A DNA stretch of 64,000 nucleotides from positions 3,904,001 through 3,968,000 of the forward strand of contig CBDFLE010000006.1 in NCBI GenBank assembly GCA_965248925.1, written 5' to 3'. Source of the stretch: Candidatus Multivoradales bacterium. GTDB lineage: Bacteria > Acidobacteriota > Thermoanaerobaculia > Multivoradales > J023. Each line of letters starts with the position of its first letter. Positions within the stretch are counted from its first letter, which is position 1. Made by a program: the position numbers and the translations under genes. The notes below the pieces were generated by a model. That model was not told the DNA's origin. It was given only the letters and a program-made list of their open reading frames with translations, and searched no databases. Of the stretch, positions 1 through 64,000 are shown in pieces.

Positions 1-2234
1 GCTTCCTGACGAAACGTAGATCCGCAGCGTCTCGTTCCATTTCTGGATCAGTGAGCAGGCGCCGCAAGTTCTCAACCTCCTGGTCTAACTGATCGAAGCA
101 CCAAGCTCCGCCAACTCCAGAGGTCAGCCGCTCTGCTAGTTGTCGATGGTCTTCCTCGAAGTGATCGATACTCAGGGCTTTGCGTAAGAACTCCTTGCTG
201 GCTTGGCGATCACCGTTGACATCAATCACCACCTGGATCAGATCGCTGGACGCCTTTTTGGCAAAGCCTTCGCGGCTTTTTCCGTGCTCTGTGCGCAGCT
301 TGCGGAAGCGCCGCAGTGCTGTTTCGGCATCCTCTTCTTTCTTTGTCGCCACCTTGTCAGTCTCTTCAAGGGTGCTGATATTTCGCTTCAAGTTAGTTGC
401 GGTTTGGAGCAAATATCGGTACTCGTCCGGGTTGGAGATACCAGCTTCAGCCAGTTCTAGGGAGACCTGCTGAAAGGCCTCGTCGCTGGCCTTTGTCGCC
501 TCCTGCCAGGCGGTCGCGTTAGCCCCATCTCGTACTTTGTGCAACTGGAGTTGGGCTTCTTCAACCGCTGAGAGCACAGCTCTCTGGAAACCTTCGACTA
601 CGTCTTGCAATTCCCGGTGGGCATCGCGAAGAGCTTTTGAGGCCTTGGCTTCCACTGAGTCGGCGCTCAGACCGAGATCGGCAACGCCCAACTCCTGCGC
701 GGCTTCTTCGACGGCCGCGACACCTGCGACGGAGTCGGCTAGAACCGATCGCCAGGTATTTTCCAGATTCCTATGGCTGCGGAATTGGTTGAGAATCTCA
801 GCGTTGCCACCCTGCTCCAGCACAGTGATTTTTTCTATCCACATCGGCCAAAGTCGCTCTTAGCGCCGGCAGTTCTTCCGCACCAGTTCGCAGGGCGCGG
901 GCCTCAGCCCTCAGCGACAGATAGCTATCGTGTTCCTGCTTACTCTTTCGCCGCCACTCCGTACCGCCGACTTCATCAGTATCGTCAATCACGGTGAGCA
1001 AGGCGCTCGGTCTGGTTGCGAGATCGAAGAGCTGTTTCTGGCTGTAGATGCGGACCGGAAAGCGTTGACGGATGTCACCTTCCTCGGCAAGCCAGTTGTC
1101 GCCGTCCTGGCGTTGGATAGACGGCTTCTGTTTCTGTTTTTCCCAGGTCAGGCGGAAGCGTTCCCCAGATTTACGGTAGGTCAGCTCAAGCACGGTCTCG
1201 GAGGTCAGCAGCCCTTCGGCATTGCGGTCGGGTGGGACTCGCAGACGTCTGTCGAACTTGGCACGGAGGGAGTCGTCACCACCTGTCGGTAGCTCTTCCC
1301 CGCGGCGCAAAGTCTTGCGGCAGAAGTCGATCAGGGTCGATTTGCCGGTACCACGGCCGCCGATAATTGCGTTGAACCAGGGATTGAAGGCTACGGTCAA
1401 GGATTTGCTACGGCCGATGTACTTAGCTTTGTCGACCGTTATGCTCTCGATGGCGAGGTCCGGGACCCGATTGGGATCGAAGCTATCGCCTTTCATTGCC
1501 GGTCGCAGAGAAGTATCACCGTCCTGGAGAGCGAGTCTGAGCCCCACGATGTCGGGCCTGGTCATTTTGATCCAGGTGAAGCGGCACCCTGCCTGGTCAA
1601 AGTCGTGGCTGTCCGAGCTGGAAATTTGGGGCAAAGACCGCCCAATCTCTGGGTGGCTGCCGTCGAGCCAAGAACCATCGAGCTGCTTGTCGGGCACCAT
1701 CTCTACCGCTAGCAGCTCCGGATGCTTCAGAACTGCGATGCGCTGCTCGCCTCTAAGCAGCAAGAGGCCATTCTCGTCGTTGGCGTGGGCACTCACCACA
1801 ACGGCACTGCTTTCTTTCCCGAGATCGAGAAGCTTCTCAATGCTGAGTGTTGAGCGCGCTTTCTGTTTGCCCCGGTGCTCGATCGGGACAGCAGTTTGGG
1901 TGAGCAGAGCGTCGACGTGCTCCTCGCCGCAACCTGGGTCGAAGAGGAAGAGCAAATGGGTTCTATCGCAGGCGGTGATCTCGACCCCAGCGAAAAGGAC
2001 CGGGGGATTTTCGACCTTCTTTGCTACTTGCTGGAGGTGATCGACAGCCTTGGCGGTGTTGTGGTCAGTGATCGCCACTGCCTGGAGACCAGCGTCACGA
2101 GCGGCCTCGGTCCAGCGCCGCCAGTCCGGTTCGGCGCGATCCGCCGGGGTCCCGAAGTCGTAAGATGCAGGAGTGTGCGCATGAAGATCGACCCGCCACC
2201 AGCGGGAACCAGGCCAGTCCCAGGGCGTGTTCAT
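1..2234 (-). CDS. PHP-domain + SMC/ABC-type ATPase (TrlF/Ppl-like); frameshifted near 830; runs off the window start
   Basis: PHP motifs DLHAHTP, AITDHN, SDSH; Walker A GGRGTGKST. Removing one A from the A6 run at 829-834 lets the frame continue (DRKITVLEQGGNAEIL...) into coiled-coil sequence. Start taken at the ATG at 2234 (MNTPWDW). Confidence 0.85.
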
Positions 2235-2401
2235 GGTCCGTTCCTCTCTTGCGCCGTGTCTATCCAGGTCGCTTTCGCGATTCGCATGGGTGTAGTTTCG
2301 CACATCCGGCCGCTGGGCGAATGAGAGCACTTCGGGAATTGTCCCGTGGTGCTCTGTCGGTGCTTTGTGGCTTAGAGCTGGTTGCTTTCCTGCCGCCTTG
2401 C

Positions 2402-4081
2402 TCAACTAGCGAAATACTCGTCGAGCAACTCGAGGGCGCGGGCGTACATGGCGATTTGGCGCCGCGGCTTGTCGTAGTGCAGGGCGGGCATGCTGGCGAA
2501 CAGCAGGGCGGTGATCAGCAGCACCTGGCGGCGGTCGAAGGTGGGGAAGAAGACCTGCTCGAAGCGTTGTCGGATCTCGCCATGCTGGGGCAAGGAGCGG
2601 ATCTCGAGCTGCACCTCTGGGCCGTCGGTCTCGACTTGGAAGAGGTCGTTGACGATCAGATCGTAGAGGCCGTAGACCGAGTGGTAGAGCTTGGCGACGT
2701 CGTAGCGCGGGTCGCCGTAGATTCCCGGCACGCCAAAGCTGCCCCGTGGGTCGATCAACTTGCAGATGCCGGCCGCCAGGTCGTAGAGGATGTTGGACAG
2801 GCACAAGTCGCCGTGCATGACGGCACCCTCGGCGCTGGCATCTAGCTCGGTGATCGCCCGCTCTAGCTGCGGCCAGAGGCTGTTCATGCTACGTACTCGG
2901 CGGCCGTTGAGGCGCACCCAGCCGTTGGCCTCGACCAGCCGCAGCAGCTCCGGCGGGCCGTTCAGCTCGGCTAGCCGGTGGCGGGTTTTCTCCAGATACA
3001 TCTGCCGTACAGCGCCAGCCGGTAGCGGTCGGCGGTCGGTCATGAAGGCTTCTTCGAGGATGTGCCGCAGGTGCTGGAAGACGCGTTCCCACAGGCCCGG
3101 ATCGAGGGACTCGAAGACGAAGGCGTCGGCCAGGTTGGGGTAACCGTAGTACTCCTGGGTCAGGTGTGGACTGTGCCAGTCGGTGGAGTAGTCCACCAGG
3201 CGAGGGAATAGCACTTGTAGCTTGGGGGGTAGCAAGCGCAGAAAGTTGATTTCGTCGATGAACTTCTCGACCTTGCGACTGCGCTTGGTTATCAGGCCGA
3301 AATGAGGGTCGACTTCTAGCTCGTTGAAGTCTCGTTTTTGCAGTAGCGCTCGGTGCGAGCTGGCATGGTGGTCGGGGTTGCCGCAGTCGAGCCAGTCGCC
3401 AGCGCGCTCGACGCGAATCGGCGAGGTGGCCGCAATGCCTTCGAGGATGGCGGCCATCTCGGTGCGTTGGTCGGCTTGGGTGGCTTGCGCGACAGCGCTA
3501 TCGGCGGCGGCGCGGAGGTGGTCGAGGTCGGGAAAATGATAGACCCCGATCAACGCTTCGAGTGCGCTATCACCCGCCGGCACCAGGCCTGGTTGCTTAT
3601 CGCGCAGGCGGTTGAGGGTGCCGTCCTCGCGGCTCTCGGCGATGCACCAGCGGTAGGATTCCTCGACCGGGCTGACCAACACCGCTGGGCGTGGGTCGGC
3701 CAGTAGCGCCGGATCTTGGAGCTGGAAGTGGGTGTCGCCGAGCACCACCAGAGCGCTGCCCTCGCCCGCTGCCGCCGCCAGCGCTTGTACCGTGTCGCCG
3801 AGCCCGCCGGTGCGTTCTGGTACCAAGAACTCGACTTCGCAGCGCGAGCCGAAGGCGCATTCGACGAAGTCCTCGACAAATAGACCGCGCCTCGCTACCG
3901 CTACCAAGAAACGGCGCAGGCCGAGAGAATGCAGGTACGAAATCGTCCAGTGGATGACCGGCCGGCCGGCCACCGGGATCATCGCCGGGCAGGAAATGTT
4001 AGCCAGGCCGAGAACTCCTTCGGGTACCGGACCGGCGGCTGGAATCAATACGGTGGTGTCGGTAAAATCAGCTTCGGACAC
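2402..4081 (-). CDS. Sugar-phosphate nucleotidyltransferase fused to an APH/choline-kinase-like domain (capsule biosynthesis)
   Basis: N-terminal LIPAAG...MIPVAGRPVI and VLGD motifs; C-terminal HGDLCLSNILY...KLIDPRG...GDPRYDVAKL kinase motifs. Confidence 0.85.
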   Translation of the reverse strand: MSEADFTDTTVLIPAAGPVPEGVLGLANISCPAMIPVAGRPVIHWTISYLHSLGLRRFLVAVARRGLFVEDFVECAFGSRCEVEFLVPERTGGLGDTVQALAAAAGEGSALVVLGDTHFQLQDPALLADPRPAVLVSPVEESYRWCIAESREDGTLNRLRDKQPGLVPAGDSALEALIGVYHFPDLDHLRAAADSAVAQATQADQRTEMAAILEGIAATSPIRVERAGDWLDCGNPDHHASSHRALLQKRDFNELEVDPHFGLITKRSRKVEKFIDEINFLRLLPPKLQVLFPRLVDYSTDWHSPHLTQEYYGYPNLADAFVFESLDPGLWERVFQHLRHILEEAFMTDRRPLPAGAVRQMYLEKTRHRLAELNGPPELLRLVEANGWVRLNGRRVRSMNSLWPQLERAITELDASAEGAVMHGDLCLSNILYDLAAGICKLIDPRGSFGVPGIYGDPRYDVAKLYHSVYGLYDLIVNDLFQVETDGPEVQLEIRSLPQHGEIRQRFEQVFFPTFDRRQVLLITALLFASMPALHYDKPRRQIAMYARALELLDEYFAS

Positions 4082-4148
4082 TGCGGCTCACTTGGTTTGG
4101 CTATACCTGTTGCGCAGATCTCCTGCGAAGGGAGCGTCCATTATATGC

Positions 4149-5716
4149 CTAGTCGCTGCCGGCCGGTTCACAGTCCCCGCCAGCCGAGCGTAGGATGACC
4201 GCGGTGGGCATTTGCCGCGTCAGGCGTAGGTCGAGGTGATGCTGAATCTCTTCCAGACTGGCCCGGTCGGCGTCGAGGGTCGCCGGAAATACCACAACTT
4301 GCCCGCAGCTCGCCTGCAGGCGAGTGGCCAGGGTGGCCATCTCTCCAGCGAAGGTCTCGTTGGGTTGGTGGCTGGTCAGGAGTCGTTTGAGGGGTAACTC
4401 TTGCACTCGACGCCCGGCGAAGTAACCAAGAACGAGATGCTCGTTGCTGACCACCAGCGTGCCTGGCGGCAGGGCGCGAACCGCCACCACTGCTTCGTTC
4501 TGCCGCCACTCCCTGGAGCCAAAGCCAAGCTCTGGCTGTCGCGCCACCACTGACCAGCTGTGGACTCCCCGCAGGGCGAAGAGCAGCACGAAAGCGACCA
4601 CTCCCCACCATTGCCAGCGGCGCAAGGGGTGGTTCACTCCGTTGCGGCGAACTAGCTCAAGCGCTGGCGCGATGGCGGTCAGAGCAAGGGTGAAGAAGGG
4701 TAGGAGAATGCGGTTATGAAGATTGGTGTCGGCGTCGACGAAGATCAGCGAGAACAAGATGAACACCAGATATCCGCCGGCCATCAGGAGCAGTGTCTGT
4801 AGGGTCTTGCGTGGTCGTGGCTGGCCGCGGGCAGCTCGCCAACTCCAAGCCAGCAGAAAGAGACCCCGGTGCTGGCCAGGGCGAAAGCAACCATGCTAGG
4901 TAGCCGTAGCCCGGCGGGCAGCAACCAATTGCCGACCACTCGCAGGCCCGAGTCTATTTGCTCAGTCGAGAGGGGGTGAAAAGTCAGGCTGCGATTGGTT
5001 ATCCCGCCTTCAAGCCGCTGGTTACGGAGCAGCCAGAGCAGCAGCGGTGCACCGCCGACCATCGCTGTCCAGCAAGCGAGGCGCCGCCGTCGTTGAGGCG
5101 CGAACAGCCAACAGGCGAGCACCAAGATGGCGACGAAAGGCAGGCCCGCATAGCGGGTGATGGTCGCCGGACCGATCAGCAATGCCGACAAAGTCAGGGC
5201 CGCCGCCGAACCACAGTCGAGGAAGCGTGAGAAAAGCACCACGCTTGAGAGCAACAGGGTGAGAAAAAGGGACTCGGTGAGCAGAATGCGGAAACCGGCC
5301 AAGACCCAAGGAGCCAGAAGAAAAGTCACCGCCACCATTGTGGCGGCGGTATTCCCGGCCCCGGTCCGCCGCGCCAGACAGAACACCAGCACCGCACAGA
5401 GAGCCAGCAGCAGAGGAGCAAGCCAGCGGTAGAACTCGGTAGCACTGCTGTCCAGCAGCGTCGCTGGCGCCAGTACAAGGGGGAAGAGAGGCGGAAAGTG
5501 GGTCATCTGGCTGCCCATTTGATGGGAACCCGGAATCTCGAAACCGCGCCCTTCGGCGACGCTCTGGGCTGCTTCCAGGTAGATCACCGAGTCGCGGCTC
5601 AAGCGAGAGCCAGGCAATAGCAAAGGAACCAACAGCAAGATACCTAGTATGCCGAGCGCGCAGCGCAGCAGAAGCGAACGGGAGATGGATATGGGAAAGC
5701 TGGGGGAAGACGGCAA
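4149..5716 (-). CDS. GT-C (PMT/ArnT-like, GT39-type) membrane glycosyltransferase, split by a frameshift near 4865
   Basis: Multi-TM protein with DSxxY, HFPPLFPL, LTESLF, TRYAG motifs. ORFs 4784-5716 and 4149-4784 join if the C4 run at ~4865-4868 is corrected. Confidence 0.75.
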
Positions 5717-5769
5717 TTGCTGAATCCTCTGAGGGAGTGGGTCCTTTCGCGGCTAACGGCGGCCGAGCC

Positions 5770-5961
5770 GAGCCACCGCCACCAGGAAACGGCGCAGGCC
5801 GAGGGAATACAAATAGGAGATCGTCCAGTGGATCACCGGCCGGCCACCGGGATCATCGCCGGGCAGGAGATGTTTGCCAGGCCGAGGACTCCTTCGGGCA
5901 CCGGGCCGGCGGCGGGGATCAAGACGGTGGTGTCGGCGATCTTGTCCTTGTCGCCGCTCAC
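5770..5961 (-). pseudogene. Truncated duplicate of the 5' end of the nucleotidyltransferase gene at 2402-4081
   Basis: Encodes DTTVLIPAAGPVPEGVLGLANISCPAMIPVAGR/PVIHWTISYLYSLGLRRFLVAVAR, nearly identical to 3895-4065, with a 4-bp deletion. Its GTG start overlaps the methyltransferase stop. Confidence 0.85.
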
Positions 5962-6875
5962 GAAATGCTCTCCTCGGAGGTCTTCTGCAGTAGGGCGGCG
6001 GCTCCGGTCGAGAGGATCTCCAACAGTTTCGAACGCTCCAATCGGGGAGCGATCTTGCGCAGCACACGTCCCAGCGGGGTCGGGAAAAGGCGGAATTTCT
6101 TGACCCGAAAACCACACTCTTGGGCCATCTGGCGAAAGCTTCGGTAGGTGATGTCGTTGAGGTCGCCGTAGCGTCGTAAATCGCGCACCCGCCGGGGATC
6201 ATCGCGCAGCCCTGGGTAGAGATCTAGCAGCTCGGGGCGCTTCGCGGCTTGGATGCGCATTGCCTCGATGATGGTCTTCTCCGAGAACAGCAGGTTGGCC
6301 CAGGGAAGTTTGAGGCCGTGTTTCAGATGCAGGCCGTACTTGCTCTTGATCGAACTGAAAATCGGTGCCACCAGCAGGCCGCCGGGCTTGAGCACTCGGT
6401 GCATTTCAGCGAGAACCGCTTGGGGCTCAGTGAAGTGTTCGAAGACGTTGTCGGCGTAGACCAAGTCGATGGAGGCATCCGCGAAGGCCAGTTCGGTGGC
6501 GTTCATTGGCAAGAAAGTTGCTGCCAGCGGGCGTCCGCTTTCCCTTTCGATTCGTCCTTTGAGTTCGTCGGCAAAGACCAAGTTGCGGCGGTTCAGATCG
6601 ATGCCGACGACCGACTTTGCGCCGAGTCCGGCCAGGTAGCAGCTGATACCGCCGTGGCCGCAGCCGACCTCCAGGATTTTCAGCCCCCACAGTGGCGGTA
6701 CACCGGTGAGGCGCAGGCCGGAACTCATCTTGCGGGTGTACTGAGCCACCGCGTAGGCCCGCTCGAACTCGTCCGAACCTGGCTCGGCACCGAGCTTCTC
6801 GGTCCGCTGGCGTACCGGGTTGGGCCAACGGGAAGCGAAGAAACTGAGGATTCTGCTGCGAATGCTATAGCTCAT
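5958..6875 (-). CDS. Class I SAM-dependent methyltransferase
   Basis: ILEVGCGHGG motif I; DLVYADNVFEH; HRVLKPGG. Confidence 0.9.
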   Translation of the reverse strand: MSYSIRSRILSFFASRWPNPVRQRTEKLGAEPGSDEFERAYAVAQYTRKMSSGLRLTGVPPLWGLKILEVGCGHGGISCYLAGLGAKSVVGIDLNRRNLVFADELKGRIERESGRPLAATFLPMNATELAFADASIDLVYADNVFEHFTEPQAVLAEMHRVLKPGGLLVAPIFSSIKSKYGLHLKHGLKLPWANLLFSEKTIIEAMRIQAAKRPELLDLYPGLRDDPRRVRDLRRYGDLNDITYRSFRQMAQECGFRVKKFRLFPTPLGRVLRKIAPRLERSKLLEILSTGAAALLQKTSEESIS

Positions 6876-8479
6876 CTGAATCGAAATCGTGGTCGGTGCG
6901 TTGGCCAGGTGGCCGCAGTTTGCTGCGAGACAGAGCCTAGCAGTTGGTGGATCTCGCCGGCCGCCCGCGCCGCAGAACGGCCGTCGAGAGGGCCATAGAC
7001 CCGCTCGGCGAACCGGTTTGCCCGTTCTTGGATTGGGGCCAATGCCGCCGCCTGGTCGAAGGTGTTCTGAATCGCTGCCCCCAGCTCCTGGATGCTCTGA
7101 ACGTGTTGGCTGGTTCGGGCGTCGATGAAATCTATGTCGTGGAGCTCATCTGCCAGATCGACGGTGACCACCGGTACCTCCATCAGCATGGCTTCGAGAG
7201 CCACCGTCGAGGCGCCGGTGATCAACAGCGGGCAGCCCTGCAACCACTCAAAGATGCTCTTGGGCAGACCTCTGGCGCCGTGGGCGATGACCCGTAGCCG
7301 GCTGGCAGACTGCTCGCTGGCAACCCGCTGGTAGCAGTCCAGCCGGTCCTTACGATGCAGTTTGACAACAAAGGTCACTTTCGCCATTTCGGCACTTAGC
7401 TGGGCCAGGCCGCGCACCAGCTGTAGGTGGTGGCGATGGGAAATGCTATGGCCCGGCCCGGAGGTCGCTACCAACACCCAAGGCTGCTCTTTGCTGAGTC
7501 CGAAGCGTCGGGCTAGCGCGGGGTGGGGAGTGGTAGTGGCTGATCGCCGCTGCCCGAGGCCGGGACAGCCGACGAGGCTTAGCCGCTTGGGCTCAACACC
7601 GAGGTGGATCAAAGTGTCGCGTGCCGCCTCGCCGTAAATCAGGAAACGCCGTACCCGATGGGCGGCATGGGTCGAGCCGGTCACGGTGCCGTGCATCAGG
7701 CTGCAAGTGGGCAGGGATCGGCTTTCCGCCACCCATGCTCCGGCACGCCCTTCTACCGTCAGATCATTGCCGACCACCAGCACTCGCGGGGCGAGATGTT
7801 GGACGATCTCGAGTGCCGCGGCCGCCGATTCGTGGGCCAGGGGCAACATCTTCAAGGCGCGGCGCACGGCGCTGAGCAAACGCTGGCGGGACATCGGGCC
7901 GGCTGGCAGCTCGACTTCGGGGTCCCGAGCCAACTGGGCCAGCTGTTGGTCGGCCAGCTGGCGGGCGGCGAGCAACTCTTCGCTCCAGGCGCCGCGGGTG
8001 AAAACGGTTTCTTCGCCTGCTCGGCGCAAGGCGGCAAAAATTGCCGGCTGGCAAGCGACAAAGAGGCAGTCCGTGCCCTGCCGCCGCAACTCGGTGGCGA
8101 CTGGTAGCAGGTTGACCAGGTGGGTGGGCTCGCGAGGCCACAGCACTACTTCGGCAGGTTGCGGGCGAGCGCTCTGCCAGCGGGCCAAGCGTTCGAGCAT
8201 CGCTCCCGGCCAGCGACGTTGGCGCAGCGCAGCCAGGCCGCGTGATATCGCGCCTTGCGGCGGCCGCGGCGCGGCAGAGCCACGGATCTCGGCTTGCAGC
8301 TCGGTGAAGATGGGGGTCAACAACAGATCCAGACCGCTGCCGCCTGCGACCTCCAGAGCCGTGGTCCAAGCCGAGTCTGCCAACCGGTGGGTGGCCTCGG
8401 TTTGCCAGGCGAAAATCTCTTGGCCGATCACTCGCTGTGCTCCGAGGAAGAGCTTTGGCGCCGCCAGCGGCGCTGCCAT
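6872..8479 (-). CDS. GT-B fold polysaccharide biosynthesis protein (sialyltransferase / CDP-glycerol transferase-like)
   Basis: MHG, VVKLHRKD and ITGASTVALEAMLMEVPVV motifs. Real start likely MAAPLAAPK at 8479, since the longer ORF overlaps wzx. Confidence 0.65.
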   Translation of the reverse strand: MAAPLAAPKLFLGAQRVIGQEIFAWQTEATHRLADSAWTTALEVAGGSGLDLLLTPIFTELQAEIRGSAAPRPPQGAISRGLAALRQRRWPGAMLERLARWQSARPQPAEVVLWPREPTHLVNLLPVATELRRQGTDCLFVACQPAIFAALRRAGEETVFTRGAWSEELLAARQLADQQLAQLARDPEVELPAGPMSRQRLLSAVRRALKMLPLAHESAAAALEIVQHLAPRVLVVGNDLTVEGRAGAWVAESRSLPTCSLMHGTVTGSTHAAHRVRRFLIYGEAARDTLIHLGVEPKRLSLVGCPGLGQRRSATTTPHPALARRFGLSKEQPWVLVATSGPGHSISHRHHLQLVRGLAQLSAEMAKVTFVVKLHRKDRLDCYQRVASEQSASRLRVIAHGARGLPKSIFEWLQGCPLLITGASTVALEAMLMEVPVVTVDLADELHDIDFIDARTSQHVQSIQELGAAIQNTFDQAAALAPIQERANRFAERVYGPLDGRSAARAAGEIHQLLGSVSQQTAATWPTHRPRFRFR

Positions 8480-9924
8480 ATCCCGGCCCCACCGGCTAGC
8501 AGGCGCTGGCGGTCGACAGCCGAAGTCCACAACGTGCCAAGCACCAGCAGCGGAAAAGCCATGGAGATCGCTCCGCCGATCGTCCAACGCTCCAGGTTGG
8601 GTAGGCTGCGGGCGCTGACGGTGGCGATCACCGCCAGGCTGGCCCAAGAGGCCACTCCGAGCAACCGCGGCCAGTCGTAGGCCACCTCGAAACGGCGTTG
8701 CGCTTGCACGTAGATGGTTACCGTCATCGCCAGCGCCGCCAGGGCGGTCGCCAAAGCGGCTCCCAGGGCGCCAAGTCTGGGCACTAGATAGAGAGTAGCG
8801 GCGATTGAAGTCACCAACCCGGCGCTGCCGACCCAGGGGATCGAACGCGCTTCGTCGCCGAGTTCGATGCCGGTGCCGAGCATTTGATAGAGCCCCTGGC
8901 AGAGGGGCACCAGGGCGGCGGCCGGCACGATCCAGGCGGCGCGGTGGTAAGCGACGGGGGTCAGCAGGCGTACTAACTCCGGACCCCAAATACTGAGGCC
9001 AACCCAAAGGCTGGAAACTACCACTAGGTAGTAAGTGACGATCGAGCGAAAGAACGCCTGGGGCGTGTCTTCCTCGCGGAAAATCTTGAATTTATAGGCC
9101 CACCAAGCCTGATTGACGGCGCCGACGACGAAACCCAAGGGCAGGGCGAAGCGTAGCGCTACACTGTAGATTCCGGCCTCGCTGAGACCCAATAGGTGGC
9201 GCACCATTAGCTCGCCGAACACCGCCACCGCGACGATTTGCAGGCGGTAGGGTACAAAGGGCAGGCCGTAGCGCAACAGCTGGCGAGTGCGGGTGATGCT
9301 CGGTCGATGGTGTAGGTAGTCGCGAGCCAAGAGCAGTTGTAGGGGCAGCAGGGCACCGTTGCCGATCAACCGGCCCCAGACTACTCCGGCAGCTCCCAGC
9401 TCGAGTCCGACCACCAAATAGATGGTGATCACCGTGCTGAGGAAGAACAGCCCGAGGTTGAGGCCGGCCACCGTCTTCGCCCGCCGATCGGCCTGCAACA
9501 CCAGCAAGGGAACTCCTCCCACTGTCGCCAACGCCGAAGACACCAGGGACAAGCGCACTAGCGGCAGGTGGCTAGAGTCGCCGATCAGCAGCTCTGCCAG
9601 GGTGGCCGCGCCGTATTCCGCAAGGAGGGTCAAGGCGGCGGTCGAAGCGAGGACCACCCACAGACCAGAGACGAAAGTATGAGCCTTCTCGTCGCCGTCT
9701 GAGTCGAGGCTGAACTGGCGGAAGACGGCACTTTTTAGGCCTAGATAGGCGATCGCCTGAAAGGTCATGCTGAGGACCCCCAGCATCGCCAGCACCCCAT
9801 ACTCTCCGGGTAGCAAGTAGCGGGTGTAGAGGGGGATCAGCAGGAAGCCAATGATCTTGCTCAGCACCGAACCGAGGCCATAGGCCAGCGAGTCGGTCAG
9901 CAACTGAACGAGTTTACGCCACAT
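8428..9924 (-). CDS. wzx: Oligosaccharide flippase
   Basis: YGLGSVLSKIIGFLLIPLYTRYLLPGEYG N-terminus, many TM helices, AGIYSVALR motif. Confidence 0.9.
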   Translation of the reverse strand: MWRKLVQLLTDSLAYGLGSVLSKIIGFLLIPLYTRYLLPGEYGVLAMLGVLSMTFQAIAYLGLKSAVFRQFSLDSDGDEKAHTFVSGLWVVLASTAALTLLAEYGAATLAELLIGDSSHLPLVRLSLVSSALATVGGVPLLVLQADRRAKTVAGLNLGLFFLSTVITIYLVVGLELGAAGVVWGRLIGNGALLPLQLLLARDYLHHRPSITRTRQLLRYGLPFVPYRLQIVAVAVFGELMVRHLLGLSEAGIYSVALRFALPLGFVVGAVNQAWWAYKFKIFREEDTPQAFFRSIVTYYLVVVSSLWVGLSIWGPELVRLLTPVAYHRAAWIVPAAALVPLCQGLYQMLGTGIELGDEARSIPWVGSAGLVTSIAATLYLVPRLGALGAALATALAALAMTVTIYVQAQRRFEVAYDWPRLLGVASWASLAVIATVSARSLPNLERWTIGGAISMAFPLLVLGTLWTSAVDRQRLLAGGAGIWQRRWRRQSSSSEHSE

Positions 9925-9943
9925 GGGGATCTCGGCCAGGCGC

Positions 9944-10999
9944 TCACCGCAGGCTTGGCAGGCGGTCGACCACCGGGTTCGACTTGCCCGCGCCGAGGGT
10001 GCGACGCAGTTTTGCGAGGAGCTTCGCGCGCAAGCGTTTGAGCAGGTCGCCGGCCGAGAGATGGCTCCACTGTTGGGCTTGCTGACCGCGTTCGAGGGTC
10101 GCTACCAGAGCGATCGGATCGAGGGCAGGGGTTGGCAGGCGGCGCACTTCACCGCGGCGCGCGAAGCCGGCGATCTGATAGCTAGGTTGCAAGATCTCGA
10201 CGATTTGACCATGGCTCGCCGGTTCTGGCGTGGCCTCGATGCGGAACGACTTGAGGCCACAGAGAGCGAACAGGCGGTGCAAAGTCTGTGGCCGGTACAG
10301 GAACGGATGATAGGGATCCATGGCGTCGTAGTACTCACCATTGACGCAGTAGACTGCCAGGATGCCGTCATCTTTGAGAAAATCTCGGGCGCCACTGATC
10401 ACTCCCACCGGGTCGACCAGAGTATCGAGTACATGGCGGAAGAGAATCACGTCATAGCGTTCTTCGTCATCGGCTGGTTGGTGGCCTACGAGGTACTCTT
10501 CCGCGGTACCAGCGATGATTGGCACATCGCCTTGACGGCAGCGCTCGACCGCTTCTGATGAGGGCTCGATGCCGTAGACCTGGCAGCCGAAATCGCGCTT
10601 CAGCCATTCCAAAGAGAAGCCGAAGGCACAGCCTACTTCGAGTACCCGATGCTGTGGACCCAGGGATAGCAGTTGCGCAAGATCACCCGCCACCTGTCGA
10701 TAGGTGCGGCGGTATTTGGGCATTCGCAACTCCAGCTGATCGCGCTCGGGATCGTCATAACCCTCGACCGAGGCAAAGCCAGAGGCATTCATGTTCTGTT
10801 GCCAATAATTGTCGCGATAGAAAATCTGGTAGCTCGCTTCGGTCGGCCTGGGGTTCATGTACTTGAGACCGCAGCGCTTGCACAGTGAATAGGAGAAACC
10901 CACTCCCAGCCACGCAATACCCTTGGCGACGTGCTGCTCTCTCGAGTCGCACAAGATGCAACGGTTGACGTCTTCGAAGTCGAAAAGTGGTTGGGGCAT
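9944..10999 (-). CDS. Class I SAM-dependent methyltransferase with N-terminal CxxC...CxxC zinc site
   Basis: CILC...CKRCGLKYMNPRP; VLEVGCAFGF; HVLDTL. Start MPQPLF at 10999. Confidence 0.85.
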   Translation of the reverse strand: MPQPLFDFEDVNRCILCDSREQHVAKGIAWLGVGFSYSLCKRCGLKYMNPRPTEASYQIFYRDNYWQQNMNASGFASVEGYDDPERDQLELRMPKYRRTYRQVAGDLAQLLSLGPQHRVLEVGCAFGFSLEWLKRDFGCQVYGIEPSSEAVERCRQGDVPIIAGTAEEYLVGHQPADDEERYDVILFRHVLDTLVDPVGVISGARDFLKDDGILAVYCVNGEYYDAMDPYHPFLYRPQTLHRLFALCGLKSFRIEATPEPASHGQIVEILQPSYQIAGFARRGEVRRLPTPALDPIALVATLERGQQAQQWSHLSAGDLLKRLRAKLLAKLRRTLGAGKSNPVVDRLPSLR

Positions 11000-11012
11000 C
11001 GCGCTGGGGACC

Positions 11013-12314
11013 TCAAAAAACTCTTGCGTGGCGGTGTGGATCGGCGGTACTGCTGAGTTCGGCGGTGAGATCGAGGGTCGCCGTATTGCCGGCGGTGTCG
11101 GCGCCTCCGACGGCCAGTTCGGTAGTTCCTTCGAGCAGTTGAAGTGGCAGCCGCCAGTGGCCGGCGTCGGCGGTCGGAGTGGTATCCAGCCTGAGTACCT
11201 GGCCATCGCTCCTTCGGGCCGCGATCCACGGCTGGGGGCCTTGGAGCGGTGCGGAGGCCGACAGGAGGATGCCAGCTGGATCGCGCCGTGCCGCGAATCG
11301 TAGGGCCCGGCGCTCGCCGCCAGTGAGTTGGCGAATGGCCTCAGCGGCCGCGGCGTTGCACACCTCGATCTCGGGATAGCGGCGAGCTTGTTGATCGATC
11401 TGCTGCATGCCCAGCTTGATCTGCTCGGCCATATTTTTGTAGTCGTGGGTGAAGAATGAAATGTAGCTATCATGGCCAGCACGCGCACGCTGGAACGCGG
11501 CCTCGATCTCCGCAGTTCGGAACCAACCGTTTTCAATCGACAGGCTACGGGCCAACTTCCGATGCTGATCGCCAGGTCGTTGCACCTGATCCGCGCTTGG
11601 CGTGTAGAGAGTCCACTCTGTCGGCGCTCGTGACCAATTGAAGTTGGAGCCCCGCTGAGGTGCCCGGTTGGAGAAATCAAAAGGCATCCAGCGTTCCAAC
11701 CATCTGGAACCAGCAGCGTCTTCCCAAGTGTTGCCCGCACGATAGCAGGAGGGGAAATGGTTTCGTTCGAGGACCAGGCGGGAAAGGACTTCCTCGTACA
11801 GCGGAAAATGGTTCCAATCGCGGTTGCTGCTTTCGACGTTGCCCGGCAGCACATGGTGGTAGTGCCAGTAGATCTGGTCGCCGAGGCCGCGCTTTCCGAA
11901 CTCGTCGACCCAATCGCGGTAGCGGTCATAAACCTGGTGAAAGCCCAAGGCGCGGCCACGGGCGGAGTGCTCAGCGCCGACCCAATGGACCACGAACCAA
12001 CTGAGCACCAGCGGCCGCCCCGCCGAGTCGGCGAAGCGGTGCCGCAACTCGGCGGCTGAACTCTGTTCGACCTCCTGCGCGATCGCTGACCAGTCGCGGT
12101 TCTTGCACCACTGGCAGGGCCCTTCGGTATCGATGTTGACCACCACGAAGAGTCGCCCCGGGGTGTCGCTGGCCGGTTTTCTGCGGGCCTCCCGCTGGCT
12201 TCGCTCAAGGTCGCGCAAGTAGCGCTCATGGCGCCGCTTCCAGGTCCGCCGCTGGTTGCCCCGCCACAGCTGGCCGAGGCGACTGCGCAGGGCTCGTAGG
12301 GGCCGCCGGCTCAT
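11013..12314 (-). CDS. Hypothetical protein, possibly polysaccharide-deacetylase-like
   Basis: VNIDTEGP, WHYHH, YRAG, FTHD motifs resemble the CE4/GH57-type barrel. Overlaps the neuA stop. Confidence 0.55.
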   Translation of the reverse strand: MSRRPLRALRSRLGQLWRGNQRRTWKRRHERYLRDLERSQREARRKPASDTPGRLFVVVNIDTEGPCQWCKNRDWSAIAQEVEQSSAAELRHRFADSAGRPLVLSWFVVHWVGAEHSARGRALGFHQVYDRYRDWVDEFGKRGLGDQIYWHYHHVLPGNVESSNRDWNHFPLYEEVLSRLVLERNHFPSCYRAGNTWEDAAGSRWLERWMPFDFSNRAPQRGSNFNWSRAPTEWTLYTPSADQVQRPGDQHRKLARSLSIENGWFRTAEIEAAFQRARAGHDSYISFFTHDYKNMAEQIKLGMQQIDQQARRYPEIEVCNAAAAEAIRQLTGGERRALRFAARRDPAGILLSASAPLQGPQPWIAARRSDGQVLRLDTTPTADAGHWRLPLQLLEGTTELAVGGADTAGNTATLDLTAELSSTADPHRHARVF

Positions 12315-13018
12315 GCCGAACTCCGAACCAGATCCGCCAACAGCAGCTCCGCCAGCTTGAGGTCGAAAGCGTCGTTGATGTCGATCGAGCGCTCGCGGGG
12401 CATCAGGTGGGCGCGGCTGTCGGCGCCCAGTAGGTCGCCGGTTTCGATCGTCTGCCGGCGGCTGGCGTAGACCGAGCCATTGCGGATGTAGATCGGCGGC
12501 AGCTGATGCTCGGCCATCCGCCCGGTTTCTTCTTCGAGGTAGGGCCGCAGGCGGTCGCCGTCCAAGGTCTTGAGCTTCAGCGGGTGGATAGCGTGCTCCA
12601 GGCGCTGCACCGTGACTGCTGAATCAGCGCCACTGCGGCAGAGCAACTCGACGGTCCGGTCGATATCTTTGGCCAGGGTCAGGGGGGAGGTCGGCTGGAC
12701 GATAACGACCGCTTCGAAGGGTTCGGCGTCAGCCTCATTCTCCACGGTCTCGAGAGCATGTCGCACATAGTCGATTGCGGGCGAACGGTCCGCGGCCAGC
12801 GTTGGCGGCCTTTCGATCGGCACAACAGAAGCAAACTTGCTGGCGATCTCCAGCACCCGTGGATCGTCCGACGAAACCACCAACTGGTCGATCGTGGTGG
12901 CCTGGCTGGCGGCTTCGATGGCATAGCGGACCAGCGGCTTGCCAGCCAGCAGTCGCAGGTTCTTCGCCGCCAGGCGCTTCGAACCGGCGCGTGCCGGGAC
13001 GATTCCGAGGGTTCTCAT
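12311..13018 (-). CDS. neuA: Acylneuraminate (CMP-nonulosonate) cytidylyltransferase
   Basis: IVPARAGSKRLAAKN, QPTSPL, NGSVY, SIDIND motifs. Confidence 0.93.
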   Translation of the reverse strand: MRTLGIVPARAGSKRLAAKNLRLLAGKPLVRYAIEAASQATTIDQLVVSSDDPRVLEIASKFASVVPIERPPTLAADRSPAIDYVRHALETVENEADAEPFEAVVIVQPTSPLTLAKDIDRTVELLCRSGADSAVTVQRLEHAIHPLKLKTLDGDRLRPYLEEETGRMAEHQLPPIYIRNGSVYASRRQTIETGDLLGADSRAHLMPRERSIDINDAFDLKLAELLLADLVRSSA

Positions 13019-13028
13019 CCCGAGTTCC

Positions 13029-14003
13029 TCACGAAGCCGACCTCGCTGGCGGTTGATCGGCGATCCAGCGGGCCAGTTTCTGGGCCATGAAGATCTCGGT
13101 CTTGCGCATCGAGTCGAGAGTGGCGCCGCCGATGTGTGGGGTGATCAGCAGTTTGGAGTTCTCAGCGGCCAAGTCGATCAAGGCTTGCCGGGTCGGGTCC
13201 TCGGCTTGGCGTTCGCCGGGCACCACATCGAGAGCCGCGCCGGCCAGCCGGCCGTCGCGCAGTCCGGCCAGCAGCGCCTGGCCGTCGATCAGGTCGCCAC
13301 GAGCGGTGTTGACCAGCACCGCTCCGGTTGGCAAGAGGGCCAGTTGCTCGGCGCCGATCATGCCCGCAGTAAGCTCGTCGAGAGGGGCGTGTAGGGAGAG
13401 CACGTCGCAGTGGGGAAGCAAGGATTCCAAGCTGGTTCGCAGGCGCACTCCTGGTGGCGCCTCGACCGGCGCCGGATCGTAGGCTTCTACCCGCATACTA
13501 AATGCCAGGCCGTAGCGGGCGACCATCTGGCCCAGGCGGCCCAGGCCGACGATTCCCAAGCGCCTGCCGGCCAACTCCCGACCGCGAAACCGGTCGCGCT
13601 GCCAGCCGCCGGCAGCCACGTGGTTGGCCGCTTGCGGTATCTTGCGCAGCAGGCTCAAGAGCAGCGCCCAGGTGTGCTCGGCGGTGGCGGTTACGGTGCG
13701 CAGAAAGGCGCTTTCGCCGCGCAGCGACAGCACCGCGATACTGGCCGCGGCGGCCGCTTTCAGGTCGATGTGATCGAGGCCGGTAGTGGCGGTGACGATG
13801 GCTAAGAGTTGTCTACCGTGGGCCAAGAGTTCAGCGTCCACCTGCTGCCCCAGGCGGACGATCAGCACCTCGAAAGAGCCGAGCCGAGCGATCAACTGTT
13901 GCCGGTCGAACTCTTCCTCGTGCAGCTCGGCCACGCTGCGCAGGATCTGCCGAGCTTGCTCCGAGTAGCCTGCCGGCTCAGCATTGAGAATCCGCATCAG
14001 CAA
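13029..14003 (-). CDS. D-isomer-specific 2-hydroxyacid dehydrogenase (SerA-like)
   Basis: GIVGLGRLG, LVNTARG, GAALDV, ITPHIGG motifs. Confidence 0.9.
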   Translation of the reverse strand: MLMRILNAEPAGYSEQARQILRSVAELHEEEFDRQQLIARLGSFEVLIVRLGQQVDAELLAHGRQLLAIVTATTGLDHIDLKAAAAASIAVLSLRGESAFLRTVTATAEHTWALLLSLLRKIPQAANHVAAGGWQRDRFRGRELAGRRLGIVGLGRLGQMVARYGLAFSMRVEAYDPAPVEAPPGVRLRTSLESLLPHCDVLSLHAPLDELTAGMIGAEQLALLPTGAVLVNTARGDLIDGQALLAGLRDGRLAGAALDVVPGERQAEDPTRQALIDLAAENSKLLITPHIGGATLDSMRKTEIFMAQKLARWIADQPPARSAS

Positions 14004-14006
14004 TAC

Positions 14007-15161
14007 TCAGAAGGTCAGACGCTTGTGGGTTTCGAGCGCGCATTCGGCCAGCGCAGAGGCGATGCGGCGGCCGCCGGAGCCATCGCCATAGAGCGGGTCC
14101 GAGGCTGGTCTGGGATTGCTTAGTTGTTGCTGGATCGCGGTCTCGATAGCCTCAGCGTTGTAGTCCACGTCGAGCACGTTGGGACCACGCTCGCGGCCCT
14201 GCTGGCGACTGCCGATGTTGATCGCCGGAATGCCCAAGAACGAGGCTTCGCGGATCGCCACGCTGGAATTCCCCACCAGGCAGCGACAGCCGTGGATCAG
14301 CCGCAGGAAATCGATCGGTGTCATGTTTTTGAAAAAATGCAGTGGCGCTGCCGGAAGCAACTCGCGATAGGCCCGCAAGCCCTCCGAGGTGCCGTCTGAG
14401 CCGGCGTCGACATTGGGCCAGAACCACAGGGCTGGTAGGGCGATCCGCTCTATGGCGCGCAGGGTCTGCTCGACATGTTGCCGCGCTTGCTGATGCTCGT
14501 CGGTCACCGGGTGTTGCATCACCACCAGGTAGCCCGCCGTCAGGTCGGGTCGTGGGCCGACACCGCCGTATTTCTGATAGGGATCGAAATCGAGTCCCGG
14601 ATGCTGGAGCACTTCGGTGGCCAGGTCGATCGACGGGCAGCCGGTGACGTGGATCGACTCCCGGCGCTCGCCCATGCGTTCCACTCGCTCGGCGGCCTTG
14701 GCGGTCGAGACCAAGTGGATATTGGCTAGTTTAGTCACTGCGTGGCGCACCTTCTCGTCGATCGAGCCGGTGACCTCGCCACCTTGGACGTGGGCCAGGG
14801 GTAGATTCATGAAGGAGGCGGCGATGGCGGTGGCGATGGTTTCGTAGCGGTCGGCGATGGTCACCACCACGTCGGGTCGCAGATTGTCGAAGACGGTGGC
14901 CAGTTCCACCAAGCCTAGGCCGGTGGATTTGGCCGAGGTCACCAGGTTCTCGCCTTCGAGGATCATGAACACTCGGGCGGCGATCTCAAAGCCGTCCCGC
15001 TCGATCACCTGCACCGCGTTGCCGTAGCGATCAAGCAAGGCCGAGGCCGCCACCACCAGCTGCAGCTCAAGCTCGGGGTGCGAGCGTATTGCCTGGAGTG
15101 CCGTCTTGATCCGCGAATAGCTTGGCCGGGCGGTGACCACCACGCATACCTTGCGCATCAA
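14007..15161 (-). CDS. neuC: UDP-N-acetylglucosamine 2-epimerase (hydrolysing)
   Basis: DRYE, HVQGGEVTGSIDEKVRHAVTKLA, GNSS, IGSRQQGRE motifs. Confidence 0.93.
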   Translation of the reverse strand: MMRKVCVVVTARPSYSRIKTALQAIRSHPELELQLVVAASALLDRYGNAVQVIERDGFEIAARVFMILEGENLVTSAKSTGLGLVELATVFDNLRPDVVVTIADRYETIATAIAASFMNLPLAHVQGGEVTGSIDEKVRHAVTKLANIHLVSTAKAAERVERMGERRESIHVTGCPSIDLATEVLQHPGLDFDPYQKYGGVGPRPDLTAGYLVVMQHPVTDEHQQARQHVEQTLRAIERIALPALWFWPNVDAGSDGTSEGLRAYRELLPAAPLHFFKNMTPIDFLRLIHGCRCLVGNSSVAIREASFLGIPAINIGSRQQGRERGPNVLDVDYNAEAIETAIQQQLSNPRPASDPLYGDGSGGRRIASALAECALETHKRLTF

Positions 15162-16240
15162 GCTGGCTCCAATGCGGGTTCGAGGGCTGGTTCTAGGTCG
15201 TCGGCGGCCAGCAGCTGGTCATGGCTGAGGGGCCGCAGCAGGCGTCGGCCGAGAACCTCTTCGAGGCGCTCGGCGGGGAGTCCGTTGCCGGGCTTCTTGG
15301 CTGCCAGATGAGTAGCTTCGAGCACTGTTCCGGCTGCCAGGTCGCCGCGAGCCACCAGGCTCTTGGTGAACAGACGCCGCATTTCGCCCAGGGCGGCGGC
15401 TGTTTGATCTTTGTCGAGAGGATGGTTGCGGGCTGCTTCGATAAAACGAATGCCGTCGACCAACTGGCGCAGTTCGGCGGTGGTGACCGAAGCCGCGACA
15501 TCGGGACCGAACATTTCGCGACTCAAGGTGACGTGCAACTCAAGGATCTCACAGCCCAAAGCGGCGGCGGCGAGGCCGGGATAGATGGTGCCGGAATGAT
15601 CTGACAAGCCGGCCGGGCAGTCGTAGCGTTGGCGCGTCTCGCCGATCAGGTTGAGTCCTACTTTCTCCGCCGGACACGGGTAGGCCGAGGTGCATTGCAG
15701 GACGGCCAGCGGCGCGCCGGCCGCGCGCACAATTGCGGCTGCCGCATCGAGTTCGCTCCACGGGCTCATGCCTGAGGAGAGGATGACCGGCTTGCCGGTG
15801 GCGGCCATTTTCTCTAGCAAAGGGCGACTGGCGACTTCGCCGCTGGCCACTTTCCAGGCGGCAATGTCGAGCTCGCTGAGCAACTCGACGGCAGCGTCTG
15901 AGAATGGCGAGCTGAGGAAGATTAGGCCGAGATCCTCTGCGTGGTTCTTCAGCTCCCGCCATTGGTCGGCGCTGAATTCCATTCGCCGCCAATAGGCGTA
16001 GCGGCTTGCGTCCTGAGTGCTGAAACGCACTCTCCAAGGCTCCGACGGAGTGCTTTCGGCTGCCGCGATGTGGGTCTGCAGTTTTACCGCATCGGCGCCA
16101 GCTCTAGCAATGGCGGCGATGAAGGCGTGAGCCTGGCCGAGGCTTCCGTCGTGCGTTTGGGCGATCTCGGCGATCACCAAGCAGGGCAGGTCGGTGCCAA
16201 TCGAGCGGTTGGCGAGTTTGAATTCGGTGCAAGTCTGCAT
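15158..16240 (-). CDS. neuB: N-acetylneuraminate synthase family with C-terminal SAF domain
   Basis: IAEIAQTHDGS, KLQTH, QCTSAYPCP, GLSDHSG, KKPGNG motifs. Start MQTCTEF at 16240. Confidence 0.93.
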   Translation of the reverse strand: MQTCTEFKLANRSIGTDLPCLVIAEIAQTHDGSLGQAHAFIAAIARAGADAVKLQTHIAAAESTPSEPWRVRFSTQDASRYAYWRRMEFSADQWRELKNHAEDLGLIFLSSPFSDAAVELLSELDIAAWKVASGEVASRPLLEKMAATGKPVILSSGMSPWSELDAAAAIVRAAGAPLAVLQCTSAYPCPAEKVGLNLIGETRQRYDCPAGLSDHSGTIYPGLAAAALGCEILELHVTLSREMFGPDVAASVTTAELRQLVDGIRFIEAARNHPLDKDQTAAALGEMRRLFTKSLVARGDLAAGTVLEATHLAAKKPGNGLPAERLEEVLGRRLLRPLSHDQLLAADDLEPALEPALEPA

Positions 16241-16274
16241 GGTGGTTGGGATCTCGAGCGGTCCGAGCTGGGGG

Positions 16275-17783
16275 CTAGGGGTTGTTCCCCAGAATCCGGA
16301 CGGCAATCTCGTCGACATAGTCAGATCGTTGCAACCGAGGCAAGACCTGTCGCAGCTCGCTGGCGGCGCGTTCTTGCTGGCCGCTCTCGAAAAGGGCCAC
16401 TGCAAAATAGAAGCGCAGGGCGGCCCGCTGTGGCCGGGCACGGTCGAAGTAGCGGGCAGCGGCGGCGAATCTGGAATCGCGGTAGGCCAGCTCGCCAGCG
16501 ATGTGCAGCGCCTCGCTATTGAGTGGCAGGCGGCTGGCGAGGCCCAGGCCACGATCTGTGAGGCGACTTAATTGATCAGGGTCGTTGATCGAGCCGGCTC
16601 GTTGTAGCAGTTGGCGCAGCTCGTTCAGGGTGGCCTCGATTCGGGGATCGGTGCTCGCGCTGGGCTGGGTCGGCGGTGGTGGTGCCGCGGTGGGTGTAGT
16701 GGTGGTGGAGCCAACCGTGGACTCGACTGAGAATTCGAGGGTGGACTCGGCGCTGGCCGCGGTTGGCGGATCGCTATTTTGGGATGGCAGATCGGCCCCC
16801 ATGGTTGCCGCTGGGCGTGCCGCCTCCAGGGCATCACCGGCGGCTGGTGGGGCCACATCGAGGGGCGCGATCTGCCCCTCAGTGGGCTCTTCGGTGGCGG
16901 CGGCAAGCTGCTTCCGGGCCGTTCTTGCTAACCGGCGAAAGGTCTTTTTCCTCTGCAAGGCGGCGGGCAACTGGTCGTAGAACTGGCTGGCACCGGCGTA
17001 CTCGCCGACCGCTAGCAGGCAGCTGAGCCGCTCTTCCGCTAGCTGTGTGTCGCTGCTCGGGTCACCGCAGCTCGCTAGCTCGGGCAGGGCTTCGGCGCAG
17101 CGCCCGAGGGTGCTCAGGGCTCGGCCACGTAGGCAGCGTCCGGTGGAGTCTTCCGCGCTGGGCGCCAGGCCCTCGAAGGCGGCCAGGGCGGCGCTGCTAT
17201 TGCCCGCCGCTAATTCCAATTCGGCGAGGGCTCGGCGCCACTTCGGATCGCCGGCCGCGATGGCTATCTGCTGCTGCAGCGCCGCCCGCCGGCCACCGGT
17301 GTCGAGCCCGAGCAGCTCGGTTTCGAGCATTTCTCGGGCGATCGGCGCGAAAGCCGCCAATCCGCGCAGGGTGTCGCGGGGTACCCAACGGATGACCACC
17401 TCGGTGAAGGCTTGGTGGAAGGCAGGCGGCGGTTGTGCCGCGGAGTAGCCGCCGAAGAGTTCTTCGACTTCCAGCAGCCGGCCGAAGGTGCTGTTGAAGG
17501 CATCGCGTTGGTCAAGCTGGCCCTGAGTCGCCGCCAGCCGCACCAGGCAGTCGGCCAGTGCCGTAGGCTCGTCGAGCAGGCCAAAACAAGCGAGCCGCAG
17601 GTGCTGGGCGGCGCCTACTAAATCACCACTGTCGTAGGCCAGGCTACCCCGACGCAGCAAGCCGTTGTAGAAGGCGTCGGCAGCATTGGCCGCGGGCGGT
17701 AGGCTGACCATGAAGGTCAGGAGGACTCCCGTTGCCAAGGGCAGGGGGGCTAGTCGATATCGCATGCTGGTGGGTCCCTTCAA
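16275..17783 (-). CDS. Secreted TPR-repeat protein
   Basis: Signal peptide, TPR-like helices, Pro/Thr-rich linker. Confidence 0.7.
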   Translation of the reverse strand: MKGPTSMRYRLAPLPLATGVLLTFMVSLPPAANAADAFYNGLLRRGSLAYDSGDLVGAAQHLRLACFGLLDEPTALADCLVRLAATQGQLDQRDAFNSTFGRLLEVEELFGGYSAAQPPPAFHQAFTEVVIRWVPRDTLRGLAAFAPIAREMLETELLGLDTGGRRAALQQQIAIAAGDPKWRRALAELELAAGNSSAALAAFEGLAPSAEDSTGRCLRGRALSTLGRCAEALPELASCGDPSSDTQLAEERLSCLLAVGEYAGASQFYDQLPAALQRKKTFRRLARTARKQLAAATEEPTEGQIAPLDVAPPAAGDALEAARPAATMGADLPSQNSDPPTAASAESTLEFSVESTVGSTTTTPTAAPPPPTQPSASTDPRIEATLNELRQLLQRAGSINDPDQLSRLTDRGLGLASRLPLNSEALHIAGELAYRDSRFAAAARYFDRARPQRAALRFYFAVALFESGQQERAASELRQVLPRLQRSDYVDEIAVRILGNNP

Positions 17784-18541
17784 CGGCTTGGCTCAGACTC
17801 GGCCACGGCCAAGTTAGCGGGCAATGGGCGATCTTCTAGCACCGCGGTGGGGTTGTCGATGAAGATTCGCCGGGCTTCGCTCTCGCCCCAGTTGGCGGCA
17901 ACGAAGCCGAAGGCGTCGCTGAGTCCCGGCGGGCGCCGCTTAACCCCATGAGCATCGCTGGCGATAAAGCTCACCAGGCCGTCTTCGAGTAGCGCTGAGC
18001 ACAGTTCTCGCACCTGCCCGCCGAGCCTGCCGAGCACGCACATGGCGGTCAACTGGAGATGGGCACCGCTGTCGACTAACTCGTCGAGCAGCCGATAGTC
18101 GCGGGCCAACCATGGAATGCGTTCAGGGTGGGCGAGCACCGGCTGCCAGCCCTCGACCCGCAGCTCGTGGACCAACTCCAGCGGATCGGGCCCCAGCCCC
18201 TGGTGATGTAGTTCGAGCAACAAATAGCGCGATCCGGCCAGGGTCAGCAGGTTGCCGGCGGGGAGCTGCTCGAGCTCGCGGGCGCTCTGTGAGGAGACGG
18301 CGATCTCGCCGCCGAGGCGGACATCGATGATTCCGCGGGCGGCCAGCCGCAACTGCTGCCAGCGGCTCTCGAGATGGTCGCGGTCGTCATTGGCCCAGTG
18401 CTCATGGCGCAGATGAGGGGTTGCGACAAGCACTCGACAGCCGTCCGCCGCGGCCAGCCGACACATCTCGAGAGCTTCTTCGAGGTGGTGGGCACCGTCG
18501 TCGACACCGGGCAGCAGATGGCAGTGCAGATCGATCATCAC
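17780..18541 (-). CDS. cpsB: CpsB/CapC PHP-family tyrosine-protein phosphatase
   Basis: IDLHCHLLPGVDDG, ATPH, LAHPER, IASDAH motifs. Confidence 0.92.
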   Translation of the reverse strand: MMIDLHCHLLPGVDDGAHHLEEALEMCRLAAADGCRVLVATPHLRHEHWANDDRDHLESRWQQLRLAARGIIDVRLGGEIAVSSQSARELEQLPAGNLLTLAGSRYLLLELHHQGLGPDPLELVHELRVEGWQPVLAHPERIPWLARDYRLLDELVDSGAHLQLTAMCVLGRLGGQVRELCSALLEDGLVSFIASDAHGVKRRPPGLSDAFGFVAANWGESEARRIFIDNPTAVLEDRPLPANLAVAESEPSR

Positions 18542-18571
18542 AAGTCGATTCCGGAAAGACCCCGCCGCGCC

Positions 18572-20911
18572 CTAGGCGGCGGAAGAGTCGGCGGCTTCGC
18601 TGACCTCGGCCAGGTTCTGCTCGTAAGCACCATAGTAGTGGTAGCGCTTGGCATAGCGCGCGCTGCTGGCGCGATAGCGATTGAGCACTGTTCCCAGAAC
18701 CCGAATGTTGGAGTAAATCAGCCGATCACGGCAGGCTCGCGCGTCTTCGCGCAGTATCCCTGCTTTGGTGCAGATCACCATGCCGTCGGCGTGGGTGCCG
18801 AGGATCACCGCGTCGGCCACCGGCAAGGTGGGCGGGGTGTCGATGAGCACAAAGTCGAAGTGCTCGCTGGCTAGCCGCAGCAATTTCTTCATCCGCTCGC
18901 TGGCCAGCAGCTCGGAGGGGTTGGGAGGGACCGGGCCGCAAGGGCAGATCCACAGATCGGGTACTTGGGTTTCCTGGTAGAGCTGCTCCGGCTCTGAAGT
19001 ACCGGTGAGATAGCTCACCAAGCCGACCCGGTTCGATACCTGGAAAACCTTGTGCAGCCGTGGCCGGCGCAGGTCGCCATCGATAATCAACACCCGGCGG
19101 CCGAGCTGGGCCATGACCACTCCGAGATTGGACACCGTTGCCGTCTTGCCTTCGCTGGGCTCGGCCGAGGTCAGCGCCACCACCCGTAGCTCCTCGGCGC
19201 TGGATAGCAGCAGAGCGGTACGCAGCGAGCGATAGGCCTCGCACACCGCCAGCCGCGGCCGGTGATGGGGGAGGAGTTCGATACGAATCTTCTCGCTGAC
19301 CTCTTGTTTGGCTCCTTTCCCGCCGCGGCCGCCGGCCTGGCGCAGCTGGGTGTCGGAGTAGCCATAGCCATAGCTGTAGCCGTAGCGCTTGCTGCCAGTA
19401 TTGCGCCCCGAGAGGTTGACATCTGGAATCACCGACAGAATGGGCAGAGCCATGATTTTCTCAAGTTCTTCCGGGCTCTTCACCGTGCGGTCGAGAAACT
19501 CCAACAGGGCGATCCCAGCCAAGCCCAAAACCAAGCCGAAGAGCAGCGCCGAAGTTAGGTCGCGGCGCAGGATCGGCCGGTAGGGGTAGGCCGGCACGAT
19601 AGCACTGTCGACGATGCGAACGTTGCTGTCGCGGCTGTAGTCAACCCGCGCCACCACGTCGGTTTCGGACTGCTGCTTGAGCAGATCGACGAGCAATTCT
19701 TGCTTGGTGTCCATGGTGTCTTTGACGTTGTTGTAGTTCAACGAATCGTTGTTGAACTCAGCCATCGTCGCTTTCACCTGCCGTAGCTCTTGTTCGAGTC
19801 GAATCTGCTCGCGCCGGGCGGCATCGTATTGTGCCCGCGCTTGCGAGCGAACTTGGGCGGCGGTTTCGCGCACCAGTTGGCCAACTTCGGCGCGCTTTTC
19901 TTCGATGCTCTGCGCCAGTTCCTGCATCTTTGGCCACTGGGCGGTGAACTCCGCGGATTTGGCGGCATACTCGCCTTCGAGCTGGGCCAGTGCGGTATTG
20001 AGCTGGGTGATGCGGCCCCCCGCCTGGACGCTGGCCACTCTCCGGTCGTTCCGACTGCCGATGGTCTCGGAGATCGCCTGCTTGTTGACCCGGTCGCCAA
20101 TCACCCGATTGAGTTGTTTCTCGAGGGTTTTCTTGCGCTCCACCAAGGCTTGGCCATCCGGGTCTAGGGCAAACTCGCTGGTTACCGAGTTGCCGAGCTG
20201 GGAGAGGTCGCTCTGCAGTTGGCGGATTTCCGCTTGCAAGCTCTCGATTTGCTCGGTCAACAGTCCCGAGGCGCGGCCGACGGTGGCCGATCGCTTCTCG
20301 GCCCCCCACTCGATCAGCGCTTCGGCGAAGCCCTGAGAGATCTGGGCCGCCAGGATGGGCGAATGGGAGACAAAGGAAACACTGACCAATTGGGTGTCAC
20401 GGATCGGATCGACCTCCAGCCTGCCCTGAAGGCGCATCGCCAAGGAGGCGATCCGCGCCTGGTCTTGAGCCGCGGTGACCGCCGGGTCCCTGTCTTGGGA
20501 AGTCAGGCTATTGCCCTGACCGGTGAACAGGGGATTCTCAGCCAGTCGCAGGTTGGTCACCACCCGCTCCGCCAAGCCACGGCTGGCCAGCAGCCGGTAT
20601 TGGGTCGGGTAGTACTCCATATTCCACCAGTCTTCGAGGTAACTGTTCTGTCCCAGAGCCATCGACGACAAGCGCTTGCGCTCGATCTGCAGCAAGGTCG
20701 ACGAGCGGTATTCCTTGGTGGTCAGTGAGAATTTGACCAGCCCGTAGGCTGCCGCCACCAAACAGCACACCGCGATCAACGGCCAACGTCGGCGCAGGGC
20801 GTTGAGGTACCGATGGATATCGATGCCGTCGTCATCGCCACTGACTTCCATCTTCTGAGCTGGCGGCATCGCTTGCCGGGGCTGGAACTGAGAGGTTGGG
20901 GAGTGCATCAA
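18572..20911 (-). CDS. wzc: Polysaccharide co-polymerase / BY tyrosine kinase
   Basis: Two TM segments, periplasmic coiled coil, EAYRSLRT, Walker A PSEGKT, IDGDLRRP, IDTPP, Tyr clusters. Confidence 0.95.
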   Translation of the reverse strand: MMHSPTSQFQPRQAMPPAQKMEVSGDDDGIDIHRYLNALRRRWPLIAVCCLVAAAYGLVKFSLTTKEYRSSTLLQIERKRLSSMALGQNSYLEDWWNMEYYPTQYRLLASRGLAERVVTNLRLAENPLFTGQGNSLTSQDRDPAVTAAQDQARIASLAMRLQGRLEVDPIRDTQLVSVSFVSHSPILAAQISQGFAEALIEWGAEKRSATVGRASGLLTEQIESLQAEIRQLQSDLSQLGNSVTSEFALDPDGQALVERKKTLEKQLNRVIGDRVNKQAISETIGSRNDRRVASVQAGGRITQLNTALAQLEGEYAAKSAEFTAQWPKMQELAQSIEEKRAEVGQLVRETAAQVRSQARAQYDAARREQIRLEQELRQVKATMAEFNNDSLNYNNVKDTMDTKQELLVDLLKQQSETDVVARVDYSRDSNVRIVDSAIVPAYPYRPILRRDLTSALLFGLVLGLAGIALLEFLDRTVKSPEELEKIMALPILSVIPDVNLSGRNTGSKRYGYSYGYGYSDTQLRQAGGRGGKGAKQEVSEKIRIELLPHHRPRLAVCEAYRSLRTALLLSSAEELRVVALTSAEPSEGKTATVSNLGVVMAQLGRRVLIIDGDLRRPRLHKVFQVSNRVGLVSYLTGTSEPEQLYQETQVPDLWICPCGPVPPNPSELLASERMKKLLRLASEHFDFVLIDTPPTLPVADAVILGTHADGMVICTKAGILREDARACRDRLIYSNIRVLGTVLNRYRASSARYAKRYHYYGAYEQNLAEVSEAADSSAA

Positions 20912-21822
20912 AAGAATGACTCCTTGACGATGATGATGTCGCCATCCATGAGTTCGAGGTTGGGCTCTTTGCCGTTGAGCATATGGCGATAGTTGACTTC
21001 CAACTCGGCCGTTTGATCAGCGCCCTGGCGCTGAATTCGCAGAGTCTTGGCGGCGGTTTCGGTAGGCCCGCCGGCCTTGGCCAAGGCGGCTAGCAGCGTG
21101 GCCGATTCGCCGTGCTCGAAGGTCAAGACCCCAGCCCGCTCAACTTCGCCAATCACATGCACGGTGATCCTCTTGGCAACCGGTACTTGGATCAGATCGC
21201 CAGCCATGATCGGCAGGTTGACGTTGGGGTCGCCACGCACCAAGAGATCCTCGGTGGAGATCCCGACCTGATCGCTGAGGCCATTGCGGCCACGACGGCG
21301 GACGTAGACTATGCCGGCGGTGTCTTCCGCCAGGCCACCGGCGGTGACCAGAACTTCGAGCAAGGTGACGCCGGTGGGTACGGTGATCAAACCAGCGTTG
21401 GCGACCGCGCCGAGTACCGAGACACGGAATTCGCGCACCCGCACGCTGACCGTGGCGTGGCGTACTCCCTTGGCTTGCAGCTCTGCTTTCATCTCAGCCG
21501 CCAACTGCTCGGCGGTCTGTCCTTGGGCGACGATCGAGCCGAGGATCGGCAAGTCGAGGGTGCCGTCTTCTGCCACCTCCACGGTCTGTGACAGCTCGTC
21601 GAGCTCGGCGACCCGGATCGACAGTACGTCGTGGGGACCGATGCGATAGGGGTCGGCCGCCGCTGTGCTTTGGGCAAGCGCTGTGCTCTGGGCAAGCGCT
21701 GTGCTCTGGGCAAGCGCTGTGCTCTGGGCAAGCGCTGTGCTCTGGGAAAACCCAGGCCCGGCGCTCAACAGAGCACTGGTCAAGAATGCAGAAATGAGAA
21801 TCCGAATCAGATTCATGGACAC
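20908..21822 (-). CDS. wza: Polysaccharide export protein with SLBB domains
   Basis: YRIGPHDVL, DGTLDLPILG, VIGEV, LMDGDIIIV motifs. Confidence 0.9.
   Translation of the reverse strand: MSMNLIRILISAFLTSALLSAGPGFSQSTALAQSTALAQSTALAQSTALAQSTAAADPYRIGPHDVLSIRVAELDELSQTVEVAEDGTLDLPILGSIVAQGQTAEQLAAEMKAELQAKGVRHATVSVRVREFRVSVLGAVANAGLITVPTGVTLLEVLVTAGGLAEDTAGIVYVRRRGRNGLSDQVGISTEDLLVRGDPNVNLPIMAGDLIQVPVAKRITVHVIGEVERAGVLTFEHGESATLLAALAKAGGPTETAAKTLRIQRQGADQTAELEVNYRHMLNGKEPNLELMDGDIIIVKESFF
21661..21746. repeat. 18-bp tandem repeat (~4.8 copies) encoding AQSTAL in wza
   Basis: GCGCTGTGCTCTGGGCAA repeated. Confidence 0.95.
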
Positions 21823-21903
21823 AGCTTACCCACCGTTTATAACGCAGCCAATTACGAACCAGCAGTGCGAGCCGTGAGGAGGGCCGAAATAGCCTCTGTC
21901 AGA

Positions 21904-23196
21904 CTACCATATCTCGCCTCGGCGGCCAAGTTGCAGGCGCTCGCGCAGCCGGCCATAGCTTACCGTCAGGCCAAAACTACTGGTTTCTCGGTTGGCGCCG
22001 AGGAGGCTGGAGTCGTATTCGGTACGGCTGCCGACCAATGAGATGCCGAGCTTGCGCCCCAGGGGAAGATAGAGGGAGCCGCCGAAAGCGGTGACATCGT
22101 CGATTCGTGGCGGATTCTGCGAGTCAAGCTGGGCGAATTTGTCCTCGCCGCTCTCCAAGCTGAGGCTGAGATTGGCCCGGCGAAGTCCCAGCTCGACCCG
22201 TGCACCTTGCCGATCGGCCAAGTAGTGAGAGTTGATGTCGGCCACCGAGTAGACCAACGAGCGGCGACTGTAGACCAGGAATTGCAGGCGCTCGGAGCGT
22301 GACCACAGCAAATCGAGAAAGCCGGTGGTTTCGTCGAAGGGCACGAATTCGGAACCTGGTTCGGGCTCGATGGAATTGAAGGCGAGGTGAAAACGGCTTT
22401 CGAGCCTACCGCCGTTGAAGCTGCCTTCGACGAAGGGCTGAGTTCCGGAGTTGGATAGATTGCGAGCCTCGCCGGCAAACTCGTTGTCGACCCGCTCGAC
22501 GCCGACGGCAACCGCCCAGCCGCTGGCGCTGCGCAGCCGGAAGCCGGCGTTGATGGTGTCTTGCTGGCGGTTGAGCAAGTCGAAGATTTCGTTCTCGTCT
22601 TCCTGGTTCTCAAATTCGCTGTGGGTGAGGTTGGCGAATAGCCACAGACGTTGGGTGACCCGCACTTCGACCGCGGCGCGGGCGATGTCGTTGCTCGACG
22701 AGGTCAGCTCTTGCAACTCGGAAGTGAAGTAGGACTGTTCTTCGATCCGTCGGGCTGAAAGTTCGAGGTGGAAGCGGTTGAAGAAAGCGAAAAACCCGAG
22801 CCCATAACGGCCGTTGAGCCGGCGCTTGTTCTCGGTCTGCGACCACCAGCTGTACTCCGGCAGGAGGTGTGCCGCCCAGGTGACTTTGGGACCGTTGCGG
22901 ATGTAACCGCGCAGACCGGCGCCAATTGAGAGGGTGAAGTCGCGTTCGTCGCTGCCGTTGTCGTCGGTGGTGGTCACCCACGACGCATCGCGAATCCCAA
23001 ACCAAGGTGACAAGCGCAATATGCCGAGTCGCCAGGGCGCCGTAGTGGCACCGGATTCGAGCGCCGCTTCGTTAGGGGTCGCTTCGCCGGGGGCGATCTC
23101 ACCGGGCGCGTTATACTGCGCTGCAAGTGGCGTCGACCTGAGGAAGAAAACCGCCACCAAGATCCCAACTACCACCAACCAGTTTGCCGAGCGCAT
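21904..23196 (-). CDS. Outer-membrane beta-barrel protein of the EPS export locus
   Basis: Signal peptide, alternating aromatic beta-strand pattern, directly upstream of wza. Confidence 0.75.
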   Translation of the reverse strand: MRSANWLVVVGILVAVFFLRSTPLAAQYNAPGEIAPGEATPNEAALESGATTAPWRLGILRLSPWFGIRDASWVTTTDDNGSDERDFTLSIGAGLRGYIRNGPKVTWAAHLLPEYSWWSQTENKRRLNGRYGLGFFAFFNRFHLELSARRIEEQSYFTSELQELTSSSNDIARAAVEVRVTQRLWLFANLTHSEFENQEDENEIFDLLNRQQDTINAGFRLRSASGWAVAVGVERVDNEFAGEARNLSNSGTQPFVEGSFNGGRLESRFHLAFNSIEPEPGSEFVPFDETTGFLDLLWSRSERLQFLVYSRRSLVYSVADINSHYLADRQGARVELGLRRANLSLSLESGEDKFAQLDSQNPPRIDDVTAFGGSLYLPLGRKLGISLVGSRTEYDSSLLGANRETSSFGLTVSYGRLRERLQLGRRGEIW

Positions 23197-23225
23197 CCTC
23201 GTTTTCTCCTAGAACTCGTCTCAAG

Positions 23226-24611
23226 ATGTCTGAACGAAGCGGAATCATATGGCATCGAGACCTGCTGACGGCGCTGAGTACGGCTTTGTTGTTGCTCGCC
23301 GTGGTGTTGCTGCCGCTGCCTTTCGGCGGCGTGATGCCGAGCCACCGAGCGCTGGCGGCGGCGATCGTCTTGTTGGTGCTCGCCCTGGCGCAATTCGATC
23401 GCCATGCCGCGGAGTCGGTGCGGCGGGTGGCGGTGCCGGCGCTGGCGCTGGCGGCGGTGGGGGTCTTCGGCGCCTTGCAGGCAATGCCCTGGCCCCGCTC
23501 TCTCACCGCTTTGCTGGCGCCGCGCACCCTGGCGGCGCGGCAGGCGGCGGAGGGCTTGTTGGGCATCGAACCGAGTTCTTGGGTGGCGCCCTCTTTGGCG
23601 CCGCGGGTGTCATTGATCACCGCCGTTGAGTGGCTGGCGCTGGCGGCTTGCTTGGCGGCGGCGGCAATTCTCGGTCGTGATCGGCGCAACCGGCGGTTGT
23701 TCGGCGCCGGTCTGCTGTTGGTGATGGTTGGTGAGGTGATCTTCGGTGCCCAGGCGATGGTTGAGAACCGCACCACCATCTGGGGGGTGACGGTCGATAG
23801 TCCGGGGCACCGCTTGCGAGGCAGCTTCGTCAACCCCGACCACACGGCACTCTACATCTCCTTCGGGGTGGCGGTGGCTTTTGGCTTCCTGTGGTGGGCG
23901 ACTCGGCGGGCCCGAAACGAGCCGTCTTTCGAGCGCCGGTTGCTCTTGGTGGCCGGGCCGGCGCTGCTGCTGCTGACACTATTCGTCGGTGTTGCTTTCA
24001 CCGGCTCGCGGGCTGGCCTGCTGGTGGTGGTGGCGACTCTTCTTGCTCAGACGATCTTGCTGGCGCTGCACTATCGCAGTTGGCGGCGGGGCTGGCTTGG
24101 TTTGGTGGTGCTAGGGGCTGGCCTGCTCGGAGTGGCGGGCTTCGGTTTGCGCCAAGGGTTGGGGCGGTGGCTCGACACTTCGATTTTCGAGCTCACCCTG
24201 AACTCTCGCTGGCAGGCGTGGTCGGCCACCCTCGACCTGTGGACCGAATTCCCCTGGGTCGGTAGCGGTTTGGGGACCTTCCGCCAAGCTTTCCCCCTGG
24301 TCCAGCCGGCTGATCTCGTGGGAGATTGGCACCATGCCCACAACGACGTTGTCGAGTTGCTGGCCACTACTAGCTTGGTGGGGTTGCCGCTGGTGCTGTG
24401 GGGCGTAGTCGGGCTGGGCCGTCAGCTGTGGCGGGTCTTGCAGCTTGGTCGCCGGTCGGAGGACCGAGCTTTCGCGCTGATTGTCGCCGGTGCGGTGGTA
24501 GGTACCGGGGTGCATCTGTTGTTCGACTTCGGCTTGTCGATCCCCGCGAACTCATTCTCCCTGGCGTTGCTCTGTGGCCTCGCCTGCGGCACTCCTTCGT
24601 TGCAGGAGTGA
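23226..24611 (+). CDS. O-antigen ligase / Wzy-like polymerase family protein
   Basis: RLRGSFVNPDH, TGSRAG, GSGLGTF, HAHND motifs. Confidence 0.9.
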   Translation: MSERSGIIWHRDLLTALSTALLLLAVVLLPLPFGGVMPSHRALAAAIVLLVLALAQFDRHAAESVRRVAVPALALAAVGVFGALQAMPWPRSLTALLAPRTLAARQAAEGLLGIEPSSWVAPSLAPRVSLITAVEWLALAACLAAAAILGRDRRNRRLFGAGLLLVMVGEVIFGAQAMVENRTTIWGVTVDSPGHRLRGSFVNPDHTALYISFGVAVAFGFLWWATRRARNEPSFERRLLLVAGPALLLLTLFVGVAFTGSRAGLLVVVATLLAQTILLALHYRSWRRGWLGLVVLGAGLLGVAGFGLRQGLGRWLDTSIFELTLNSRWQAWSATLDLWTEFPWVGSGLGTFRQAFPLVQPADLVGDWHHAHNDVVELLATTSLVGLPLVLWGVVGLGRQLWRVLQLGRRSEDRAFALIVAGAVVGTGVHLLFDFGLSIPANSFSLALLCGLACGTPSLQE

Positions 24612-24695
24612 GGGCCGGGTGCCGACCGAGATTGCGCCGCCAAGAGCCTGCGGCGAGAGTCTGAAGCAGCGCGACTCGACTCTTGGCACTGGCTC

Positions 24696-26378
24696 CTAGC
24701 GTTGCTTCGCCAAACGCAGACGAACCCTGCCGGGAGTCAGCTCGGCACCTGTGGCGCTGCTCAGTTGCAGCAGGTGGGAGGTGGGACTGACTTCAAGGTC
24801 CAGACGTAGGCGGCGGCCGGGCCACACCGGCTCTAAAGCCACCGTAACGCCGTTGAGGGCTACCCGTGCCACGTTACCCCCTTGGGGAATCTGGTCGAGT
24901 TCGATCTCCAGACCGCTGGCGGCGTAGGCGGGGAAGAACAACAAACTGGAGACTCCACCGGTGGCAGTCCAATCGCTGGCCAGCCAGCCATCGCGACCGA
25001 GACGCTGCAACTTGCCGCTGGCTTCAGCTACCTGCTGCGGGTTGCGCTGTGCTTCCGCCAGTTTGGCGGTGGCCAGCCAATAGCCGGCCGTCTGTCGGCT
25101 GGCCGGATCAACCAGGCGCTTTGCTCGCGCGGCGTCCTCGAGCAGGCCGCGGTCAGTCAGCAGGTGGATCTTGGCTAGCAGGTAGGGAGCCCAGGCTCTG
25201 ATTGACAGAGTGTCGGCGCGGCGTTCGAAACGTTCGGCGGTATGCAAATCGCCAGCGTAGAGCGCGGCTCTGGCGGCTTGCGCGGGTGGTAACTTGCCAG
25301 TGGCCGCCCACAACCGGCCGAAGGCGTCACTGGTCAGCGGCTGTTGGCCCAAGTCAGCAAGCTCAAGGGTCCAAGCGAGCCAGCGATGCAATTGTTGGGG
25401 CAGGGTTTGATCGTGGATACCGGCGGGAGCGTTGTGTAGTGCCTCGCTAAACAACGGTGCAAAACGCTGCTCCAGGGGTGCGGTGGAGAGGACCTTCATG
25501 AACAGCTGCCGGCTGTTGTAGACATCGCCCTTGCGCAGGCGTTGCAGAGCTTCGTCGAGGTCTCGCCGGAGCTGTTGCTCGAGACTGTCGAGGCGGCGCC
25601 GCTCGGCGATTTTGAAGGTGCGCCAATTGCCCTGCTGGGCGTAGATGGCGGTCACCTGCGCCCAGGCCGCGGGGTTCTCGGGCAAGGGGGCGAAGGCTTC
25701 TTCGACATTATCGGCGAGCTGCAACCAGGTGGGCACCAGCCGCGCGAAAGCCTCCGGATCACGCTCGAACACCTGCACCAGCAGCTGATAGGCGCGCTCG
25801 CGCTTGGCGGCGGAGAGAGCGTGCCAGAGTTCGAGATAGGTGGTCACCAGAAAGCGAGCCGGTTCGGGTTGGCCACTGGCATCGGCCAGCGCCTTCTCGA
25901 GCGGCGCTTCCCAGCTGCTCGCTTCGGTGAACAGCCGCGGATCCTGGCGCAACAGCAGATCCAGGTAAGTCGCGGCACCGAGAAAGAGGGTGGCTTCCCA
26001 ACTGCTCGGCTGTTCGGCCAGCACTTGCCGGGCGAGTCGTTTGGCCTGCTGTAGGCGAGCGCTTCGCTCCTCGATCTGTGCCGCGTGCTCACTCGTAGGC
26101 AGCTTGTCGAGGGCGGGCGCTGCCATCACATCGTTGATCAAGATGCGGCAGGCCAGGATGCGGGCGTGCAGCGGTGTGCGCTCGCGCCTCAATCGCTGTC
26201 GTGCCGGGTCGGTGGGCTTGCCGGTGGCGGGTCCGACCAGCTCGGTCAACTGCTGGCGGTTCTGCATCCAGCCCAGCCAGCCGAGACCGGAGGCCAGGGC
26301 GAGCAGCAGGGCCAAGGCGCCGAGCAGCAGGCGGGGGGCGATTGGGGTGGTGGCGGATGGCGGTGAATTGTTGGGCAT
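24696..26378 (-). CDS. Membrane-anchored helical/TPR-like hypothetical protein
   Basis: One N-terminal TM helix, long alpha-helical ORF, short beta-rich C-terminus. Confidence 0.6.
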   Translation of the reverse strand: MPNNSPPSATTPIAPRLLLGALALLLALASGLGWLGWMQNRQQLTELVGPATGKPTDPARQRLRRERTPLHARILACRILINDVMAAPALDKLPTSEHAAQIEERSARLQQAKRLARQVLAEQPSSWEATLFLGAATYLDLLLRQDPRLFTEASSWEAPLEKALADASGQPEPARFLVTTYLELWHALSAAKRERAYQLLVQVFERDPEAFARLVPTWLQLADNVEEAFAPLPENPAAWAQVTAIYAQQGNWRTFKIAERRRLDSLEQQLRRDLDEALQRLRKGDVYNSRQLFMKVLSTAPLEQRFAPLFSEALHNAPAGIHDQTLPQQLHRWLAWTLELADLGQQPLTSDAFGRLWAATGKLPPAQAARAALYAGDLHTAERFERRADTLSIRAWAPYLLAKIHLLTDRGLLEDAARAKRLVDPASRQTAGYWLATAKLAEAQRNPQQVAEASGKLQRLGRDGWLASDWTATGGVSSLLFFPAYAASGLEIELDQIPQGGNVARVALNGVTVALEPVWPGRRLRLDLEVSPTSHLLQLSSATGAELTPGRVRLRLAKQR

Positions 26379-26421
26379 AGTCCAAATTTGGGCAGCGATT
26401 CTCAGCATACTATTGCAGGCG

Positions 26422-26832
26422 ATGAGAGATCGGTCCCCAAACCTTGCCCCCAGTCGGCGGGCCCATGTCGCGGCGGTCGGCTGGACGTCGCTGGTGTTGG
26501 TGCTCTTGTTGATGCCGGGTAGTCAGTTGCAGAATCCAAGTGCCGGCTTACCCTTCGGCCTGCCGCCGTGGTCTGACAAGGTGGTCCACGCCTTGCTGTT
26601 CTTCTTCGAGGCCATGGCTCTCGACCGCTCCTGGCGCCGTCTGAGGCGATTTTCCCAGCCTTTGCGCTCGGCTTGTATGGCGGCAGTGGGGCTCGGGGTC
26701 GGCACCGAGTTGCTGCAGCTGTTGATTCCAGCCCGCGGGCTAGAGGGCGGCGATCTGTTGGTGAATGTCGGCGCGGTTCTGTTCTATGGTCTGTTGGTTT
26801 CGCGGTATGCAATGGGTGGCAAAACCGGCTAG
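26422..26832 (+). CDS. VanZ family membrane protein
   Basis: DKVVH, TELLQLLIPAR and DLLVN signature motifs. Confidence 0.85.
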   Translation: MRDRSPNLAPSRRAHVAAVGWTSLVLVLLLMPGSQLQNPSAGLPFGLPPWSDKVVHALLFFFEAMALDRSWRRLRRFSQPLRSACMAAVGLGVGTELLQLLIPARGLEGGDLLVNVGAVLFYGLLVSRYAMGGKTG

Positions 26833-26930
26833 GGTGTGCACCGTCGAGCACCGGACGACTCTGGTGCCAACCACTCGCATCACCCGCAACAGCCCTGGGG
26901 TTGGCAGCGCCGCTCTGGGGTGGGGAGCCC

Positions 26931-27878
26931 ATGAGAGTTACCGAGCATCTGGACCGTGCCACTCGCCCGTTGATCAGTTTCGAGCTCATCCCGCCGTTGC
27001 GTGGTGGCGACATCCGCGGTCTGCTCCAGCTGATCGAGGACTTGGTCGAGCACCGGCCACCTTTTATCGACATCACCAGTCACGCCGCCGAGGTGATCTA
27101 TGAAGAGACCTCGGATGGGATCCGCAAGAAGACCAAGCGCAAGCGCCCCGGAACCCTCGGAGTCTGCGCCCTGATTCAGAACAAGTACAACGTCGATGCT
27201 GTGCCGCACGTGCTCTGCCAGGGCTTCTCGCGCGAGGAGACGGAGGATTTTCTGATCGAGCTGCGGTACCTGGGCATCGACAATGTACTCGCCGTGCGCG
27301 GCGACGATAGTGGCTACAAGAAACCGCTGCGCGATGGCCGTACGCCGAACTCCTATGCTGCCGATCTGATCAGCCAGATTCGAGACATGAACCAGGGTCA
27401 CTACCTGGAGGATTTGCTCGATGCCGATCCCTCCGATTTTTGTATCGGTGCCGCCGGCTATCCGGAAAAGCACTTCGAGGCTCCCAACCTCAGAGCCGAT
27501 GTGCGGCGGATCAAGCAGAAAGTCGAGGCCGGTGCGGACTATGTTGTCACCCAGATGTTCTTCGACAACCAGCACTATTTCCACTTTCTCGACCTATGCC
27601 GCGAAGAGGGGGTCGAAGTGCCGGTGATTCCCGGCCTCAAGATCATTACCCGAGCCAACCAACTGAAGTCGATTCCGCGCAATTTCTACTGCGAGATTCC
27701 CGCCGATCTGGCGGACGAAGTTGCCGCCGCCAAACCGGAGCAAGTGGCTGAAGTGGGGGTCGAATGGGCGACCCGTCAGACACTTGAGTTGCTCGAACGG
27801 GGGGTTCCTTCGGTGCATTTCTACATCATGCAAAGCTCGCGGGCGATCAACTCTCTGCTGACCAAGATCGACCTTTAG
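26931..27878 (+). CDS. metF: 5,10-methylenetetrahydrofolate reductase
   Basis: SFELIPP, LAVRGD, AGYPEKH, GADYVVTQMFFDN, HFY motifs. Confidence 0.95.
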   Translation: MRVTEHLDRATRPLISFELIPPLRGGDIRGLLQLIEDLVEHRPPFIDITSHAAEVIYEETSDGIRKKTKRKRPGTLGVCALIQNKYNVDAVPHVLCQGFSREETEDFLIELRYLGIDNVLAVRGDDSGYKKPLRDGRTPNSYAADLISQIRDMNQGHYLEDLLDADPSDFCIGAAGYPEKHFEAPNLRADVRRIKQKVEAGADYVVTQMFFDNQHYFHFLDLCREEGVEVPVIPGLKIITRANQLKSIPRNFYCEIPADLADEVAAAKPEQVAEVGVEWATRQTLELLERGVPSVHFYIMQSSRAINSLLTKIDL

Positions 27879-27887
27879 GAGCTGCTG

Positions 27888-29333
27888 ATGGGTGGTGCTC
27901 CCAAGTGGGTCTTGTTCCTTGTGGTCAGCATCACCCTCTTGTCCGCGACCCGGTCGCCAGCCTGGGGCGCGGCGAGTGCCCAGCGCGGCTGGCTGGCGGT
28001 GCAGGGTGAGAGGCAGCTCGACAGCCATCGGGCGGACGAACTCTTCGTGCCCGGATCGGTGCTCAAGCTGGTGGTGGTGGCGACGGCTTTGCACCATTTG
28101 GGGCCGGGCTACCGGGTGGTCACCGAGCTGCGCCCGACGGGCAAGTGGGCTGATGGCCCATCAGCCGACGGCACGCTAGCCGTCGGCACGCTGGCAGGTG
28201 ACTTGGTGTGGGTCGCCGCTGGCGACCCGACTTGGAACCACTTGCTCTTCGCCGACGATCCCTACCTACCTTTGCGCCAGATGGTAGGTAGCTTGAAAGA
28301 CCGGGGCCTGCGCCGGATAGAAGGCGATCTGGTGATCGACCTCAGTCACTTTCCCGGGCGCAGTCTCCCCCTCGGGCGGCCGCTGGGTGATCTGATGGCG
28401 GCCTTCGGCGCGCCTGCCGCGGCGGTGGCGGTGGACCAGGCGGCCGCCGTGGTGCGGATCGCCCCCGGCTCCCGACCGGGAGCCGCCGGGTCGGCCCGCA
28501 GTCTCACTCCGGGTCTCGAGGTCGAAGCCCAGTTGATCACCGTCGGCGCTGAGCGCCACGGCAAGGGTACGGTGGATTTCTTGCCCGATTGGCAGCAGCC
28601 TCGGCTTTTGGTGCGCGGTGAGTATCCGCTGAGCGAGCCGTCCTATCGGGTCGAGGTGCCGATGCCGGCGGCGGAGTTGCATGCCGGCCACGTCCTGCGG
28701 CGAATCTTGGCTGAAGAGGGAATCGAGCTGCGGGGGCAGGTGCGGCTGAGCTCGACCGCGCCAACCACTGGCGAGCCGTGGGCGAGTTGGTCTTCGCCGC
28801 CGTTGTCGGCCTGGCTCGAGCCGATTCTCAGCGACAGCCGCAATTGGTGGGCCGAGATGTTGCTGCGGGTGGTGGCGCGAGCGGTGGTCGGGGAAGGGCG
28901 TTACGACGAAGGCCTGGCCATCGAAGGTCGCTTTCTGACCGCGGTAGTTGGTGTCGAGGTGGCTTCGTTTCGCCTCGACGATGCTTCCGGACAGTCGGTC
29001 TACAACCTGCTGACGCCGCGAACCGTGGTCGAGCTGCTGCGTTTCGTCGCCGGCCAGCCTTGGGGTCGGAAGTTCATCGATGCCTTGGCTCGGCCCGGCC
29101 GTGGAACCTTGAAGCATGCTACCGATCTGCCACCGCTCGCCGCCAAGACCGGCACTCTGACGGTAGCTCGCGGATTCGCGGGTTATATCGATCCGCGAGC
29201 TGAACTGCCGGTGATCTTCGCTGTTTTCACCCAGCATTCGCCGGCCAGCGCCGCAGCGCAGCGCAGCGGGCTATTCGCTGCCGTGCGTGGTTTCAGAAGC
29301 CGCGTGGAGGCTGGCGCGGTGCCGCCGAACTGA
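27888..29333 (+). CDS. dacB: D-Ala-D-Ala carboxypeptidase/endopeptidase (PBP4, S13)
   Basis: PGSVLK (SxxK), GDPT, SRN (SxN), AKTGTL motifs. Confidence 0.9.
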   Translation: MGGAPKWVLFLVVSITLLSATRSPAWGAASAQRGWLAVQGERQLDSHRADELFVPGSVLKLVVVATALHHLGPGYRVVTELRPTGKWADGPSADGTLAVGTLAGDLVWVAAGDPTWNHLLFADDPYLPLRQMVGSLKDRGLRRIEGDLVIDLSHFPGRSLPLGRPLGDLMAAFGAPAAAVAVDQAAAVVRIAPGSRPGAAGSARSLTPGLEVEAQLITVGAERHGKGTVDFLPDWQQPRLLVRGEYPLSEPSYRVEVPMPAAELHAGHVLRRILAEEGIELRGQVRLSSTAPTTGEPWASWSSPPLSAWLEPILSDSRNWWAEMLLRVVARAVVGEGRYDEGLAIEGRFLTAVVGVEVASFRLDDASGQSVYNLLTPRTVVELLRFVAGQPWGRKFIDALARPGRGTLKHATDLPPLAAKTGTLTVARGFAGYIDPRAELPVIFAVFTQHSPASAAAQRSGLFAAVRGFRSRVEAGAVPPN

Positions 29334-31356
29334 GCTCGTCAGGCTCTCCCCAGGCTAGATGTTCCGCGAGTTCGGCGAGTAGTTCTTGGGTGGCGAGCGG
29401 TGAGGCGTGATGTGCCTCATCGAGGAATTGGCGTTGCCGCCGTGGATGGCCGTTGTGGCCGGCCAAGACGGCGGCGGCGACCCGGGTCCGGACGCTGTCG
29501 AGGCCGCTGGCACGGGCCGCCCGCAGGTGCTCGGAGGCCCGCTGCCACCAACCGGCACGGAGTTCTAGCAGGGTGGCGTTGATCAGCGCCGGTGGGTAGT
29601 TTGGCAGTCGCCGCAGGGCTTCGAGATAGCTCTCATAGCCGGCGCGAGGTTGTCCCAGGCGCTCCAGAGCAATGCCTCGTAGATTGTGGATTCGTGGCTC
29701 CCGGGCCAGGTTGAGGGCCGCTCGGTCGAGTGCCGCGAGTGCCTCGGCGGGCTGCTCTGCGGCCAATTGGGAGGTTGCCAGCTGGAGCAAGACGGCCGCT
29801 TTGTCGGGCTCTAGATCGAGGCTCCGCTGGGCGTCGGCTATGGCCTCGGTGATGGCGCCATGTTGGTAGTGAGCGATCGACCGAAAGAAAAAATCTCGAG
29901 CCTGGCTCGGTGGTTTGGCCGGCGGCAGGTTGGCCAGCGACAGGGCGGCGATGCCAGTGGCGAGGCTCACCATCACCGCCAACCGCCTCCATTGCCGCCC
30001 ACTGACGCTCCGCCACAGGGCCACCACGCCGCCACCCGCAAGCACCGCCAGCGGCGGCCACAGGGGCAGGCGGTAGCGGGCGTTGACGAAGAACAGACTC
30101 ACCCCCAAGCTGTAGCAGGCTACCTGTGACAAGAGCCACAGCAGGCGGCTGCGCTGCCCTCGCTGCTCCTGCTGCCAAACCAGGACGGCTCCCAGGGGTG
30201 CGAGTGCCAGCAACAGCCACCAACGCACTGGTAGGCGGCGCAACAGTGGTGATTCGCGGCCAGCGACGAAGGCATAGCTCTTGTTGTTGGAAATCTCGCG
30301 ATTCCAGGTCCAATAGGCCGCCTTGCGGGCCAATAAGCCGAACCAGCGTCGCGGGTCCGCAGCGATCTCCTCTTGACCGCGGTGCCGCCAGTAGCGCGAC
30401 ACCAGCCGCGGATCGGCTACCGCTGTTGGCGCTAGCTGCCGCGCCTGGCGGTAGCCTTGCTCGGCAAAAGCCTCGACCGAATCTCGATAGTCCGCGGCGT
30501 AGGTCACCGCTTGGTCTTGGCGTGGCGTGCGGCCGTCCGCCGTAGCCTTGTTGCCGAGGTAGAAGTTGATCCCAGAAGCGGTGGGCAGCAGCTGCCAGTG
30601 GCCGACCCAGGGACGCTGTAGGGCGCCGCTCAATGCCAGCATTAGGAAGGCGGCGCCAAGCCCCGCCGCGCTTGCCGCCAAGCGGCGGCCGCGCCGCGCC
30701 GGATCCCCCGGCCAAGCCAAGATCGGGTAAGCGGCCAACACCGGCAACAGAGTGGGGCGCAGCACTGCTGCCAGCCCACCGCAGGCGCCGGCCAGCAGCC
30801 AGCGTCGCCAACCGGCCGCAGTTGCGGTGGTCCAAAGGTCGATGCGGCTCGCCGCCAGCAGGTGGGCGGTCAGCAGTAGGGTGAAGAGGGAGGTGGTCAG
30901 CAATTCGCCTTCGAAGTACAGCGGGGGCCCGGCCAGGGCGTAGAGCAATCCAGCGGCCAGGCCGGCGCTTGGGCGCCCCGTCAGCCGCCCAGCGAGGACC
31001 GCCACCAGCGCGCTGGTGACGATGCCCGAGAGATGCTGCACGGCGGTCGCCAAGACTATGCCCCAGTCGGCACTGCCGCGATAAAGCAGAGCCAGCAACG
31101 CTGGGTAGGCCAGGGAGCGGAAACTGGCCGAAAAGGGCTCCAGCTCCTGTCCTCTGGCGAGGGCTCGGGCAACAGAGTCGTAGTAGCGACTGTCGAGCAC
31201 CGGCACGGTGGCAAAGGGTGAGGCCAGGTGCTCAACAAAATAAAGCAAGCGCACCAAGGTGGCGGTGGCGACGCTCCACACAACGACCCGCAACGGGGTG
31301 AGCAGGAACCGCTTGGGAAGTTCTGGGTGGAGCTGTGCTGGGCGATCTGCGCTCAT
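29293..31356 (-). CDS. GT-C-like membrane protein with C-terminal TPR repeats
   Basis: DSRYY, GINFYLGN, LFFVNARYRLP motifs followed by TPRs. Confidence 0.8.
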   Translation of the reverse strand: MSADRPAQLHPELPKRFLLTPLRVVVWSVATATLVRLLYFVEHLASPFATVPVLDSRYYDSVARALARGQELEPFSASFRSLAYPALLALLYRGSADWGIVLATAVQHLSGIVTSALVAVLAGRLTGRPSAGLAAGLLYALAGPPLYFEGELLTTSLFTLLLTAHLLAASRIDLWTTATAAGWRRWLLAGACGGLAAVLRPTLLPVLAAYPILAWPGDPARRGRRLAASAAGLGAAFLMLALSGALQRPWVGHWQLLPTASGINFYLGNKATADGRTPRQDQAVTYAADYRDSVEAFAEQGYRQARQLAPTAVADPRLVSRYWRHRGQEEIAADPRRWFGLLARKAAYWTWNREISNNKSYAFVAGRESPLLRRLPVRWWLLLALAPLGAVLVWQQEQRGQRSRLLWLLSQVACYSLGVSLFFVNARYRLPLWPPLAVLAGGGVVALWRSVSGRQWRRLAVMVSLATGIAALSLANLPPAKPPSQARDFFFRSIAHYQHGAITEAIADAQRSLDLEPDKAAVLLQLATSQLAAEQPAEALAALDRAALNLAREPRIHNLRGIALERLGQPRAGYESYLEALRRLPNYPPALINATLLELRAGWWQRASEHLRAARASGLDSVRTRVAAAVLAGHNGHPRRQRQFLDEAHHASPLATQELLAELAEHLAWGEPDELSSAAPRQPPRGF

Positions 31357-31436
31357 CAGGAGTGGCGATGGATTGGGTGGTCAGGGCCGCGAAGCAGATT
31401 ATCAGAACCTGGCCCAAGCCTTGCTACACTCTGCCC

Positions 31437-32852
31437 ATGGAGCGGGTGCCGATGCAACAAGGGGCGGTGTGGCGGGTAGTTTTGTTCTCACTGTTCTTCA
31501 GTAGCTGGCTATTGCTGCCGCTGGCAGCTACCGCGGCCTCGGCCGAGGAAGCCCTGCGTTGGTTGCGAGAATACGTCCAGATCGATACCACCAATCCCCC
31601 TGGCAATGAGCGTCCGGCGGCCGAATACCTGGCTGCGTTGTTGGCCAAAGAAGGTGTCGAAAGCCGGTTGTTGCACAGCCCCGAGGGCCGCACCAGCCTC
31701 TATGCTCGGGTCTCGGCGAGGAATTCGGAGTCGGGCGCCTTACTCTTGCTGCACCATTTGGACGTGGTTCCAGCGGGCAGCGGCTGGAGCCAGCCGCCTT
31801 TCTCTGGTCGGCTTCATCAAGGGCAGATCTGGGGCCGCGGGGCACTCGATTCGAAGAGTCTGGGCATTGCTCAACTGGTCGCCATGGTGCGGGCCCAACG
31901 GGTCGCCGATTCGCTGCGACGCGATCTGGTGCTGCTGGCGGTGGCCGATGAGGAGGTCGGTGGTGGGGAAGGGGCAGGGTGGATTCTCGACCAACATGCC
32001 GACTTGCTCGGTGAGATCGTCGGGGTGCTCAACGAAGGCGGTTCGAATCGCGTACTCGGTGATCGACTGGCCTTCTGGGGGCTCGAGATCACGCAGAAAC
32101 GCCCCCTCTGGTTGCGAGTTTCGGTTGCAGGCGCTGGTGGGCACGCCTCCGGCTTTCACCCCGACAGTCCCCTCCATCGCCTGCTAGCCGCCTTGGCGCG
32201 CTTGACGGAGCGACCGCCGCGGCTGCGGGTGAGCGCGGCGGCTCGAAACTATTTATCTGGTCTGGCGCGGCTCGAGCACGCCTCTCCAGAGCACGTCTAT
32301 TTCCATCTCGACCAGATCGTCAAAACCGGCGGAGCCCAAGCCGCTCTGCCAGTCGGAGTGATGAGCTATTTGCTCGACTCGCTGCAAGTCACCACCATCG
32401 AAGCTGGCGAGAGCATCAACGCAGTGGCTTCGAGGGCGACCGCCACGCTCGACATTCGCTTGCTGCCGGACACGGACGCCGCCGCTTACCTCTCCGAGTT
32501 GCGGCGAGTGCTAGGTGATGGGTTCAATGTCGAGGTGCTGCTTTCCGCTGGCCCGACCCCGGCCTCGCCCACCCGCGGTGAGGTATTCGATGCCCTGCGG
32601 CGTACTCTCGAAGTGCGGGCGCCGCTGTTGCCGACCTTCATGGTTGGTACCACGGATTCACGCTACTTTCGTCAGCGAGGAATCCCCGCCTATGGTTTCT
32701 CGCCCTTCGCCTTGCCCTCCGGTCGACGCTATGGCATCCACGGAATTGACGAGCATTTGCCGCGCACCGTTTTTCTACGTGGCGTCGAAACGCTGTGGCG
32801 GGTGGTGCAGGCTTGTACCGGCCCTGCTCGGCCGGCCCCGTCTGCGAATTGA
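31437..32852 (+). CDS. Secreted M20/M25/M40 metallohydrolase
   Basis: IDTTNPPGNE, HLDVV, WGRGALDSK, ADEE, TTDSRYFR, IHGIDE motifs. Confidence 0.92.
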   Translation: MERVPMQQGAVWRVVLFSLFFSSWLLLPLAATAASAEEALRWLREYVQIDTTNPPGNERPAAEYLAALLAKEGVESRLLHSPEGRTSLYARVSARNSESGALLLLHHLDVVPAGSGWSQPPFSGRLHQGQIWGRGALDSKSLGIAQLVAMVRAQRVADSLRRDLVLLAVADEEVGGGEGAGWILDQHADLLGEIVGVLNEGGSNRVLGDRLAFWGLEITQKRPLWLRVSVAGAGGHASGFHPDSPLHRLLAALARLTERPPRLRVSAAARNYLSGLARLEHASPEHVYFHLDQIVKTGGAQAALPVGVMSYLLDSLQVTTIEAGESINAVASRATATLDIRLLPDTDAAAYLSELRRVLGDGFNVEVLLSAGPTPASPTRGEVFDALRRTLEVRAPLLPTFMVGTTDSRYFRQRGIPAYGFSPFALPSGRRYGIHGIDEHLPRTVFLRGVETLWRVVQACTGPARPAPSAN

Positions 32853-32896
32853 GCGGCGATCGGATTTTGCTGATCGAACACGATATATTCCCTCCC

Positions 32897-33811
32897 ATGG
32901 GTAAGAAGTGGAGAGCGTGTTGCGGGCTGACGTGGATGATTTTTGCAAGTTTCGTCGCCGGTGGGCCGGCTTGGGGTGAGGATCCGCAATCGGCGTCGGG
33001 CGCTCCCTCGGGTGGGCTGCGCGCAGCCTGCGAGAGCATTGCCCGCAAGCTGGCCAGTGTACAACTGCAAGAGTGTCTGTCGCTGGGGCTTGAACTCAGC
33101 GGCGGCCGTTCAGTGCTCGGTACGCCGATATTGCACAAAGAATATCCGCCACTGGCGGGCCGCAAGCCGCTTGGCCGAGTGCTTTTATTCGGCGGAATTC
33201 ACGGTGACGAATACTCCTCGGTGACGATTGTCTTGAAGTGGATGGCGATCCTCAATCGCTTTCACTCCGGCCTGTTCCATTGGCAGATGGTGCCCTTGCT
33301 CAATCCTGATGGCTTGTTGCGTCGTCGGTCGCAGCGCATGAATGAGCACGGTGTCGATCTGAATCGCAACTTTCCGTGCCCCAATTGGCTGGCGGCGACA
33401 CAGGACTATTGGATCCGGCGCACCGGCCGCAATCTTCGGCGTTATCCCGGCAGTGCTCCCTTGGTCGAGCCGGAGAGTCGCTGGCTGGCGGATGAGATCG
33501 AGCGCTTTCGTCCCGATGTGATCGTCTCCGTGCATGCTCCCCACGGCGTGGTCGACTTCGACGGACCGCCCAAGGCGCCGGCACGCCTCGGTTCCCTGGA
33601 ACTCAAGCTGCTGGGAACCTATCCTGGCTCCTTGGGCCGCTATGCCGGGGTCAAGTTAGAGCTGCCGGTCGTCACCCTGGAGCTGCCCTCCGCTGGCAGT
33701 ATGCCGAGTTCCACCGAGCAAATCGGCATCTGGCGGGACCTGGTGCGCTGGTTGCGCCACCGCCTGCCCGCCGACCGGGCTCGCCGCGCCGCAGCGGCAA
33801 AGTCGGACTAA
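32897..33811 (+). CDS. mpaA: Murein peptide amidase A (M14 zinc carboxypeptidase)
   Basis: GGIHGDE, NPDG, GVDLNRNFP, SVHAP, YPGSLG, TLELP motifs. Confidence 0.85.
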   Translation: MGKKWRACCGLTWMIFASFVAGGPAWGEDPQSASGAPSGGLRAACESIARKLASVQLQECLSLGLELSGGRSVLGTPILHKEYPPLAGRKPLGRVLLFGGIHGDEYSSVTIVLKWMAILNRFHSGLFHWQMVPLLNPDGLLRRRSQRMNEHGVDLNRNFPCPNWLAATQDYWIRRTGRNLRRYPGSAPLVEPESRWLADEIERFRPDVIVSVHAPHGVVDFDGPPKAPARLGSLELKLLGTYPGSLGRYAGVKLELPVVTLELPSAGSMPSSTEQIGIWRDLVRWLRHRLPADRARRAAAAKSD

Positions 33812-33829
33812 GATCAAAAGCCTGTCTTC

Positions 33830-33877
33830 CGTCCCCGCGGGGACGTTATGACATAGCGAGGGGTTTCAACCCCTCGC
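33830..33877. repeat. REP-like double palindrome / bidirectional terminator between convergent genes
   Basis: Perfect 16-bp palindrome CGTCCCCGCGGGGACG, followed by hairpin GCGAGGGG-TTTCAA-CCCCTCGC. Confidence 0.65.
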
Positions 33878-33882
33878 GGAGT

Positions 33883-34953
33883 TCAGACGCCGCCTTCGAG
33901 CACGATCTTCCAACTCCCGTCCTGGCGCCGCCAATATTGATGTTTGAGCCGCTGCTGCTCAAAGTTGTTGCTGCGGTAGTTCTGCTCGAAGGTCACCAAA
34001 GCTAGCCCCTTCTCAGCTGGATCGAGATAGAAGCCGATCTCTTCTAGACTTACTTCAATGAAGTTCTTGCTCGCATTGACCCGCTTTTTGTGCGCCGCGA
34101 ATCGGCGCCGTGACATCGAGCCGCTCCGAAAGTCCTCGGCGTAATGCGACAAATAGCGCTCGGTCGCGCGGCTTTCCCAGTCGTGTCGCCAGCTCTCCAG
34201 CGTCGCGGCTAGGGAGTGGCGCAGCGGGTCGAGATCGCTCGCCGGCAGCCAGCGCAGGGTCCTACTGATCACCACCGGAGTGTGGGAGATCTCGACTTCT
34301 TGAGACAAGCGCAGGAAGTCCTTGTTGCGCAGGGTCAAGCAACCGCGGCTCGACTGCGGTAGCAGCTCTTCAGTGGTCTTGTCCGTTCCGTGGATCCAGA
34401 TGCCACTGCCGCTGTGTTCGCGTCGTTGGTCGAGGCTGTTCGGATAGTTGAGTGGCAAGGCACCCGCGCCATAGATCTCGGGTAATTCGTCGCCGGGAAT
34501 GTGGGCGACGATGAAGTAAATCCCTACTGGCGTCTTTTCGTCGCCCTCGACTTTCTTGGCGGCGCCGGCCTTGCCGATCGAGACGTAAAAGCTAGCGACG
34601 ATCTCCAGGCCCTGTTGGCCAGCGCGCAGGAGGTGTAACTTGTTGTTCTCTAGGTCGACCGTGATCGCGGTTTTGGTGTTGGGTGGCAGCTGCAGCACGG
34701 CGGCAGGGAACTGGTTTAGGGGTTGGCTTGCCCGCTTGGCAGCGCCTTGGCTGGTGCCTTCCTCGGCGCTGACTAGGCGTGGTTGGGCGGCTGGGCCCTC
34801 GGGCGGTGGCGTTCCCCAAATCGTTGCGGTCAGCAGCCAGCCGAGGGCGGCTAGCCTGGCCACGGTGGCATGTTTCGCGCGCACCGCTCGCCCACCCAGC
34901 GATGCGGGTTGAATCTTGCCACGGGTTGGCACGGGCTGGAGACGGCTCAACAT
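33883..34953 (-). CDS. L,D-transpeptidase (YkuD) with C-terminal NTF2/SnoaL-like domain
   Basis: EGDEKTPVGIY, LNYPN, GIWIHG...SRGC; C-terminal YLSHY...WKIVLE. Confidence 0.9.
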   Translation of the reverse strand: MLSRLQPVPTRGKIQPASLGGRAVRAKHATVARLAALGWLLTATIWGTPPPEGPAAQPRLVSAEEGTSQGAAKRASQPLNQFPAAVLQLPPNTKTAITVDLENNKLHLLRAGQQGLEIVASFYVSIGKAGAAKKVEGDEKTPVGIYFIVAHIPGDELPEIYGAGALPLNYPNSLDQRREHSGSGIWIHGTDKTTEELLPQSSRGCLTLRNKDFLRLSQEVEISHTPVVISRTLRWLPASDLDPLRHSLAATLESWRHDWESRATERYLSHYAEDFRSGSMSRRRFAAHKKRVNASKNFIEVSLEEIGFYLDPAEKGLALVTFEQNYRSNNFEQQRLKHQYWRRQDGSWKIVLEGGV

Positions 34954-35058
34954 GTTGCAGGCGGACTCACTTCGGGCGCAGGCGATTGGCGTGGCTCGGA
35001 GCGTCGATCCGTGTGACCGATCTTAGCGCGCGCGGGCCGCTTAGGGGGCCGCCGGACT

Positions 35059-35940
35059 TTAGAAGTTGATCACCAGGGCGGCGGAGAACAACGAGTCGAG
35101 ATCGTCGAGCGGAACTGGAACCAAGAGGCCGTCAAACTCCGGGAGGCTCGACTCAAGGGCGATCAGCTGGGCCGAAGGCAGATTGTCATATTTAAGCTGT
35201 AGGCTGAGCTTGAGCGCCAGGTGGTCGGTCATGTTCACCGCCAGCCAGTTGTCCATGTCGGCGCGCCAATCGTCGGTCTGGTCGAGGTTGTAGTCGACGA
35301 TCAAGTCGTTGCCGTAGTCGGTGGTCTGGTTGAGCTTGCGGAAGTACAGCCAGGTGAATTGCAGCCCGGCGAACTCGTTATCCACGCCGCTTAGGTCTTC
35401 CTGGCGGGTGAAAGTAACGCCATAGGTGGTCTTGAACCGCCGCGCGTCGTTGTCGAAATGGGTCCGGCCGATGCCCGCCCCAGCGCTGTAACGACTGTCG
35501 ATGCCTGCGAAGCGGTTGCGCTCCCAACCGCCTCCGGCGTACCAAAACAGCTGCTCGGTGAAGTTGCGATCGTAGCGCGCGCGCAGATAGTAGTTCTCGG
35601 CAGTGGCTTCAGTGGATTTGTCTTCGATCAGGGTGAAGTCGTCGGGGGTGCCGACCACCCGCCGTCCGACGGTGGTCGATTCGGCACGGATGCCGCCAAT
35701 CTTGAGCGAGAACTCGGCGCCATCCCACAGTCGGGTCAGATCGTTCTTGAAGCCTAGCGTACTGATCTCGGCATTGCCGCTGGTGAAGACATAGGTCAGC
35801 TCGGTGGTGTCGAACCAGCCGGTCTTGGGCTCTTCTTCTGCGGCTCTAGCGGTCGCGGGGAAGAGCGTTATGCAGGCGGTGGCGAGCACCGTGGCCAGCG
35901 TTGTTCGGATCTCAAGTTGCACTCTATTAACCTCCATCAA
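35059..35940 (-). CDS. DUF481/YdiY-family outer-membrane beta-barrel
   Basis: TSGN, WERNRFAGIDSRY, YDNLP motifs; C-terminal Phe. Confidence 0.85.
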   Translation of the reverse strand: MMEVNRVQLEIRTTLATVLATACITLFPATARAAEEEPKTGWFDTTELTYVFTSGNAEISTLGFKNDLTRLWDGAEFSLKIGGIRAESTTVGRRVVGTPDDFTLIEDKSTEATAENYYLRARYDRNFTEQLFWYAGGGWERNRFAGIDSRYSAGAGIGRTHFDNDARRFKTTYGVTFTRQEDLSGVDNEFAGLQFTWLYFRKLNQTTDYGNDLIVDYNLDQTDDWRADMDNWLAVNMTDHLALKLSLQLKYDNLPSAQLIALESSLPEFDGLLVPVPLDDLDSLFSAALVINF

Positions 35941-35990
35941 GTGATTGGACAGACCACTCGTGGCAAAGTCACACCGGCCCCATTGGCCGG

Positions 35991-36213
35991 CTATTGTTTG
36001 ACCGTTTCGCGCAGAAATCCAGTATTAGCGACCGACACCGTCTTGGTCGAGCAGAGTCAAGGTTGGGGTAATCGCTTTCAGCGTGCCGCGCTGGCCTTGA
36101 ATCTCGATTGGCTGACCGATGATAAAGAGCCGGCGGGCGTAGGAACCGTTCAGGATGCTGTGGGTGTCTTCGCGGCCGCAGAGGCCGAAAGACAGCCCGA
36201 AGGCCAACGCCAG
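35991..36213 (-). pseudogene. Degenerate 3' fragment of the mscS/CmpX-like gene (repeat copy 1; left module boundary)
   Basis: LAFGLSFGL...GQPIEIQGQRGTLKAITPTLTLLDQDG matches 61083-61313, with a small deletion. Confidence 0.9.
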
Positions 36214-36227
36214 CGCTTAGAAGGTGA

Positions 36228-36491
36228 AGTTCTTACTATTCCTCCCCCGGCCGTCAGTGAATTACCCACAAGTTCTGACGCTTCAATCATAGCGCAATTT
36301 CTGGGCTTCGCCGTTGGCGCCAGGATCTATAGATCCGGCAATTCAAGCCAATTCTTGGCCAGATGAGGTCCAGTCCATAGATCGACCTGTTGAAACTTGC
36401 TGGTCTGGCGGGCTCAACCTGTGGCCAGGGTGCGGCCCGTGAGTGACGAAGCACCTGCCCTGGTCGCTGCTTCGCAGAATCAAATCGAGGC
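36228..36491 (+). promoter_or_regulatory. Conserved control region (copy A1) upstream of Rhs1 with paired palindromic operator-like sites
   Basis: Colinear with 45037-45300, 46036-46299 and 60340-60603. Perfect palindrome GGATCTATAGATCC at 36323-36336 and a second site 48 bp downstream. Confidence 0.7.
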
Positions 36492-36562
36492 ATCAGGAAC
36501 CAACGCCCGCTATACAGAGTCTAAGAGGACGTGGGTAGCAGCTAGAAACAAGGAGAATTATT

Positions 36563-39500
36563 GTGATCCGATCCATCAGCCTCTTCCTTCTCATCAGTCT
36601 CCTTATCCTTCTAAATCTGCCAGCGGCACTGCAAGCCGGCACCGCCTGCAGCGGCGTCCTCACCTACCTCGAACAAGGATTCTCCGCTGACCAACCCTCG
36701 AACTGCTCCACCGGCTCCCGCTGCTACACGCCGGTCATCTCCGGCGCCACCTTCACCCCCGAGGCTGGCTGCGACCCGGCGATCGAATCCTGCGTCATCA
36801 CCATCGAAGTGCCGATCGACTTCGCCGGCAACCACCAAAACGACCCCAGCGCGTCGGGCTTCCTCTACAGCTTCGCGACCGTCACGGTGACCCCCAGCGG
36901 CGGCGGTACCCTGGGCACCTGCGGCTTGTCGGGCGCGGTGATCGAGGAAGATCACGGCACCTTGAGCTGGGGCATCACCAGTTCTTGCAGCGACCTGATG
37001 GCCAGCTACACCATCACCGCCACCGCCTGCCCTTGTGCCTTCGGCCTCTGTCCCCATTGCCCGAAAGAAACCACCCAAGTAGTCGACTTCAGCCTGTCGC
37101 CCCTCTGCCCACCTCCGCCCCCGCCCAGCGGCTGCCCGGAAGATGAAGATTGCCCCTCGTGCGTCGGTGGTGGCAGCGGAATAGGCGGTAGCGCCGGTGG
37201 TGGAGGCGGAGGCGCCTCGCCGCCGCAGAGCGGCCCCGGCGCCCTACTGCGCTACCACGCGGGAGGCGTTGGCCATCCGACCTACCCCGGCTCAGCCGGC
37301 ATCACCGCCGAGTTGGGGCGCTATTGGAGCCACGATTACGCCGAGAGAATCGCTCGCGACCCCGACGACAGCAACGTCTGGCTGCTCACTCGCTACGCTA
37401 CTTTCCGTCGCTTTACGGACTTGGACATGGATGGGGATTACGACCGCACGATTCCCAGCGATGAGTACCGCACCCTGACCAAGACCCCGACCGGCTGGAC
37501 CCTGCTCGATCTAGACGGCACCCTGATGCAATTCGACAACACCGGCCTATGGTCCTCGACCACCGACCGCAACGGCAACGCCAAGACCGCCAACCGCGAT
37601 GGCACCGGCCGGCTGACCACCGTCAGCTTCCCCGATGGTCGCTCGGAGACCTTCACCTACTCGGTGGGCGGCAGGCTGGACTCGATTACAGAAGTCGGCA
37701 TCGACAGCGCCACCGCCAGAACTTGGGGTTACACCTACACCGGTCAAGACCTCACCCGCATCGACCGACCCGACGGCACCGCCTGGGTTTTCCTCTACGA
37801 TGATCCAACTTTGCCGGGCTACATGACTCGAATGAGTCTGGCGGGTACAGACGCTAGCGAGCGGATCGCGGGCTCCTGGGCCTATGATCCCTTCGGCAAT
37901 GTAGTGCAAATGTGGAAAGGCGCAGCCAACTTCAACGATGCCGGCGCCGTCGATCGCTGGTCGATGAGCTTCGACGATACCCAGCTGCCCATGGTCACCA
38001 CGGTCACCGACCCCATGGGCGAGATCTCCACCTACACTCTGGGTCGCGACTCCGAGAGTCGCAAGCCTCGTCTGGAGCAGCTCGAAGGCTCCTGCCCGAG
38101 CTGCGGCACCGGCCCCAACAGCCGGCTGTTCTATGAAGATCCGGCACACCCCCTGCGGCCCACTCGCCAGATTGACGGCGGCGGCACCACGACGCTAACC
38201 ACCTACGACGCCAACGGCCAAGCAATCTCCCGTGTCGAAGCTCTAGGCACGGCGGAGGAGCGCGAGACCACTTGGCAGCGCGACCTCACCTACCCGGCCC
38301 TGATAACCGAGATCGAGCGCCCCTCGACCACCGGCAACCCTCTAGATTTCCGCCGTACAACCTTCACCCTCAGCGGCCAAGGCAACGCCACTGATCGGAT
38401 CGACGAAGGAGTAGAAGACGGCCAGGTCTTCAGCTACACCACCACGACCACCTACACCGCCGAGGGCCAACCCGAAGACCGCGACCCACCCGGCTACGGC
38501 ACCGCCGATGTCACCACCAGCGCCTGGGACGCTGCCCGTGGCGGCCTGGTGTTGGCCAGTCGCACCGATCCGCTGATCGGCAGCACCCTGTTCGGTTACG
38601 ACCCATTCAACCGCCGAACCTCCGTCACCGACCCCAACGGCGTAGCCAGCGAAACGCAGTACGACCCGCTCAATCGTGTTCTGTTCAGCCTCCAGAAAGG
38701 CGCGGTACCGGCCGAAGACCTGATCACCGAGCAGCGCTACACGGTCTTTGGCGATCTCTTCCAAACCGTCCTGCCGCGCGGCAACGTGATCGAATATTCC
38801 TATGATTCCGCAGGCCGACTTGTCTCGATCGAGCGCAAGCCCGATGACCTGCCCGGCAGCCACGTCGAGCGCACCTTCTACACCCTCGATGGCTTTGGTC
38901 ACCGGGTCCGCGAAGAGCTGCAAGGCTGGGACGGCGCGAGCTGGACGAGTGCGTCGACTACCGACTACCTGTACTCGACCCGCTGCCATCTCGACCAGAT
39001 GATCGAAGGCGCGGGCAGCCCCGAGCAGGCGATCACCGAATATGGCTACAATTGCGATGGCGACCTCGAACGCCTCTGGGACGCGAACCATCCATCGGCG
39101 GGCCAGACTGCGGCAGCCAGCACGGTCTACGGCTACGATCCACTCGACCGATTGACCACGGTCAGCCAGCCATTCGGGGGCGCGGCCGGCGGCCAAGCCG
39201 TGACGACCTACGGCTTTGACGTTCAGGATCATCTGACCACGGTGAGGGACCCAGAGGGCACGGTCACCAGCTACGTCCACAGCGATCGAGATCTGCTGAC
39301 CCGCGAGACCTCCGAGGTTGCCGGCGTGACCAGCCATCTGTACAACGAGCACGGCGAGCGCACAGAGACGACCGATGCACGCAGCATCTCCACCCTGCGC
39401 ACCCTCGATGAGCTGGATCGGGTGACCCTGGTCGACTACCCCGACGACACCCTCGACGTGACCTACACCTACGATGACGCGCTGGTGCCCTTCAGCCTCG

Positions 39501-41332
39501 GCCGGTTGACCCGGATCGAGCGTGACGGTCAGCCGATCGACTACCAATACGATCGATTCGGGCGGATGACTCAAGACGGCGAGCTGGCGTACAGCTTCGA
39601 CACTAACGGCAATAAGAGCGAGATCCTGTACCCTGGTGGGGTGAGAGCGCTCTACGGATTCGATCACGCTGACCGTCACCTGACCCTCGATGCCGAGGTG
39701 CCTGGCCAGGGCATCCAAGTGATCGTCACGGGAGCCCTCTACCAACCCATCGGCCCACTGCGCCACCTGACGCGCGGCAATGGCGTCACCGAAAGCCGCC
39801 AGCACGACAGCCGCTATCAGCCCGCCAGCATCACAGCGGTCGGCCCTGGCAGCACCTTGCTCGACTGGGACTACACCACCGATGGGGTCGGCAACATCAC
39901 CGCCATCGGTGATCTGCTCGATTCGCTGAACAACCGCACCTACGCCTACCAGGACTACCAGTATTTCCTCACCCAGGGCGACGGCCCTTGGGGTGCTCTG
40001 GCCTGGGACTACGACAAAATCGGCAATCGGCTCAGCGAAACGCGGGACGGCGCTACCGACATCTACCAGTACCTCGCCAACGCTGCCGCGAGCGGCAATA
40101 CCGCGAAACTCGACCAGATTGCACTCGGTGCAGGCGGCAGTCGCGTCTACACCTTCGACGCAGCCGGCAACCAGACCGGGGTCGACGAGAACGGCGACCC
40201 CGTGGCTTACACGTTCGATGATGCTGGGCGCCTGTCGGCCATCGACCACCCTTCGGCACAGACCAGCTCGACGATGTTCTACGACGGTCGCAGCTATCTA
40301 CGCCAGGCAGTCGGCCGCGAGCCCGACACTTCGGGCAACGCTCTCTTCTGCGATGGCTTTGAAAGCGGTGACATCAGCGCTTGGGGTGATCCGGGGGCCA
40401 GTAGCTGCACAGCTGAGGCCGTAACCGAAGCGGCCTACAGTTCCGACGGTGTGCTGCAACGGCGAGCCGGTGCCACCGGGGCCAATGCAGTGCTCTACTT
40501 CGGAGGGCAGCCTGTAGCCCAGACCGGTGGGACCGGTGTAACCCACCTCACGGCAGACCATCTTGGCACACCGGTGCTAGCTTCTAGCAGTGTCGGCGGC
40601 TCGAACTGGAGTGGCGGATTCGAGCCCTTCGGCAGTGACTTCGCAAATGCCGAAGACGCAGGCGTTTTCCTGCGCTTTCCGGGGCAGTGGGGGGATCTTG
40701 CTTGGAGCACAGCTGGCGAAACGTTCTTCTACAACGTACACCGCTGGTACGAAGCGGGGGCGGGGCGATATAGCAGAATGGACCCGTTGGCCCCGGTCAA
40801 CACTGCGACCTTCAGTGGATCTCCGTTCGCGGCCGACCTCGAGCAAGCCTATGGCTATGGGAAAATGAACCCGCTGTCCCGGACCGATCCCCTCGGCTTG
40901 AAATCACGAATATGTTGCAGGCAGATTCCGGCGGTACCAGCATCTCACTGCTTCATAGAGATCCAGAGAAACGGGAAAAGTACGAAATGTGGCTTGCAAG
41001 GCGGCCGGTTCTCCCCTGGGGAGAAGCCCGGGACGGGCGCGATCAGAAAAGATCACAGTTTTGACGACCCGAAATTCTCCACCTGTGGCAACTGGGTTGA
41101 GGGGTGTGGCACGGATGAGTGCGTTATCGGGACTGCGGGCAACTATGCTAATCCGAGCAAGTACAACGCTGCAAAAGGCCCGAACAGCAACACGTTCGTG
41201 GGTGTGATTGCTCGGCGGTGCGGCCTCAAGCGACCCGAGGGTGCCGGGTGGACTCGTGGTTGGCGGAGGACAAACCCAGCCCAGAGGAAGAAGGGACTAG
41301 AATCTGAGGTGTCGCCATGCAAGCTTCCGTGA
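36563..41332 (+). CDS. Rhs/YD-repeat polymorphic toxin 1 (signal peptide, Cys-rich N-terminus, papain-like tip)
   Basis: RBS AAGGAG; YD repeats; core HLGTP...LRFPGQW...YNVHRWY...DPLG; tip HCFIE...GPNSNTF. Confidence 0.95.
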   Translation: MIRSISLFLLISLLILLNLPAALQAGTACSGVLTYLEQGFSADQPSNCSTGSRCYTPVISGATFTPEAGCDPAIESCVITIEVPIDFAGNHQNDPSASGFLYSFATVTVTPSGGGTLGTCGLSGAVIEEDHGTLSWGITSSCSDLMASYTITATACPCAFGLCPHCPKETTQVVDFSLSPLCPPPPPPSGCPEDEDCPSCVGGGSGIGGSAGGGGGGASPPQSGPGALLRYHAGGVGHPTYPGSAGITAELGRYWSHDYAERIARDPDDSNVWLLTRYATFRRFTDLDMDGDYDRTIPSDEYRTLTKTPTGWTLLDLDGTLMQFDNTGLWSSTTDRNGNAKTANRDGTGRLTTVSFPDGRSETFTYSVGGRLDSITEVGIDSATARTWGYTYTGQDLTRIDRPDGTAWVFLYDDPTLPGYMTRMSLAGTDASERIAGSWAYDPFGNVVQMWKGAANFNDAGAVDRWSMSFDDTQLPMVTTVTDPMGEISTYTLGRDSESRKPRLEQLEGSCPSCGTGPNSRLFYEDPAHPLRPTRQIDGGGTTTLTTYDANGQAISRVEALGTAEERETTWQRDLTYPALITEIERPSTTGNPLDFRRTTFTLSGQGNATDRIDEGVEDGQVFSYTTTTTYTAEGQPEDRDPPGYGTADVTTSAWDAARGGLVLASRTDPLIGSTLFGYDPFNRRTSVTDPNGVASETQYDPLNRVLFSLQKGAVPAEDLITEQRYTVFGDLFQTVLPRGNVIEYSYDSAGRLVSIERKPDDLPGSHVERTFYTLDGFGHRVREELQGWDGASWTSASTTDYLYSTRCHLDQMIEGAGSPEQAITEYGYNCDGDLERLWDANHPSAGQTAAASTVYGYDPLDRLTTVSQPFGGAAGGQAVTTYGFDVQDHLTTVRDPEGTVTSYVHSDRDLLTRETSEVAGVTSHLYNEHGERTETTDARSISTLRTLDELDRVTLVDYPDDTLDVTYTYDDALVPFSLGRLTRIERDGQPIDYQYDRFGRMTQDGELAYSFDTNGNKSEILYPGGVRALYGFDHADRHLTLDAEVPGQGIQVIVTGALYQPIGPLRHLTRGNGVTESRQHDSRYQPASITAVGPGSTLLDWDYTTDGVGNITAIGDLLDSLNNRTYAYQDYQYFLTQGDGPWGALAWDYDKIGNRLSETRDGATDIYQYLANAAASGNTAKLDQIALGAGGSRVYTFDAAGNQTGVDENGDPVAYTFDDAGRLSAIDHPSAQTSSTMFYDGRSYLRQAVGREPDTSGNALFCDGFESGDISAWGDPGASSCTAEAVTEAAYSSDGVLQRRAGATGANAVLYFGGQPVAQTGGTGVTHLTADHLGTPVLASSSVGGSNWSGGFEPFGSDFANAEDAGVFLRFPGQWGDLAWSTAGETFFYNVHRWYEAGAGRYSRMDPLAPVNTATFSGSPFAADLEQAYGYGKMNPLSRTDPLGLKSRICCRQIPAVPASHCFIEIQRNGKSTKCGLQGGRFSPGEKPGTGAIRKDHSFDDPKFSTCGNWVEGCGTDECVIGTAGNYANPSKYNAAKGPNSNTFVGVIARRCGLKRPEGAGWTRGWRRTNPAQRKKGLESEVSPCKLP

Positions 41333-41925
41333 AATTCCAAGCCGCTTTGAGCTTATCGTCATGCCTGCTCTGCGTCTCATGTCTTACAGGAATTAGAGGG
41401 CTGAAGAAGGATCCGAAGTGGGTCAATGCCGTTGTCTCTCAATTGTACTGCGGACAGTCGTTAGGAGAAGTTCAACTCTTGACAGAGCGGCGTATTGAAA
41501 ACACGACGACTCAGCCAGACTTTGGGTCTTTTGTAGTAAGCTCAAAATTCGCCACGATATGGTTTGACTTCCAGAGTTCCAAGCTAGTGAGTGTTACTAC
41601 TGGAAGGATAGACGGGCTTGCGTCTATACGCACATCGCCCAAGACGAATCTCTGTACTGGGGAATTGACTTTCTGGGTGAGTCTCGGATGGATTGTTCCG
41701 CTTGAAGGCGCAGACGTGTACCTGGATGGCGACCTTGTAGAGGCAAATGCCTCCGCCGGTGTCGTGTTTTCGTTCTCTACCGGCAGGCATGAGCTGCGGG
41801 TGGTAAAGGAAGGGTTTGAGCCCATCGTCAAGATTTTTCACTTTGGCCCCGAGGATATGGGCCATGTGTGGCTGGACCTGACGGAGCCGGATGTCCAGCT
41901 GGTCAACACGCAGCCGGAGTCATAA
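41329..41925 (+). CDS. Putative cognate immunity lipoprotein with C-terminal PEGA-like domain
   Basis: GTGA overlap with the Rhs1 stop; lipobox-like CVSC; GADVYLDG...GRHELRVVKEGFEP. Confidence 0.75.
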   Translation: MKFQAALSLSSCLLCVSCLTGIRGLKKDPKWVNAVVSQLYCGQSLGEVQLLTERRIENTTTQPDFGSFVVSSKFATIWFDFQSSKLVSVTTGRIDGLASIRTSPKTNLCTGELTFWVSLGWIVPLEGADVYLDGDLVEANASAGVVFSFSTGRHELRVVKEGFEPIVKIFHFGPEDMGHVWLDLTEPDVQLVNTQPES

Positions 41926-41969
41926 TGCCCAGGGCGGCGATGAAAACCTGAGGTCTTCCAGCTCCCGCA

Positions 41970-42545
41970 GTGCTCCTGGCAATGCTCATTGTTGCGATAA
42001 CACAGGCCTGCTTGTCCCCGCCCTTTGTCGGTAATTTCAGGCCGTGGCCAAGATCCACTGCATTCGTCAAGGGCCTACGTTGTCAGATGACAGAAGCAGA
42101 CCTGAGACAGTACGCAGAGCAGTTTCCCAAGATACTCCTCCACATGCCTGACAGCTTGAGGCATGTGCTTATTGCTCAGAAAGGCGATACGCTCATTCGA
42201 CTAGGGTTGCAAGACGATCTTCTGGAGACATATCACGTATCGTGAACTAGTGGATTTACTAGAAGCTCTTCACTCCTGAAGTATGATCTGTGCAAGAAAC
42301 GCTATTTAGTACACATGAGGCTCGTGAGTTCTAGGGAATACGGCGGCGCCGCCGTGTTGCTGGACGGTGTACTCGTGAGTAAGCTCGACGGATCGGGTGA
42401 TTTCGTGCGCGACATTCCCTTGGGAGTCCACGATTTCCGGATCGAGAAACCCGACCTAGGCACCTGGGTATTGGAGCTGCGCTATGACGAGTCTAGTCCA
42501 GGCCGTGATCGGATCCCGATTGAGGTGATGACCAAGCTGGACTAA
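41970..42545 (+). pseudogene. Orphan immunity paralog (lipoprotein + PEGA) with in-frame TGA at 42243
   Basis: TQAC lipobox; LRCQMT; reads in frame across the stop into YDLCK...GAAVLLDG...GVHDFRIEK. Confidence 0.7.
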
Positions 42546-42604
42546 CGGCAACGAGCTTCCAACTTCGGCAATTCTCGGACCAAGAATGTTCGCGACAGCG
42601 TGGT

Positions 42605-43000
42605 CTAGGCCGCCAGCCGCGCGGCCCTGGACCGTAGCACGTCGCCGGCCTGGTGGTAGCGCATAGCCAACGCGCGGGTGCGGTGCCCGGACAGCTGCAT
42701 GACCTCTTGCAGGCTGACCCAAGCCCGCCCAGCCGAGGTGACAAATCCCGACCTCAACGAATGCCCGCTGTAGTCGGCCGGATCGAGTCCGGTGCGCAGC
42801 GCCCGGTACTTGACGATCTCGGCCAGAGTGCGCGCGGACATGGCGCGGCCGGCGTGTTGGCCATGGCGATCACTCTGCGAAAGATCGCCACGGCCGAGGT
42901 TCCGGCGATCTGGAGCCAAGAATGGAGAGCGTCATGATGTCACTGAGAAAGCCAAATATCGGCATCCACCGGCCCGTGGGCCAGCTTCGCTTGTGGCATC
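42605..43000 (-). pseudogene. Tyrosine recombinase C-terminal relic (copy 1)
   Basis: YSGHSLRSGFVT (HxxR), LSGHRT...RY (H/Y). Frameshifted, N-terminal two thirds missing. Confidence 0.85.
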
Positions 43001-43472
43001 GATCGAACTTTCCCTCTTGAGTGGTAACGAGAATATTCTCTAGCTGCTGGGCAGCTTACCTTGAACTGATCGGCCCCTCTTATAGCTGGGCCGATTCCAT
43101 GCATTCACGACTTCCAACCACCGCGAGCACTTGGCATGCAGCCATGTCTCAGCGGCAACCGTCGATGGGCCTGACGCCGTACAAGCGGCGCTGTGGATAA
43201 CGCTGCTTCGCGCGCCGATCTATTGCCGCCCAAGGCACCCTTGCCACCAAGCCCGCCGCTGGCCACCAAAACCCGCCTCGGTAGACTGCCCGCTTACAGG
43301 CCACTCGGAGCGAGCACTTACGCGCGCGACGCGGAGGCCGGGGGTAATCTGTGATGCCAACCAAGACAGTTGCAAAAACGACACTGAATCCTTGGAGCAA
43401 CGGCAGCGAACCGAGCGGCTTCCGCAGCGTGATCAAGCCAAGCGGCTGGAGCACCGCGATCTTGCCGAACGG

Positions 43473-45050
43473 CTAGTGCCTCAGGGGCGGGCGGATTCCG
43501 TAGGTCCGTTCGCCTTCTACAGCCTTTCTTGCCGCCTTGATTATCTCGGTGGTCAGCTCGCCTTTGCGCACGAGGCTGGTGAAGTGAGTCACTGCGGCGG
43601 CGGCGATTGCATCGTGGCGGAATGGTTGCAGAAACCTCGCCATTTCTTTCGCGCGCTCTGTAGCCGCTCTTGTCTGGCCGCTGGTGAGCAGCAAATCGAC
43701 GAAATCGAGTGTGGCGAGAGCGGCGCTGAATGGGTCTGTGACGATCAGCCCCTCGATCGCCAGCACTAGGAGTGGCTCAGCGTTGTCAGGTTTCCCGCTG
43801 GCCTTCGCGATCGCTCCGGCCGACCATTGGGCCATCGCTCGTGGGTAAATCGCGTCCTGGGGAATCAGCGCCAGCGCTTGCAGAAGGTATCCCTCGGCCC
43901 GGTCGAATCTCTTGGCCTGCTCATCGATGCTAGCTAGCCCCTGATAGGCTGCCGCTCGGTTGCTCCCCTCGCTATCTGGCAGCAAGGCCAGGGCAGTCCG
44001 ATAGGAATCCGTCGCGGCCGCCGGATCGGGCGCGAGCAAGTACGCGCCTTGGTCTACGAAAACCCTCCCCATGCCTATTCTGTCGCGTTGCGATGCGCAA
44101 ATGGCCATAGCCATATCGGAGACTGTCAAGGCTGCCTCGACTTCGTTGTGGCCGAAGAGGACAACGCTGGTCCTTTGCAGCAAGTCGGCTCTCACCCCTG
44201 GCGGTGCCCAGCATCCGATTACTAAGACTGTCTCCAGGCAGAAGGCGGCGCATTCCAATGAGGCCGCGTGGCGGTGTGCAGAGCCAAGGGCGCCGGCTGC
44301 TCGGCAGAATGCCTCGCCCGCGTCTGGTCCCGTGATCTTGGTGGAGATCTCGACGGCGAGGATCTGCGCTAGCGTTATTGCATCTTTGGGCGCGCGCAGT
44401 CGCAGCTTGTCGATCGCCAGGGCGGCACTCTTGACGCCCGCCAGGCTGCGCCAGCGAGGCTCCACCCGCAGCACCTGCCGGCGGTGGTTGAGTGGCGCGT
44501 GGAGCAAGCAGGCGAAGGCTTCCTCGGTAGTGGGCGCGGAATGTTGCTGGGCCTGGGCTGGGTCCAAGCGGTTGCAAGCGACTTGCCGCGCTGCGGATTG
44601 GAGTCTGAGAATGGCGCTCGGTGGAGTCTTGAGAACGATCTTCGTTGCTTCGCTCTTCGTCTCGGCAGTCTCCGCACCACCCTCGGCCGCTGCCTTGGTC
44701 TTGCCGCTCTGTGTCTCGATCTTGGACTTGGTCTTGATCGTGGGCAGCTTCGCCAGAGTGTCTTGCCGCTTGCCGTGGGTGGCCTCGCGGACTCTGCGGA
44801 GCAGCTCAGCAGGGTCGGGCTTGGTGTTTTCGCTGAGCAGCTCGCCAAGATCGAGGCCCATTCCGCGGGCGCAGGAGAGTAGTTGGTAGCCGGTCAGCTT
44901 GAACACTGGCCGGGTGAGTGCCTCTCGAGTCCAGCCCCGAGCGTGGCCGCTGGCCCGGTCGACAGCAGGTTGGCGGCCGCGGTGCAAAGCGAAGTCGCGG
45001 AGCAGAGCCCGACGCAGCTGCTCAATCCGCTGCTTGTTCTCGCTATTTAT
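43473..45050 (-). CDS. XRE-like HTH + TPR protein (RRNPP-like architecture), copy 1; start codon reads ATA
   Basis: N-terminal RQPAVDRASGHARGWTREAL...YQLLSCARGMGLDLGELL HTH-like segment; C-terminal TPR helices. The frame is open to 45050, where copy 2 has ATG. Confidence 0.7.
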   Translation of the reverse strand: MNSENKQRIEQLRRALLRDFALHRGRQPAVDRASGHARGWTREALTRPVFKLTGYQLLSCARGMGLDLGELLSENTKPDPAELLRRVREATHGKRQDTLAKLPTIKTKSKIETQSGKTKAAAEGGAETAETKSEATKIVLKTPPSAILRLQSAARQVACNRLDPAQAQQHSAPTTEEAFACLLHAPLNHRRQVLRVEPRWRSLAGVKSAALAIDKLRLRAPKDAITLAQILAVEISTKITGPDAGEAFCRAAGALGSAHRHAASLECAAFCLETVLVIGCWAPPGVRADLLQRTSVVLFGHNEVEAALTVSDMAMAICASQRDRIGMGRVFVDQGAYLLAPDPAAATDSYRTALALLPDSEGSNRAAAYQGLASIDEQAKRFDRAEGYLLQALALIPQDAIYPRAMAQWSAGAIAKASGKPDNAEPLLVLAIEGLIVTDPFSAALATLDFVDLLLTSGQTRAATERAKEMARFLQPFRHDAIAAAAVTHFTSLVRKGELTTEIIKAARKAVEGERTYGIRPPLRH

Positions 45051-45300
45051 CCCCCAGGCTCCATTGAATTGATCTCAAGCTCTCGCGCTTCGATCATAGC
45101 GCAATTCCTGGGCTTTCCGGCTGACGCCAAGGTATATAGATCCGGCAGTACAGGTCACTTCTCGGCAAATTGGGGTGCCGTCTATAGATCGATCCGATGA
45201 AACTTGCTGCTCTGGTGGATTCCTTCGCTGACTAAGGTGCGGCCCATGAGTGACAAAACACTGATCCGGGACGCCGCTTCGCGGGATCAAATCGAGGCGA
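45037..45300 (+). promoter_or_regulatory. Divergent control region (copy B1)
   Basis: GGTATATAGATC at 45131 and CGTCTATAGATC at 45179, 48 bp apart. Lies between the HTH-TPR start and the micro-ORFs. Confidence 0.7.
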
Positions 45301-45362
45301 AGGCGCGGGCGCTGATGCTAGGGGTCGCTAGGTGGCTAGCGCGCCGCGGTCGGGGCACATGA
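45246..45362 (+). CDS. 38-aa micro-ORF (MSDKTLIRDAASRDQIEAKARALMLGVARWLARRGRGT)
   Basis: AAGGTG RBS; ATGA overlap with the next ORF; conserved in copy 2. Confidence 0.5.
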   Translation: MSDKTLIRDAASRDQIEAKARALMLGVARWLARRGRGT

Positions 45363-45520
45363 GCGCTCCAGCGGTCGCTCCGATCGTGCTACAGCAGGCC
45401 CGCGCAGCACTGCTTGAAGTCGCGACGCACTTGGTTCAGTTCGGGCTCAAGTCCCTCAGCTTGCTGACTACAGAAAACGCCGCCTCCCTCGCGGACAGTC
45501 GGTCAGCTGGGTGGATATAG
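45359..45520 (+). CDS. 53-aa micro-ORF (MSAPAVAPIVLQQARAALLEVATHLVQFG...)
   Basis: Translationally coupled to the previous ORF; conserved in copy 2. Confidence 0.5.
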   Translation: MSAPAVAPIVLQQARAALLEVATHLVQFGLKSLSLLTTENAASLADSRSAGWI

Positions 45521-45762
45521 GACCGACCGATTTAGGATCTGGCGAGGGAATCAGCCCTCGCTTTGACCCGCGCCGGCTGGCGACCTTCTGCTGTTGGCAG
45601 TTCCCCCTGCCGCGGTCGCTGGTCGGCTGTTTTGTCCGCAGTAAGACTCGAACCAGGGGGCCGCCCTCCAAGTGGGTGGCGTTGGCCCGGCCGGTGGGGT
45701 TCGGAGCGTGAGTGCTTGGACGCTCGCGCTTTCCCCTCACAGCCACCGGCCGGGCTTCTTGT
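45498..45762 (+). ncRNA. Candidate structured RNA (five or six hairpins, G-U pairs favour + strand), copy 1
   Basis: Stems 45542-45561, 45572-45627 (14 bp, three G-U), 45660-45680, 45685-45755 (13 bp perfect plus an inner stem), followed by TTCTTGTT. Confidence 0.5.
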
Positions 45763-45778
45763 TGGGCGTGGCTGCGAC

Positions 45779-46009
45779 TTATTGTTTGACCGCTTCGCGC
45801 AGAAAGACAGTATTGGCGACCGACACCGTCTTGCCGTCTTGGTCGAGCAGGGTCAAGGTTGGAGTGATCGCTTTCAGCGTGCCGCGCTGGCCTTGAATCT
45901 CGATTGGCTGACCGATGATAAAGAGCCGGCGGGCGTAGGAACCGTTCAGGATGCTGTGGGTGTCTTCGCGGCTGCAGAGGCCGAAAGACAGCCCGAAGGC
46001 CAGCGCCAG
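45779..46009 (-). pseudogene. 3' fragment of the mscS/CmpX-like gene (repeat copy 2; junction between modules)
   Basis: LALAFGLSFGL...KTVSVANTVFLREAVKQ* matches the C-terminus of 61083-61904. Confidence 0.9.
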
Positions 46010-46035
46010 CGCTCGCCAGCGCTTAGAAGGTGAAG

Positions 46036-46299
46036 TTCTTACTATTCCTCCCCCGGCCGCCTCTGAAATACCCACAAGCTCTAACGCTTCAATTATAGCG
46101 TAAATTCTGCGGCTTCGCCGTTGGCGCCAGGATGTATAGATCCGGCAATTCAAGCCGGTTTTTTGGCGGGATGAGGTCCGGTCCATAGATCGACCTGTTG
46201 AAACTTGCTGGTCTGGCGGGCTCAACCTGTGGCCAGGGTGCGGCCCGTGAGTGACGAAGCACCTGCCCTAGTCGCTGCTTCGCAGAATCAAATCGAGGC
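46036..46299 (+). promoter_or_regulatory. Control region copy A2 upstream of Rhs2
   Basis: Near-identical to 36228-36491; GGATGTATAGATCC and GTCCATAGATC sites. Confidence 0.7.
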
Positions 46300-46370
46300 A
46301 TCAGGAACCAACGCCCGCTATACAGAGTCTAAGAGGACGTGGGTAGCAGCTAGAAACAAGGAGAATTATT

Positions 46371-49300
46371 GTGATCCGATCCATCAGCCTCTTCCTTCTC
46401 ATCAGTCTCCTTATCCTTCTAAATCTGCCGGCGGCACTGCAAGCCGGCACCGCCTGCAGCGGCGTCCTCACCTACCTCGAACAAGGATTCTTCGCTGACC
46501 AACCCTCGAACTGCTCCACCGGCGCCCGCTGCTACACGCCGGTCATCTCCGGCGCCACCTTCACCCCCGAGGCTGGCTGCGACCCGGCGATCGAATCCTG
46601 CGCCATCACCATCGAAGTGCCGATCGACTTCGCCGGAAACCACCAGAACGACCCCAGCGCGTCGGGCTTCCTCTACAGCTTCGCGACCGTCACGGTGACC
46701 CCCAGCGGCGGCGGTACCCTGGGCACCTGCGGCTTGTCGGGCGCGGTGATCGAGGAAGATCACGGCACCTTGAGCTGGGGCATCACCAGTTCTTGCAGCG
46801 ACCTGATGGCCAGCTACACCATCACCGCCACCGCCTGCCCTTGTGCCTTCGGCCTCTGTCCCCATTGCCCGAAAGAAACCACCCAAGTAGTCGACTTCAG
46901 CCTGTCGCCCCTCTGCCCACCTCCGCCCCCGCCCAGCGGCTGCCCGGAAGATGAAGATTGCCCCTCGTGCGTCGGTGGTGGCAGCGGAATAGGCGGTAGC
47001 GCCGGTGGTGGAGGCGGAGGCGCCTCGCCGCCGCAGAGCGGCCCCGGCGCCCTACTGCGCTACCACGCGGGAGGCGTCGGCCACCCGACCTACCCCGGCT
47101 CGGCCGGCATCACCGCGGAGCTGGGGCGCTATTGGGCCCACGACTACACCGAAAGAATCGCTCGCGACCCCGACGATAGCAACGTCTGGCTGCTCACTCG
47201 CTACGCCACCTTCCGCCGCTTTACCGACCTAAACATGGACGGGGACTACGACCGCACCATTCCCAGCGACGAATACCGCACTCTGACCAAGACCCCGACC
47301 GGCTGGACCCTGCTCGATCTAGACGGCACCCTGATGCAATTCGACGACACCGGCCTATGGTCCTCGACCACCGACCGCAACGGCAACGCCAAGACCGCCA
47401 ACCGCGATGGCACCGGCCGGCTGACCACCGTCAGCTTCCCCGATGGTCGCTCGGAGACCTTCACCTACTCGGTGGGCGGCAGGCTGGACTCGATTACAGA
47501 AGTCGGCATCGACAGCGCCACCGCCAGAACTTGGGGTTACACCTACACCGGTCAAGACCTCACCCGCATCGACCGACCCGACGGCACCGCCTGGGTTTTC
47601 CTCTACGATGATCCAACTTTGCCGGGCTACATGACTCGAATGAGTCTGGCGGGTACAGACGCTAGCGAGCGGATCGCGGGCTCCTGGGCCTATGATCCCT
47701 TCGGCAATGTAGTGCAAATGTGGAAAGGCGCGGCCAACTTCAACGATGCCGGCGCCGTCGATCGCTGGTCGATGAGCTTCGACGATCCCCAGCTGCCGAT
47801 GGTCACCACGGTCACCGACCCCATGGGCGAGATCTCCACCTACACCTTGGGTCGCGACTCCGAGAGCCGCAAGCCTCGTCTGGAGCAGCTCGAAGGCTCT
47901 TGCCCGAGCTGCGGCACCGGCCCCAACAGCCGGCTGTTCTATGAAGATCCGGCCCACCCCCTGCGCCCCACTCGCCAGATCGACGGCGGCGGCACCACGA
48001 CCCTGACCACCTACGACGCCAACGGCCAAGCAATCTCTCGCGTCGAGGCCCTCGGCACGGCGTTGGAGCGCGAGACAACCTGGCAGCGAGATCTCACCTA
48101 CCCGGCGCTGATCACCGAGATCGAGCGCCCCTCGACCACCGGCAACCCTCTAGATTTCCGCCGTACAACCTTCACCCTCAGTGGCCAAGGCAACGCCACC
48201 GACCGCATCGACGAAGGGGTAGAAGACGGCCAAGCCTTCAGCTACACCACCACGACTACTTACACCGCCGAGGGCCAGCCAGAAGATCGCGATCCACCCG
48301 GCTATGGCACCGCCGATGTCACCACCAGCGCCTGGGACGCTGCCCGTGGCGGCCTGGTGCTGGCCAGTCGCACCGATCCGCTGATCGGCAGCACTCTGTT
48401 CGGCTATGACCCTTTCAACCGCCGAACTTCAGTCACCGACCCCAACGGGGTAGCCAGCGAAACGCAGTACGACCCGCTCAATCGTGTTCTGTTCAGCATC
48501 CAGAAAGGCACGGAACTGGCCGAAGACCTGATCACTGAGCAGCGCTACACGGTCTTTGGCGATCTCTTCCAAACCGTCCTTCCGCGCGGCAACGTGCTCG
48601 AATATTCCTACGATTCCGCAGGCCGACTTGCCTCGATCGAACGCAAGCCCGATGACCTGCCCGGCAGCCACATCGAGCGCACCTTCTACACCCTCGATAG
48701 CTTCGGTCACCGGGTTCGCGAAGAGCTACAAAGCTGGGACGGCGCGAGCTGGACGAGTGCGTCGACTACCGATTACCTGTACTCGACCCGCTGTCATCTC
48801 GACCAGATGATCGAAGGCGCGGGCAGCCCCGAGCAGGCGATCACCGAGTACGCCTACAACTGCGATGGTGACATCGAACGCCTCTGGGACGCCAACCATC
48901 CATCGGCGGGTCAATCTGCGCCAGCCAGTACGCTCTACGCCTATGACCCACTCGACCGATTGATCACCGTCAGCCAGCCATTCGGCGGCGCAGCAGGTGG
49001 CCAAGCCGTAACGGCCTACGGCTTTGACGTTCAGGATCATCTGAACACGGTCACTGACCCAGAGGGCACGGTCACCAGCTACGTCCACAGCGATCGAAAT
49101 TTGCTGACCCGCGAGACCTCCGAGGTCTCTGGCGTGACCAACCATCTGTACAACGAGCACGGCGAGCGCACAGAGACGACCGATGCACGCAGCATCTCCA
49201 CCCTGCGCACCCTCGATGAGCTAGATCGGGTCACACTGGTCGACTACCCCGACGACACCCTCGACGTGACCTACACCTACGATGACGCGCTGGTGCCCTT

Positions 49301-51110
49301 CAGTCTCGGCCGACTCACTCAGATCGAACGTGATGGCCAGCCGATCGACTTCCAATACGATCGATTCGGGCGGATGACGCAGGACGGCGAGCTGACCTAC
49401 GCCTTCGACGCCAACGGCAACCAGAGCGAGATCCTGTATCCTGGTGGCGTGAGGGCTATCTACACATTCGATCACGCTGACCGTCACCTGACCCTCGATG
49501 CCGAGGTGCCAGGCCAAGGCATCCAATCGATTGTCACGGGAGCCTTCTACCAACCGATTGGCCCACTGCGCCAGCTGACGCGCGGCAATGGTGTCACCGA
49601 AAGCCGCCAGCACGATAGCCGTTACCGGCCCGCCAGCATCACAGCCGTTGGCCCCGGCGGCACCCTGCTCGACTGGGACTACGCCACCGATGGGGTCGGC
49701 AACATCACCGCCATCGGTGATCTGCTCGACCCGCTGAACAACCGCATTTACGCCCACCAGGATTACCAGTATTTCCTTACCCAGGGCGATGGCCCTTGGG
49801 GCGCTCTGACCTGGGCCTACGACAAAATCGGCAACCGTCTCAGCGAAACGCGGGACGGCGCCACCGACAGCTATCAATACCTCGCCAACGCTGCCGCGAG
49901 CGGCAACACCGCGAAACTCGATCAGATTGCACTCAGTGCAGGCGGCAGTCGTGTCTACACCTTCGACGCAGCCGGCAACCAAATCGGCGTCGACGAGAAC
50001 GGCGACCCCGTGGCTTACACATTCGATGATGCTGGCCGCTTGTCGGCCATTGATCACCCTTCGGCACAGGCCAGCTCGACGATGCTCTACGACGGTCGCA
50101 GCTATCTACGCCAGGCAGTCGGCCGCGAGCCCGACACTTCGGGCAACGCTCTCTTCTGCGATGGCTTTGAAAGCGGCGACATCAGCGCTTGGGGTGATCC
50201 GGGAGCGAGTAGCTGCATGGCCGAGGCAGCTACTTTGGCCACCTACAGTTCCGAAGGTGTCTTGCAGCGGCGGCTCAGCGCAGCAGACGAGAGCGACGTG
50301 CTTTATTTCGATGGGAGGGTCGTGGCGCAGTTCGCTGGCTGGGCGGCAAAACACCTGACCGCTGATCACCTCGGTACGCCAGTACTCGCCTCAGGCGCAG
50401 CCGGAACGGTGAACTGGGTTGGGGGATTCGAGCCCTTTGGCACTGACTATTCAAACGCAGGAGATCAAAGCGTGTTCATTCGGTTCCCTGGCCAGTGGGA
50501 GGATGCGGCTTGGAGAGCTGGCGGCGCCTACTACTACAACGTTCATCGTTGGTACCAACTAGCTTCTGCCAACTACTCACGCGCAGATCCGCTTGGATAT
50601 GAAGGCGGGCCGAATATTCTTGTATATGCAGCAAGTCAACCTCTGAAGTTCTTCGACCCTAAGGGGCTCTCGATTGAACTCTTCTGCCATCCAATCGGCG
50701 CAGGTGGAAATGATCCAATTCGAAAAGCAATTGGTAGACAAGGCTTTGGCCACTGCTTTGTGCGAGTGAAGTGCGACTGTGAAAGCGAAGGGGGGCCATT
50801 TGACCTGAGACTTGAAGTCCGTGGTCGTTCTGGGGGGATGGGCGAGATACCAGAGAGCCCTCCTACTTTTCACCATGGCAGCGCTGCTCAAAGAGTCGCC
50901 TTTCTCCCAGCGGACACCGATAGTTCAGACTGTCAGCGTGAGCAGTGTGTTGTAAAGAAGTATCATGAGATCCGAAAAAATGGGTTCAAGTACCCACTAA
51001 CAGGATTTCTCAATGGACCAAACAGCAACACATTTGCAGCCGATCTTGTAGAGTCGTGCGGAGGCATGAGAATTTTCTGGCCATCTGGCATACCGCCGTT
51101 TACCCCGTAG
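46371..51110 (+). CDS. Rhs/YD-repeat polymorphic toxin 2
   Basis: Near-identical to Rhs1 up to ~50216, then divergent; DPKG cleavage motif; tip GHCFV...GPNSNTF. Confidence 0.95.
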   Translation: MIRSISLFLLISLLILLNLPAALQAGTACSGVLTYLEQGFFADQPSNCSTGARCYTPVISGATFTPEAGCDPAIESCAITIEVPIDFAGNHQNDPSASGFLYSFATVTVTPSGGGTLGTCGLSGAVIEEDHGTLSWGITSSCSDLMASYTITATACPCAFGLCPHCPKETTQVVDFSLSPLCPPPPPPSGCPEDEDCPSCVGGGSGIGGSAGGGGGGASPPQSGPGALLRYHAGGVGHPTYPGSAGITAELGRYWAHDYTERIARDPDDSNVWLLTRYATFRRFTDLNMDGDYDRTIPSDEYRTLTKTPTGWTLLDLDGTLMQFDDTGLWSSTTDRNGNAKTANRDGTGRLTTVSFPDGRSETFTYSVGGRLDSITEVGIDSATARTWGYTYTGQDLTRIDRPDGTAWVFLYDDPTLPGYMTRMSLAGTDASERIAGSWAYDPFGNVVQMWKGAANFNDAGAVDRWSMSFDDPQLPMVTTVTDPMGEISTYTLGRDSESRKPRLEQLEGSCPSCGTGPNSRLFYEDPAHPLRPTRQIDGGGTTTLTTYDANGQAISRVEALGTALERETTWQRDLTYPALITEIERPSTTGNPLDFRRTTFTLSGQGNATDRIDEGVEDGQAFSYTTTTTYTAEGQPEDRDPPGYGTADVTTSAWDAARGGLVLASRTDPLIGSTLFGYDPFNRRTSVTDPNGVASETQYDPLNRVLFSIQKGTELAEDLITEQRYTVFGDLFQTVLPRGNVLEYSYDSAGRLASIERKPDDLPGSHIERTFYTLDSFGHRVREELQSWDGASWTSASTTDYLYSTRCHLDQMIEGAGSPEQAITEYAYNCDGDIERLWDANHPSAGQSAPASTLYAYDPLDRLITVSQPFGGAAGGQAVTAYGFDVQDHLNTVTDPEGTVTSYVHSDRNLLTRETSEVSGVTNHLYNEHGERTETTDARSISTLRTLDELDRVTLVDYPDDTLDVTYTYDDALVPFSLGRLTQIERDGQPIDFQYDRFGRMTQDGELTYAFDANGNQSEILYPGGVRAIYTFDHADRHLTLDAEVPGQGIQSIVTGAFYQPIGPLRQLTRGNGVTESRQHDSRYRPASITAVGPGGTLLDWDYATDGVGNITAIGDLLDPLNNRIYAHQDYQYFLTQGDGPWGALTWAYDKIGNRLSETRDGATDSYQYLANAAASGNTAKLDQIALSAGGSRVYTFDAAGNQIGVDENGDPVAYTFDDAGRLSAIDHPSAQASSTMLYDGRSYLRQAVGREPDTSGNALFCDGFESGDISAWGDPGASSCMAEAATLATYSSEGVLQRRLSAADESDVLYFDGRVVAQFAGWAAKHLTADHLGTPVLASGAAGTVNWVGGFEPFGTDYSNAGDQSVFIRFPGQWEDAAWRAGGAYYYNVHRWYQLASANYSRADPLGYEGGPNILVYAASQPLKFFDPKGLSIELFCHPIGAGGNDPIRKAIGRQGFGHCFVRVKCDCESEGGPFDLRLEVRGRSGGMGEIPESPPTFHHGSAAQRVAFLPADTDSSDCQREQCVVKKYHEIRKNGFKYPLTGFLNGPNSNTFAADLVESCGGMRIFWPSGIPPFTP

Positions 51111-51118
51111 AACTGAAA

Positions 51119-51541
51119 ATGCTAAGGTTCGCACTAATCGTAAGTGGCTCGGCGTTACTCCATGTTGGGGTGCTGGTCGGCCTTACGCTTCTATTGCCAC
51201 CACTAGTAGGCGCCAAGTTTTCCTGGAGCATCGTCCTTTTCTTGGTTGCCGTAACACAATTGGCATCTGTGTTCGCGTTCCGCCTTCGAGCAGCGACTGC
51301 GGTATTTTTCGGCGGTGTCCTGGCATCTTTGTTTATACTGTTGTGGTTGCCTCTCTTAGAGTTTCTGGTCAGCGGAACATCAGATCCCTATGCTGATTAC
51401 TTAATCCATAGTGTCGTCGAGATCTTCACTTCCTTCGAGACAGTGTGGTTTGCCTTGAATCCCTCCGTAGATTTTTGTCTCTCCGCAATTTCTGGCTTTC
51501 TTCTGGGCCAGCTCTTGAAGCGACTGCGACACGCACCGTAG
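51119..51541 (+). CDS. Putative cognate immunity protein (about four TM helices)
   Basis: Starts 8 bp after the Rhs2 stop; hydrophobic; AT-richer sequence. Confidence 0.65.
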   Translation: MLRFALIVSGSALLHVGVLVGLTLLLPPLVGAKFSWSIVLFLVAVTQLASVFAFRLRAATAVFFGGVLASLFILLWLPLLEFLVSGTSDPYADYLIHSVVEIFTSFETVWFALNPSVDFCLSAISGFLLGQLLKRLRHAP

Positions 51542-51657
51542 TTTTCTGCCATTGATCGAGAGTCCAGATGTCGCCTGCTGTCTGTACTCCCCCGACAACA
51601 ATAAACCTCGCCCCAGCAGACGGGGTGGGCCTCAGCTCAGCTAAGGAAACGGTTGGC

Positions 51658-52092
51658 ATGAATGCTGTGGAATCTAGAACTCGATATTTCTGTGTTGGTA
51701 TGCGCAGACTGGCCAAGAGCACAGTCGCGCTCGTCTTAGCTTTCGTCCTGCTCGTATTTCTGATCTGGGCGAGTACGGCAGTGTATTTTTCTCCACTGAC
51801 TTGGCCCAGAAGAGACTTCAGCATTTCCGAATGGAGTGAAGTCTACAGCACCGGCAACAGATATCAGCTTTGCAGTAGCCTCCTGTCGTCAGGGACCTTT
51901 CTGGAAGCGAGCCGCCTTCGCGTTGAAGCCGCCTTGGGCCAGCCAGATTTCGAGGTCGGTTCTAACTTCTTTGTCTATGAGGTGAAAGAGACGTCTCTGT
52001 TAGGATTCGTTGTTTCCCACCGGTTGATTATCGAATTCGATTCTAGGAATACTGTCTCCAGAGTGTTTCTTGATAGTGATTTAAGGTGGTAA
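51658..52092 (+). CDS. Membrane-anchored SmpA/BamE-like protein, probable orphan immunity
   Basis: N-terminal TM helix; VEAALGQPD...YEV...LIIEFD pattern. Start uncertain. Confidence 0.55.
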   Translation: MNAVESRTRYFCVGMRRLAKSTVALVLAFVLLVFLIWASTAVYFSPLTWPRRDFSISEWSEVYSTGNRYQLCSSLLSSGTFLEASRLRVEAALGQPDFEVGSNFFVYEVKETSLLGFVVSHRLIIEFDSRNTVSRVFLDSDLRW

Positions 52093-52100
52093 AGATCATT

Positions 52101-52211
52101 TCCAATTTTTCTAGCTCTACTCTAACCGATCGCTGCGGCTTAGAGCCTCCACCTATGGCGCGACCTCGCAAGGCCCCCGGCTGGGGCGATGCCCCTCCCT
52201 CGAACCCATGA
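52101..52211 (+). pseudogene. Remnant of an Rhs toxin C-terminus (SNF...DRCGLEPPPMARPRKAPGWGDAPPSNP*)
   Basis: Resembles the Rhs1 tail (SNTF...RRCGLKRP...GW); its TGA overlaps the ATG at 52208. Confidence 0.65.
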
Positions 52212-52555
52212 GGACGATAGGACTAGTCTTGGTTGCGATTTGGATCACCGGATGCGCGGCATACCGAAACCAGGAGACATTCCGGGCAGCTTTGGTATGT
52301 GGCCTCAGCGTTGAAGAGGTTAGCGCTCTTGCTGAGAATTCGCACGCAAGGCACATCGCGTGCTCTCGGCCTGGCGGAAGAGCCTTGACGTGTGGTGTCG
52401 GATGGGGTCGGAGGGGGTATAGCTGCGAGTTTGATTCGAATGGCGACTTGGTTTCCTATAGGCACTTCCTACTTAAACCGCTAACCGTGTTGGAATTTTC
52501 AGAGGTCGAGGTGTTGTGTACCTTTCCTTCATCTGGCGACTCACCGCAGGAATAG
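52208..52555 (+). CDS. Orphan immunity lipoprotein
   Basis: ITGC lipobox; LVCGLSVEEV; paralog of 53268-53618. Confidence 0.7.
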   Translation: MRTIGLVLVAIWITGCAAYRNQETFRAALVCGLSVEEVSALAENSHARHIACSRPGGRALTCGVGWGRRGYSCEFDSNGDLVSYRHFLLKPLTVLEFSEVEVLCTFPSSGDSPQE

Positions 52556-52646
52556 AATGTAAACTGAAACTGCCAAAGGGTTGCTGGGGGATGGCGTACG
52601 CCGGGGTGGAATAGGCCTCCGGCGTCCCCTGAACCGGGGACAGGGA

Positions 52647-53222
52647 ATGGGCAATAAAATCCTCTTTTCAACCAGGGCTAAGATCTGTCTAGTCGCTGTC
52701 GTGGTTACAGGGTGTGTCTCCTCGGGAGAGGTCTGGTCCAGGCACGTTGCTGGTCAGCTCCAATGTGGTATGACAATCGGCGAAGTTTCGGATCTTGTAC
52801 AGCCGACTCGGAGCGTCGTTCCCTACAAACATGCCTGGCTGGGCGATCTTATGATCGAGAAGGGGCGTAGCACCGTCTGGTTTTCGATGGGGCCAAGAGG
52901 TGTTGAGGCTTTTCGAATTGCGACGGACGAAATCCTACCTCTGAAATCCGTACGACTTTCGCCCCGGGCGAATCTCTGCACTGGTTAATCGACGCTGATG
53001 CTCGAAATCCTCACGAAACGGGAGTTCATAGGTGCATCGGTTTTCTTGGACGGAAAGCAGACGGCTGGGATTGACGAACTGATGTTTGCTCGCCTAGAGA
53101 TTCCCTTGGGCGAGCATGAAATCCGTACCGAGAAAGAGGGTCTTGATCCGTTCGTGAGACACCTTTCGTACTCGGGAACGGACCGAGGTGACCAACGACT
53201 CGACCTCTCGGGTAGAAGTTGA
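52647..53222 (+). pseudogene. Orphan immunity paralog (lipoprotein + PEGA) with in-frame TAA at 52986
   Basis: VTGC lipobox; LQCGMT; SPRANLCTG* aligns to SPKTNLCTGE of 41329-41925; continues in frame to GASVFLDG...GEHEIRTEKEG. Confidence 0.75.
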
Positions 53223-53267
53223 TGTGGCGCGACCTCGCAAGGCTCCAGGCTGGAGAGATGCACCGCC

Positions 53268-53618
53268 GTGATAAAGCAGACACAAGCCGTACTAGTTGCC
53301 TTGGTAACTACTGGGTGTTTCTCCAGTGGATTGCAGAACAAGTTTCGAGAATCCCTAGGATGCGGCCTGACGGTTGAAGATGTTCGGGTAATAGCTGGGA
53401 ATTCGAGTGTGCGCCACTTCGCTTGCTCTTACGCAGGTGGCCGGCCTCTGACCTGCTCCGCTTCCTGGGGGCGGCGAGGCTATGATTGCAAGTTTGATTC
53501 GAAGGGCGGCCTGATTTCCTACAGACACGTCAAATTAAGGCCGCTAACCGAGGTGGTGTTCTCAGAGTCAGTGATGCTCTGTACTGCACCATCTATGGAT
53601 GACCACTCAACGAACTAG
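53268..53618 (+). CDS. Orphan immunity lipoprotein
   Basis: TTGC lipobox; LGCGLTVEDV; WGRRGY.C.FDS shared with 52208-52555. GTG start overlaps a toxin-tail remnant stop. Confidence 0.7.
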   Translation: MIKQTQAVLVALVTTGCFSSGLQNKFRESLGCGLTVEDVRVIAGNSSVRHFACSYAGGRPLTCSASWGRRGYDCKFDSKGGLISYRHVKLRPLTEVVFSESVMLCTAPSMDDHSTN

Positions 53619-53729
53619 AAGAGCATCTTGGACCAGCGGGGGCATTTGAACGAGATCCTACGGTTTCAAGCGCTGGCAGCACCTAGCCTTCGACAATCCT
53701 CGAACCTAGAAACTACGCTACCCAGCCAC

Positions 53730-54124
53730 CTACCCAGCCAGCTTCACGGCCCTGGACCGGAGCACGTCGCCGGCCTGGTGGTAGCGCATAGCCAACGCGC
53801 GGGTGCGGTGCCCGGACAGCTGCATGACCTCTTGCAGGCTGACCCAAGCCCGCCCAGCCGAGGTGACAAATCCCGACCTCAACGAATGCCCGCTGTAGTC
53901 GGCCGGATCGAGTCCGGTGCGCAGTGCCCGGTACTTGAGGATTTCGGCCAGAGTGCGCGCGGACATGGCGCGGCCGGCGTGTTGGCCATGGCGATCACTC
54001 TGAGAAAGACCGCCACGGCCGCGGTTCCGGCGATCTGGAGCCAAGAATCGAGAGCGGTGTGATGCCACTGAGAAAGCCAAATATCGGCATCCACCGGCCC
54101 GTGGGTCAGCTTCGCTTGTGGCAT
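53730..54124 (-). pseudogene. Tyrosine recombinase C-terminal relic (copy 2)
   Basis: ALDSWLQIAG...VFLRV / frameshift / DRHG...SGHSLRSGFVT...SGHRT...RY. Confidence 0.85.
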
Positions 54125-56005
54125 CGATCAAACTTTCCCTCTTGAGTGTTAACGAGAATATTCTCTAGCTGCTGGGCAGCTTACCTTGAACTGATCGGCC
54201 CTTCTTATAGCTGGGCCGATTCCATGCCTTCACGATTTCCAACCACCGCGAGCACTTGGCATGCAGCCATGTCTCAGCGGCAACCGTCGATGGGCCTGAC
54301 GCAGTACAAGCGGCGCTGTGGATAACGCTGCTTCGCGCGCCGATCTACTGCCGCCAAAGGCACCCTTGCCACCAAGCCCGCCGCTGGCCACCAAATCCAA
54401 CCTCGCTAGACTGCCCGCTTACAGGCCGCTCGTTGCGAGCAATGACGCCCGCGACGCGGTGGCCGGGGGTAATCTGTGATGCCAACCAAGACAGTCGCAC
54501 AACCGACTCTGAATCCTTGGAGCAACGGCAGCGAACCGAGCGGCTTCCGCAGCGTGATCAAGCCAAGCGGCTGGAGCACCGCGATCTTGCCGAACGGCTA
54601 GTGCCTCAGGGGCGGGCGGATTCCGTAGGTCCGTTCGCCTTCTACAGCCTTTCTTGCCGCTTTGATTATCTCGGTGGTCAGCTCGCCTTTGCGCACGAGG
54701 CTGGTGAAGTGAGTCACTGCGGCGGCGGCGATTGCATCGTGGCGGAATGGTTGCAGAAACCTCGCCATTTCTTTCGCGCGCTCTGTAGCCGCTCTTGTCT
54801 GACCGCTGGTGAGCAGCAAATCGACGAAATCGAGTGTGGCGAGAGCGGCGCTGAATGGGTCTGTGACGATCAGCCCCTCGATCGCCAGCACTAGGAGTGG
54901 CTCAGCGTTGTCAGGTTTCCCGCTGGCCTTCGCGATCGCTCCGGCCGACCATTGGGCCATCGCTCGTGGGTAAATCGCGTCCTGGGGAATCAGCGCCAGC
55001 GCTTGCAGAAGGTATCCCTCGGCCCGGTCGAATCTCTTGGCCTGCTCATCGATGCTAGCTAGCCCCTGATAGGCTGCCGCTCGGTTGCTCCCCTCGCTAT
55101 CTGGCAGCAAGGCCAGGGCAGTCCGATAGGAATCCGTCGCGGCCGCCGGATCGGGCGCGAGCAAGTACGCGCCTTGGTCTACGAAAACCCTCCCCATGCC
55201 TATTCTGTCGCGTTGCGATGCGCAAATGGCCATAGCCATATCGGAGACTGTCAAGGCTGCCTCGACTTCGTTGTGGCCGAAGAGGACAACGCTGGTCCTT
55301 TGCAGCAAGTCGGCTCTCACCCCTGGCGGTGCCCAGCATCCGATTACTAAGACTGTCTCCAGGCAGAAGGCGGCGCATTCCAATGAGGCCGCGTGGCGGT
55401 GTGCAGAGCCAAGGGCGCCGGCTGCTCGGCAGAATGCCTCGCCCGCGTCTGGTCCCGTGATCTTGGTGGAGGTCTCGACGGCGAGGATCTGCGCTACGGA
55501 ATGTGTCAATGAAAGTGAGACACTTTCTTCTGGGAATTAGTACGGAATCGGTAGTGGCTCCGGCACCATCGCTTTCAGCGAGGGCGCGCAGCCAGGGGTC
55601 TCGCCTGGTGCGTCGTTGTGTACGCGGTGTGTCACTACGTTCTCGGTATCGACTGGGTCAGTGCTGGCGGCGGTGGTCGGCGGGTTGATCCAGACCTTGT
55701 CACTGGGCTCCGGCAAAGCCGGCGCTCGCCGCTTGAAGCGGCTTGGATGAGCGGCTGAGGCGGCGGCGAGGACTTCTCGACGTTGCTCCAGTACTGAGGC
55801 CGTGAGGCCGTAGTGGACGGTCTCTGGCGTCAACAAGCCGAGTCCTGTGTGGTAGTGCTGCGTGTTGTACCAGCCGATGAACGAGCGGCAGAATGCTCGT
55901 GCATCTTCCAGTGATCCGAAGCGGTCGGGAAAGCTCGGATGGTACTTGAGCGTCTTGAACTGGGCCTCAGAGAACGGATTGTCGTTGCTCGTGTAGGGCC
56001 GGTTC

Positions 56006-58534
56006 CAGACCTCCTGACCTACCCCTCCTAACCCTCTGAAAACACAGGACCGCCCCTCAGAGGTGGTGCGGACCCAAAACTGTCCGCTTTTTTCGGTGCC
56101 GAGGCATGATCGAGCATGGCACTGACGAGCGAGCACACCGTCCTGTTCCCAGACCACGCCGGGGTCCCCGATGGGGTTGTGGTGATCAACGACCGCTGCC
56201 GCCTCCAGCAGAGGGGCGGCTATCGGGTGGTGGTGGTCAGCGGCATGCCGCTCGCTCACTTCGCTGCCGGCGACAGGACAGGCGAGGCCCACGCGATGGT
56301 GAGTCTCGTTGAATTGGGCTGGGCACAGCAACGCGAGGTGGCCCTTGCGTTCGCTTGTGATGTGCGGACTGTGCGCCGGAATCAGCGCCGCTTCGAAGAA
56401 GGTGGGCTGGCTGCTCTGGGCCGGCCGCGCGGTTTTCCCCGGGGTCAGTCTCGGGTAGCGCAGGGCCGCCTGGACGCGGTCAACGGCTGGAAGGCCGAGG
56501 GTGTGTCGAATCGCGAGATTGGCCGGCGGCTGGGCATCGATGAGAAGGCCGTTCGCAAGCTCGCCAAGCGCCTGGGCTGGAAAGAGCGGTCGGTAGTGCA
56601 GATGACGATGCCCTTCGAGAGTGCGGACCCAAAACTGTCCGGCTCTGATGAGCAGCAGGTCGACGGCCCCCTGAAAACTGCGGATCTTGCGCTCGACGCT
56701 GAGGGTGGCGGTGACCCAGCGGCTGCGGACCCAAAACTGTCCGCTTCTGCGTCCGAGCAAGATCAGGTTCCCCTCTCGCTGGACCTCGATCCAGCGGATC
56801 GCGCCAGCGATCGGCTGCTGGCGAGGCTGGGATTCCTCGATGATGCGGCGCCGATCTTCGGAGCGGCGACCCAGCTACCGGGCGCCGGTGCTCTGCTGGC
56901 GATTCCCGCCCTGGTGGACAGCGGCGTGCTCTCCATCGCGCAGGAGCTGTACGGCAGCATCGGGCCGGCCTTCTATGGGCTGCGCACCACTCTGGTAACC
57001 CTGCTGCTGATGGCACTGTTGCGGGTCAAGCGACCCGAAGGGCTCAAGGAGCGCTCACCCCGGCATTTGGGTCAGCTTCTCGGGCTCGACCGAGCGCCGG
57101 AAGTGAAAACCTTGCGCAACAAGCTCGCTCGGCTGGCCGCGCATGGCCTGGCCGCGGATCTCGGTCGCGCCCTCGCTCAGCGCCGGGTCGCCACCAGGGG
57201 CCATGCCATGGGCTTCCTCTACGTGGACGGGCATGTGCGCGCCTACCACGGTGGCCGAGAGATTCCCAAGACACACGTAGCGCGGATGCGGATCGCGATG
57301 CCGGCCACCACCGACTACTGGGTCAACGATGCTGAGAGCGAGCCTCTCTTCGTGGTTCCCACCGAGGCCAACAAGGGGCTTGCGACGATGCTTCCCCTCA
57401 TTCTCGAAGAGGTACGAAAGCTACTCGGAGACCGGCGAGTCACCGTCGTCTTCGACCGTGGGGGTTGGAGCCCGAAGCTGTTTGCGAAGCTCATCGCCAA
57501 GAAGTTCGACATCCTCACATACCGAAAGGCCCCCTTTCGTCCGGTGCCGTTGAGCAAGTTCGGGCAGATCAAGGACACGATCCACGGGCGGAAGCTCGAG
57601 TACCTCCTCGCCGATCAGCGTATCTACCTCGAGTATGGCCCGAGGAAGAAGCGCAAGCGGCTGTACCTGCGCCAGGTCACCCGCCTCTGCGACAACGGCC
57701 ACCAGACGTCCATCATCACCTCCCGCCGCGACCTCTCCACACTCGAGGTCGCCTACCGCATGTTCGATCGTTGGAGGCAAGAGAACTTCTTCAAATACCT
57801 GCGCGAAGAATTCGCACTCGATGCCCTGGTGGACTATGGCACCGAGCCAGCGGACGCCGCCCGCGATGTGCCGAATCCCGAGCGCGGCAAGATCAATGCA
57901 GAGCTGCGCAAAGCTCACGCACATCTCGAGCAGCTCCGGGCCCACATCGGGATCGCTGCTCTTGAAAACCGCGAGGATCGGCGGCGCACGATGCGCGGAT
58001 TCAAGATCGCCAACGCCGCCATCTCCGCCAGGGTCCGGGCAGCGATAGAGCAGATCACCGAACTCGAGAACCAGCGCGCGACCCTCCCCGTCCGCGTCCC
58101 CGTCCAAGAGGTCGTCGAAGCGGATGTCATCAAGCTGTCCGTCGAGCGCAAGCACCTCACCGATATTCTCAAGATGGTCGCCTACCAGGCCGAAGGTGAT
58201 CTTCTCCGGCTCCTATCACCCCACTACCGCCGCACCGAGCAGGAGGGACGCACCCTGATCCAAAGCGCTTTCGCGGCCGGCGGCGATATGGAGGTTACCG
58301 ACACCGTGCTGCTCCTTTCCATCGACCCGCTCAGCTCTCCCCACAAGACGGCGGCGATCGCCGCCGTCTGCGAAGAACTCAACGCTACCGCCACCCACTT
58401 CCCCGGCACCGAGCTACGGATGCGGTTCGCGATCAAGAAGGCGCCACCCCGGAGCCTGGCCTTCCCAGGGCCTCGGAACACCTCCGGAGAGGCTCAACCG
58501 GACATTTGAGAAAAAGGGTATGTCAGGAGTTCTG
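56006..58534 (+). mobile_element. Nested insertion sequence (DDE transposase with N-terminal HTHs)
   Basis: Terminal IRs CAGACCTCCTGAC / GTCAGGAGTTCTG; 5-bp target duplication GGTTC at 56001-56005 and 58535-58539. Confidence 0.92.
56116..58509 (+). CDS. Transposase (797 aa; two HTH motifs + YVDGH, VVFDRGG, RWRQENFFK)
   Basis: DDE catalytic motifs of the IS4/IS1634-like superfamily; fills the IR-bounded element. Confidence 0.88.
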   Translation: MALTSEHTVLFPDHAGVPDGVVVINDRCRLQQRGGYRVVVVSGMPLAHFAAGDRTGEAHAMVSLVELGWAQQREVALAFACDVRTVRRNQRRFEEGGLAALGRPRGFPRGQSRVAQGRLDAVNGWKAEGVSNREIGRRLGIDEKAVRKLAKRLGWKERSVVQMTMPFESADPKLSGSDEQQVDGPLKTADLALDAEGGGDPAAADPKLSASASEQDQVPLSLDLDPADRASDRLLARLGFLDDAAPIFGAATQLPGAGALLAIPALVDSGVLSIAQELYGSIGPAFYGLRTTLVTLLLMALLRVKRPEGLKERSPRHLGQLLGLDRAPEVKTLRNKLARLAAHGLAADLGRALAQRRVATRGHAMGFLYVDGHVRAYHGGREIPKTHVARMRIAMPATTDYWVNDAESEPLFVVPTEANKGLATMLPLILEEVRKLLGDRRVTVVFDRGGWSPKLFAKLIAKKFDILTYRKAPFRPVPLSKFGQIKDTIHGRKLEYLLADQRIYLEYGPRKKRKRLYLRQVTRLCDNGHQTSIITSRRDLSTLEVAYRMFDRWRQENFFKYLREEFALDALVDYGTEPADAARDVPNPERGKINAELRKAHAHLEQLRAHIGIAALENREDRRRTMRGFKIANAAISARVRAAIEQITELENQRATLPVRVPVQEVVEADVIKLSVERKHLTDILKMVAYQAEGDLLRLLSPHYRRTEQEGRTLIQSAFAAGGDMEVTDTVLLLSIDPLSSPHKTAAIAAVCEELNATATHFPGTELRMRFAIKKAPPRSLAFPGPRNTSGEAQPDI

Positions 58535-60339
58535 GGTTCAGCGACCGTGTCATCCCGAGATCGGCCAGCAGTAGAGCCACTGGCTTGGATGTCATGCTCG
58601 AACCGCGGTCCGAGTGCAAGGTAAGTCGATCTCGCTCAACACCTTGCTTCTCAACACTGTCGGCGATCAACCGCTTCGCGAGCCCTCCGGACTCGCGGCA
58701 GGCGAGCATCCAGCCGACGATGTAGCGGCTGAAGACGTCCAGAATTACGTAAAGGTAGTAGTGGGTCCACTTCACCGGGCCCTTGAGCTTGGTGATGTCC
58801 CACGACCACACCTCGTTCGGCCCTGTGGCCAGCAGTTCGGGCTTGGTGTAGTTGGGATGACGCCGCTGACGGCGTCGCTCGCGCAGCTCGCCCTCAGACT
58901 CCAGGACCCGGTACATGGTGCGCACCGAGCAGATATGGCGCTGATCCTCGTCCAGCAGCGCCGCCCAGACTTGACGCGGCGAGCGGTCGACGAAGCGCTC
59001 CGAGTGCAACACATCGAGGACCTCCTGGCGTTCAGCGGGCGTCAATGCCAGCGGCGGTCGAGGCCGCGTTGATAGCTGCGGCCCTGCGCTCTGCTGCCGA
59101 CGGCGGCGATAGAAAGTGGCTCTGGGGACCGCCAAGGCGACGCAGGCTGCTTGCACCCCCACCGTCTCGGCCAGCGGCGCCACAGCGCTCATGGCTGGCT
59201 CTCGCTCGGCTCGATCCCTAGCAGCCGGGAAAGTTTTTTTTGGACATCGATGATCGTCTCGGCTTTGTACAGCTGATGCTTGAGCCGGGCATTCTCACGC
59301 TCAAGCTCCGCGACGCGGCGGGCCTCGGCAGAGACCGGTCGACGCTTGCGACCGCGCTTCTTCGACAGACCGGCCAGAGCTCCCGTGTCGCGCTGACGGC
59401 GCCACGTCGACAGTAGCGAGGAATACAGACCCTCCTGGCGAAGCAGGGCGCCAATCTCGCCGGGCTTGCTACAGGCGTCGGCGGCCTGGACGATGCGCAG
59501 CTTGTACGACGCGCTGTACCGCCGCCGCTTCGCCTTCTCAGCTACCTCGGGATCTGGTCGGTCAGCACCCATATCTCGCAGCTCGTGGCTTGGACTCGCC
59601 ATGGTGATTGCTCTCCACACCCTCACTAATTTCTCGGTACTTGAGTGTCTCACTTACATTGGCACAGAGGGATCGCGCTATTGCATCCTCGGGTGCGCGC
59701 AGTCGCAGCTTGTCGATCGCCAGGGCGGCACTCTTGACGCCCGCCAAGCTACGCCAGCGAGGCTCCACCCGCAGCACCTGCCGGCGGTGGTTGAGTGGCG
59801 CGTGGAGCAAGCAGGCGAAGGCTTCCTCGGTAGTGGGCGCGGAATGTTGCTGGGCCTGGGCTGGGTCCAAGCGGTTGCAAGCGACTTGCCGCGCTGCGGA
59901 TTGGAGTCTGAGAATGGCGCTCGGTGGAGTCTTGAGAACGATCTTCGTTGCTTCGCTCTTCGTCTCGGCAGTCTCCGCACCACCCTCGGCCGCTGCCTTG
60001 GTCTTGCCGCTCTGTGTCTCGATCTTGGACTTGGTCTTGATCGTGGGCAGCTTCGCCAGAGTGTCTTGCCGCTTGCCGTGGGTGGCCTCGCGGACTTTGC
60101 GGAGCAGCTCAGCAGGGTCGGGCTTGGTGTTTTCGTTGAGCAGCTCGCCAAGATCGAGGCCCATTCCGCGGGCGCAGGAGAGTAGTTGGTAGCCGGTCAG
60201 CTTGAACACTGGCCGGGTGAGTGCCTCCCGAGTCCAGCCCCGAGCGTGACCGCTGGCCCGGTCGACAGCAGGTTGGCGGCCGCGGTGAAAAGCGAAGTCG
60301 CGGAGCAGGGCCCGACGCAGCTGTTCAATCCGCTGCTTG

Positions 60340-60603
60340 TTCTCGCTATTCATCCCCCAGGCTCCATTGAATTGATCTCAAGCTCTCGCGCTTCGATCAT
60401 AGCGCAATTCCTGGGCTTTCCGGCTGACGCCAAGGTATATAGATCCGGCAGTACAGGTCACTTCTCTGCAAAATGGGGTGCCGTCTATAGATCGATCCGA
60501 TGAAACTTGCTGCTCTGGTGGATTCCTTCGCTGACTAAGGTGCGGCCCATGAGTGACGAAACACTGATCTGGGACGCCGCTTCGCGGGATCAAATCGAGG
60601 CGA
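60340..60603 (+). promoter_or_regulatory. Divergent control region copy B2
   Basis: Near-identical to 45037-45300. Confidence 0.7.
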
Positions 60604-60823
60604 AGGCGCGGGCGCTGATGCTAGGGGTCGCTAGGTGGCTAGCGCGCCGCGGTCGGGGCACATGAACGCTCCAGCGGTCGCTCCGATCGTGCTACAGCAG
60701 GCCCGCGCAGCACTGCTTGAAGTCGCGACGCACTTGGTTCAGTTCGGGCTCAAGTCCCTCAGCTTGCTGACTACAGAAAACGCCGCCTCCCTCGCGGACA
60801 GTCGGTCAGCTGGGTGGATATAG
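60549..60823 (+). CDS. Two coupled micro-ORFs (60549-60665, 60662-60823), copy 2
   Basis: Same frames and ATGA overlap as 45246-45520. Confidence 0.5.
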
Positions 60824-61065
60824 GACCGACCGATTTAGGATCTGGCGAGGGAATCAGCCCTCGCTTTGACCCGCGCCGGCTGGCGACCTTCTGCTGTTGG
60901 CAGTTCCCCCTGCCGCGGTCGCTGGTCGGCTGTTTTGTCCGCAGTAAGACTCGAACCAGGGGGCCGCCCTCCAAGTGGGTGGCGTTGGCCCGGCCGGTGG
61001 GGTTCGGAGCGTGAGTGCTTGGGCGCTCGCGCTTCCCCCTCGCAGCCACCGGCCGGGCTTCTCTG
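60801..61065 (+). ncRNA. Candidate structured RNA, copy 2
   Basis: All stems of 45498-45762 are retained; an A>G change (TTGGAC>TTGGGC) adds a pair to the inner stem. Confidence 0.5.
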
Positions 61066-61082
61066 TTGGGCGTGGCTGCGAC

Positions 61083-61904
61083 TTACTGTTTGACTGCTTG
61101 GCGCAGAAAGACAGTATTGGCGACCGACACCGTCTTGCCGTCTTGGTCGAGCAGGGTCAAGGTTGGAGTGATCGCTTTCAGCGTGCCGCGCTGGCCTTGA
61201 ATCTCGATTGGCTGACCGATGACGAAGACCCGGCGGGCGTAGAAACCGGCCAGGATGCTGTGGGTGACTTCGCGGCTGCCGAGGCCGAATGACAGACCGA
61301 AGGCCAACGCCAGTCCAGCCAGCGAGCAGAAAGTGACGATGCGGACGATGTCGGTGTCGATTCCCAACTGGCTGAAGGCCATGATGCCGGCGATGAACAG
61401 GATCAGGCCGGAGATCGCACTGCCCATGGCCGAGCCGGCATCGAAGCCAGAACTTTTCGCCGCCTGGCCGACCGCGCGGCCGGCAAAGGGACCCGCCAGG
61501 CTGCCAAGCAGCAAGATCAGGAGGGCCGAAACCAGGTTGGGCATGAAGGCAAGGAACGATCCCAGGGCTTGCGATACCGCTGTCAGGCCGAGTCCGTCTG
61601 CGGCGGTGCGGGCAAACAAGAAAAGCAACAGGAAGTAAACCAGCCGCGGTAACAACTGACTCATTGGCTGGCGGATGCCGATCCGGCTTACCGCCTGGTC
61701 GATGCCCACTTTCTGCGCCAGGGAGTCGACTCCGACTCGACTCAGCAAGCCGCGCAGCAGGCGCTCGACGAGTTTGGATACCACCAGGGCGACGATCAGC
61801 AAGATGAGGCCGGTGAGCACCTTTGGGGCGGCGCCGATCACCGAACTCACCAGCTGCTGGTAAGTCTCGATCAGCTCGCTCTTGATCAGCAGGGTCGTTT
61901 CCAT
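61083..61904 (-). CDS. Small-conductance mechanosensitive channel / CmpX-like TM-helix protein (intact target gene)
   Basis: TM_helix repeats (FMPNLVSALLILLLG), AFGLSFGLGSRE, short MscS beta domain. Confidence 0.88.
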   Translation of the reverse strand: METTLLIKSELIETYQQLVSSVIGAAPKVLTGLILLIVALVVSKLVERLLRGLLSRVGVDSLAQKVGIDQAVSRIGIRQPMSQLLPRLVYFLLLFLFARTAADGLGLTAVSQALGSFLAFMPNLVSALLILLLGSLAGPFAGRAVGQAAKSSGFDAGSAMGSAISGLILFIAGIMAFSQLGIDTDIVRIVTFCSLAGLALAFGLSFGLGSREVTHSILAGFYARRVFVIGQPIEIQGQRGTLKAITPTLTLLDQDGKTVSVANTVFLRQAVKQ

Positions 61905-61910
61905 GGGTTC

Positions 61911-62234
61911 CTACCTTGGGTTCTGTGGGTTCTGTGGGTTCTGTGGGTTCTGTGGATTCTGTGGGTTCGAAGGATGCTCATCGACGTTGGCGTCTGGGTC
62001 GCTGCCAAAAAGCGCGCCTAGCCACTCCATCAAGACCAGAATCGGACCGTGCCAGCCCAGCTCGACCACTTGGGTGCCGAGATCGCGACGCTCGATCCTC
62101 CGTCGGATCCGGCCGAAAAATCCTTGGTGAGGGACTTCGCGCAAGCTGGCCAGCTCGGCGATTGGCTCGCCGGTGTCGATGTCGTCGTTGTCATTCGTCG
62201 ACAGCTCGTCCGCTCGGTCCTTGCCGGTGCTCAC
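61911..62234 (-). CDS. Small protein downstream of the ECF sigma factor (candidate anti-sigma) with NPQ repeat tail
   Basis: Overlaps the sigma stop; FFGRIRRRIERR; 9-bp tandem repeat. Confidence 0.6.
   Translation of the reverse strand: MSTGKDRADELSTNDNDDIDTGEPIAELASLREVPHQGFFGRIRRRIERRDLGTQVVELGWHGPILVLMEWLGALFGSDPDANVDEHPSNPQNPQNPQNPQNPQNPR
61918..61967. repeat. 9-bp tandem repeat GGGTTCTGT x~5.5
   Basis: Seen directly; encodes (NPQ)n. Confidence 0.95.
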
Positions 62235-62848
62235 TTGGTGGCCCTCATTGGTCCGGCGCCGTAGCGCTGGCGAAACTCTTCCCGCGCCCGCTTGATCCGC
62301 ATCTTCACCGCCGACAGCCCAAGGTCGAGGATCTCGGCGATCTCTTGGTAGGTCATGCCGTCGACATCGCGCATTACCAGGGGCAGGCGGAGGTTGTCGG
62401 TCAGTTGGTCGAGCACTTGCTGAATGCGTAGTCGGGCGCGTCCGGCCTCTAGATCACGTTCGGCATGCGAGCGAGTGCGCAGTTCAGGGGCGATTTGCAG
62501 GCCCTCTTCTTCCAGGCTGACCATGGTTTGGCGGCGCTTCTTCTCAAGATGATTCAGGCAGTGATTGACTTTAATGCGCTGTAGCCAGGTGCGGAACTTT
62601 GCCCGCCCTTCGAAGCTGGAGAGATGAAAGAACACTTTGACAAACACTTCTTGCGACAGATCCTCGGCGTCATTTGGTGAACGGGTCAGGTAGCGGCAAT
62701 TGGCCAGTACTCGCTGCTGGTGGCGGTGGACCAAGGCTTCGAAGGCTCGCAGATCCCCTTTCGGGGAGCCGCAAGCCGCCACCACCAACTCCTCGTCGGT
62801 GAGCGCCTGGATCGTTGGGCTGTTGAGCGTCTGACTGTCAGGCGTCAC
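62231..62848 (-). CDS. ECF sigma-70 factor
   Basis: AFEALV, DAEDLSQEVF, FRTWLQRI, TYQEIAEIL, VKMRIKRAR motifs. Confidence 0.93.
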   Translation of the reverse strand: MTPDSQTLNSPTIQALTDEELVVAACGSPKGDLRAFEALVHRHQQRVLANCRYLTRSPNDAEDLSQEVFVKVFFHLSSFEGRAKFRTWLQRIKVNHCLNHLEKKRRQTMVSLEEEGLQIAPELRTRSHAERDLEAGRARLRIQQVLDQLTDNLRLPLVMRDVDGMTYQEIAEILDLGLSAVKMRIKRAREEFRQRYGAGPMRATK

Positions 62849-63172
62849 GGAAGGCTCCTGTTACCCCAGAGATCGAGATCGCCGTTGGCCGCTCAATAGC
62901 ATCGGTTTCACAGACCGGCCTGGGAGCTGAAAGTCACTCTGAATGAGAGTAGGGCAGAGGATATAGGAGTTTGGGCGACTCCCAAGTGAGGCGGCTGCTA
63001 GATTCGATGTGACTTTATCTACCAGCCGAAGTCAGTAGGTACATTCGATAGCAAGTTCTGCTCGCCATAGAGTGGGTACGTTCTTGGGCTGGTTCTGCAG
63101 TCGGACTTGCAGCGGTCTCTCGGTAGAGAGACCGCTGCAAGACGGCAAATCACCTGTGAGGAGAAGAGGAAG

Positions 63173-64000
63173 ATGAGGAGCATAGAGAACATTAGATTGC
63201 GGCGGAGATGGGTATTGGCCGTAGGTTTGGCGATGGTCATTGGCCTGCTGCCGGCGACCTTGAACGCCCAAGAAGGCGAGGCGAATGAGGCACCGGCCGC
63301 TACCGAGGTAGGGACCTCGCCAGCCGAGCCGGAGGTCGCAGCGCCAGGCGCTGAAGAGCAGGCCACCGACGATGTGGCGGAGGTCGCCAGTGGTGCGGTG
63401 GCGACCTCCGGTGCGGTGTTGCAGGCCAGCGGTGAAGCGGTGACCTCGGCGGCGGTGGAGACCGCCGACACCATGGTGGCTGGCGGCGAAGCGGTGCTGG
63501 CAACTGGCGACAAGGCGGTCAATGATTGGTTGATACCGATTTGGGCGCGGTTCGCCGCCGCCTTTCCGTCGGTGCTCAAGGCTTTCTTGGTCTTGCTCGG
63601 TTTCTGGATCGCAGCCATCCTGGTAAGCCGTTCGGTCGCCTGGCTGTTGGGCAAGACGACACTCGATCAACGGCTGGTCAAGGAGTGGGGAATACAGAAC
63701 CTGTTCGAGTCCAAAGAGACCGGACGCACGGTCGAATCGACGGTGGCGACGGTGGTCAAGTGGTTTATTCTGCTCTTTGGTTTTGTTGCTTTTTTCGATG
63801 CTCTGGAGTTGGGCATGGTCGCCGGGCCGTTGCAGAACATCCTCAATCAGATCACCAGCGCGGTGCCCAAGCTATTGAAGGCCGCGGTCATCTTGCTCGG
63901 CTATTGGGTGCTGGGCTCGATCCTGCGAGTGCTGGCCACCAAGGGCCTGCAAGCGATGAAGTTCGACGACCGTGTCGGACGTTTTATCGCCAGCCGCAAG
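63173..64000 (+). CDS. CmpX/MscS-like TM-helix-repeat protein with acidic N-terminal extension; runs off the window end
   Basis: Open frame MRSIENIR...FPSVLKAFLVLLGFWIAA...AVPKLLKAAVILLGYWVLG. Absent from the ORF track because it has no stop in the window. Confidence 0.85.
   Translation, partial: MRSIENIRLRRRWVLAVGLAMVIGLLPATLNAQEGEANEAPAATEVGTSPAEPEVAAPGAEEQATDDVAEVASGAVATSGAVLQASGEAVTSAAVETADTMVAGGEAVLATGDKAVNDWLIPIWARFAAAFPSVLKAFLVLLGFWIAAILVSRSVAWLLGKTTLDQRLVKEWGIQNLFESKETGRTVESTVATVVKWFILLFGFVAFFDALELGMVAGPLQNILNQITSAVPKLLKAAVILLGYWVLGSILRVLATKGLQAMKFDDRVGRFIASRK

Follow-up and report, generated by a model that had tools for sequence, protein, structure and literature searches.

Several described systems resemble the locus analysed here. 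Excerpts of PMC5704250 describe CIMEs and tandem accretion, including ICESt1-related islands at the 3' end of fda and SGI1 arrays. In E. coli K-12, e14 is flanked by icd and an icdC fragment (excerpts of PMC13626634). RHS polymorphic toxins with a Sec signal ('T2SS/Sec-dependent') have also been described (Zhang et al. 2012, excerpts of PMC3482391). In the window, which is the whole 64,000-nucleotide stretch of DNA analysed, a soil-type bacterium carries two adjacent, partly decayed copies of a small island at the end of a membrane-channel gene, each with one Rhs toxin gene. The locus probably represents two tandem decayed copies (E1 and E2) of a CIME-like mobile element that recombined into the 3' end of an MscS/CmpX-like gene. 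The arrangement is genuine, but amounts to a local variation on what is already known of islands and toxins. The original prediction of an undescribed system was therefore overstated, since decayed islands arranged in tandem around a chimeric middle site (excerpts of PMC5704250) and Sec-signal Rhs toxins (excerpts of PMC3482391) are already on record.

The target gene, the copies of its end and the native flanks were located as follows.

61083..61904, minus strand: intact MscS/CmpX-like channel gene, 273 aa (Pfam MS_channel_1st_1, 5.7e-19)
61084-61313, minus strand: attR-like copy 3, the last ~230 bp of the channel gene (repeat comparison)
45780..46009, minus strand: chimeric middle repeat of the channel-gene 3' end (copy 2), resembling copy 3 on the left and copy 1 on the right
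35992..36213, minus strand: attL-like copy 1, a displaced fragment of the channel-gene 3' end
35059..35940, minus strand: DUF481 gene, native flank at the far side of the island (Pfam PF04338, 1e-33)
61911..62848, minus strand: 107-aa ORF and ECF sigma factor, native conserved neighbours lying upstream of the channel gene in the same direction

BLAST recovered the three predicted direct repeats of the ~230-bp channel-gene end, at 35992-36213, at 45780-46009 and in the gene's own end (87% identity, E 8e-78). The gene itself was full length, with residues 1-273 aligning to the 273-aa orthologue of G027. Copy 1 retained channel residues 198-256 with an internal stop in tblastn; its left part was unique and had an 8-nt deletion, and its right part was identical to copy 2. 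The copies read native-left/element-right, element/element and element-left/native-right, with mutual identity only around alignment columns 194-245. This attL/hybrid/attR substitution pattern showed that the middle repeat is a hybrid, as had been suspected, and the junction pattern with its common identical core supported an insertion that lies at the 3' end of the gene and duplicated this end. The element would thus have recombined into the channel gene while supplying a replacement gene end. Border direct repeats from the target-gene 3' end, hybrid attL/attR sites and a chimeric site between tandem copies were all seen here, and the tandem arrangement with its chimeric middle site is shared with CIMEs. 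As in the icd-icdC case, the 3' end of a protein gene is replaced by a slightly different one that the element brings, and the displaced native end remains as a fragment at the far side; unlike e14, a prophage with its own integrase, the island here has neither phage genes nor an integrase of its own. DUF481 lay directly downstream of the channel-gene orthologue in 0 of 30 loci (29 metagenome loci and G027; nearest orthologues 42-58% identical), and, with no close relative of the organism among them, no empty site was seen; neither Rhs nor the regulator was downstream of the orthologue in any of the 30.

In the ancestral backbone, an XRE-like HTH-TPR regulator stood divergently to the promoter of a g1-g5 operon, which ended in terminator hairpins. 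A second promoter copy precedes the cargo, here an Rhs block made of a leader, a Sec-signal Rhs gene, immunity-like genes and the 3' relic of an integrase. Three matching blocks bore out two colinear modules (35992-40753 vs 45780-50558, 92.1%; 42563-44371 vs 53688-55496, 96.7%; 44372-46033 vs 59675-61336, 97.3%), and the Rhs starts, 36563 and 46371, were 9808 bp apart as claimed. The predicted module size of ~9.8 kb held for module 1 (E1, 35992-45779, 9.8 kb) but not for module 2 (E2, 45780-61083), whose 15,304 bp are due to a 4.2 kb nested IS in the regulator gene and a longer immunity block. It was also incorrect that only the Rhs core/tip and the immunity block differ, as the nested IS (55497-59674) splits the regulator gene of module 2.

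55497..59674, no strand assigned: IS3-family element, nested in the regulator 2 gene
59189-59653: IS3 orfA
58494-59192 and 55537-56760: IS3 rve pieces
56116-58509: second IS interrupting the IS3 element, Transposase_29 gene

An assembly in which a single module was written twice is extremely improbable. The Rhs cores do form a 15-member repeat family, and no short Logan contig spans the middle repeat with both flanks. However, the modules differ in their tips, their immunity blocks and hundreds of substitutions, and only one holds the IS; the unique stretches of both were error-free in independent contig sets from four runs of one sample. An 848-nt contig joins the end of module 1 to the middle repeat (45049-45896), and the locus lies on a contig of 5.2 Mb.

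The region between the regulator and the next channel-gene end held remnants of the operon in each module.

45246..45362, plus strand: micro-ORF 1, remnant of gene g1 (19/33 residues identical to a 140-aa paralogue)
45359..45520, plus strand: micro-ORF 2, 53 codons, probably not a gene
45520..45779, plus strand: GC-rich hairpins, two of which precede T-runs, homologous to the g1-g5 operon terminator region
60823..61083, plus strand: terminator-like hairpins of module 2

Two sibling elements with the same layout were found elsewhere in the genome, one at the end of thrB and one at that of a gene for a 541-aa protein (g541). The hairpin region 45520-45779 was homologous to the end of the g1-g5 operon in these siblings and on contig C1. 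Folding of 45520-45782 was more stable than that of shuffled sequences (-137.3 kcal/mol vs -118.8 +/- 5.1, z -3.6), confirming the structured region. The two predicted micro-ORFs fared differently, the first being a stub of a ~140-aa gene and the second having no detectable relatives. Together, the micro-ORFs and the structured region are the leftovers of a deleted 4-5-gene operon plus terminator hairpins. In both modules the operon was reduced to the g1 stub and the terminators; g1-g5 match no known families.

The regulator genes and four copies of a 263-nt control region (starting at 36229, 45036, 46037 and 60339) were arranged as follows.

43473..45047, minus strand: regulator 1, XRE-like HTH plus TPR, 524 codons from the ancestral start
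54598..55496, minus strand: regulator 2, C-terminal part, residues ~205-504
59675..60353, minus strand: regulator 2, N-terminal part, ATG start at 60353
36229..36491, plus strand: control region A1, duplicated regulator/g1 divergent promoter region, ATAGATC boxes at 36329 and 36377
45036..45298, plus strand: control region B1, divergent from regulator 1, ATAGATC boxes at 45136 and 45184
46037..46299, plus strand: control region A2, ATAGATC boxes at 46136 and 46185
60339..60601, plus strand: control region B2, then g1 remnant, ATAGATC boxes at 60439 and 60487

Each Rhs gene is thus preceded by a duplicate of the regulator promoter region that has two fully conserved ATAGATC boxes, and A1 includes the first ~17 codons of g1. 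Both boxes were present in all four control regions, the remainder being 72-76% identical, and the paired motif occurred at only those four places in 8 Mb. The regulator may bind the paired boxes and co-regulate its own side and the Rhs genes. Regulator 1 has ATA at the position of the ancestral ATG, the next usable start being a TTG at 44987; with regulator 2 split by the IS, both copies look crippled, indicating that control was probably lost. These defects also fit a less likely reading, in which the HTH-TPR protein serves the mobile backbone alone, as its housekeeping regulator, and Rhs landed behind a dead promoter copy, with no regulated toxin. C1 and the thrB, g541 and C6:3815 elements do have the regulator and g-operon but no Rhs, and the control regions showed no canonical sigma-70 promoter. 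On the other hand, the boxes are perfect in A1 and A2 although the surrounding sequence has diverged by 24-35%, other cargo sits behind the same duplicated promoter in the sibling elements, and related TPR regulators lie directly upstream of Rhs at four further complete loci and one fragmentary locus. A regulator variant with an AraC-HTH was upstream of another Rhs gene.

An AF2 model of the regulator (pLDDT 89, pTM 0.86) had a six-helix N-domain and TPRs, with a disordered linker of ~40 residues. The N-domain aligned with relatives matching Pfam HTH_31/HTH_3 (4 of 40 scanned) and folded poorly by itself (pLDDT 53); a fold search returned generic TPR proteins only. Beyond this genome, searches gave a single full-length version of the regulator (66% identity), carried by a contig of 3978 bp. 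RRNPP-type regulators combine an N-terminal XRE-like HTH with a TPR superhelix behind it and have a small ORF adjacent. The regulator here is likewise HTH plus TPR, judging by the model and the alignment, with a small ORF adjacent. Unlike RRNPP systems, however, that ORF is what remains of g1, a 140-aa gene lacking a signal sequence, the disordered linker is present, the host belongs to a Gram-negative phylum and no peptide ligand is indicated. No gene for an exported signalling pro-peptide was found beside the regulator, where the small ORFs were the g1 stub and micro-ORF 2.

The toxin genes and their candidate immunity blocks had the following coordinates.

36563..41332, plus strand: Rhs1, 1589 aa, core to residue 1446, 143-aa tip from 40901
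46371..51110, plus strand: Rhs2, 1579 aa, core to residue 1433, 146-aa tip from 50670
41317..42545, plus strand: immunity-candidate block 1, 202-aa PEGA-domain protein plus 91-aa and 76-aa ORFs (GC 52-56%)
51056..53618, plus strand: immunity-candidate block 2 (GC 51-55%)

Rhs1 has an N-terminal hydrophobic leader, a Cys-rich N-domain and RHS/YD repeats. The repeats matched PF05593 (5.7e-31 in Rhs1, 5.1e-34 in Rhs2) and TIGR01643, and the Rhs core model TIGR03696 scored 43.6 bits in Rhs2 and 32.2 bits in Rhs1, just below the cut-off of 32.5 bits. Rhs-associated cores end in a DPxGL-type motif ahead of the tip, and DPLGL and DPKGL were visible in the translations. No PAAR/VgrG trafficking domain was matched by Pfam in residues 1-613 or in the whole of Rhs1 and Rhs2, and a hydrophobic leader was read by eye in both; both were therefore placed in the Sec-signal class. 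Similarity between the two genes stopped at 40753/50558, and the tips were distantly related (E 5e-4 over 47 residues only). The tips and immunity blocks had a lowered GC of 51-56%. Small putative immunity ORFs with lipoprotein or TM features followed both Rhs genes and, apart from weak PEGA, had no family matches. The PEGA-domain protein of block 1 has a signal/lipoprotein-like N-terminus; block 2 encodes a 161-aa multi-TM protein, a TM-anchored 130-aa protein, a split PEGA-like pair and two paralogous lipoprotein-like ORFs of ~115 aa.

Over their first ~1.6 kb, Rhs1 and Rhs2 matched each other best (96-98.5%), and later windows best matched other Rhs loci at up to 99.8%, showing recombination between loci and upholding the proposed diversification of the warheads. 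The genome has 15 Rhs loci exchanging sequence, which explains the differing warheads; the Rhs 3' halves, tips and immunity blocks were overwritten later by recombination with the 13 other loci. Such tip replacement by recombination has been described (Zhang et al. 2012, excerpts of PMC3482391), reportedly also as sequential displacement (PMC5361080). A signal-peptide N-terminus, RHS repeats, an Rhs core, small immunity-like genes after a variable low-GC tip, and mosaic cores among paralogues are all shared with Sec-signal RHS toxins. In contrast to these, no orphan Rhs tips were detected in the two modules, and the toxin is small-island cargo behind a duplicated regulator-controlled promoter.

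The Rhs block ended in each module in a fragment of an integrase gene.

42605..42931, minus strand: tyrosine-recombinase relic 1 (Pfam Phage_integrase, 3.4e-6)
53730..54044, minus strand: tyrosine-recombinase relic 2, breakpoint same as relic 1

The Pfam match showed that the predicted relic is real, and no more than the final ~88-104 codons of an integrase of 370 aa remained in relic 1. Intact 370-aa integrases 84-86% identical to the relic were present in the same genome on the plasmid-like contigs C1 and C3, together with backbone relatives (TPR regulator, g2/g4/g5, terminator); C1, a circle of ~18.7 kb, encodes ParA and a NikA/MobA relaxase. The breakpoint was at C1 position 226 in the window relics and at 257 in those of C3 and C5. 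The relic lay within a block from Rhs leader to relic that also occurs on C3 and C5 (36496-42918 colinear with C3:44716-38920), and no integrase or trace of one was found in the three other backbone elements. The relic is therefore poor evidence for an integrase of the element's own, and the claim that the element lost most of its integrase stood only as to the relic, which travels with the Rhs tip/immunity cassette and not with the backbone. No relaxase or other transfer gene was detected by Pfam among the window ORFs scanned. As with CIMEs, integration and transfer genes have been lost at this locus, and relatives with relaxase and integrase reside in the same cell.

Divergence between E1 and E2 ranged from 0 to ~10% per 200 nt. 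This patchiness would require gene conversion in addition, so a single recent duplication is not demonstrated. The proposed amplification between the repeats was sustained as far as a common decayed ancestor (same operon deletion, same integrase breakpoint, unlike the C3/C5 relics), while duplication, re-integration in trans and homologous integration were indistinguishable. It is doubtful that two siblings integrated successively at one site through an integrase in trans, such as the 370-aa C1/C3 enzyme. A chimeric middle site is expected from such accretion (excerpts of PMC5704250), the intact enzymes are at hand, and the divergence reaches control regions A1 and A2; yet unequal crossing-over yields an identical hybrid site, both modules share the g-operon deletion and relic breakpoint, and no channel-gene-like attP was found on C1 or C3. 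The pair probably derives from one already decayed element, and we favour unequal crossing-over between the flanking repeats as the way in which it was duplicated.

The first insertion may have been made by a tyrosine integrase at the shared core, since lost or acting in trans, or by host homologous recombination. The site-specific step rests on analogy, because the other backbone elements have no integrase and the relic belongs to the Rhs block. The siblings had boundary repeats of their target 3' ends of 130 nt at thrB (88.5%) and 106 nt at the 541-aa gene (93.4%). No common core was obvious among the three target repeats, and the left junction fell at different control-region points in the three elements, so that illegitimate or homologous events fit as well. 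Unlike the short identical cores of CIMEs, the repeats here are 106-230 nt long and diverged, no cognate integrase can be assigned, and the siblings sit at three unrelated genes. Entry without any site-specific recombinase, either by Campbell-type host homologous recombination of a circular or linear DNA with a captured channel-gene end or through homology-anchored imports from relatives that left displaced gene ends stacked (sequential displacement/HFIR), is a possible though not a likely origin. It would accommodate long repeats that are 87-93% identical and unrelated among targets, variable left junctions and backbone elements without an integrase; at the C3 integrase gene, moreover, displaced 3' ends of that same gene are stacked, among them a 347-nt repeat with 97% identity. 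However, random import scars would not place a recognisable backbone, with the same order of parts, between repeats at three genes, and long diverged substitute gene ends also occur in integrase-driven elements, e.g., e14 (excerpts of PMC13626634).

Beyond the CIME-like reading of this locus, we note a rather improbable idea, that the HTH-TPR/g-operon elements are a new kind of integrase-less island. Such islands would retarget by swapping a 100-230-nt cassette of gene-end homology, enter by host recombination that leaves the target gene unbroken, and express their cargo from a duplicated regulator-gated promoter. If this were true, the homology cassette would lie between the terminator end and the cargo promoter, and the cargo would be Rhs toxins here and small metallopeptidase-like proteins elsewhere.

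Self-comparison of the window confirmed that the final ~230 bp of the MscS/CmpX-like channel gene occur in three direct copies, with two colinear modules between them, E1 (35992-45779) and E2 (45780-61083), which aligned in three matching blocks. The noted spacing of 9808 bp between the Rhs ORF starts was also borne out. The repeats and blocks were as follows.

35992-36213, channel-gene 3'-end copy 1
45780-46009, channel-gene 3'-end copy 2
61084-61313, channel-gene 3'-end copy 3
35992-40753 against 45780-50558, colinear block, 92.1%
42563-44371 against 53688-55496, colinear block, 96.7%
44372-46033 against 59675-61336, colinear block, 97.3%

The proposed tandem unit of ~9.8 kb described module 1 well (9,788 bp) but not module 2, which was 15,304 bp long. 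The extra length came from a longer immunity block and a 4.2-kb insertion (55497-59674), an IS3-family element itself broken by a second IS, with 99.8%-identical copies elsewhere in the genome; an IS3-only joint was present in read contigs (Logan). This insertion also cut the module-2 regulator gene in two, contrary to the claim that differences are confined to the Rhs core/tip and the immunity block. A misassembly of the tandem modules is highly improbable: Logan contigs from four runs of one sample confirmed unique parts of both modules and the joint of module 1 to the middle repeat, although none of them spanned the tandem stretch whole.

The gene at 61083-61904 (minus strand) matched Pfam MS_channel_1st_1 (5.7e-19), and its 273-aa product aligned over its whole length with an orthologue of 273 aa, showing that the intact channel gene is full length. 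Copy 1 carried an 8-nt deletion and a stop. When the three copies were aligned, copy 2 agreed with copy 3 on the left, flank included, and with copy 1 on the right, flank included, and all three were identical in a zone at approximately columns 194-245; the middle repeat is thus a hybrid, as originally suggested. The pattern reads as attL / chimeric / attR, which is expected of tandem elements recombined within a homologous segment. Duplication and re-integration in trans both yield this same chimeric middle site. E1 and E2 diverged unevenly along their length, with differences of 0 to ~10% per 200 nt. The middle copy lies inside a 98-codon ORF (45779-46075, minus strand), whose predicted product has the C-terminal ~75 residues of the channel behind a new N-terminus; this ORF is probably not expressed.

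The native flanks were a DUF481 gene on one side and an ECF sigma factor, a 107-aa ORF and the channel gene on the other. The latter run was conserved in many metagenome loci, and 19 of 30 loci (29 metagenome loci and another genome, G027) had the sigma factor upstream of their channel orthologue. Neither an Rhs or regulator gene nor, directly downstream, a DUF481 gene followed the channel orthologue in any of the 30 loci, a comparison that is not a true empty-site test because the orthologues are only 42-58% identical. Within 61911-64000, the 107-aa ORF had a C-terminal PQN repeat, and a second, divergent channel paralogue started at 63107. Far from the tandem modules, a 178-nt direct repeat (86%) was seen at 3885-4062 and 5763-5936.

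The predicted tyrosine recombinase relic was real: 42605-42931 (minus strand) encoded a C-terminus (Pfam, 3.4e-6). An intact 370-aa tyrosine integrase was found on two other contigs of the same genome, C1 and C3, and the window relics matched only its residues ~266/283-370. C1 overlapped itself (1-10776 = 18745-29517 at 99.9%), indicating a circle of ~18.7 kb, and is probably a circular mobilisable plasmid; besides the integrase it carried ParA, a NikA/MobA relaxase, a TPR regulator, three genes (g2, g4 and g5) of the small-gene operon g1-g5, and hairpins. An IS3 copy cut the relaxase gene. On C3 the integrase was accompanied by DnaB, ParA, two Tn3-type transposases, two Rhs genes and a regulator with its g1-g5. 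At C3:35752-39235, three copies of the 3' end of the intact integrase gene, of steadily decreasing length, lay behind that gene; this stack of displaced ends, which included a 347-nt repeat (97%), sat between the integrase gene and an Rhs immunity gene.

The block from the Rhs leader to the relic (36496-42918) was colinear with C3:44716-38920, and integrase relics also followed Rhs genes on C3 and on a further contig, C5. No integrase relic was found in the other three backbone elements. The relic therefore belongs to the Rhs cargo and not demonstrably to an integration module of the element itself. This weakens the idea that the element lost most of its own integrase. The E1 and E2 relics shared one breakpoint (C1 position 226), and the C3 and C5 relics broke at position 257. 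The common relic breakpoint and the common g-operon deletion together show that a single copy, already decayed, gave rise to both E1 and E2. We consider it fairly probable that the locus holds two decayed, CIME-like integrated elements with one common ancestor, whose Rhs cargo would have been continually remodelled.

The g-operon deletion was evident in that g2-g5 were absent from the window modules. Micro-ORF 1 was the first ~33 residues of g1 (19/33 identical, E 1e-9); micro-ORF 2 was tried as a stub of g3 and rejected (BLASTP E 9.2). The g1-g5 and plasmid proteins had no family in Pfam or PHROGs, and the C3 g4-g5 fusion and a 330-aa g3-like protein, the only two searched against NCBIfam, had none there; g4 resembled a degenerate RadC/JAB by eye only. 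The "structured region" folded with z -3.6 and was homologous to the hairpins closing the g-operon in sibling elements; a search of 35800-61500 gave no Rfam match at E <= 1. On C1, homologous hairpins lay ~320 nt upstream of nikA/mobA, and no attP-like match to chromosomal genes was found there. An oriT was rejected for the structured region, as the repeat that is likely to be the oriT lies in a part of C1 not shared with the window.

The siblings of this backbone were located on contig C6.

C6:2645370-2651804, sibling at thrB, non-Rhs cargo, without integrase; thrB 3'-end repeat of 130 nt, 88.5%
C6:616337-624319, sibling at a 541-aa gene, non-Rhs cargo, without integrase; 3'-end repeat of that gene of 106 nt, 93.4%
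C6:3815585-3823515, third sibling, two-promoter design; no flanking repeat found

The first two had the same order: target-gene end, promoter copy, cargo, regulator, promoter, g-operon, hairpins and target gene. The first insertion may instead have occurred by homologous or displacement-type recombination, not site-specifically, a route of lower but still appreciable probability. The backbone elements lack an integrase, their three target genes share no obvious common core, their left junctions vary, and the C3 integrase gene has displaced copies of its own 3' ends, all consistent with such a route. However, e14/icd-icdC offers a site-specific precedent for substitute gene ends that are long and diverged (PMC13626634).

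Each regulator gene (XRE-like HTH plus TPR) was divergent from a control region (B1 or B2), and control regions A1 and A2, which precede the Rhs genes of modules 1 and 2, were copies of the regulator/g1 intergenic region, first g1 codons included. Two ATAGATC boxes, 48-49 nt apart, were kept in all four control regions. The window held 12 ATAGATC sites against 2.3 expected, nine of them within control regions, and the paired motif was found nowhere else in the 8-Mb genome. From these patterns we infer that the boxes are an operator or promoter core and that the Rhs genes may be wired to the element's own switch. A sigma-70 promoter scan of 44950-46450 returned no sites. The module-1 regulator has ATA in place of the ancestral start and the module-2 regulator is split by the IS; control by both is probably impaired.

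The regulator model (AlphaFold, 54-sequence alignment; pLDDT 89, pTM 0.86) had a six-helix N-domain (1-91), a disordered linker (98-133) and a TPR superhelix (144-512). Foldseek with the whole model returned generic TPR proteins only, and the N-domain folded alone gave a poor model (pLDDT 53). Pfam HTH_31/HTH_3 matched the N-terminus of 4 of 40 scanned relatives, in regions that align with the query N-domain. Close paralogues, full-length or fragmentary, occurred in five other places, making seven copies, two of them intact-looking; the copies were divergent from an operon of four to five small genes (g1-g5). Related TPR proteins stood immediately upstream of Rhs at five loci, four complete and one fragmentary. 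Divergent from each of these TPR genes were a gene of 140 aa, one of 330 aa with a g3-like domain, and another that was RadC/JAB at the one locus scanned (3.5e-32). At C6:2554649-2556307, upstream of another Rhs locus, an AraC-type HTH was fused to the same TPR domain. The recurrent unit of three divergent genes, TPR regulator and Rhs gene was seen at the following loci.

C5:271894-280965, TPR-Rhs locus with divergent three-gene unit
C6:773322-782211, TPR-Rhs locus with divergent three-gene unit
C6:3021153-3030185, TPR-Rhs locus with divergent three-gene unit
C6:4472791-4481554, TPR-Rhs locus with divergent three-gene unit

Both large ORFs encoded Rhs proteins (RHS repeats, 5.7e-31 for Rhs1 and 5.1e-34 for Rhs2) with a hydrophobic N-terminal leader and a Cys-rich N-domain; neither matched PAAR or VgrG. 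The Rhs-associated cores ended at residues 1446 and 1433, leaving tips of 143 aa (Rhs1) and 146 aa (Rhs2) that were weakly related (E 5e-4 over 47 residues). Tip 1 had a weak DUF3750 match (E 0.0033) and nothing at E <= 1 in a PDB sequence search; tip 2 had no Pfam match. GC content was 60-69% in the cores and dropped to 51-56% in the tips and the ORFs downstream of them. These ORFs resembled exported lipoproteins, membrane proteins or PEGA-like domains and are immunity candidates. The genome (8 Mb, six contigs) contained 15 Rhs loci of the same family. In 400-nt windows, Rhs1 and Rhs2 were mutual best matches only over the first ~1.6 kb, and beyond this other Rhs loci matched better (up to 99.8%), indicating that the differing "warheads" reflect recombination within the paralogue family.

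A profile search with the TPR part found 4380 representative relatives. Relatives of the regulator amounted to one weak, partial match in genome contigs, none in the metagenome scan, and three proteins in a word-index search, two from this same genome. The backbone thus seems nearly private to this genome, as judged from one outside protein and no metagenome locus. Full-text word searches, which do not prove absence, found no description of this backbone (XRE-TPR regulator, g-operon, cargo-side promoter copy, three gene ends). Tandem decayed islands with chimeric sites, CIMEs and SGI1 arrays are already described in passages of PMC5704250, and the window pair resembles them in being tandem and decayed with a chimeric site between copies. 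Sec-signal RHS toxins and recombinational tip exchange are likewise described in PMC3482391.

In a large Acidobacteriota-type genome, the locus illustrates how Sec-signal Rhs toxins, here a family of 15 members, are spread and reshuffled: the toxins are cargo of small decaying islands and plasmids, their cores are homogenised by gene conversion and their tips are changed by cassette swaps. The same backbone at three gene ends without an integrase makes it possible to ask, on a concrete case, by what route such islands select and get to their targets. The XRE-TPR regulator family recurs beside Rhs genes and, if it proved to control the toxin promoters, would join the small number of dedicated transcriptional switches known for Rhs toxins.

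Follow-up and report, generated by a model that had tools for sequence, protein, structure and literature searches.

Rhs ("rearrangement hot spot") and other polymorphic toxin loci undergo recombination-driven duplication and carry orphan cassettes. To our knowledge, the regulation of these toxin genes has been little recorded outside a few model proteobacteria. We analyzed a 64,000-nt stretch of the genome of a Candidatus Multivoradales bacterium (the window) in which two Rhs genes are each preceded by a truncated copy of the control region of another gene module. This control region and its regulator gene bear comparison with the RRNPP regulators, with the cI/Cro-type immunity regions of prophages and integrative elements, and, at the Rhs leader, with the promoters of ECF sigma factors. 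One published abstract assigns the RRNPP systems to Gram-positive Firmicutes and to the mobile elements of these bacteria (PMC10075063), and another account gives the -35 motif of the E. coli sigma-E factor as GGAACTT (PMC3326320).

A repeat search identified four copies of a 263-nt segment in the window, and a genome-wide BLAST search (7.98 Mb, 6 contigs) with one of them, B2, retrieved only these four, confirming the ~260-bp, four-copy region that an earlier note on this DNA had reported. B1 (45036-45298, plus strand) and B2 (60339-60601, plus strand) are the divergent intergenic region between a gene for a putative XRE-like HTH and TPR regulator and a small operon (ORF1-4), of which a remnant of ORF1 faces regulator gene 1 across B1. 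A1 (36229-36491) and A2 (46037-46299), both on the plus strand, directly precede Rhs1 and Rhs2 and are truncated homologs of that regulator/ORF1 intergenic region, as the earlier note had proposed. A1 aligns with B1 over all 263 nt with 197 identical positions (75% identity) and zero gaps. The homology between A and B copies had been described beforehand as essentially gap-free; A2 carries two 1-nt insertions. In the intergenic part, B1 and B2 are identical at 193 of 195 positions and A1 and A2 at 179 of 197; the left half of the A copies differs by ~15% between A1 and A2. The A copies also retain decayed starts of both flanking genes, again as claimed. At the position of the regulator start codon the plus strand reads CAT in B2, TAT in B1 and CCT in A1 and A2, and the ATG of ORF1 in the B copies is a GTG in the A copies, followed by 18 homologous codons (36439..36492, plus strand, in A1). 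Short-read DNA contigs from one sample, which are not independent of the assembly and probably come from the same sample, reproduced A1, A2 and B1 locally with 0 differences (e.g., 36224-36402, 46030-46210 and 43336-45719).

The ends of the A copies reveal how the segment came to lie beside the toxin genes. At the right junction, homology to B stops at ...CAAATCGAGGC, 18 codons into ORF1, and the Rhs leader begins 4 nt further on. At the left junction, A begins at codon 5 of the regulator gene and abuts a 3' fragment of a mechanosensitive-channel-like gene (35964..36228, minus strand, at A1). Both junctions look illegitimate, since microhomology at either amounts to ~1 nt at most. A second channel-gene 3' fragment lies at 45760..46036 (minus strand) and the full-length gene at 61083..61904 (minus strand), the 3' 250 nt of which are the repeat that mediated a tandem duplication. 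The second fragment is of recombinant origin, matching the full gene on its left side, an 8-nt indel included, and the first fragment on its right, which is the signature of unequal crossing-over. Given this structure and the close similarity of the three 3' copies (~94-96% with the 8-nt indel allowed), we rejected a model of site-specific integration into a channel gene whose native 3' end had diverged; unequal crossing-over accounts for the array. Each duplicated unit also carries one C-terminal fragment of a tyrosine recombinase, at 42605..42919 and 53730..54131 (both minus strand; ORFs of 104 and 133 aa), the two being repeats of each other. The second matched the Pfam family Phage_integrase (PF00589) slightly below the cut-off (E 5.4e-6; 26.7 bits vs 27.1) and only across positions 100-167 of the 172 in the profile; a complete catalytic domain (R..H-x-x-R..Y) was absent. 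As read from the sequence, the fusion of foreign regulatory DNA to the Rhs leader and its subsequent co-duplication are a structural fact.

The genes downstream of the A copies encode large Rhs proteins. Rhs1 (36563..41332, plus strand; 1589 aa) has a signal-peptide-like N-terminus followed by RHS repeats, and Rhs2 (46371..51110, plus strand; 1579 aa) likewise carries RHS repeats, the match to PF05593 (RHS_repeat) having E values of 5.7e-31 and 5.1e-34, respectively. The N-terminal 400 aa of the two proteins are 98% identical whereas the C-terminal ends differ, so that both have the RHS core and variable C-terminal domain of Rhs/YD-repeat polymorphic toxins. Small ORFs and duplicated lipoprotein-like ORFs lie downstream of the Rhs genes. 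Leaving aside the two Rhs genes of the window, 5 of the 12 Rhs loci of the genome have an HTH/TPR gene directly upstream of, and co-oriented with, the Rhs gene; four of these regulators are XRE-like (L028-L031) and one is AraC-like (L033). Among relatives of the HTH/TPR genes in other genomes, one of 19 loci (L019) had an Rhs-like stretch alongside, though the 1.5 kb of flank available per locus is too thin to generalize.

The Rhs genes bring a conserved, promoter-like leader of their own. About 70 nt are common at ~95% to the Rhs loci at C6:2553436 and C3:44650, where the DNA further upstream is unrelated. At its start is the motif GGAAC-N18-GTCTAA (36496..36524 before Rhs1 and 46304..46332 before Rhs2, both plus strand), a candidate ECF-sigma-type promoter in which GTCTAA would serve as the -10 element. 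A gap of 18 nt is at the long end for ECF promoters. A gene for an ECF sigma factor lies near the Rhs units (62231-62848). The motif occurs 10 times in the genome, against ~9 expected from a composition estimate, and four of the matches are at Rhs loci (both genes of the window and two others). Four of the six non-Rhs matches fall within ~100 nt upstream of co-oriented ORFs (Big_9, TPR, TonB and ExbB/ExbD). Because the leader carries this conserved motif, the Rhs genes may not need the A region. If the promoter is real, the A boxes described below lie ~150-200 nt upstream of its start, which is far for a simple repressor.

At least 9 copies of the module from which the A copies derive occur across this genome. 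The intact one, P4 (C3:3841-5421), has its regulator gene opposite ORF1 (134 aa) and three more ORFs, beyond which come a resolvase, a Tn3 transposase and then an Rhs gene; the 48.9-kb contig carries DnaB- and ParA-like genes as well. Most of the other copies have decayed through IS insertions, frameshifts or truncations. A regulator gene and ORF1 can be recognized in P1 (C6:3821932), with an IS insertion in ORF1; in P2 (C6:3817833), with a frameshift at regulator codon 6, noted by eye; in P3 (C6:620394 / 622472), with an IS insertion in the regulator gene; and in P5 (C6:2647785), with a regulator truncated at 183 aa. P6 (C6:2651069) and P7 (C6:616575) have ORF1 with no adjacent regulator gene, and the orphan control region of P7 adjoins an unrelated cyclase/STAND gene, which means that relics of this sort can form where Rhs is not involved. 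The "micro-ORFs" of the earlier note, next to B1, proved to be remnants of longer genes, ORF1 measuring 134-140 aa and ORF3 177 aa in intact copies. Micro-ORF 1 (45246..45362, plus strand; 38 aa) keeps the N-terminus and a C-terminal stretch of ORF1 (VARWLARRG vs VESWLSRRG) and has lost the middle, and micro-ORF 2 (45359..45520, plus strand; 53 aa) is what is left of the N-terminus of ORF3. Shuffled sequences reached the alignment scores of these pairs in 2 of 500 (ORF1) and 4 of 500 (ORF3) cases. A T-arm-like string in the spacer near 45640-45720, taken by eye for a possible tRNA remnant, was dropped when the scans came back empty: there was no tRNA in the window and no Rfam family in 33000-64000, the one sub-threshold match (Acido-Lenti-1) lying elsewhere.

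Database searches found the module in no genome but this one. ORF1-4 had no match in Pfam, PHROGs or PADLOC (0 families) and only noise far below the cut-off in NCBIfam; the best scores in the ESM Atlas were 0.77 and 0.75, and a cluster carrying RadC is a weak lead only. ORF1 was found in 0 of the 400 other genomes of a phylum sample, and an alignment scan of metagenome contigs with ORF1 returned no match. ORF4 has two relatives in JGI metagenomes, on contigs of 1.1-1.4 kb that are too short to include the control region. As the searches uncovered no ortholog of the module outside this genome, all our comparisons are between paralogs of one genome. The module is, as far as these searches reach, lineage-specific.

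The regulator gene spans 526 codons on the minus strand, opposite the two small plus-strand ORFs, and both copies in the window are damaged. Regulator gene 1 (43473..45050, minus strand) has ATA in place of its native start codon and no other start before the upstream in-frame stop. Regulator gene 2 retains its ATG and is split after about residue 226 by a nested IS insertion of ~4.1 kb (55510..59651), in which an IS3-family element is itself interrupted by a Transposase_29 element; the N-terminal part is at 59652..60353 and the C-terminal part (residues 228-527) at 54598..55509, both on the minus strand. In an AF2 model of the regulator (mean pLDDT 89), residues 1-92 form an N-domain of 5-6 helices, residues 100-139 are a disordered linker and residues 145-515 make up the TPR domain. 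Pfam detected no HTH in the window regulator or in that of P4. Its N-domain nevertheless lines up in every column with homologs that match HTH_31/HTH_3 (4 of the 25 scanned), and together with the modeled TPR domain, which matched TPR_12/TPR_MalT below the cut-off, this makes the label "HTH-TPR" of the earlier note a reasonable one. Fold matches to the TPR domain included those of the phage phi105 Rap (Z 20.6), NprR (17.6), MalT domain III (16.8), PlcR (15.1) and AimR (13.3), yet unrelated TPR proteins (APC/C, LGN) matched equally well and a Foldseek search with the whole model returned generic TPR proteins only. A profile search of 1.84 billion representatives retrieved 3583 relatives of the TPR part alone (E <= 0.001) and none of the full-length subfamily outside this genome. 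Likewise, a word-index search with the P4 regulator found only proteins of this genome, and regulator alignment scans of metagenome and genome contigs returned no match.

Within each copy of the control region, the earlier note had singled out two ATAGATC boxes 48 bp apart. Site 1 of A1 (36323..36336) is indeed the perfect 14-bp palindrome GGATCTATAGATCC that had been reported; its ATAGATC starts at 36329, and 110 nt separate its ATAG core from the decayed start of ORF1. Site 2 of A1 (36376..36383, plus strand; CATAGATC) is 62 nt before that start, with its ATAGATC at 36377. The corresponding boxes are at 45136-45142 and 45184-45190 in B1 and at 60439-60445 and 60487-60493 in B2. In A2, site 1 is GGATGTATAGATCC (46130-46143; ATAGATC from 46136) and site 2 lies at 46185-46191. 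The spacing is thus 48 nt in A1, B1 and B2 as described, but 49 nt in A2. Genome-wide there are 9 same-strand pairs of ATAGAT 30-70 nt apart, 5 of them in this family and every one of those at 48 or 49 nt; the pair search revealed no wider regulon.

Comparison of A with B copies says little by itself about constraint on the boxes. They do fall in fully conserved runs (13 and 9 nt), in agreement with their description as part of the best-conserved blocks, but the nine conserved runs of at least 7 nt are as many as expected when mismatch positions are shuffled (mean 8.6), the longest run (14 nt) lies outside the boxes, and the probability of a longest run of at least 13 nt is 0.81. Since shuffles give equally many conserved runs, no special constraint on the boxes follows from the A-vs-B alignment alone. 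Across the paralogs the signal for site 1 is clear, although their intergenic identity between clades (50-58%) is close to the aligner's level for unrelated DNA. Each of the 11 copies has an element 109-111 nt upstream of the ORF1 ATG: 9 have the ATAG core, P4 has ATCTAGAT and P2 has ATGGAT. P1 still has its boxes at -110 and -62 despite an intergenic identity of 58% to B1. We also ran an unbiased 4-mer scan of six representatives (B1, P1, P3, P4, P5 and P7) from -260 to -21, counting matches within 2 nt as the same position. Only ATAG at -111 to -109 was common to five of the six at one position, and 0 of 200 shuffles reached five representatives. Site 1, a TATAG/CTAG box ~110 nt before ORF1, is the single positionally conserved upstream element across six paralog lineages. 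Site 2 (-62), by contrast, is confined to the clade of B, A, P1 and P2.

Palindromy, too, turned out to be patchy rather than a general property of the boxes. Shuffle tests of site 1 gave significant symmetry in three of eight copies: A1 (7 of 7 pairs, reached by 8 of 1000 shuffles), P4 (14 of 15 pairs across 30 bp; 0 of 1000) and P7 (8 of 9 pairs; 20 of 1000). The other five copies tested (B1, P1, P3, P5 and P6) were not significantly palindromic in the same test, nor was site 1 of B1/B2, and the boxes of P1 read better as direct repeats (CGAGG-N3-GATAGAT, twice). In the palindromic copies the outer arms vary among paralogs and the symmetry is kept (GGATC...GATCC, GGGCAT...ATGCCC and CCCCTTGCTG...CAGCAAGGGG), which would suit a dimeric DNA-binding protein of diverged specificity. 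A consensus scan of A and B found 0 sigma-70-like sites and thus gave no position for a promoter. The fixed distance to ORF1 suggests that the boxes control a promoter directed toward ORF1, and an operator role for site 1 is plausible.

Other readings of the boxes fit these data less well. Hairpins in RNA or DNA, for instance in the leader of the mRNA for ORF1 or for the regulator, would account for arms that vary among paralogs while remaining complementary in A1, P4 and P7, and A2 has gained a hairpin and a T-run between its two boxes. Yet the conserved part is the center (TATAG) and not the stem, five of eight copies have no significant stem, the control region has no Rfam match and no T-run follows the palindrome of P4, so that we regard hairpins as very improbable. 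Somewhat less remote, though still improbable, is that the boxes are core promoter elements, sites of a factor other than the HTH-TPR protein (a nucleoid protein, the recombinase of the element or an accessory factor) or a switch sensitive to GATC methylation. TATA is rare in this genome (2209 sites) and boxes containing it could act as melting or -10-like elements, but no hexamer within or overlapping the boxes has both of the -10 bases A2 and T6 and, as noted, the consensus scan was empty. The direct repeats of P1 and the recombinase fragment in each unit could also point to another factor; the recombinase is, however, only a fragment, and none lies next to P4, the intact copy with the strongest palindrome. 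For a methylation switch one could cite the 5 GATC sites in 195 nt of B and a D12-class methyltransferase match in the genome. With one GATC per 121 nt genome-wide, the excess is weak, and the sole methyltransferase match is partial (77 of 253 profile positions).

A stronger competitor to operator function upstream of Rhs is that A1 and A2 are recombination scars: functionless relics of a destroyed module copy, with boxes that have not yet decayed, upstream of Rhs genes transcribed only from GGAAC-N18-GTCTAA. The leader common to three independent contexts starts exactly at GGAACC, 4 nt past the junction, and the motif precedes co-oriented ORFs in most of its other genomic matches (4 of 6). 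Box conservation between A and B is not above the chance clustering of matches, the module is decaying genome-wide and has left the P7 control region orphaned beside an unrelated gene, and both adjacent regulator genes are damaged. The diverged left half of A1/A2, moreover, includes the left arm of the palindrome. Set against this, the piece retained in A exceeds the intergenic region by no more than 5 codons of the regulator gene and 18 of ORF1, and site 1 of A1 is a better palindrome than site 1 of the B copies. A1 has not acquired an indel relative to B at 25% divergence, TATAGATCCGGCAATTCAAGCC is identical in A1 and A2 inside their diverged patch, and HTH/TPR genes recur beside Rhs genes. 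All of these points but that on TATAGATCCGGCAATTCAAGCC also count for a dependence of Rhs on A, for which the evidence is divided. On balance, we consider relics of this kind a serious possibility, with odds of roughly one in three.

In the reading that we prefer, the 263-nt segment serves a lineage-specific accessory module as its divergent promoter/operator region, and site 1 (TATAGAT-centered, variably palindromic and ~110 nt before ORF1) and the clade-specific site 2 (-62) would be operators of the HTH-TPR protein. We take the segment to be such a region, with site 1 its probable operator. The piece ended at regulator codon 5 on one side and at ORF1 codon 18 on the other; it was placed by two illegitimate junctions between the channel-gene 3' fragment and the Rhs leader, and then duplicated in tandem as part of a 9.8-kb unit by unequal crossing-over at the 250-nt channel-gene repeats. 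As a result, the putative operator of the module and its ORF1-ward promoter region lie ~130-240 nt before each Rhs start, in series with GGAAC-N18-GTCTAA, and read-through or operator-dependent control of Rhs by the HTH-TPR protein is possible. We put the odds of this model as a whole, with an effect on Rhs now or in the recent past, at about 0.5. The sequence itself shows the homology, the junctions, the path of duplication, the constant place of site 1 and the domains of the regulator; regulator binding to the boxes, promoter activity and a present-day effect on Rhs are what we infer from this arrangement. The proposal in the earlier note that the toxin gene had captured the switch of the element holds structurally, in that the control region is fused to the Rhs leader and was co-duplicated with it; the promoter-like motif of the leader itself and the damaged regulator genes weaken its functional part. 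Functional capture by Rhs is only moderately likely, and Rhs regulation through the A copies is possible. Given the remnant ORFs, the patchy palindromy, the clade-limited site 2, the separate Rhs leader and the damaged regulators, co-regulation of toxin, micro-ORFs and regulator can be offered only as a hypothesis.

Whichever reading applies, the locus preserves a traceable route by which a toxin gene can acquire foreign regulatory DNA, namely two illegitimate junctions followed by a tandem duplication. The copy of the control region before the Rhs genes could tie toxin expression to the regulator of the module. More speculatively, and in our opinion improbably, the genome could hold a lineage-specific, expanded XRE-HTH and TPR family of RRNPP-like architecture, outside Firmicutes, that is wired to Sec-exported Rhs toxins. 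Such wiring would find support in the five of 12 Rhs loci with an HTH/TPR gene upstream, in the two more with a captured operator region, and in paralog operators that have a common TATAG center and diverged symmetric arms. Were it true, the A copies would illustrate how a toxin joined the circuit via a mere 263 nt of operator DNA, and a signal, if the TPR domains sense one, would gate the expression of the toxins. Should the boxes be true operators, the paralogs would constitute a natural series of regulators and operators of diverged specificity, suited to the study of circuit insulation. With A1 and A2 as mere scars, it would still be a clear, though ordinary, case of Rhs-locus rearrangement.

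Compared with known systems, the regulator resembles the RRNPP proteins (PlcR, NprR, Rap and AimR) in its putative XRE-like HTH at the N-terminus and the TPR domain of ~370 residues behind it, with fold matches to phi105 Rap, NprR, PlcR, RapI/RapH and AimR at Z 13-21, and the module likewise has a divergently transcribed neighbor and a palindrome-like intergenic box. It differs in that generic TPR proteins (APC/C, LGN) score as well, that a disordered linker of 40 residues separates the HTH and TPR domains, and that the small ORFs of the module are gene remnants and not propeptide genes. We saw no small propeptide gene beside the intact P4, and its ORF1 (134 aa) has, by eye, no secretion signal. 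This genome, furthermore, carries TonB/ExbBD genes and DUF481. The cI/Cro-type immunity regions of prophages and integrative elements are similar in that the HTH regulator is divergent from an operon, that more than one operator-like box lies in an intergenic region of ~200 nt, and that IS elements, a piece of a tyrosine recombinase and plasmid-like surroundings accompany the module. The module departs from them in the size of its regulator (526 aa, with a large TPR domain), in boxes that are direct ATAGAT repeats in some copies, and in its gene content, no phage or conjugation genes having been recognized (PHROGs and PADLOC, 0 families for ORF1-4).

On the side of the toxin genes, the start of the Rhs leader resembles an ECF promoter of the E. 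coli sigma-E type, with GGAACC at the very beginning and GTCTAA 18 nt on. The locus as a whole agrees with Rhs hot spots in its two 98%-identical Rhs cores with different C-termini, in the small and duplicated lipoprotein-like ORFs downstream, and in a tandem array generated by homologous recombination. Unlike in those loci, the repeat used for the duplication is a fragment of a neighboring channel gene and not the Rhs core, and recombination here also set regulatory DNA of foreign origin in front of the toxin gene.

The truncated control-region copies upstream of Rhs1 (A1, 36229-36491) and Rhs2 (A2, 46037-46299), each carrying two ATAGATC boxes, differ by approximately 15% in a patch of about 120 nt that begins at the decayed start of the regulator gene and stops just short of the second box (window 36290-36350 vs 46098-46160). 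Both flanks of the patch are at least 98% alike. Possible causes of the divergence are gene conversion acting on the flanks and copying of the patch from a donor since lost. In A2 only, what looks like a terminator, a 5-bp GC hairpin and then TTTTTT, has arisen between the boxes (46142-46158, plus strand) through a 1-nt insertion and a few substitutions with respect to A1.

Elsewhere in the genome, P7 (contig C6:616200-616620; L027/L048) is a further orphan copy of the control region and is accompanied by a partial ORF1. It is divergent from a gene encoding a 1403-aa adenylate/guanylate cyclase-AAA-TPR (STAND-like) protein, and the start codon of this gene overlaps a CATAGAT box. Two different paralogs of the HTH-TPR gene are interrupted by one and the same IS3-family element: the second regulator gene of the window (TPR2; insertion at 55510-59651) and P3 at C6:620394 (L027:8387-9969). 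The Pfam scores of its 154-aa OrfA are identical at the two insertions. The copy in the window has in turn been interrupted by a Transposase_29 element (56116-58509). Contig C3 (48.9 kb; L026, L034) is plasmid-like and carries an intact HTH-TPR/ORF1-4 module together with DnaB-like, ParA-like, resolvase and Tn3 transposase genes and two Rhs genes. Over the 360 nt compared, the Rhs gene at C3:12675 has the same upstream region as the one at C5:1668166.

A second type of Rhs leader, with the nested palindrome CAGAGAATCAC ... AGAGATTAATCTCT ... GTGTATTCTCTGG, was found at four loci (C6:778070, C6:3160856, C6:3025256 and C5:276038; L028-L032). The palindrome is perfect in two of them and degenerate in the other two, and a co-oriented HTH-TPR gene precedes three of the four. 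The candidate ECF-sigma-type promoter motif that starts the Rhs1 and Rhs2 leaders, GGAAC-N18-GTCTAA, is also present at C6:4023554, C5:439254, C6:1395293 and C6:2866594, where it precedes non-Rhs ORFs by 64-103 nt. These ORFs encode a Big_9 protein, a TPR protein, TonB and ExbB/ExbD, and may form an envelope-type regulon whose promoter is common to some Rhs genes. An ECF sigma factor gene (62231-62848, minus strand) sits two genes from the tandem Rhs array, adjoining the mechanosensitive-channel-like gene; the 212 nt ahead of this gene showed no such motif.

At 33830-33876 on the minus strand, Acido-Lenti-1 RNA of Rfam matches below threshold (31.9 bits vs a gathering score of 37; E 0.0011). 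The window contains duplicated small lipoprotein-like ORFs and PEGA-domain ORFs downstream of the Rhs genes (52208-52555, 53268-53618, 52581-52988 and 41317-41925). The lipoprotein-like duplicates correspond to repeats D6/D7 (72-86% identity). Both kinds of ORF probably represent immunity or orphan cassettes.
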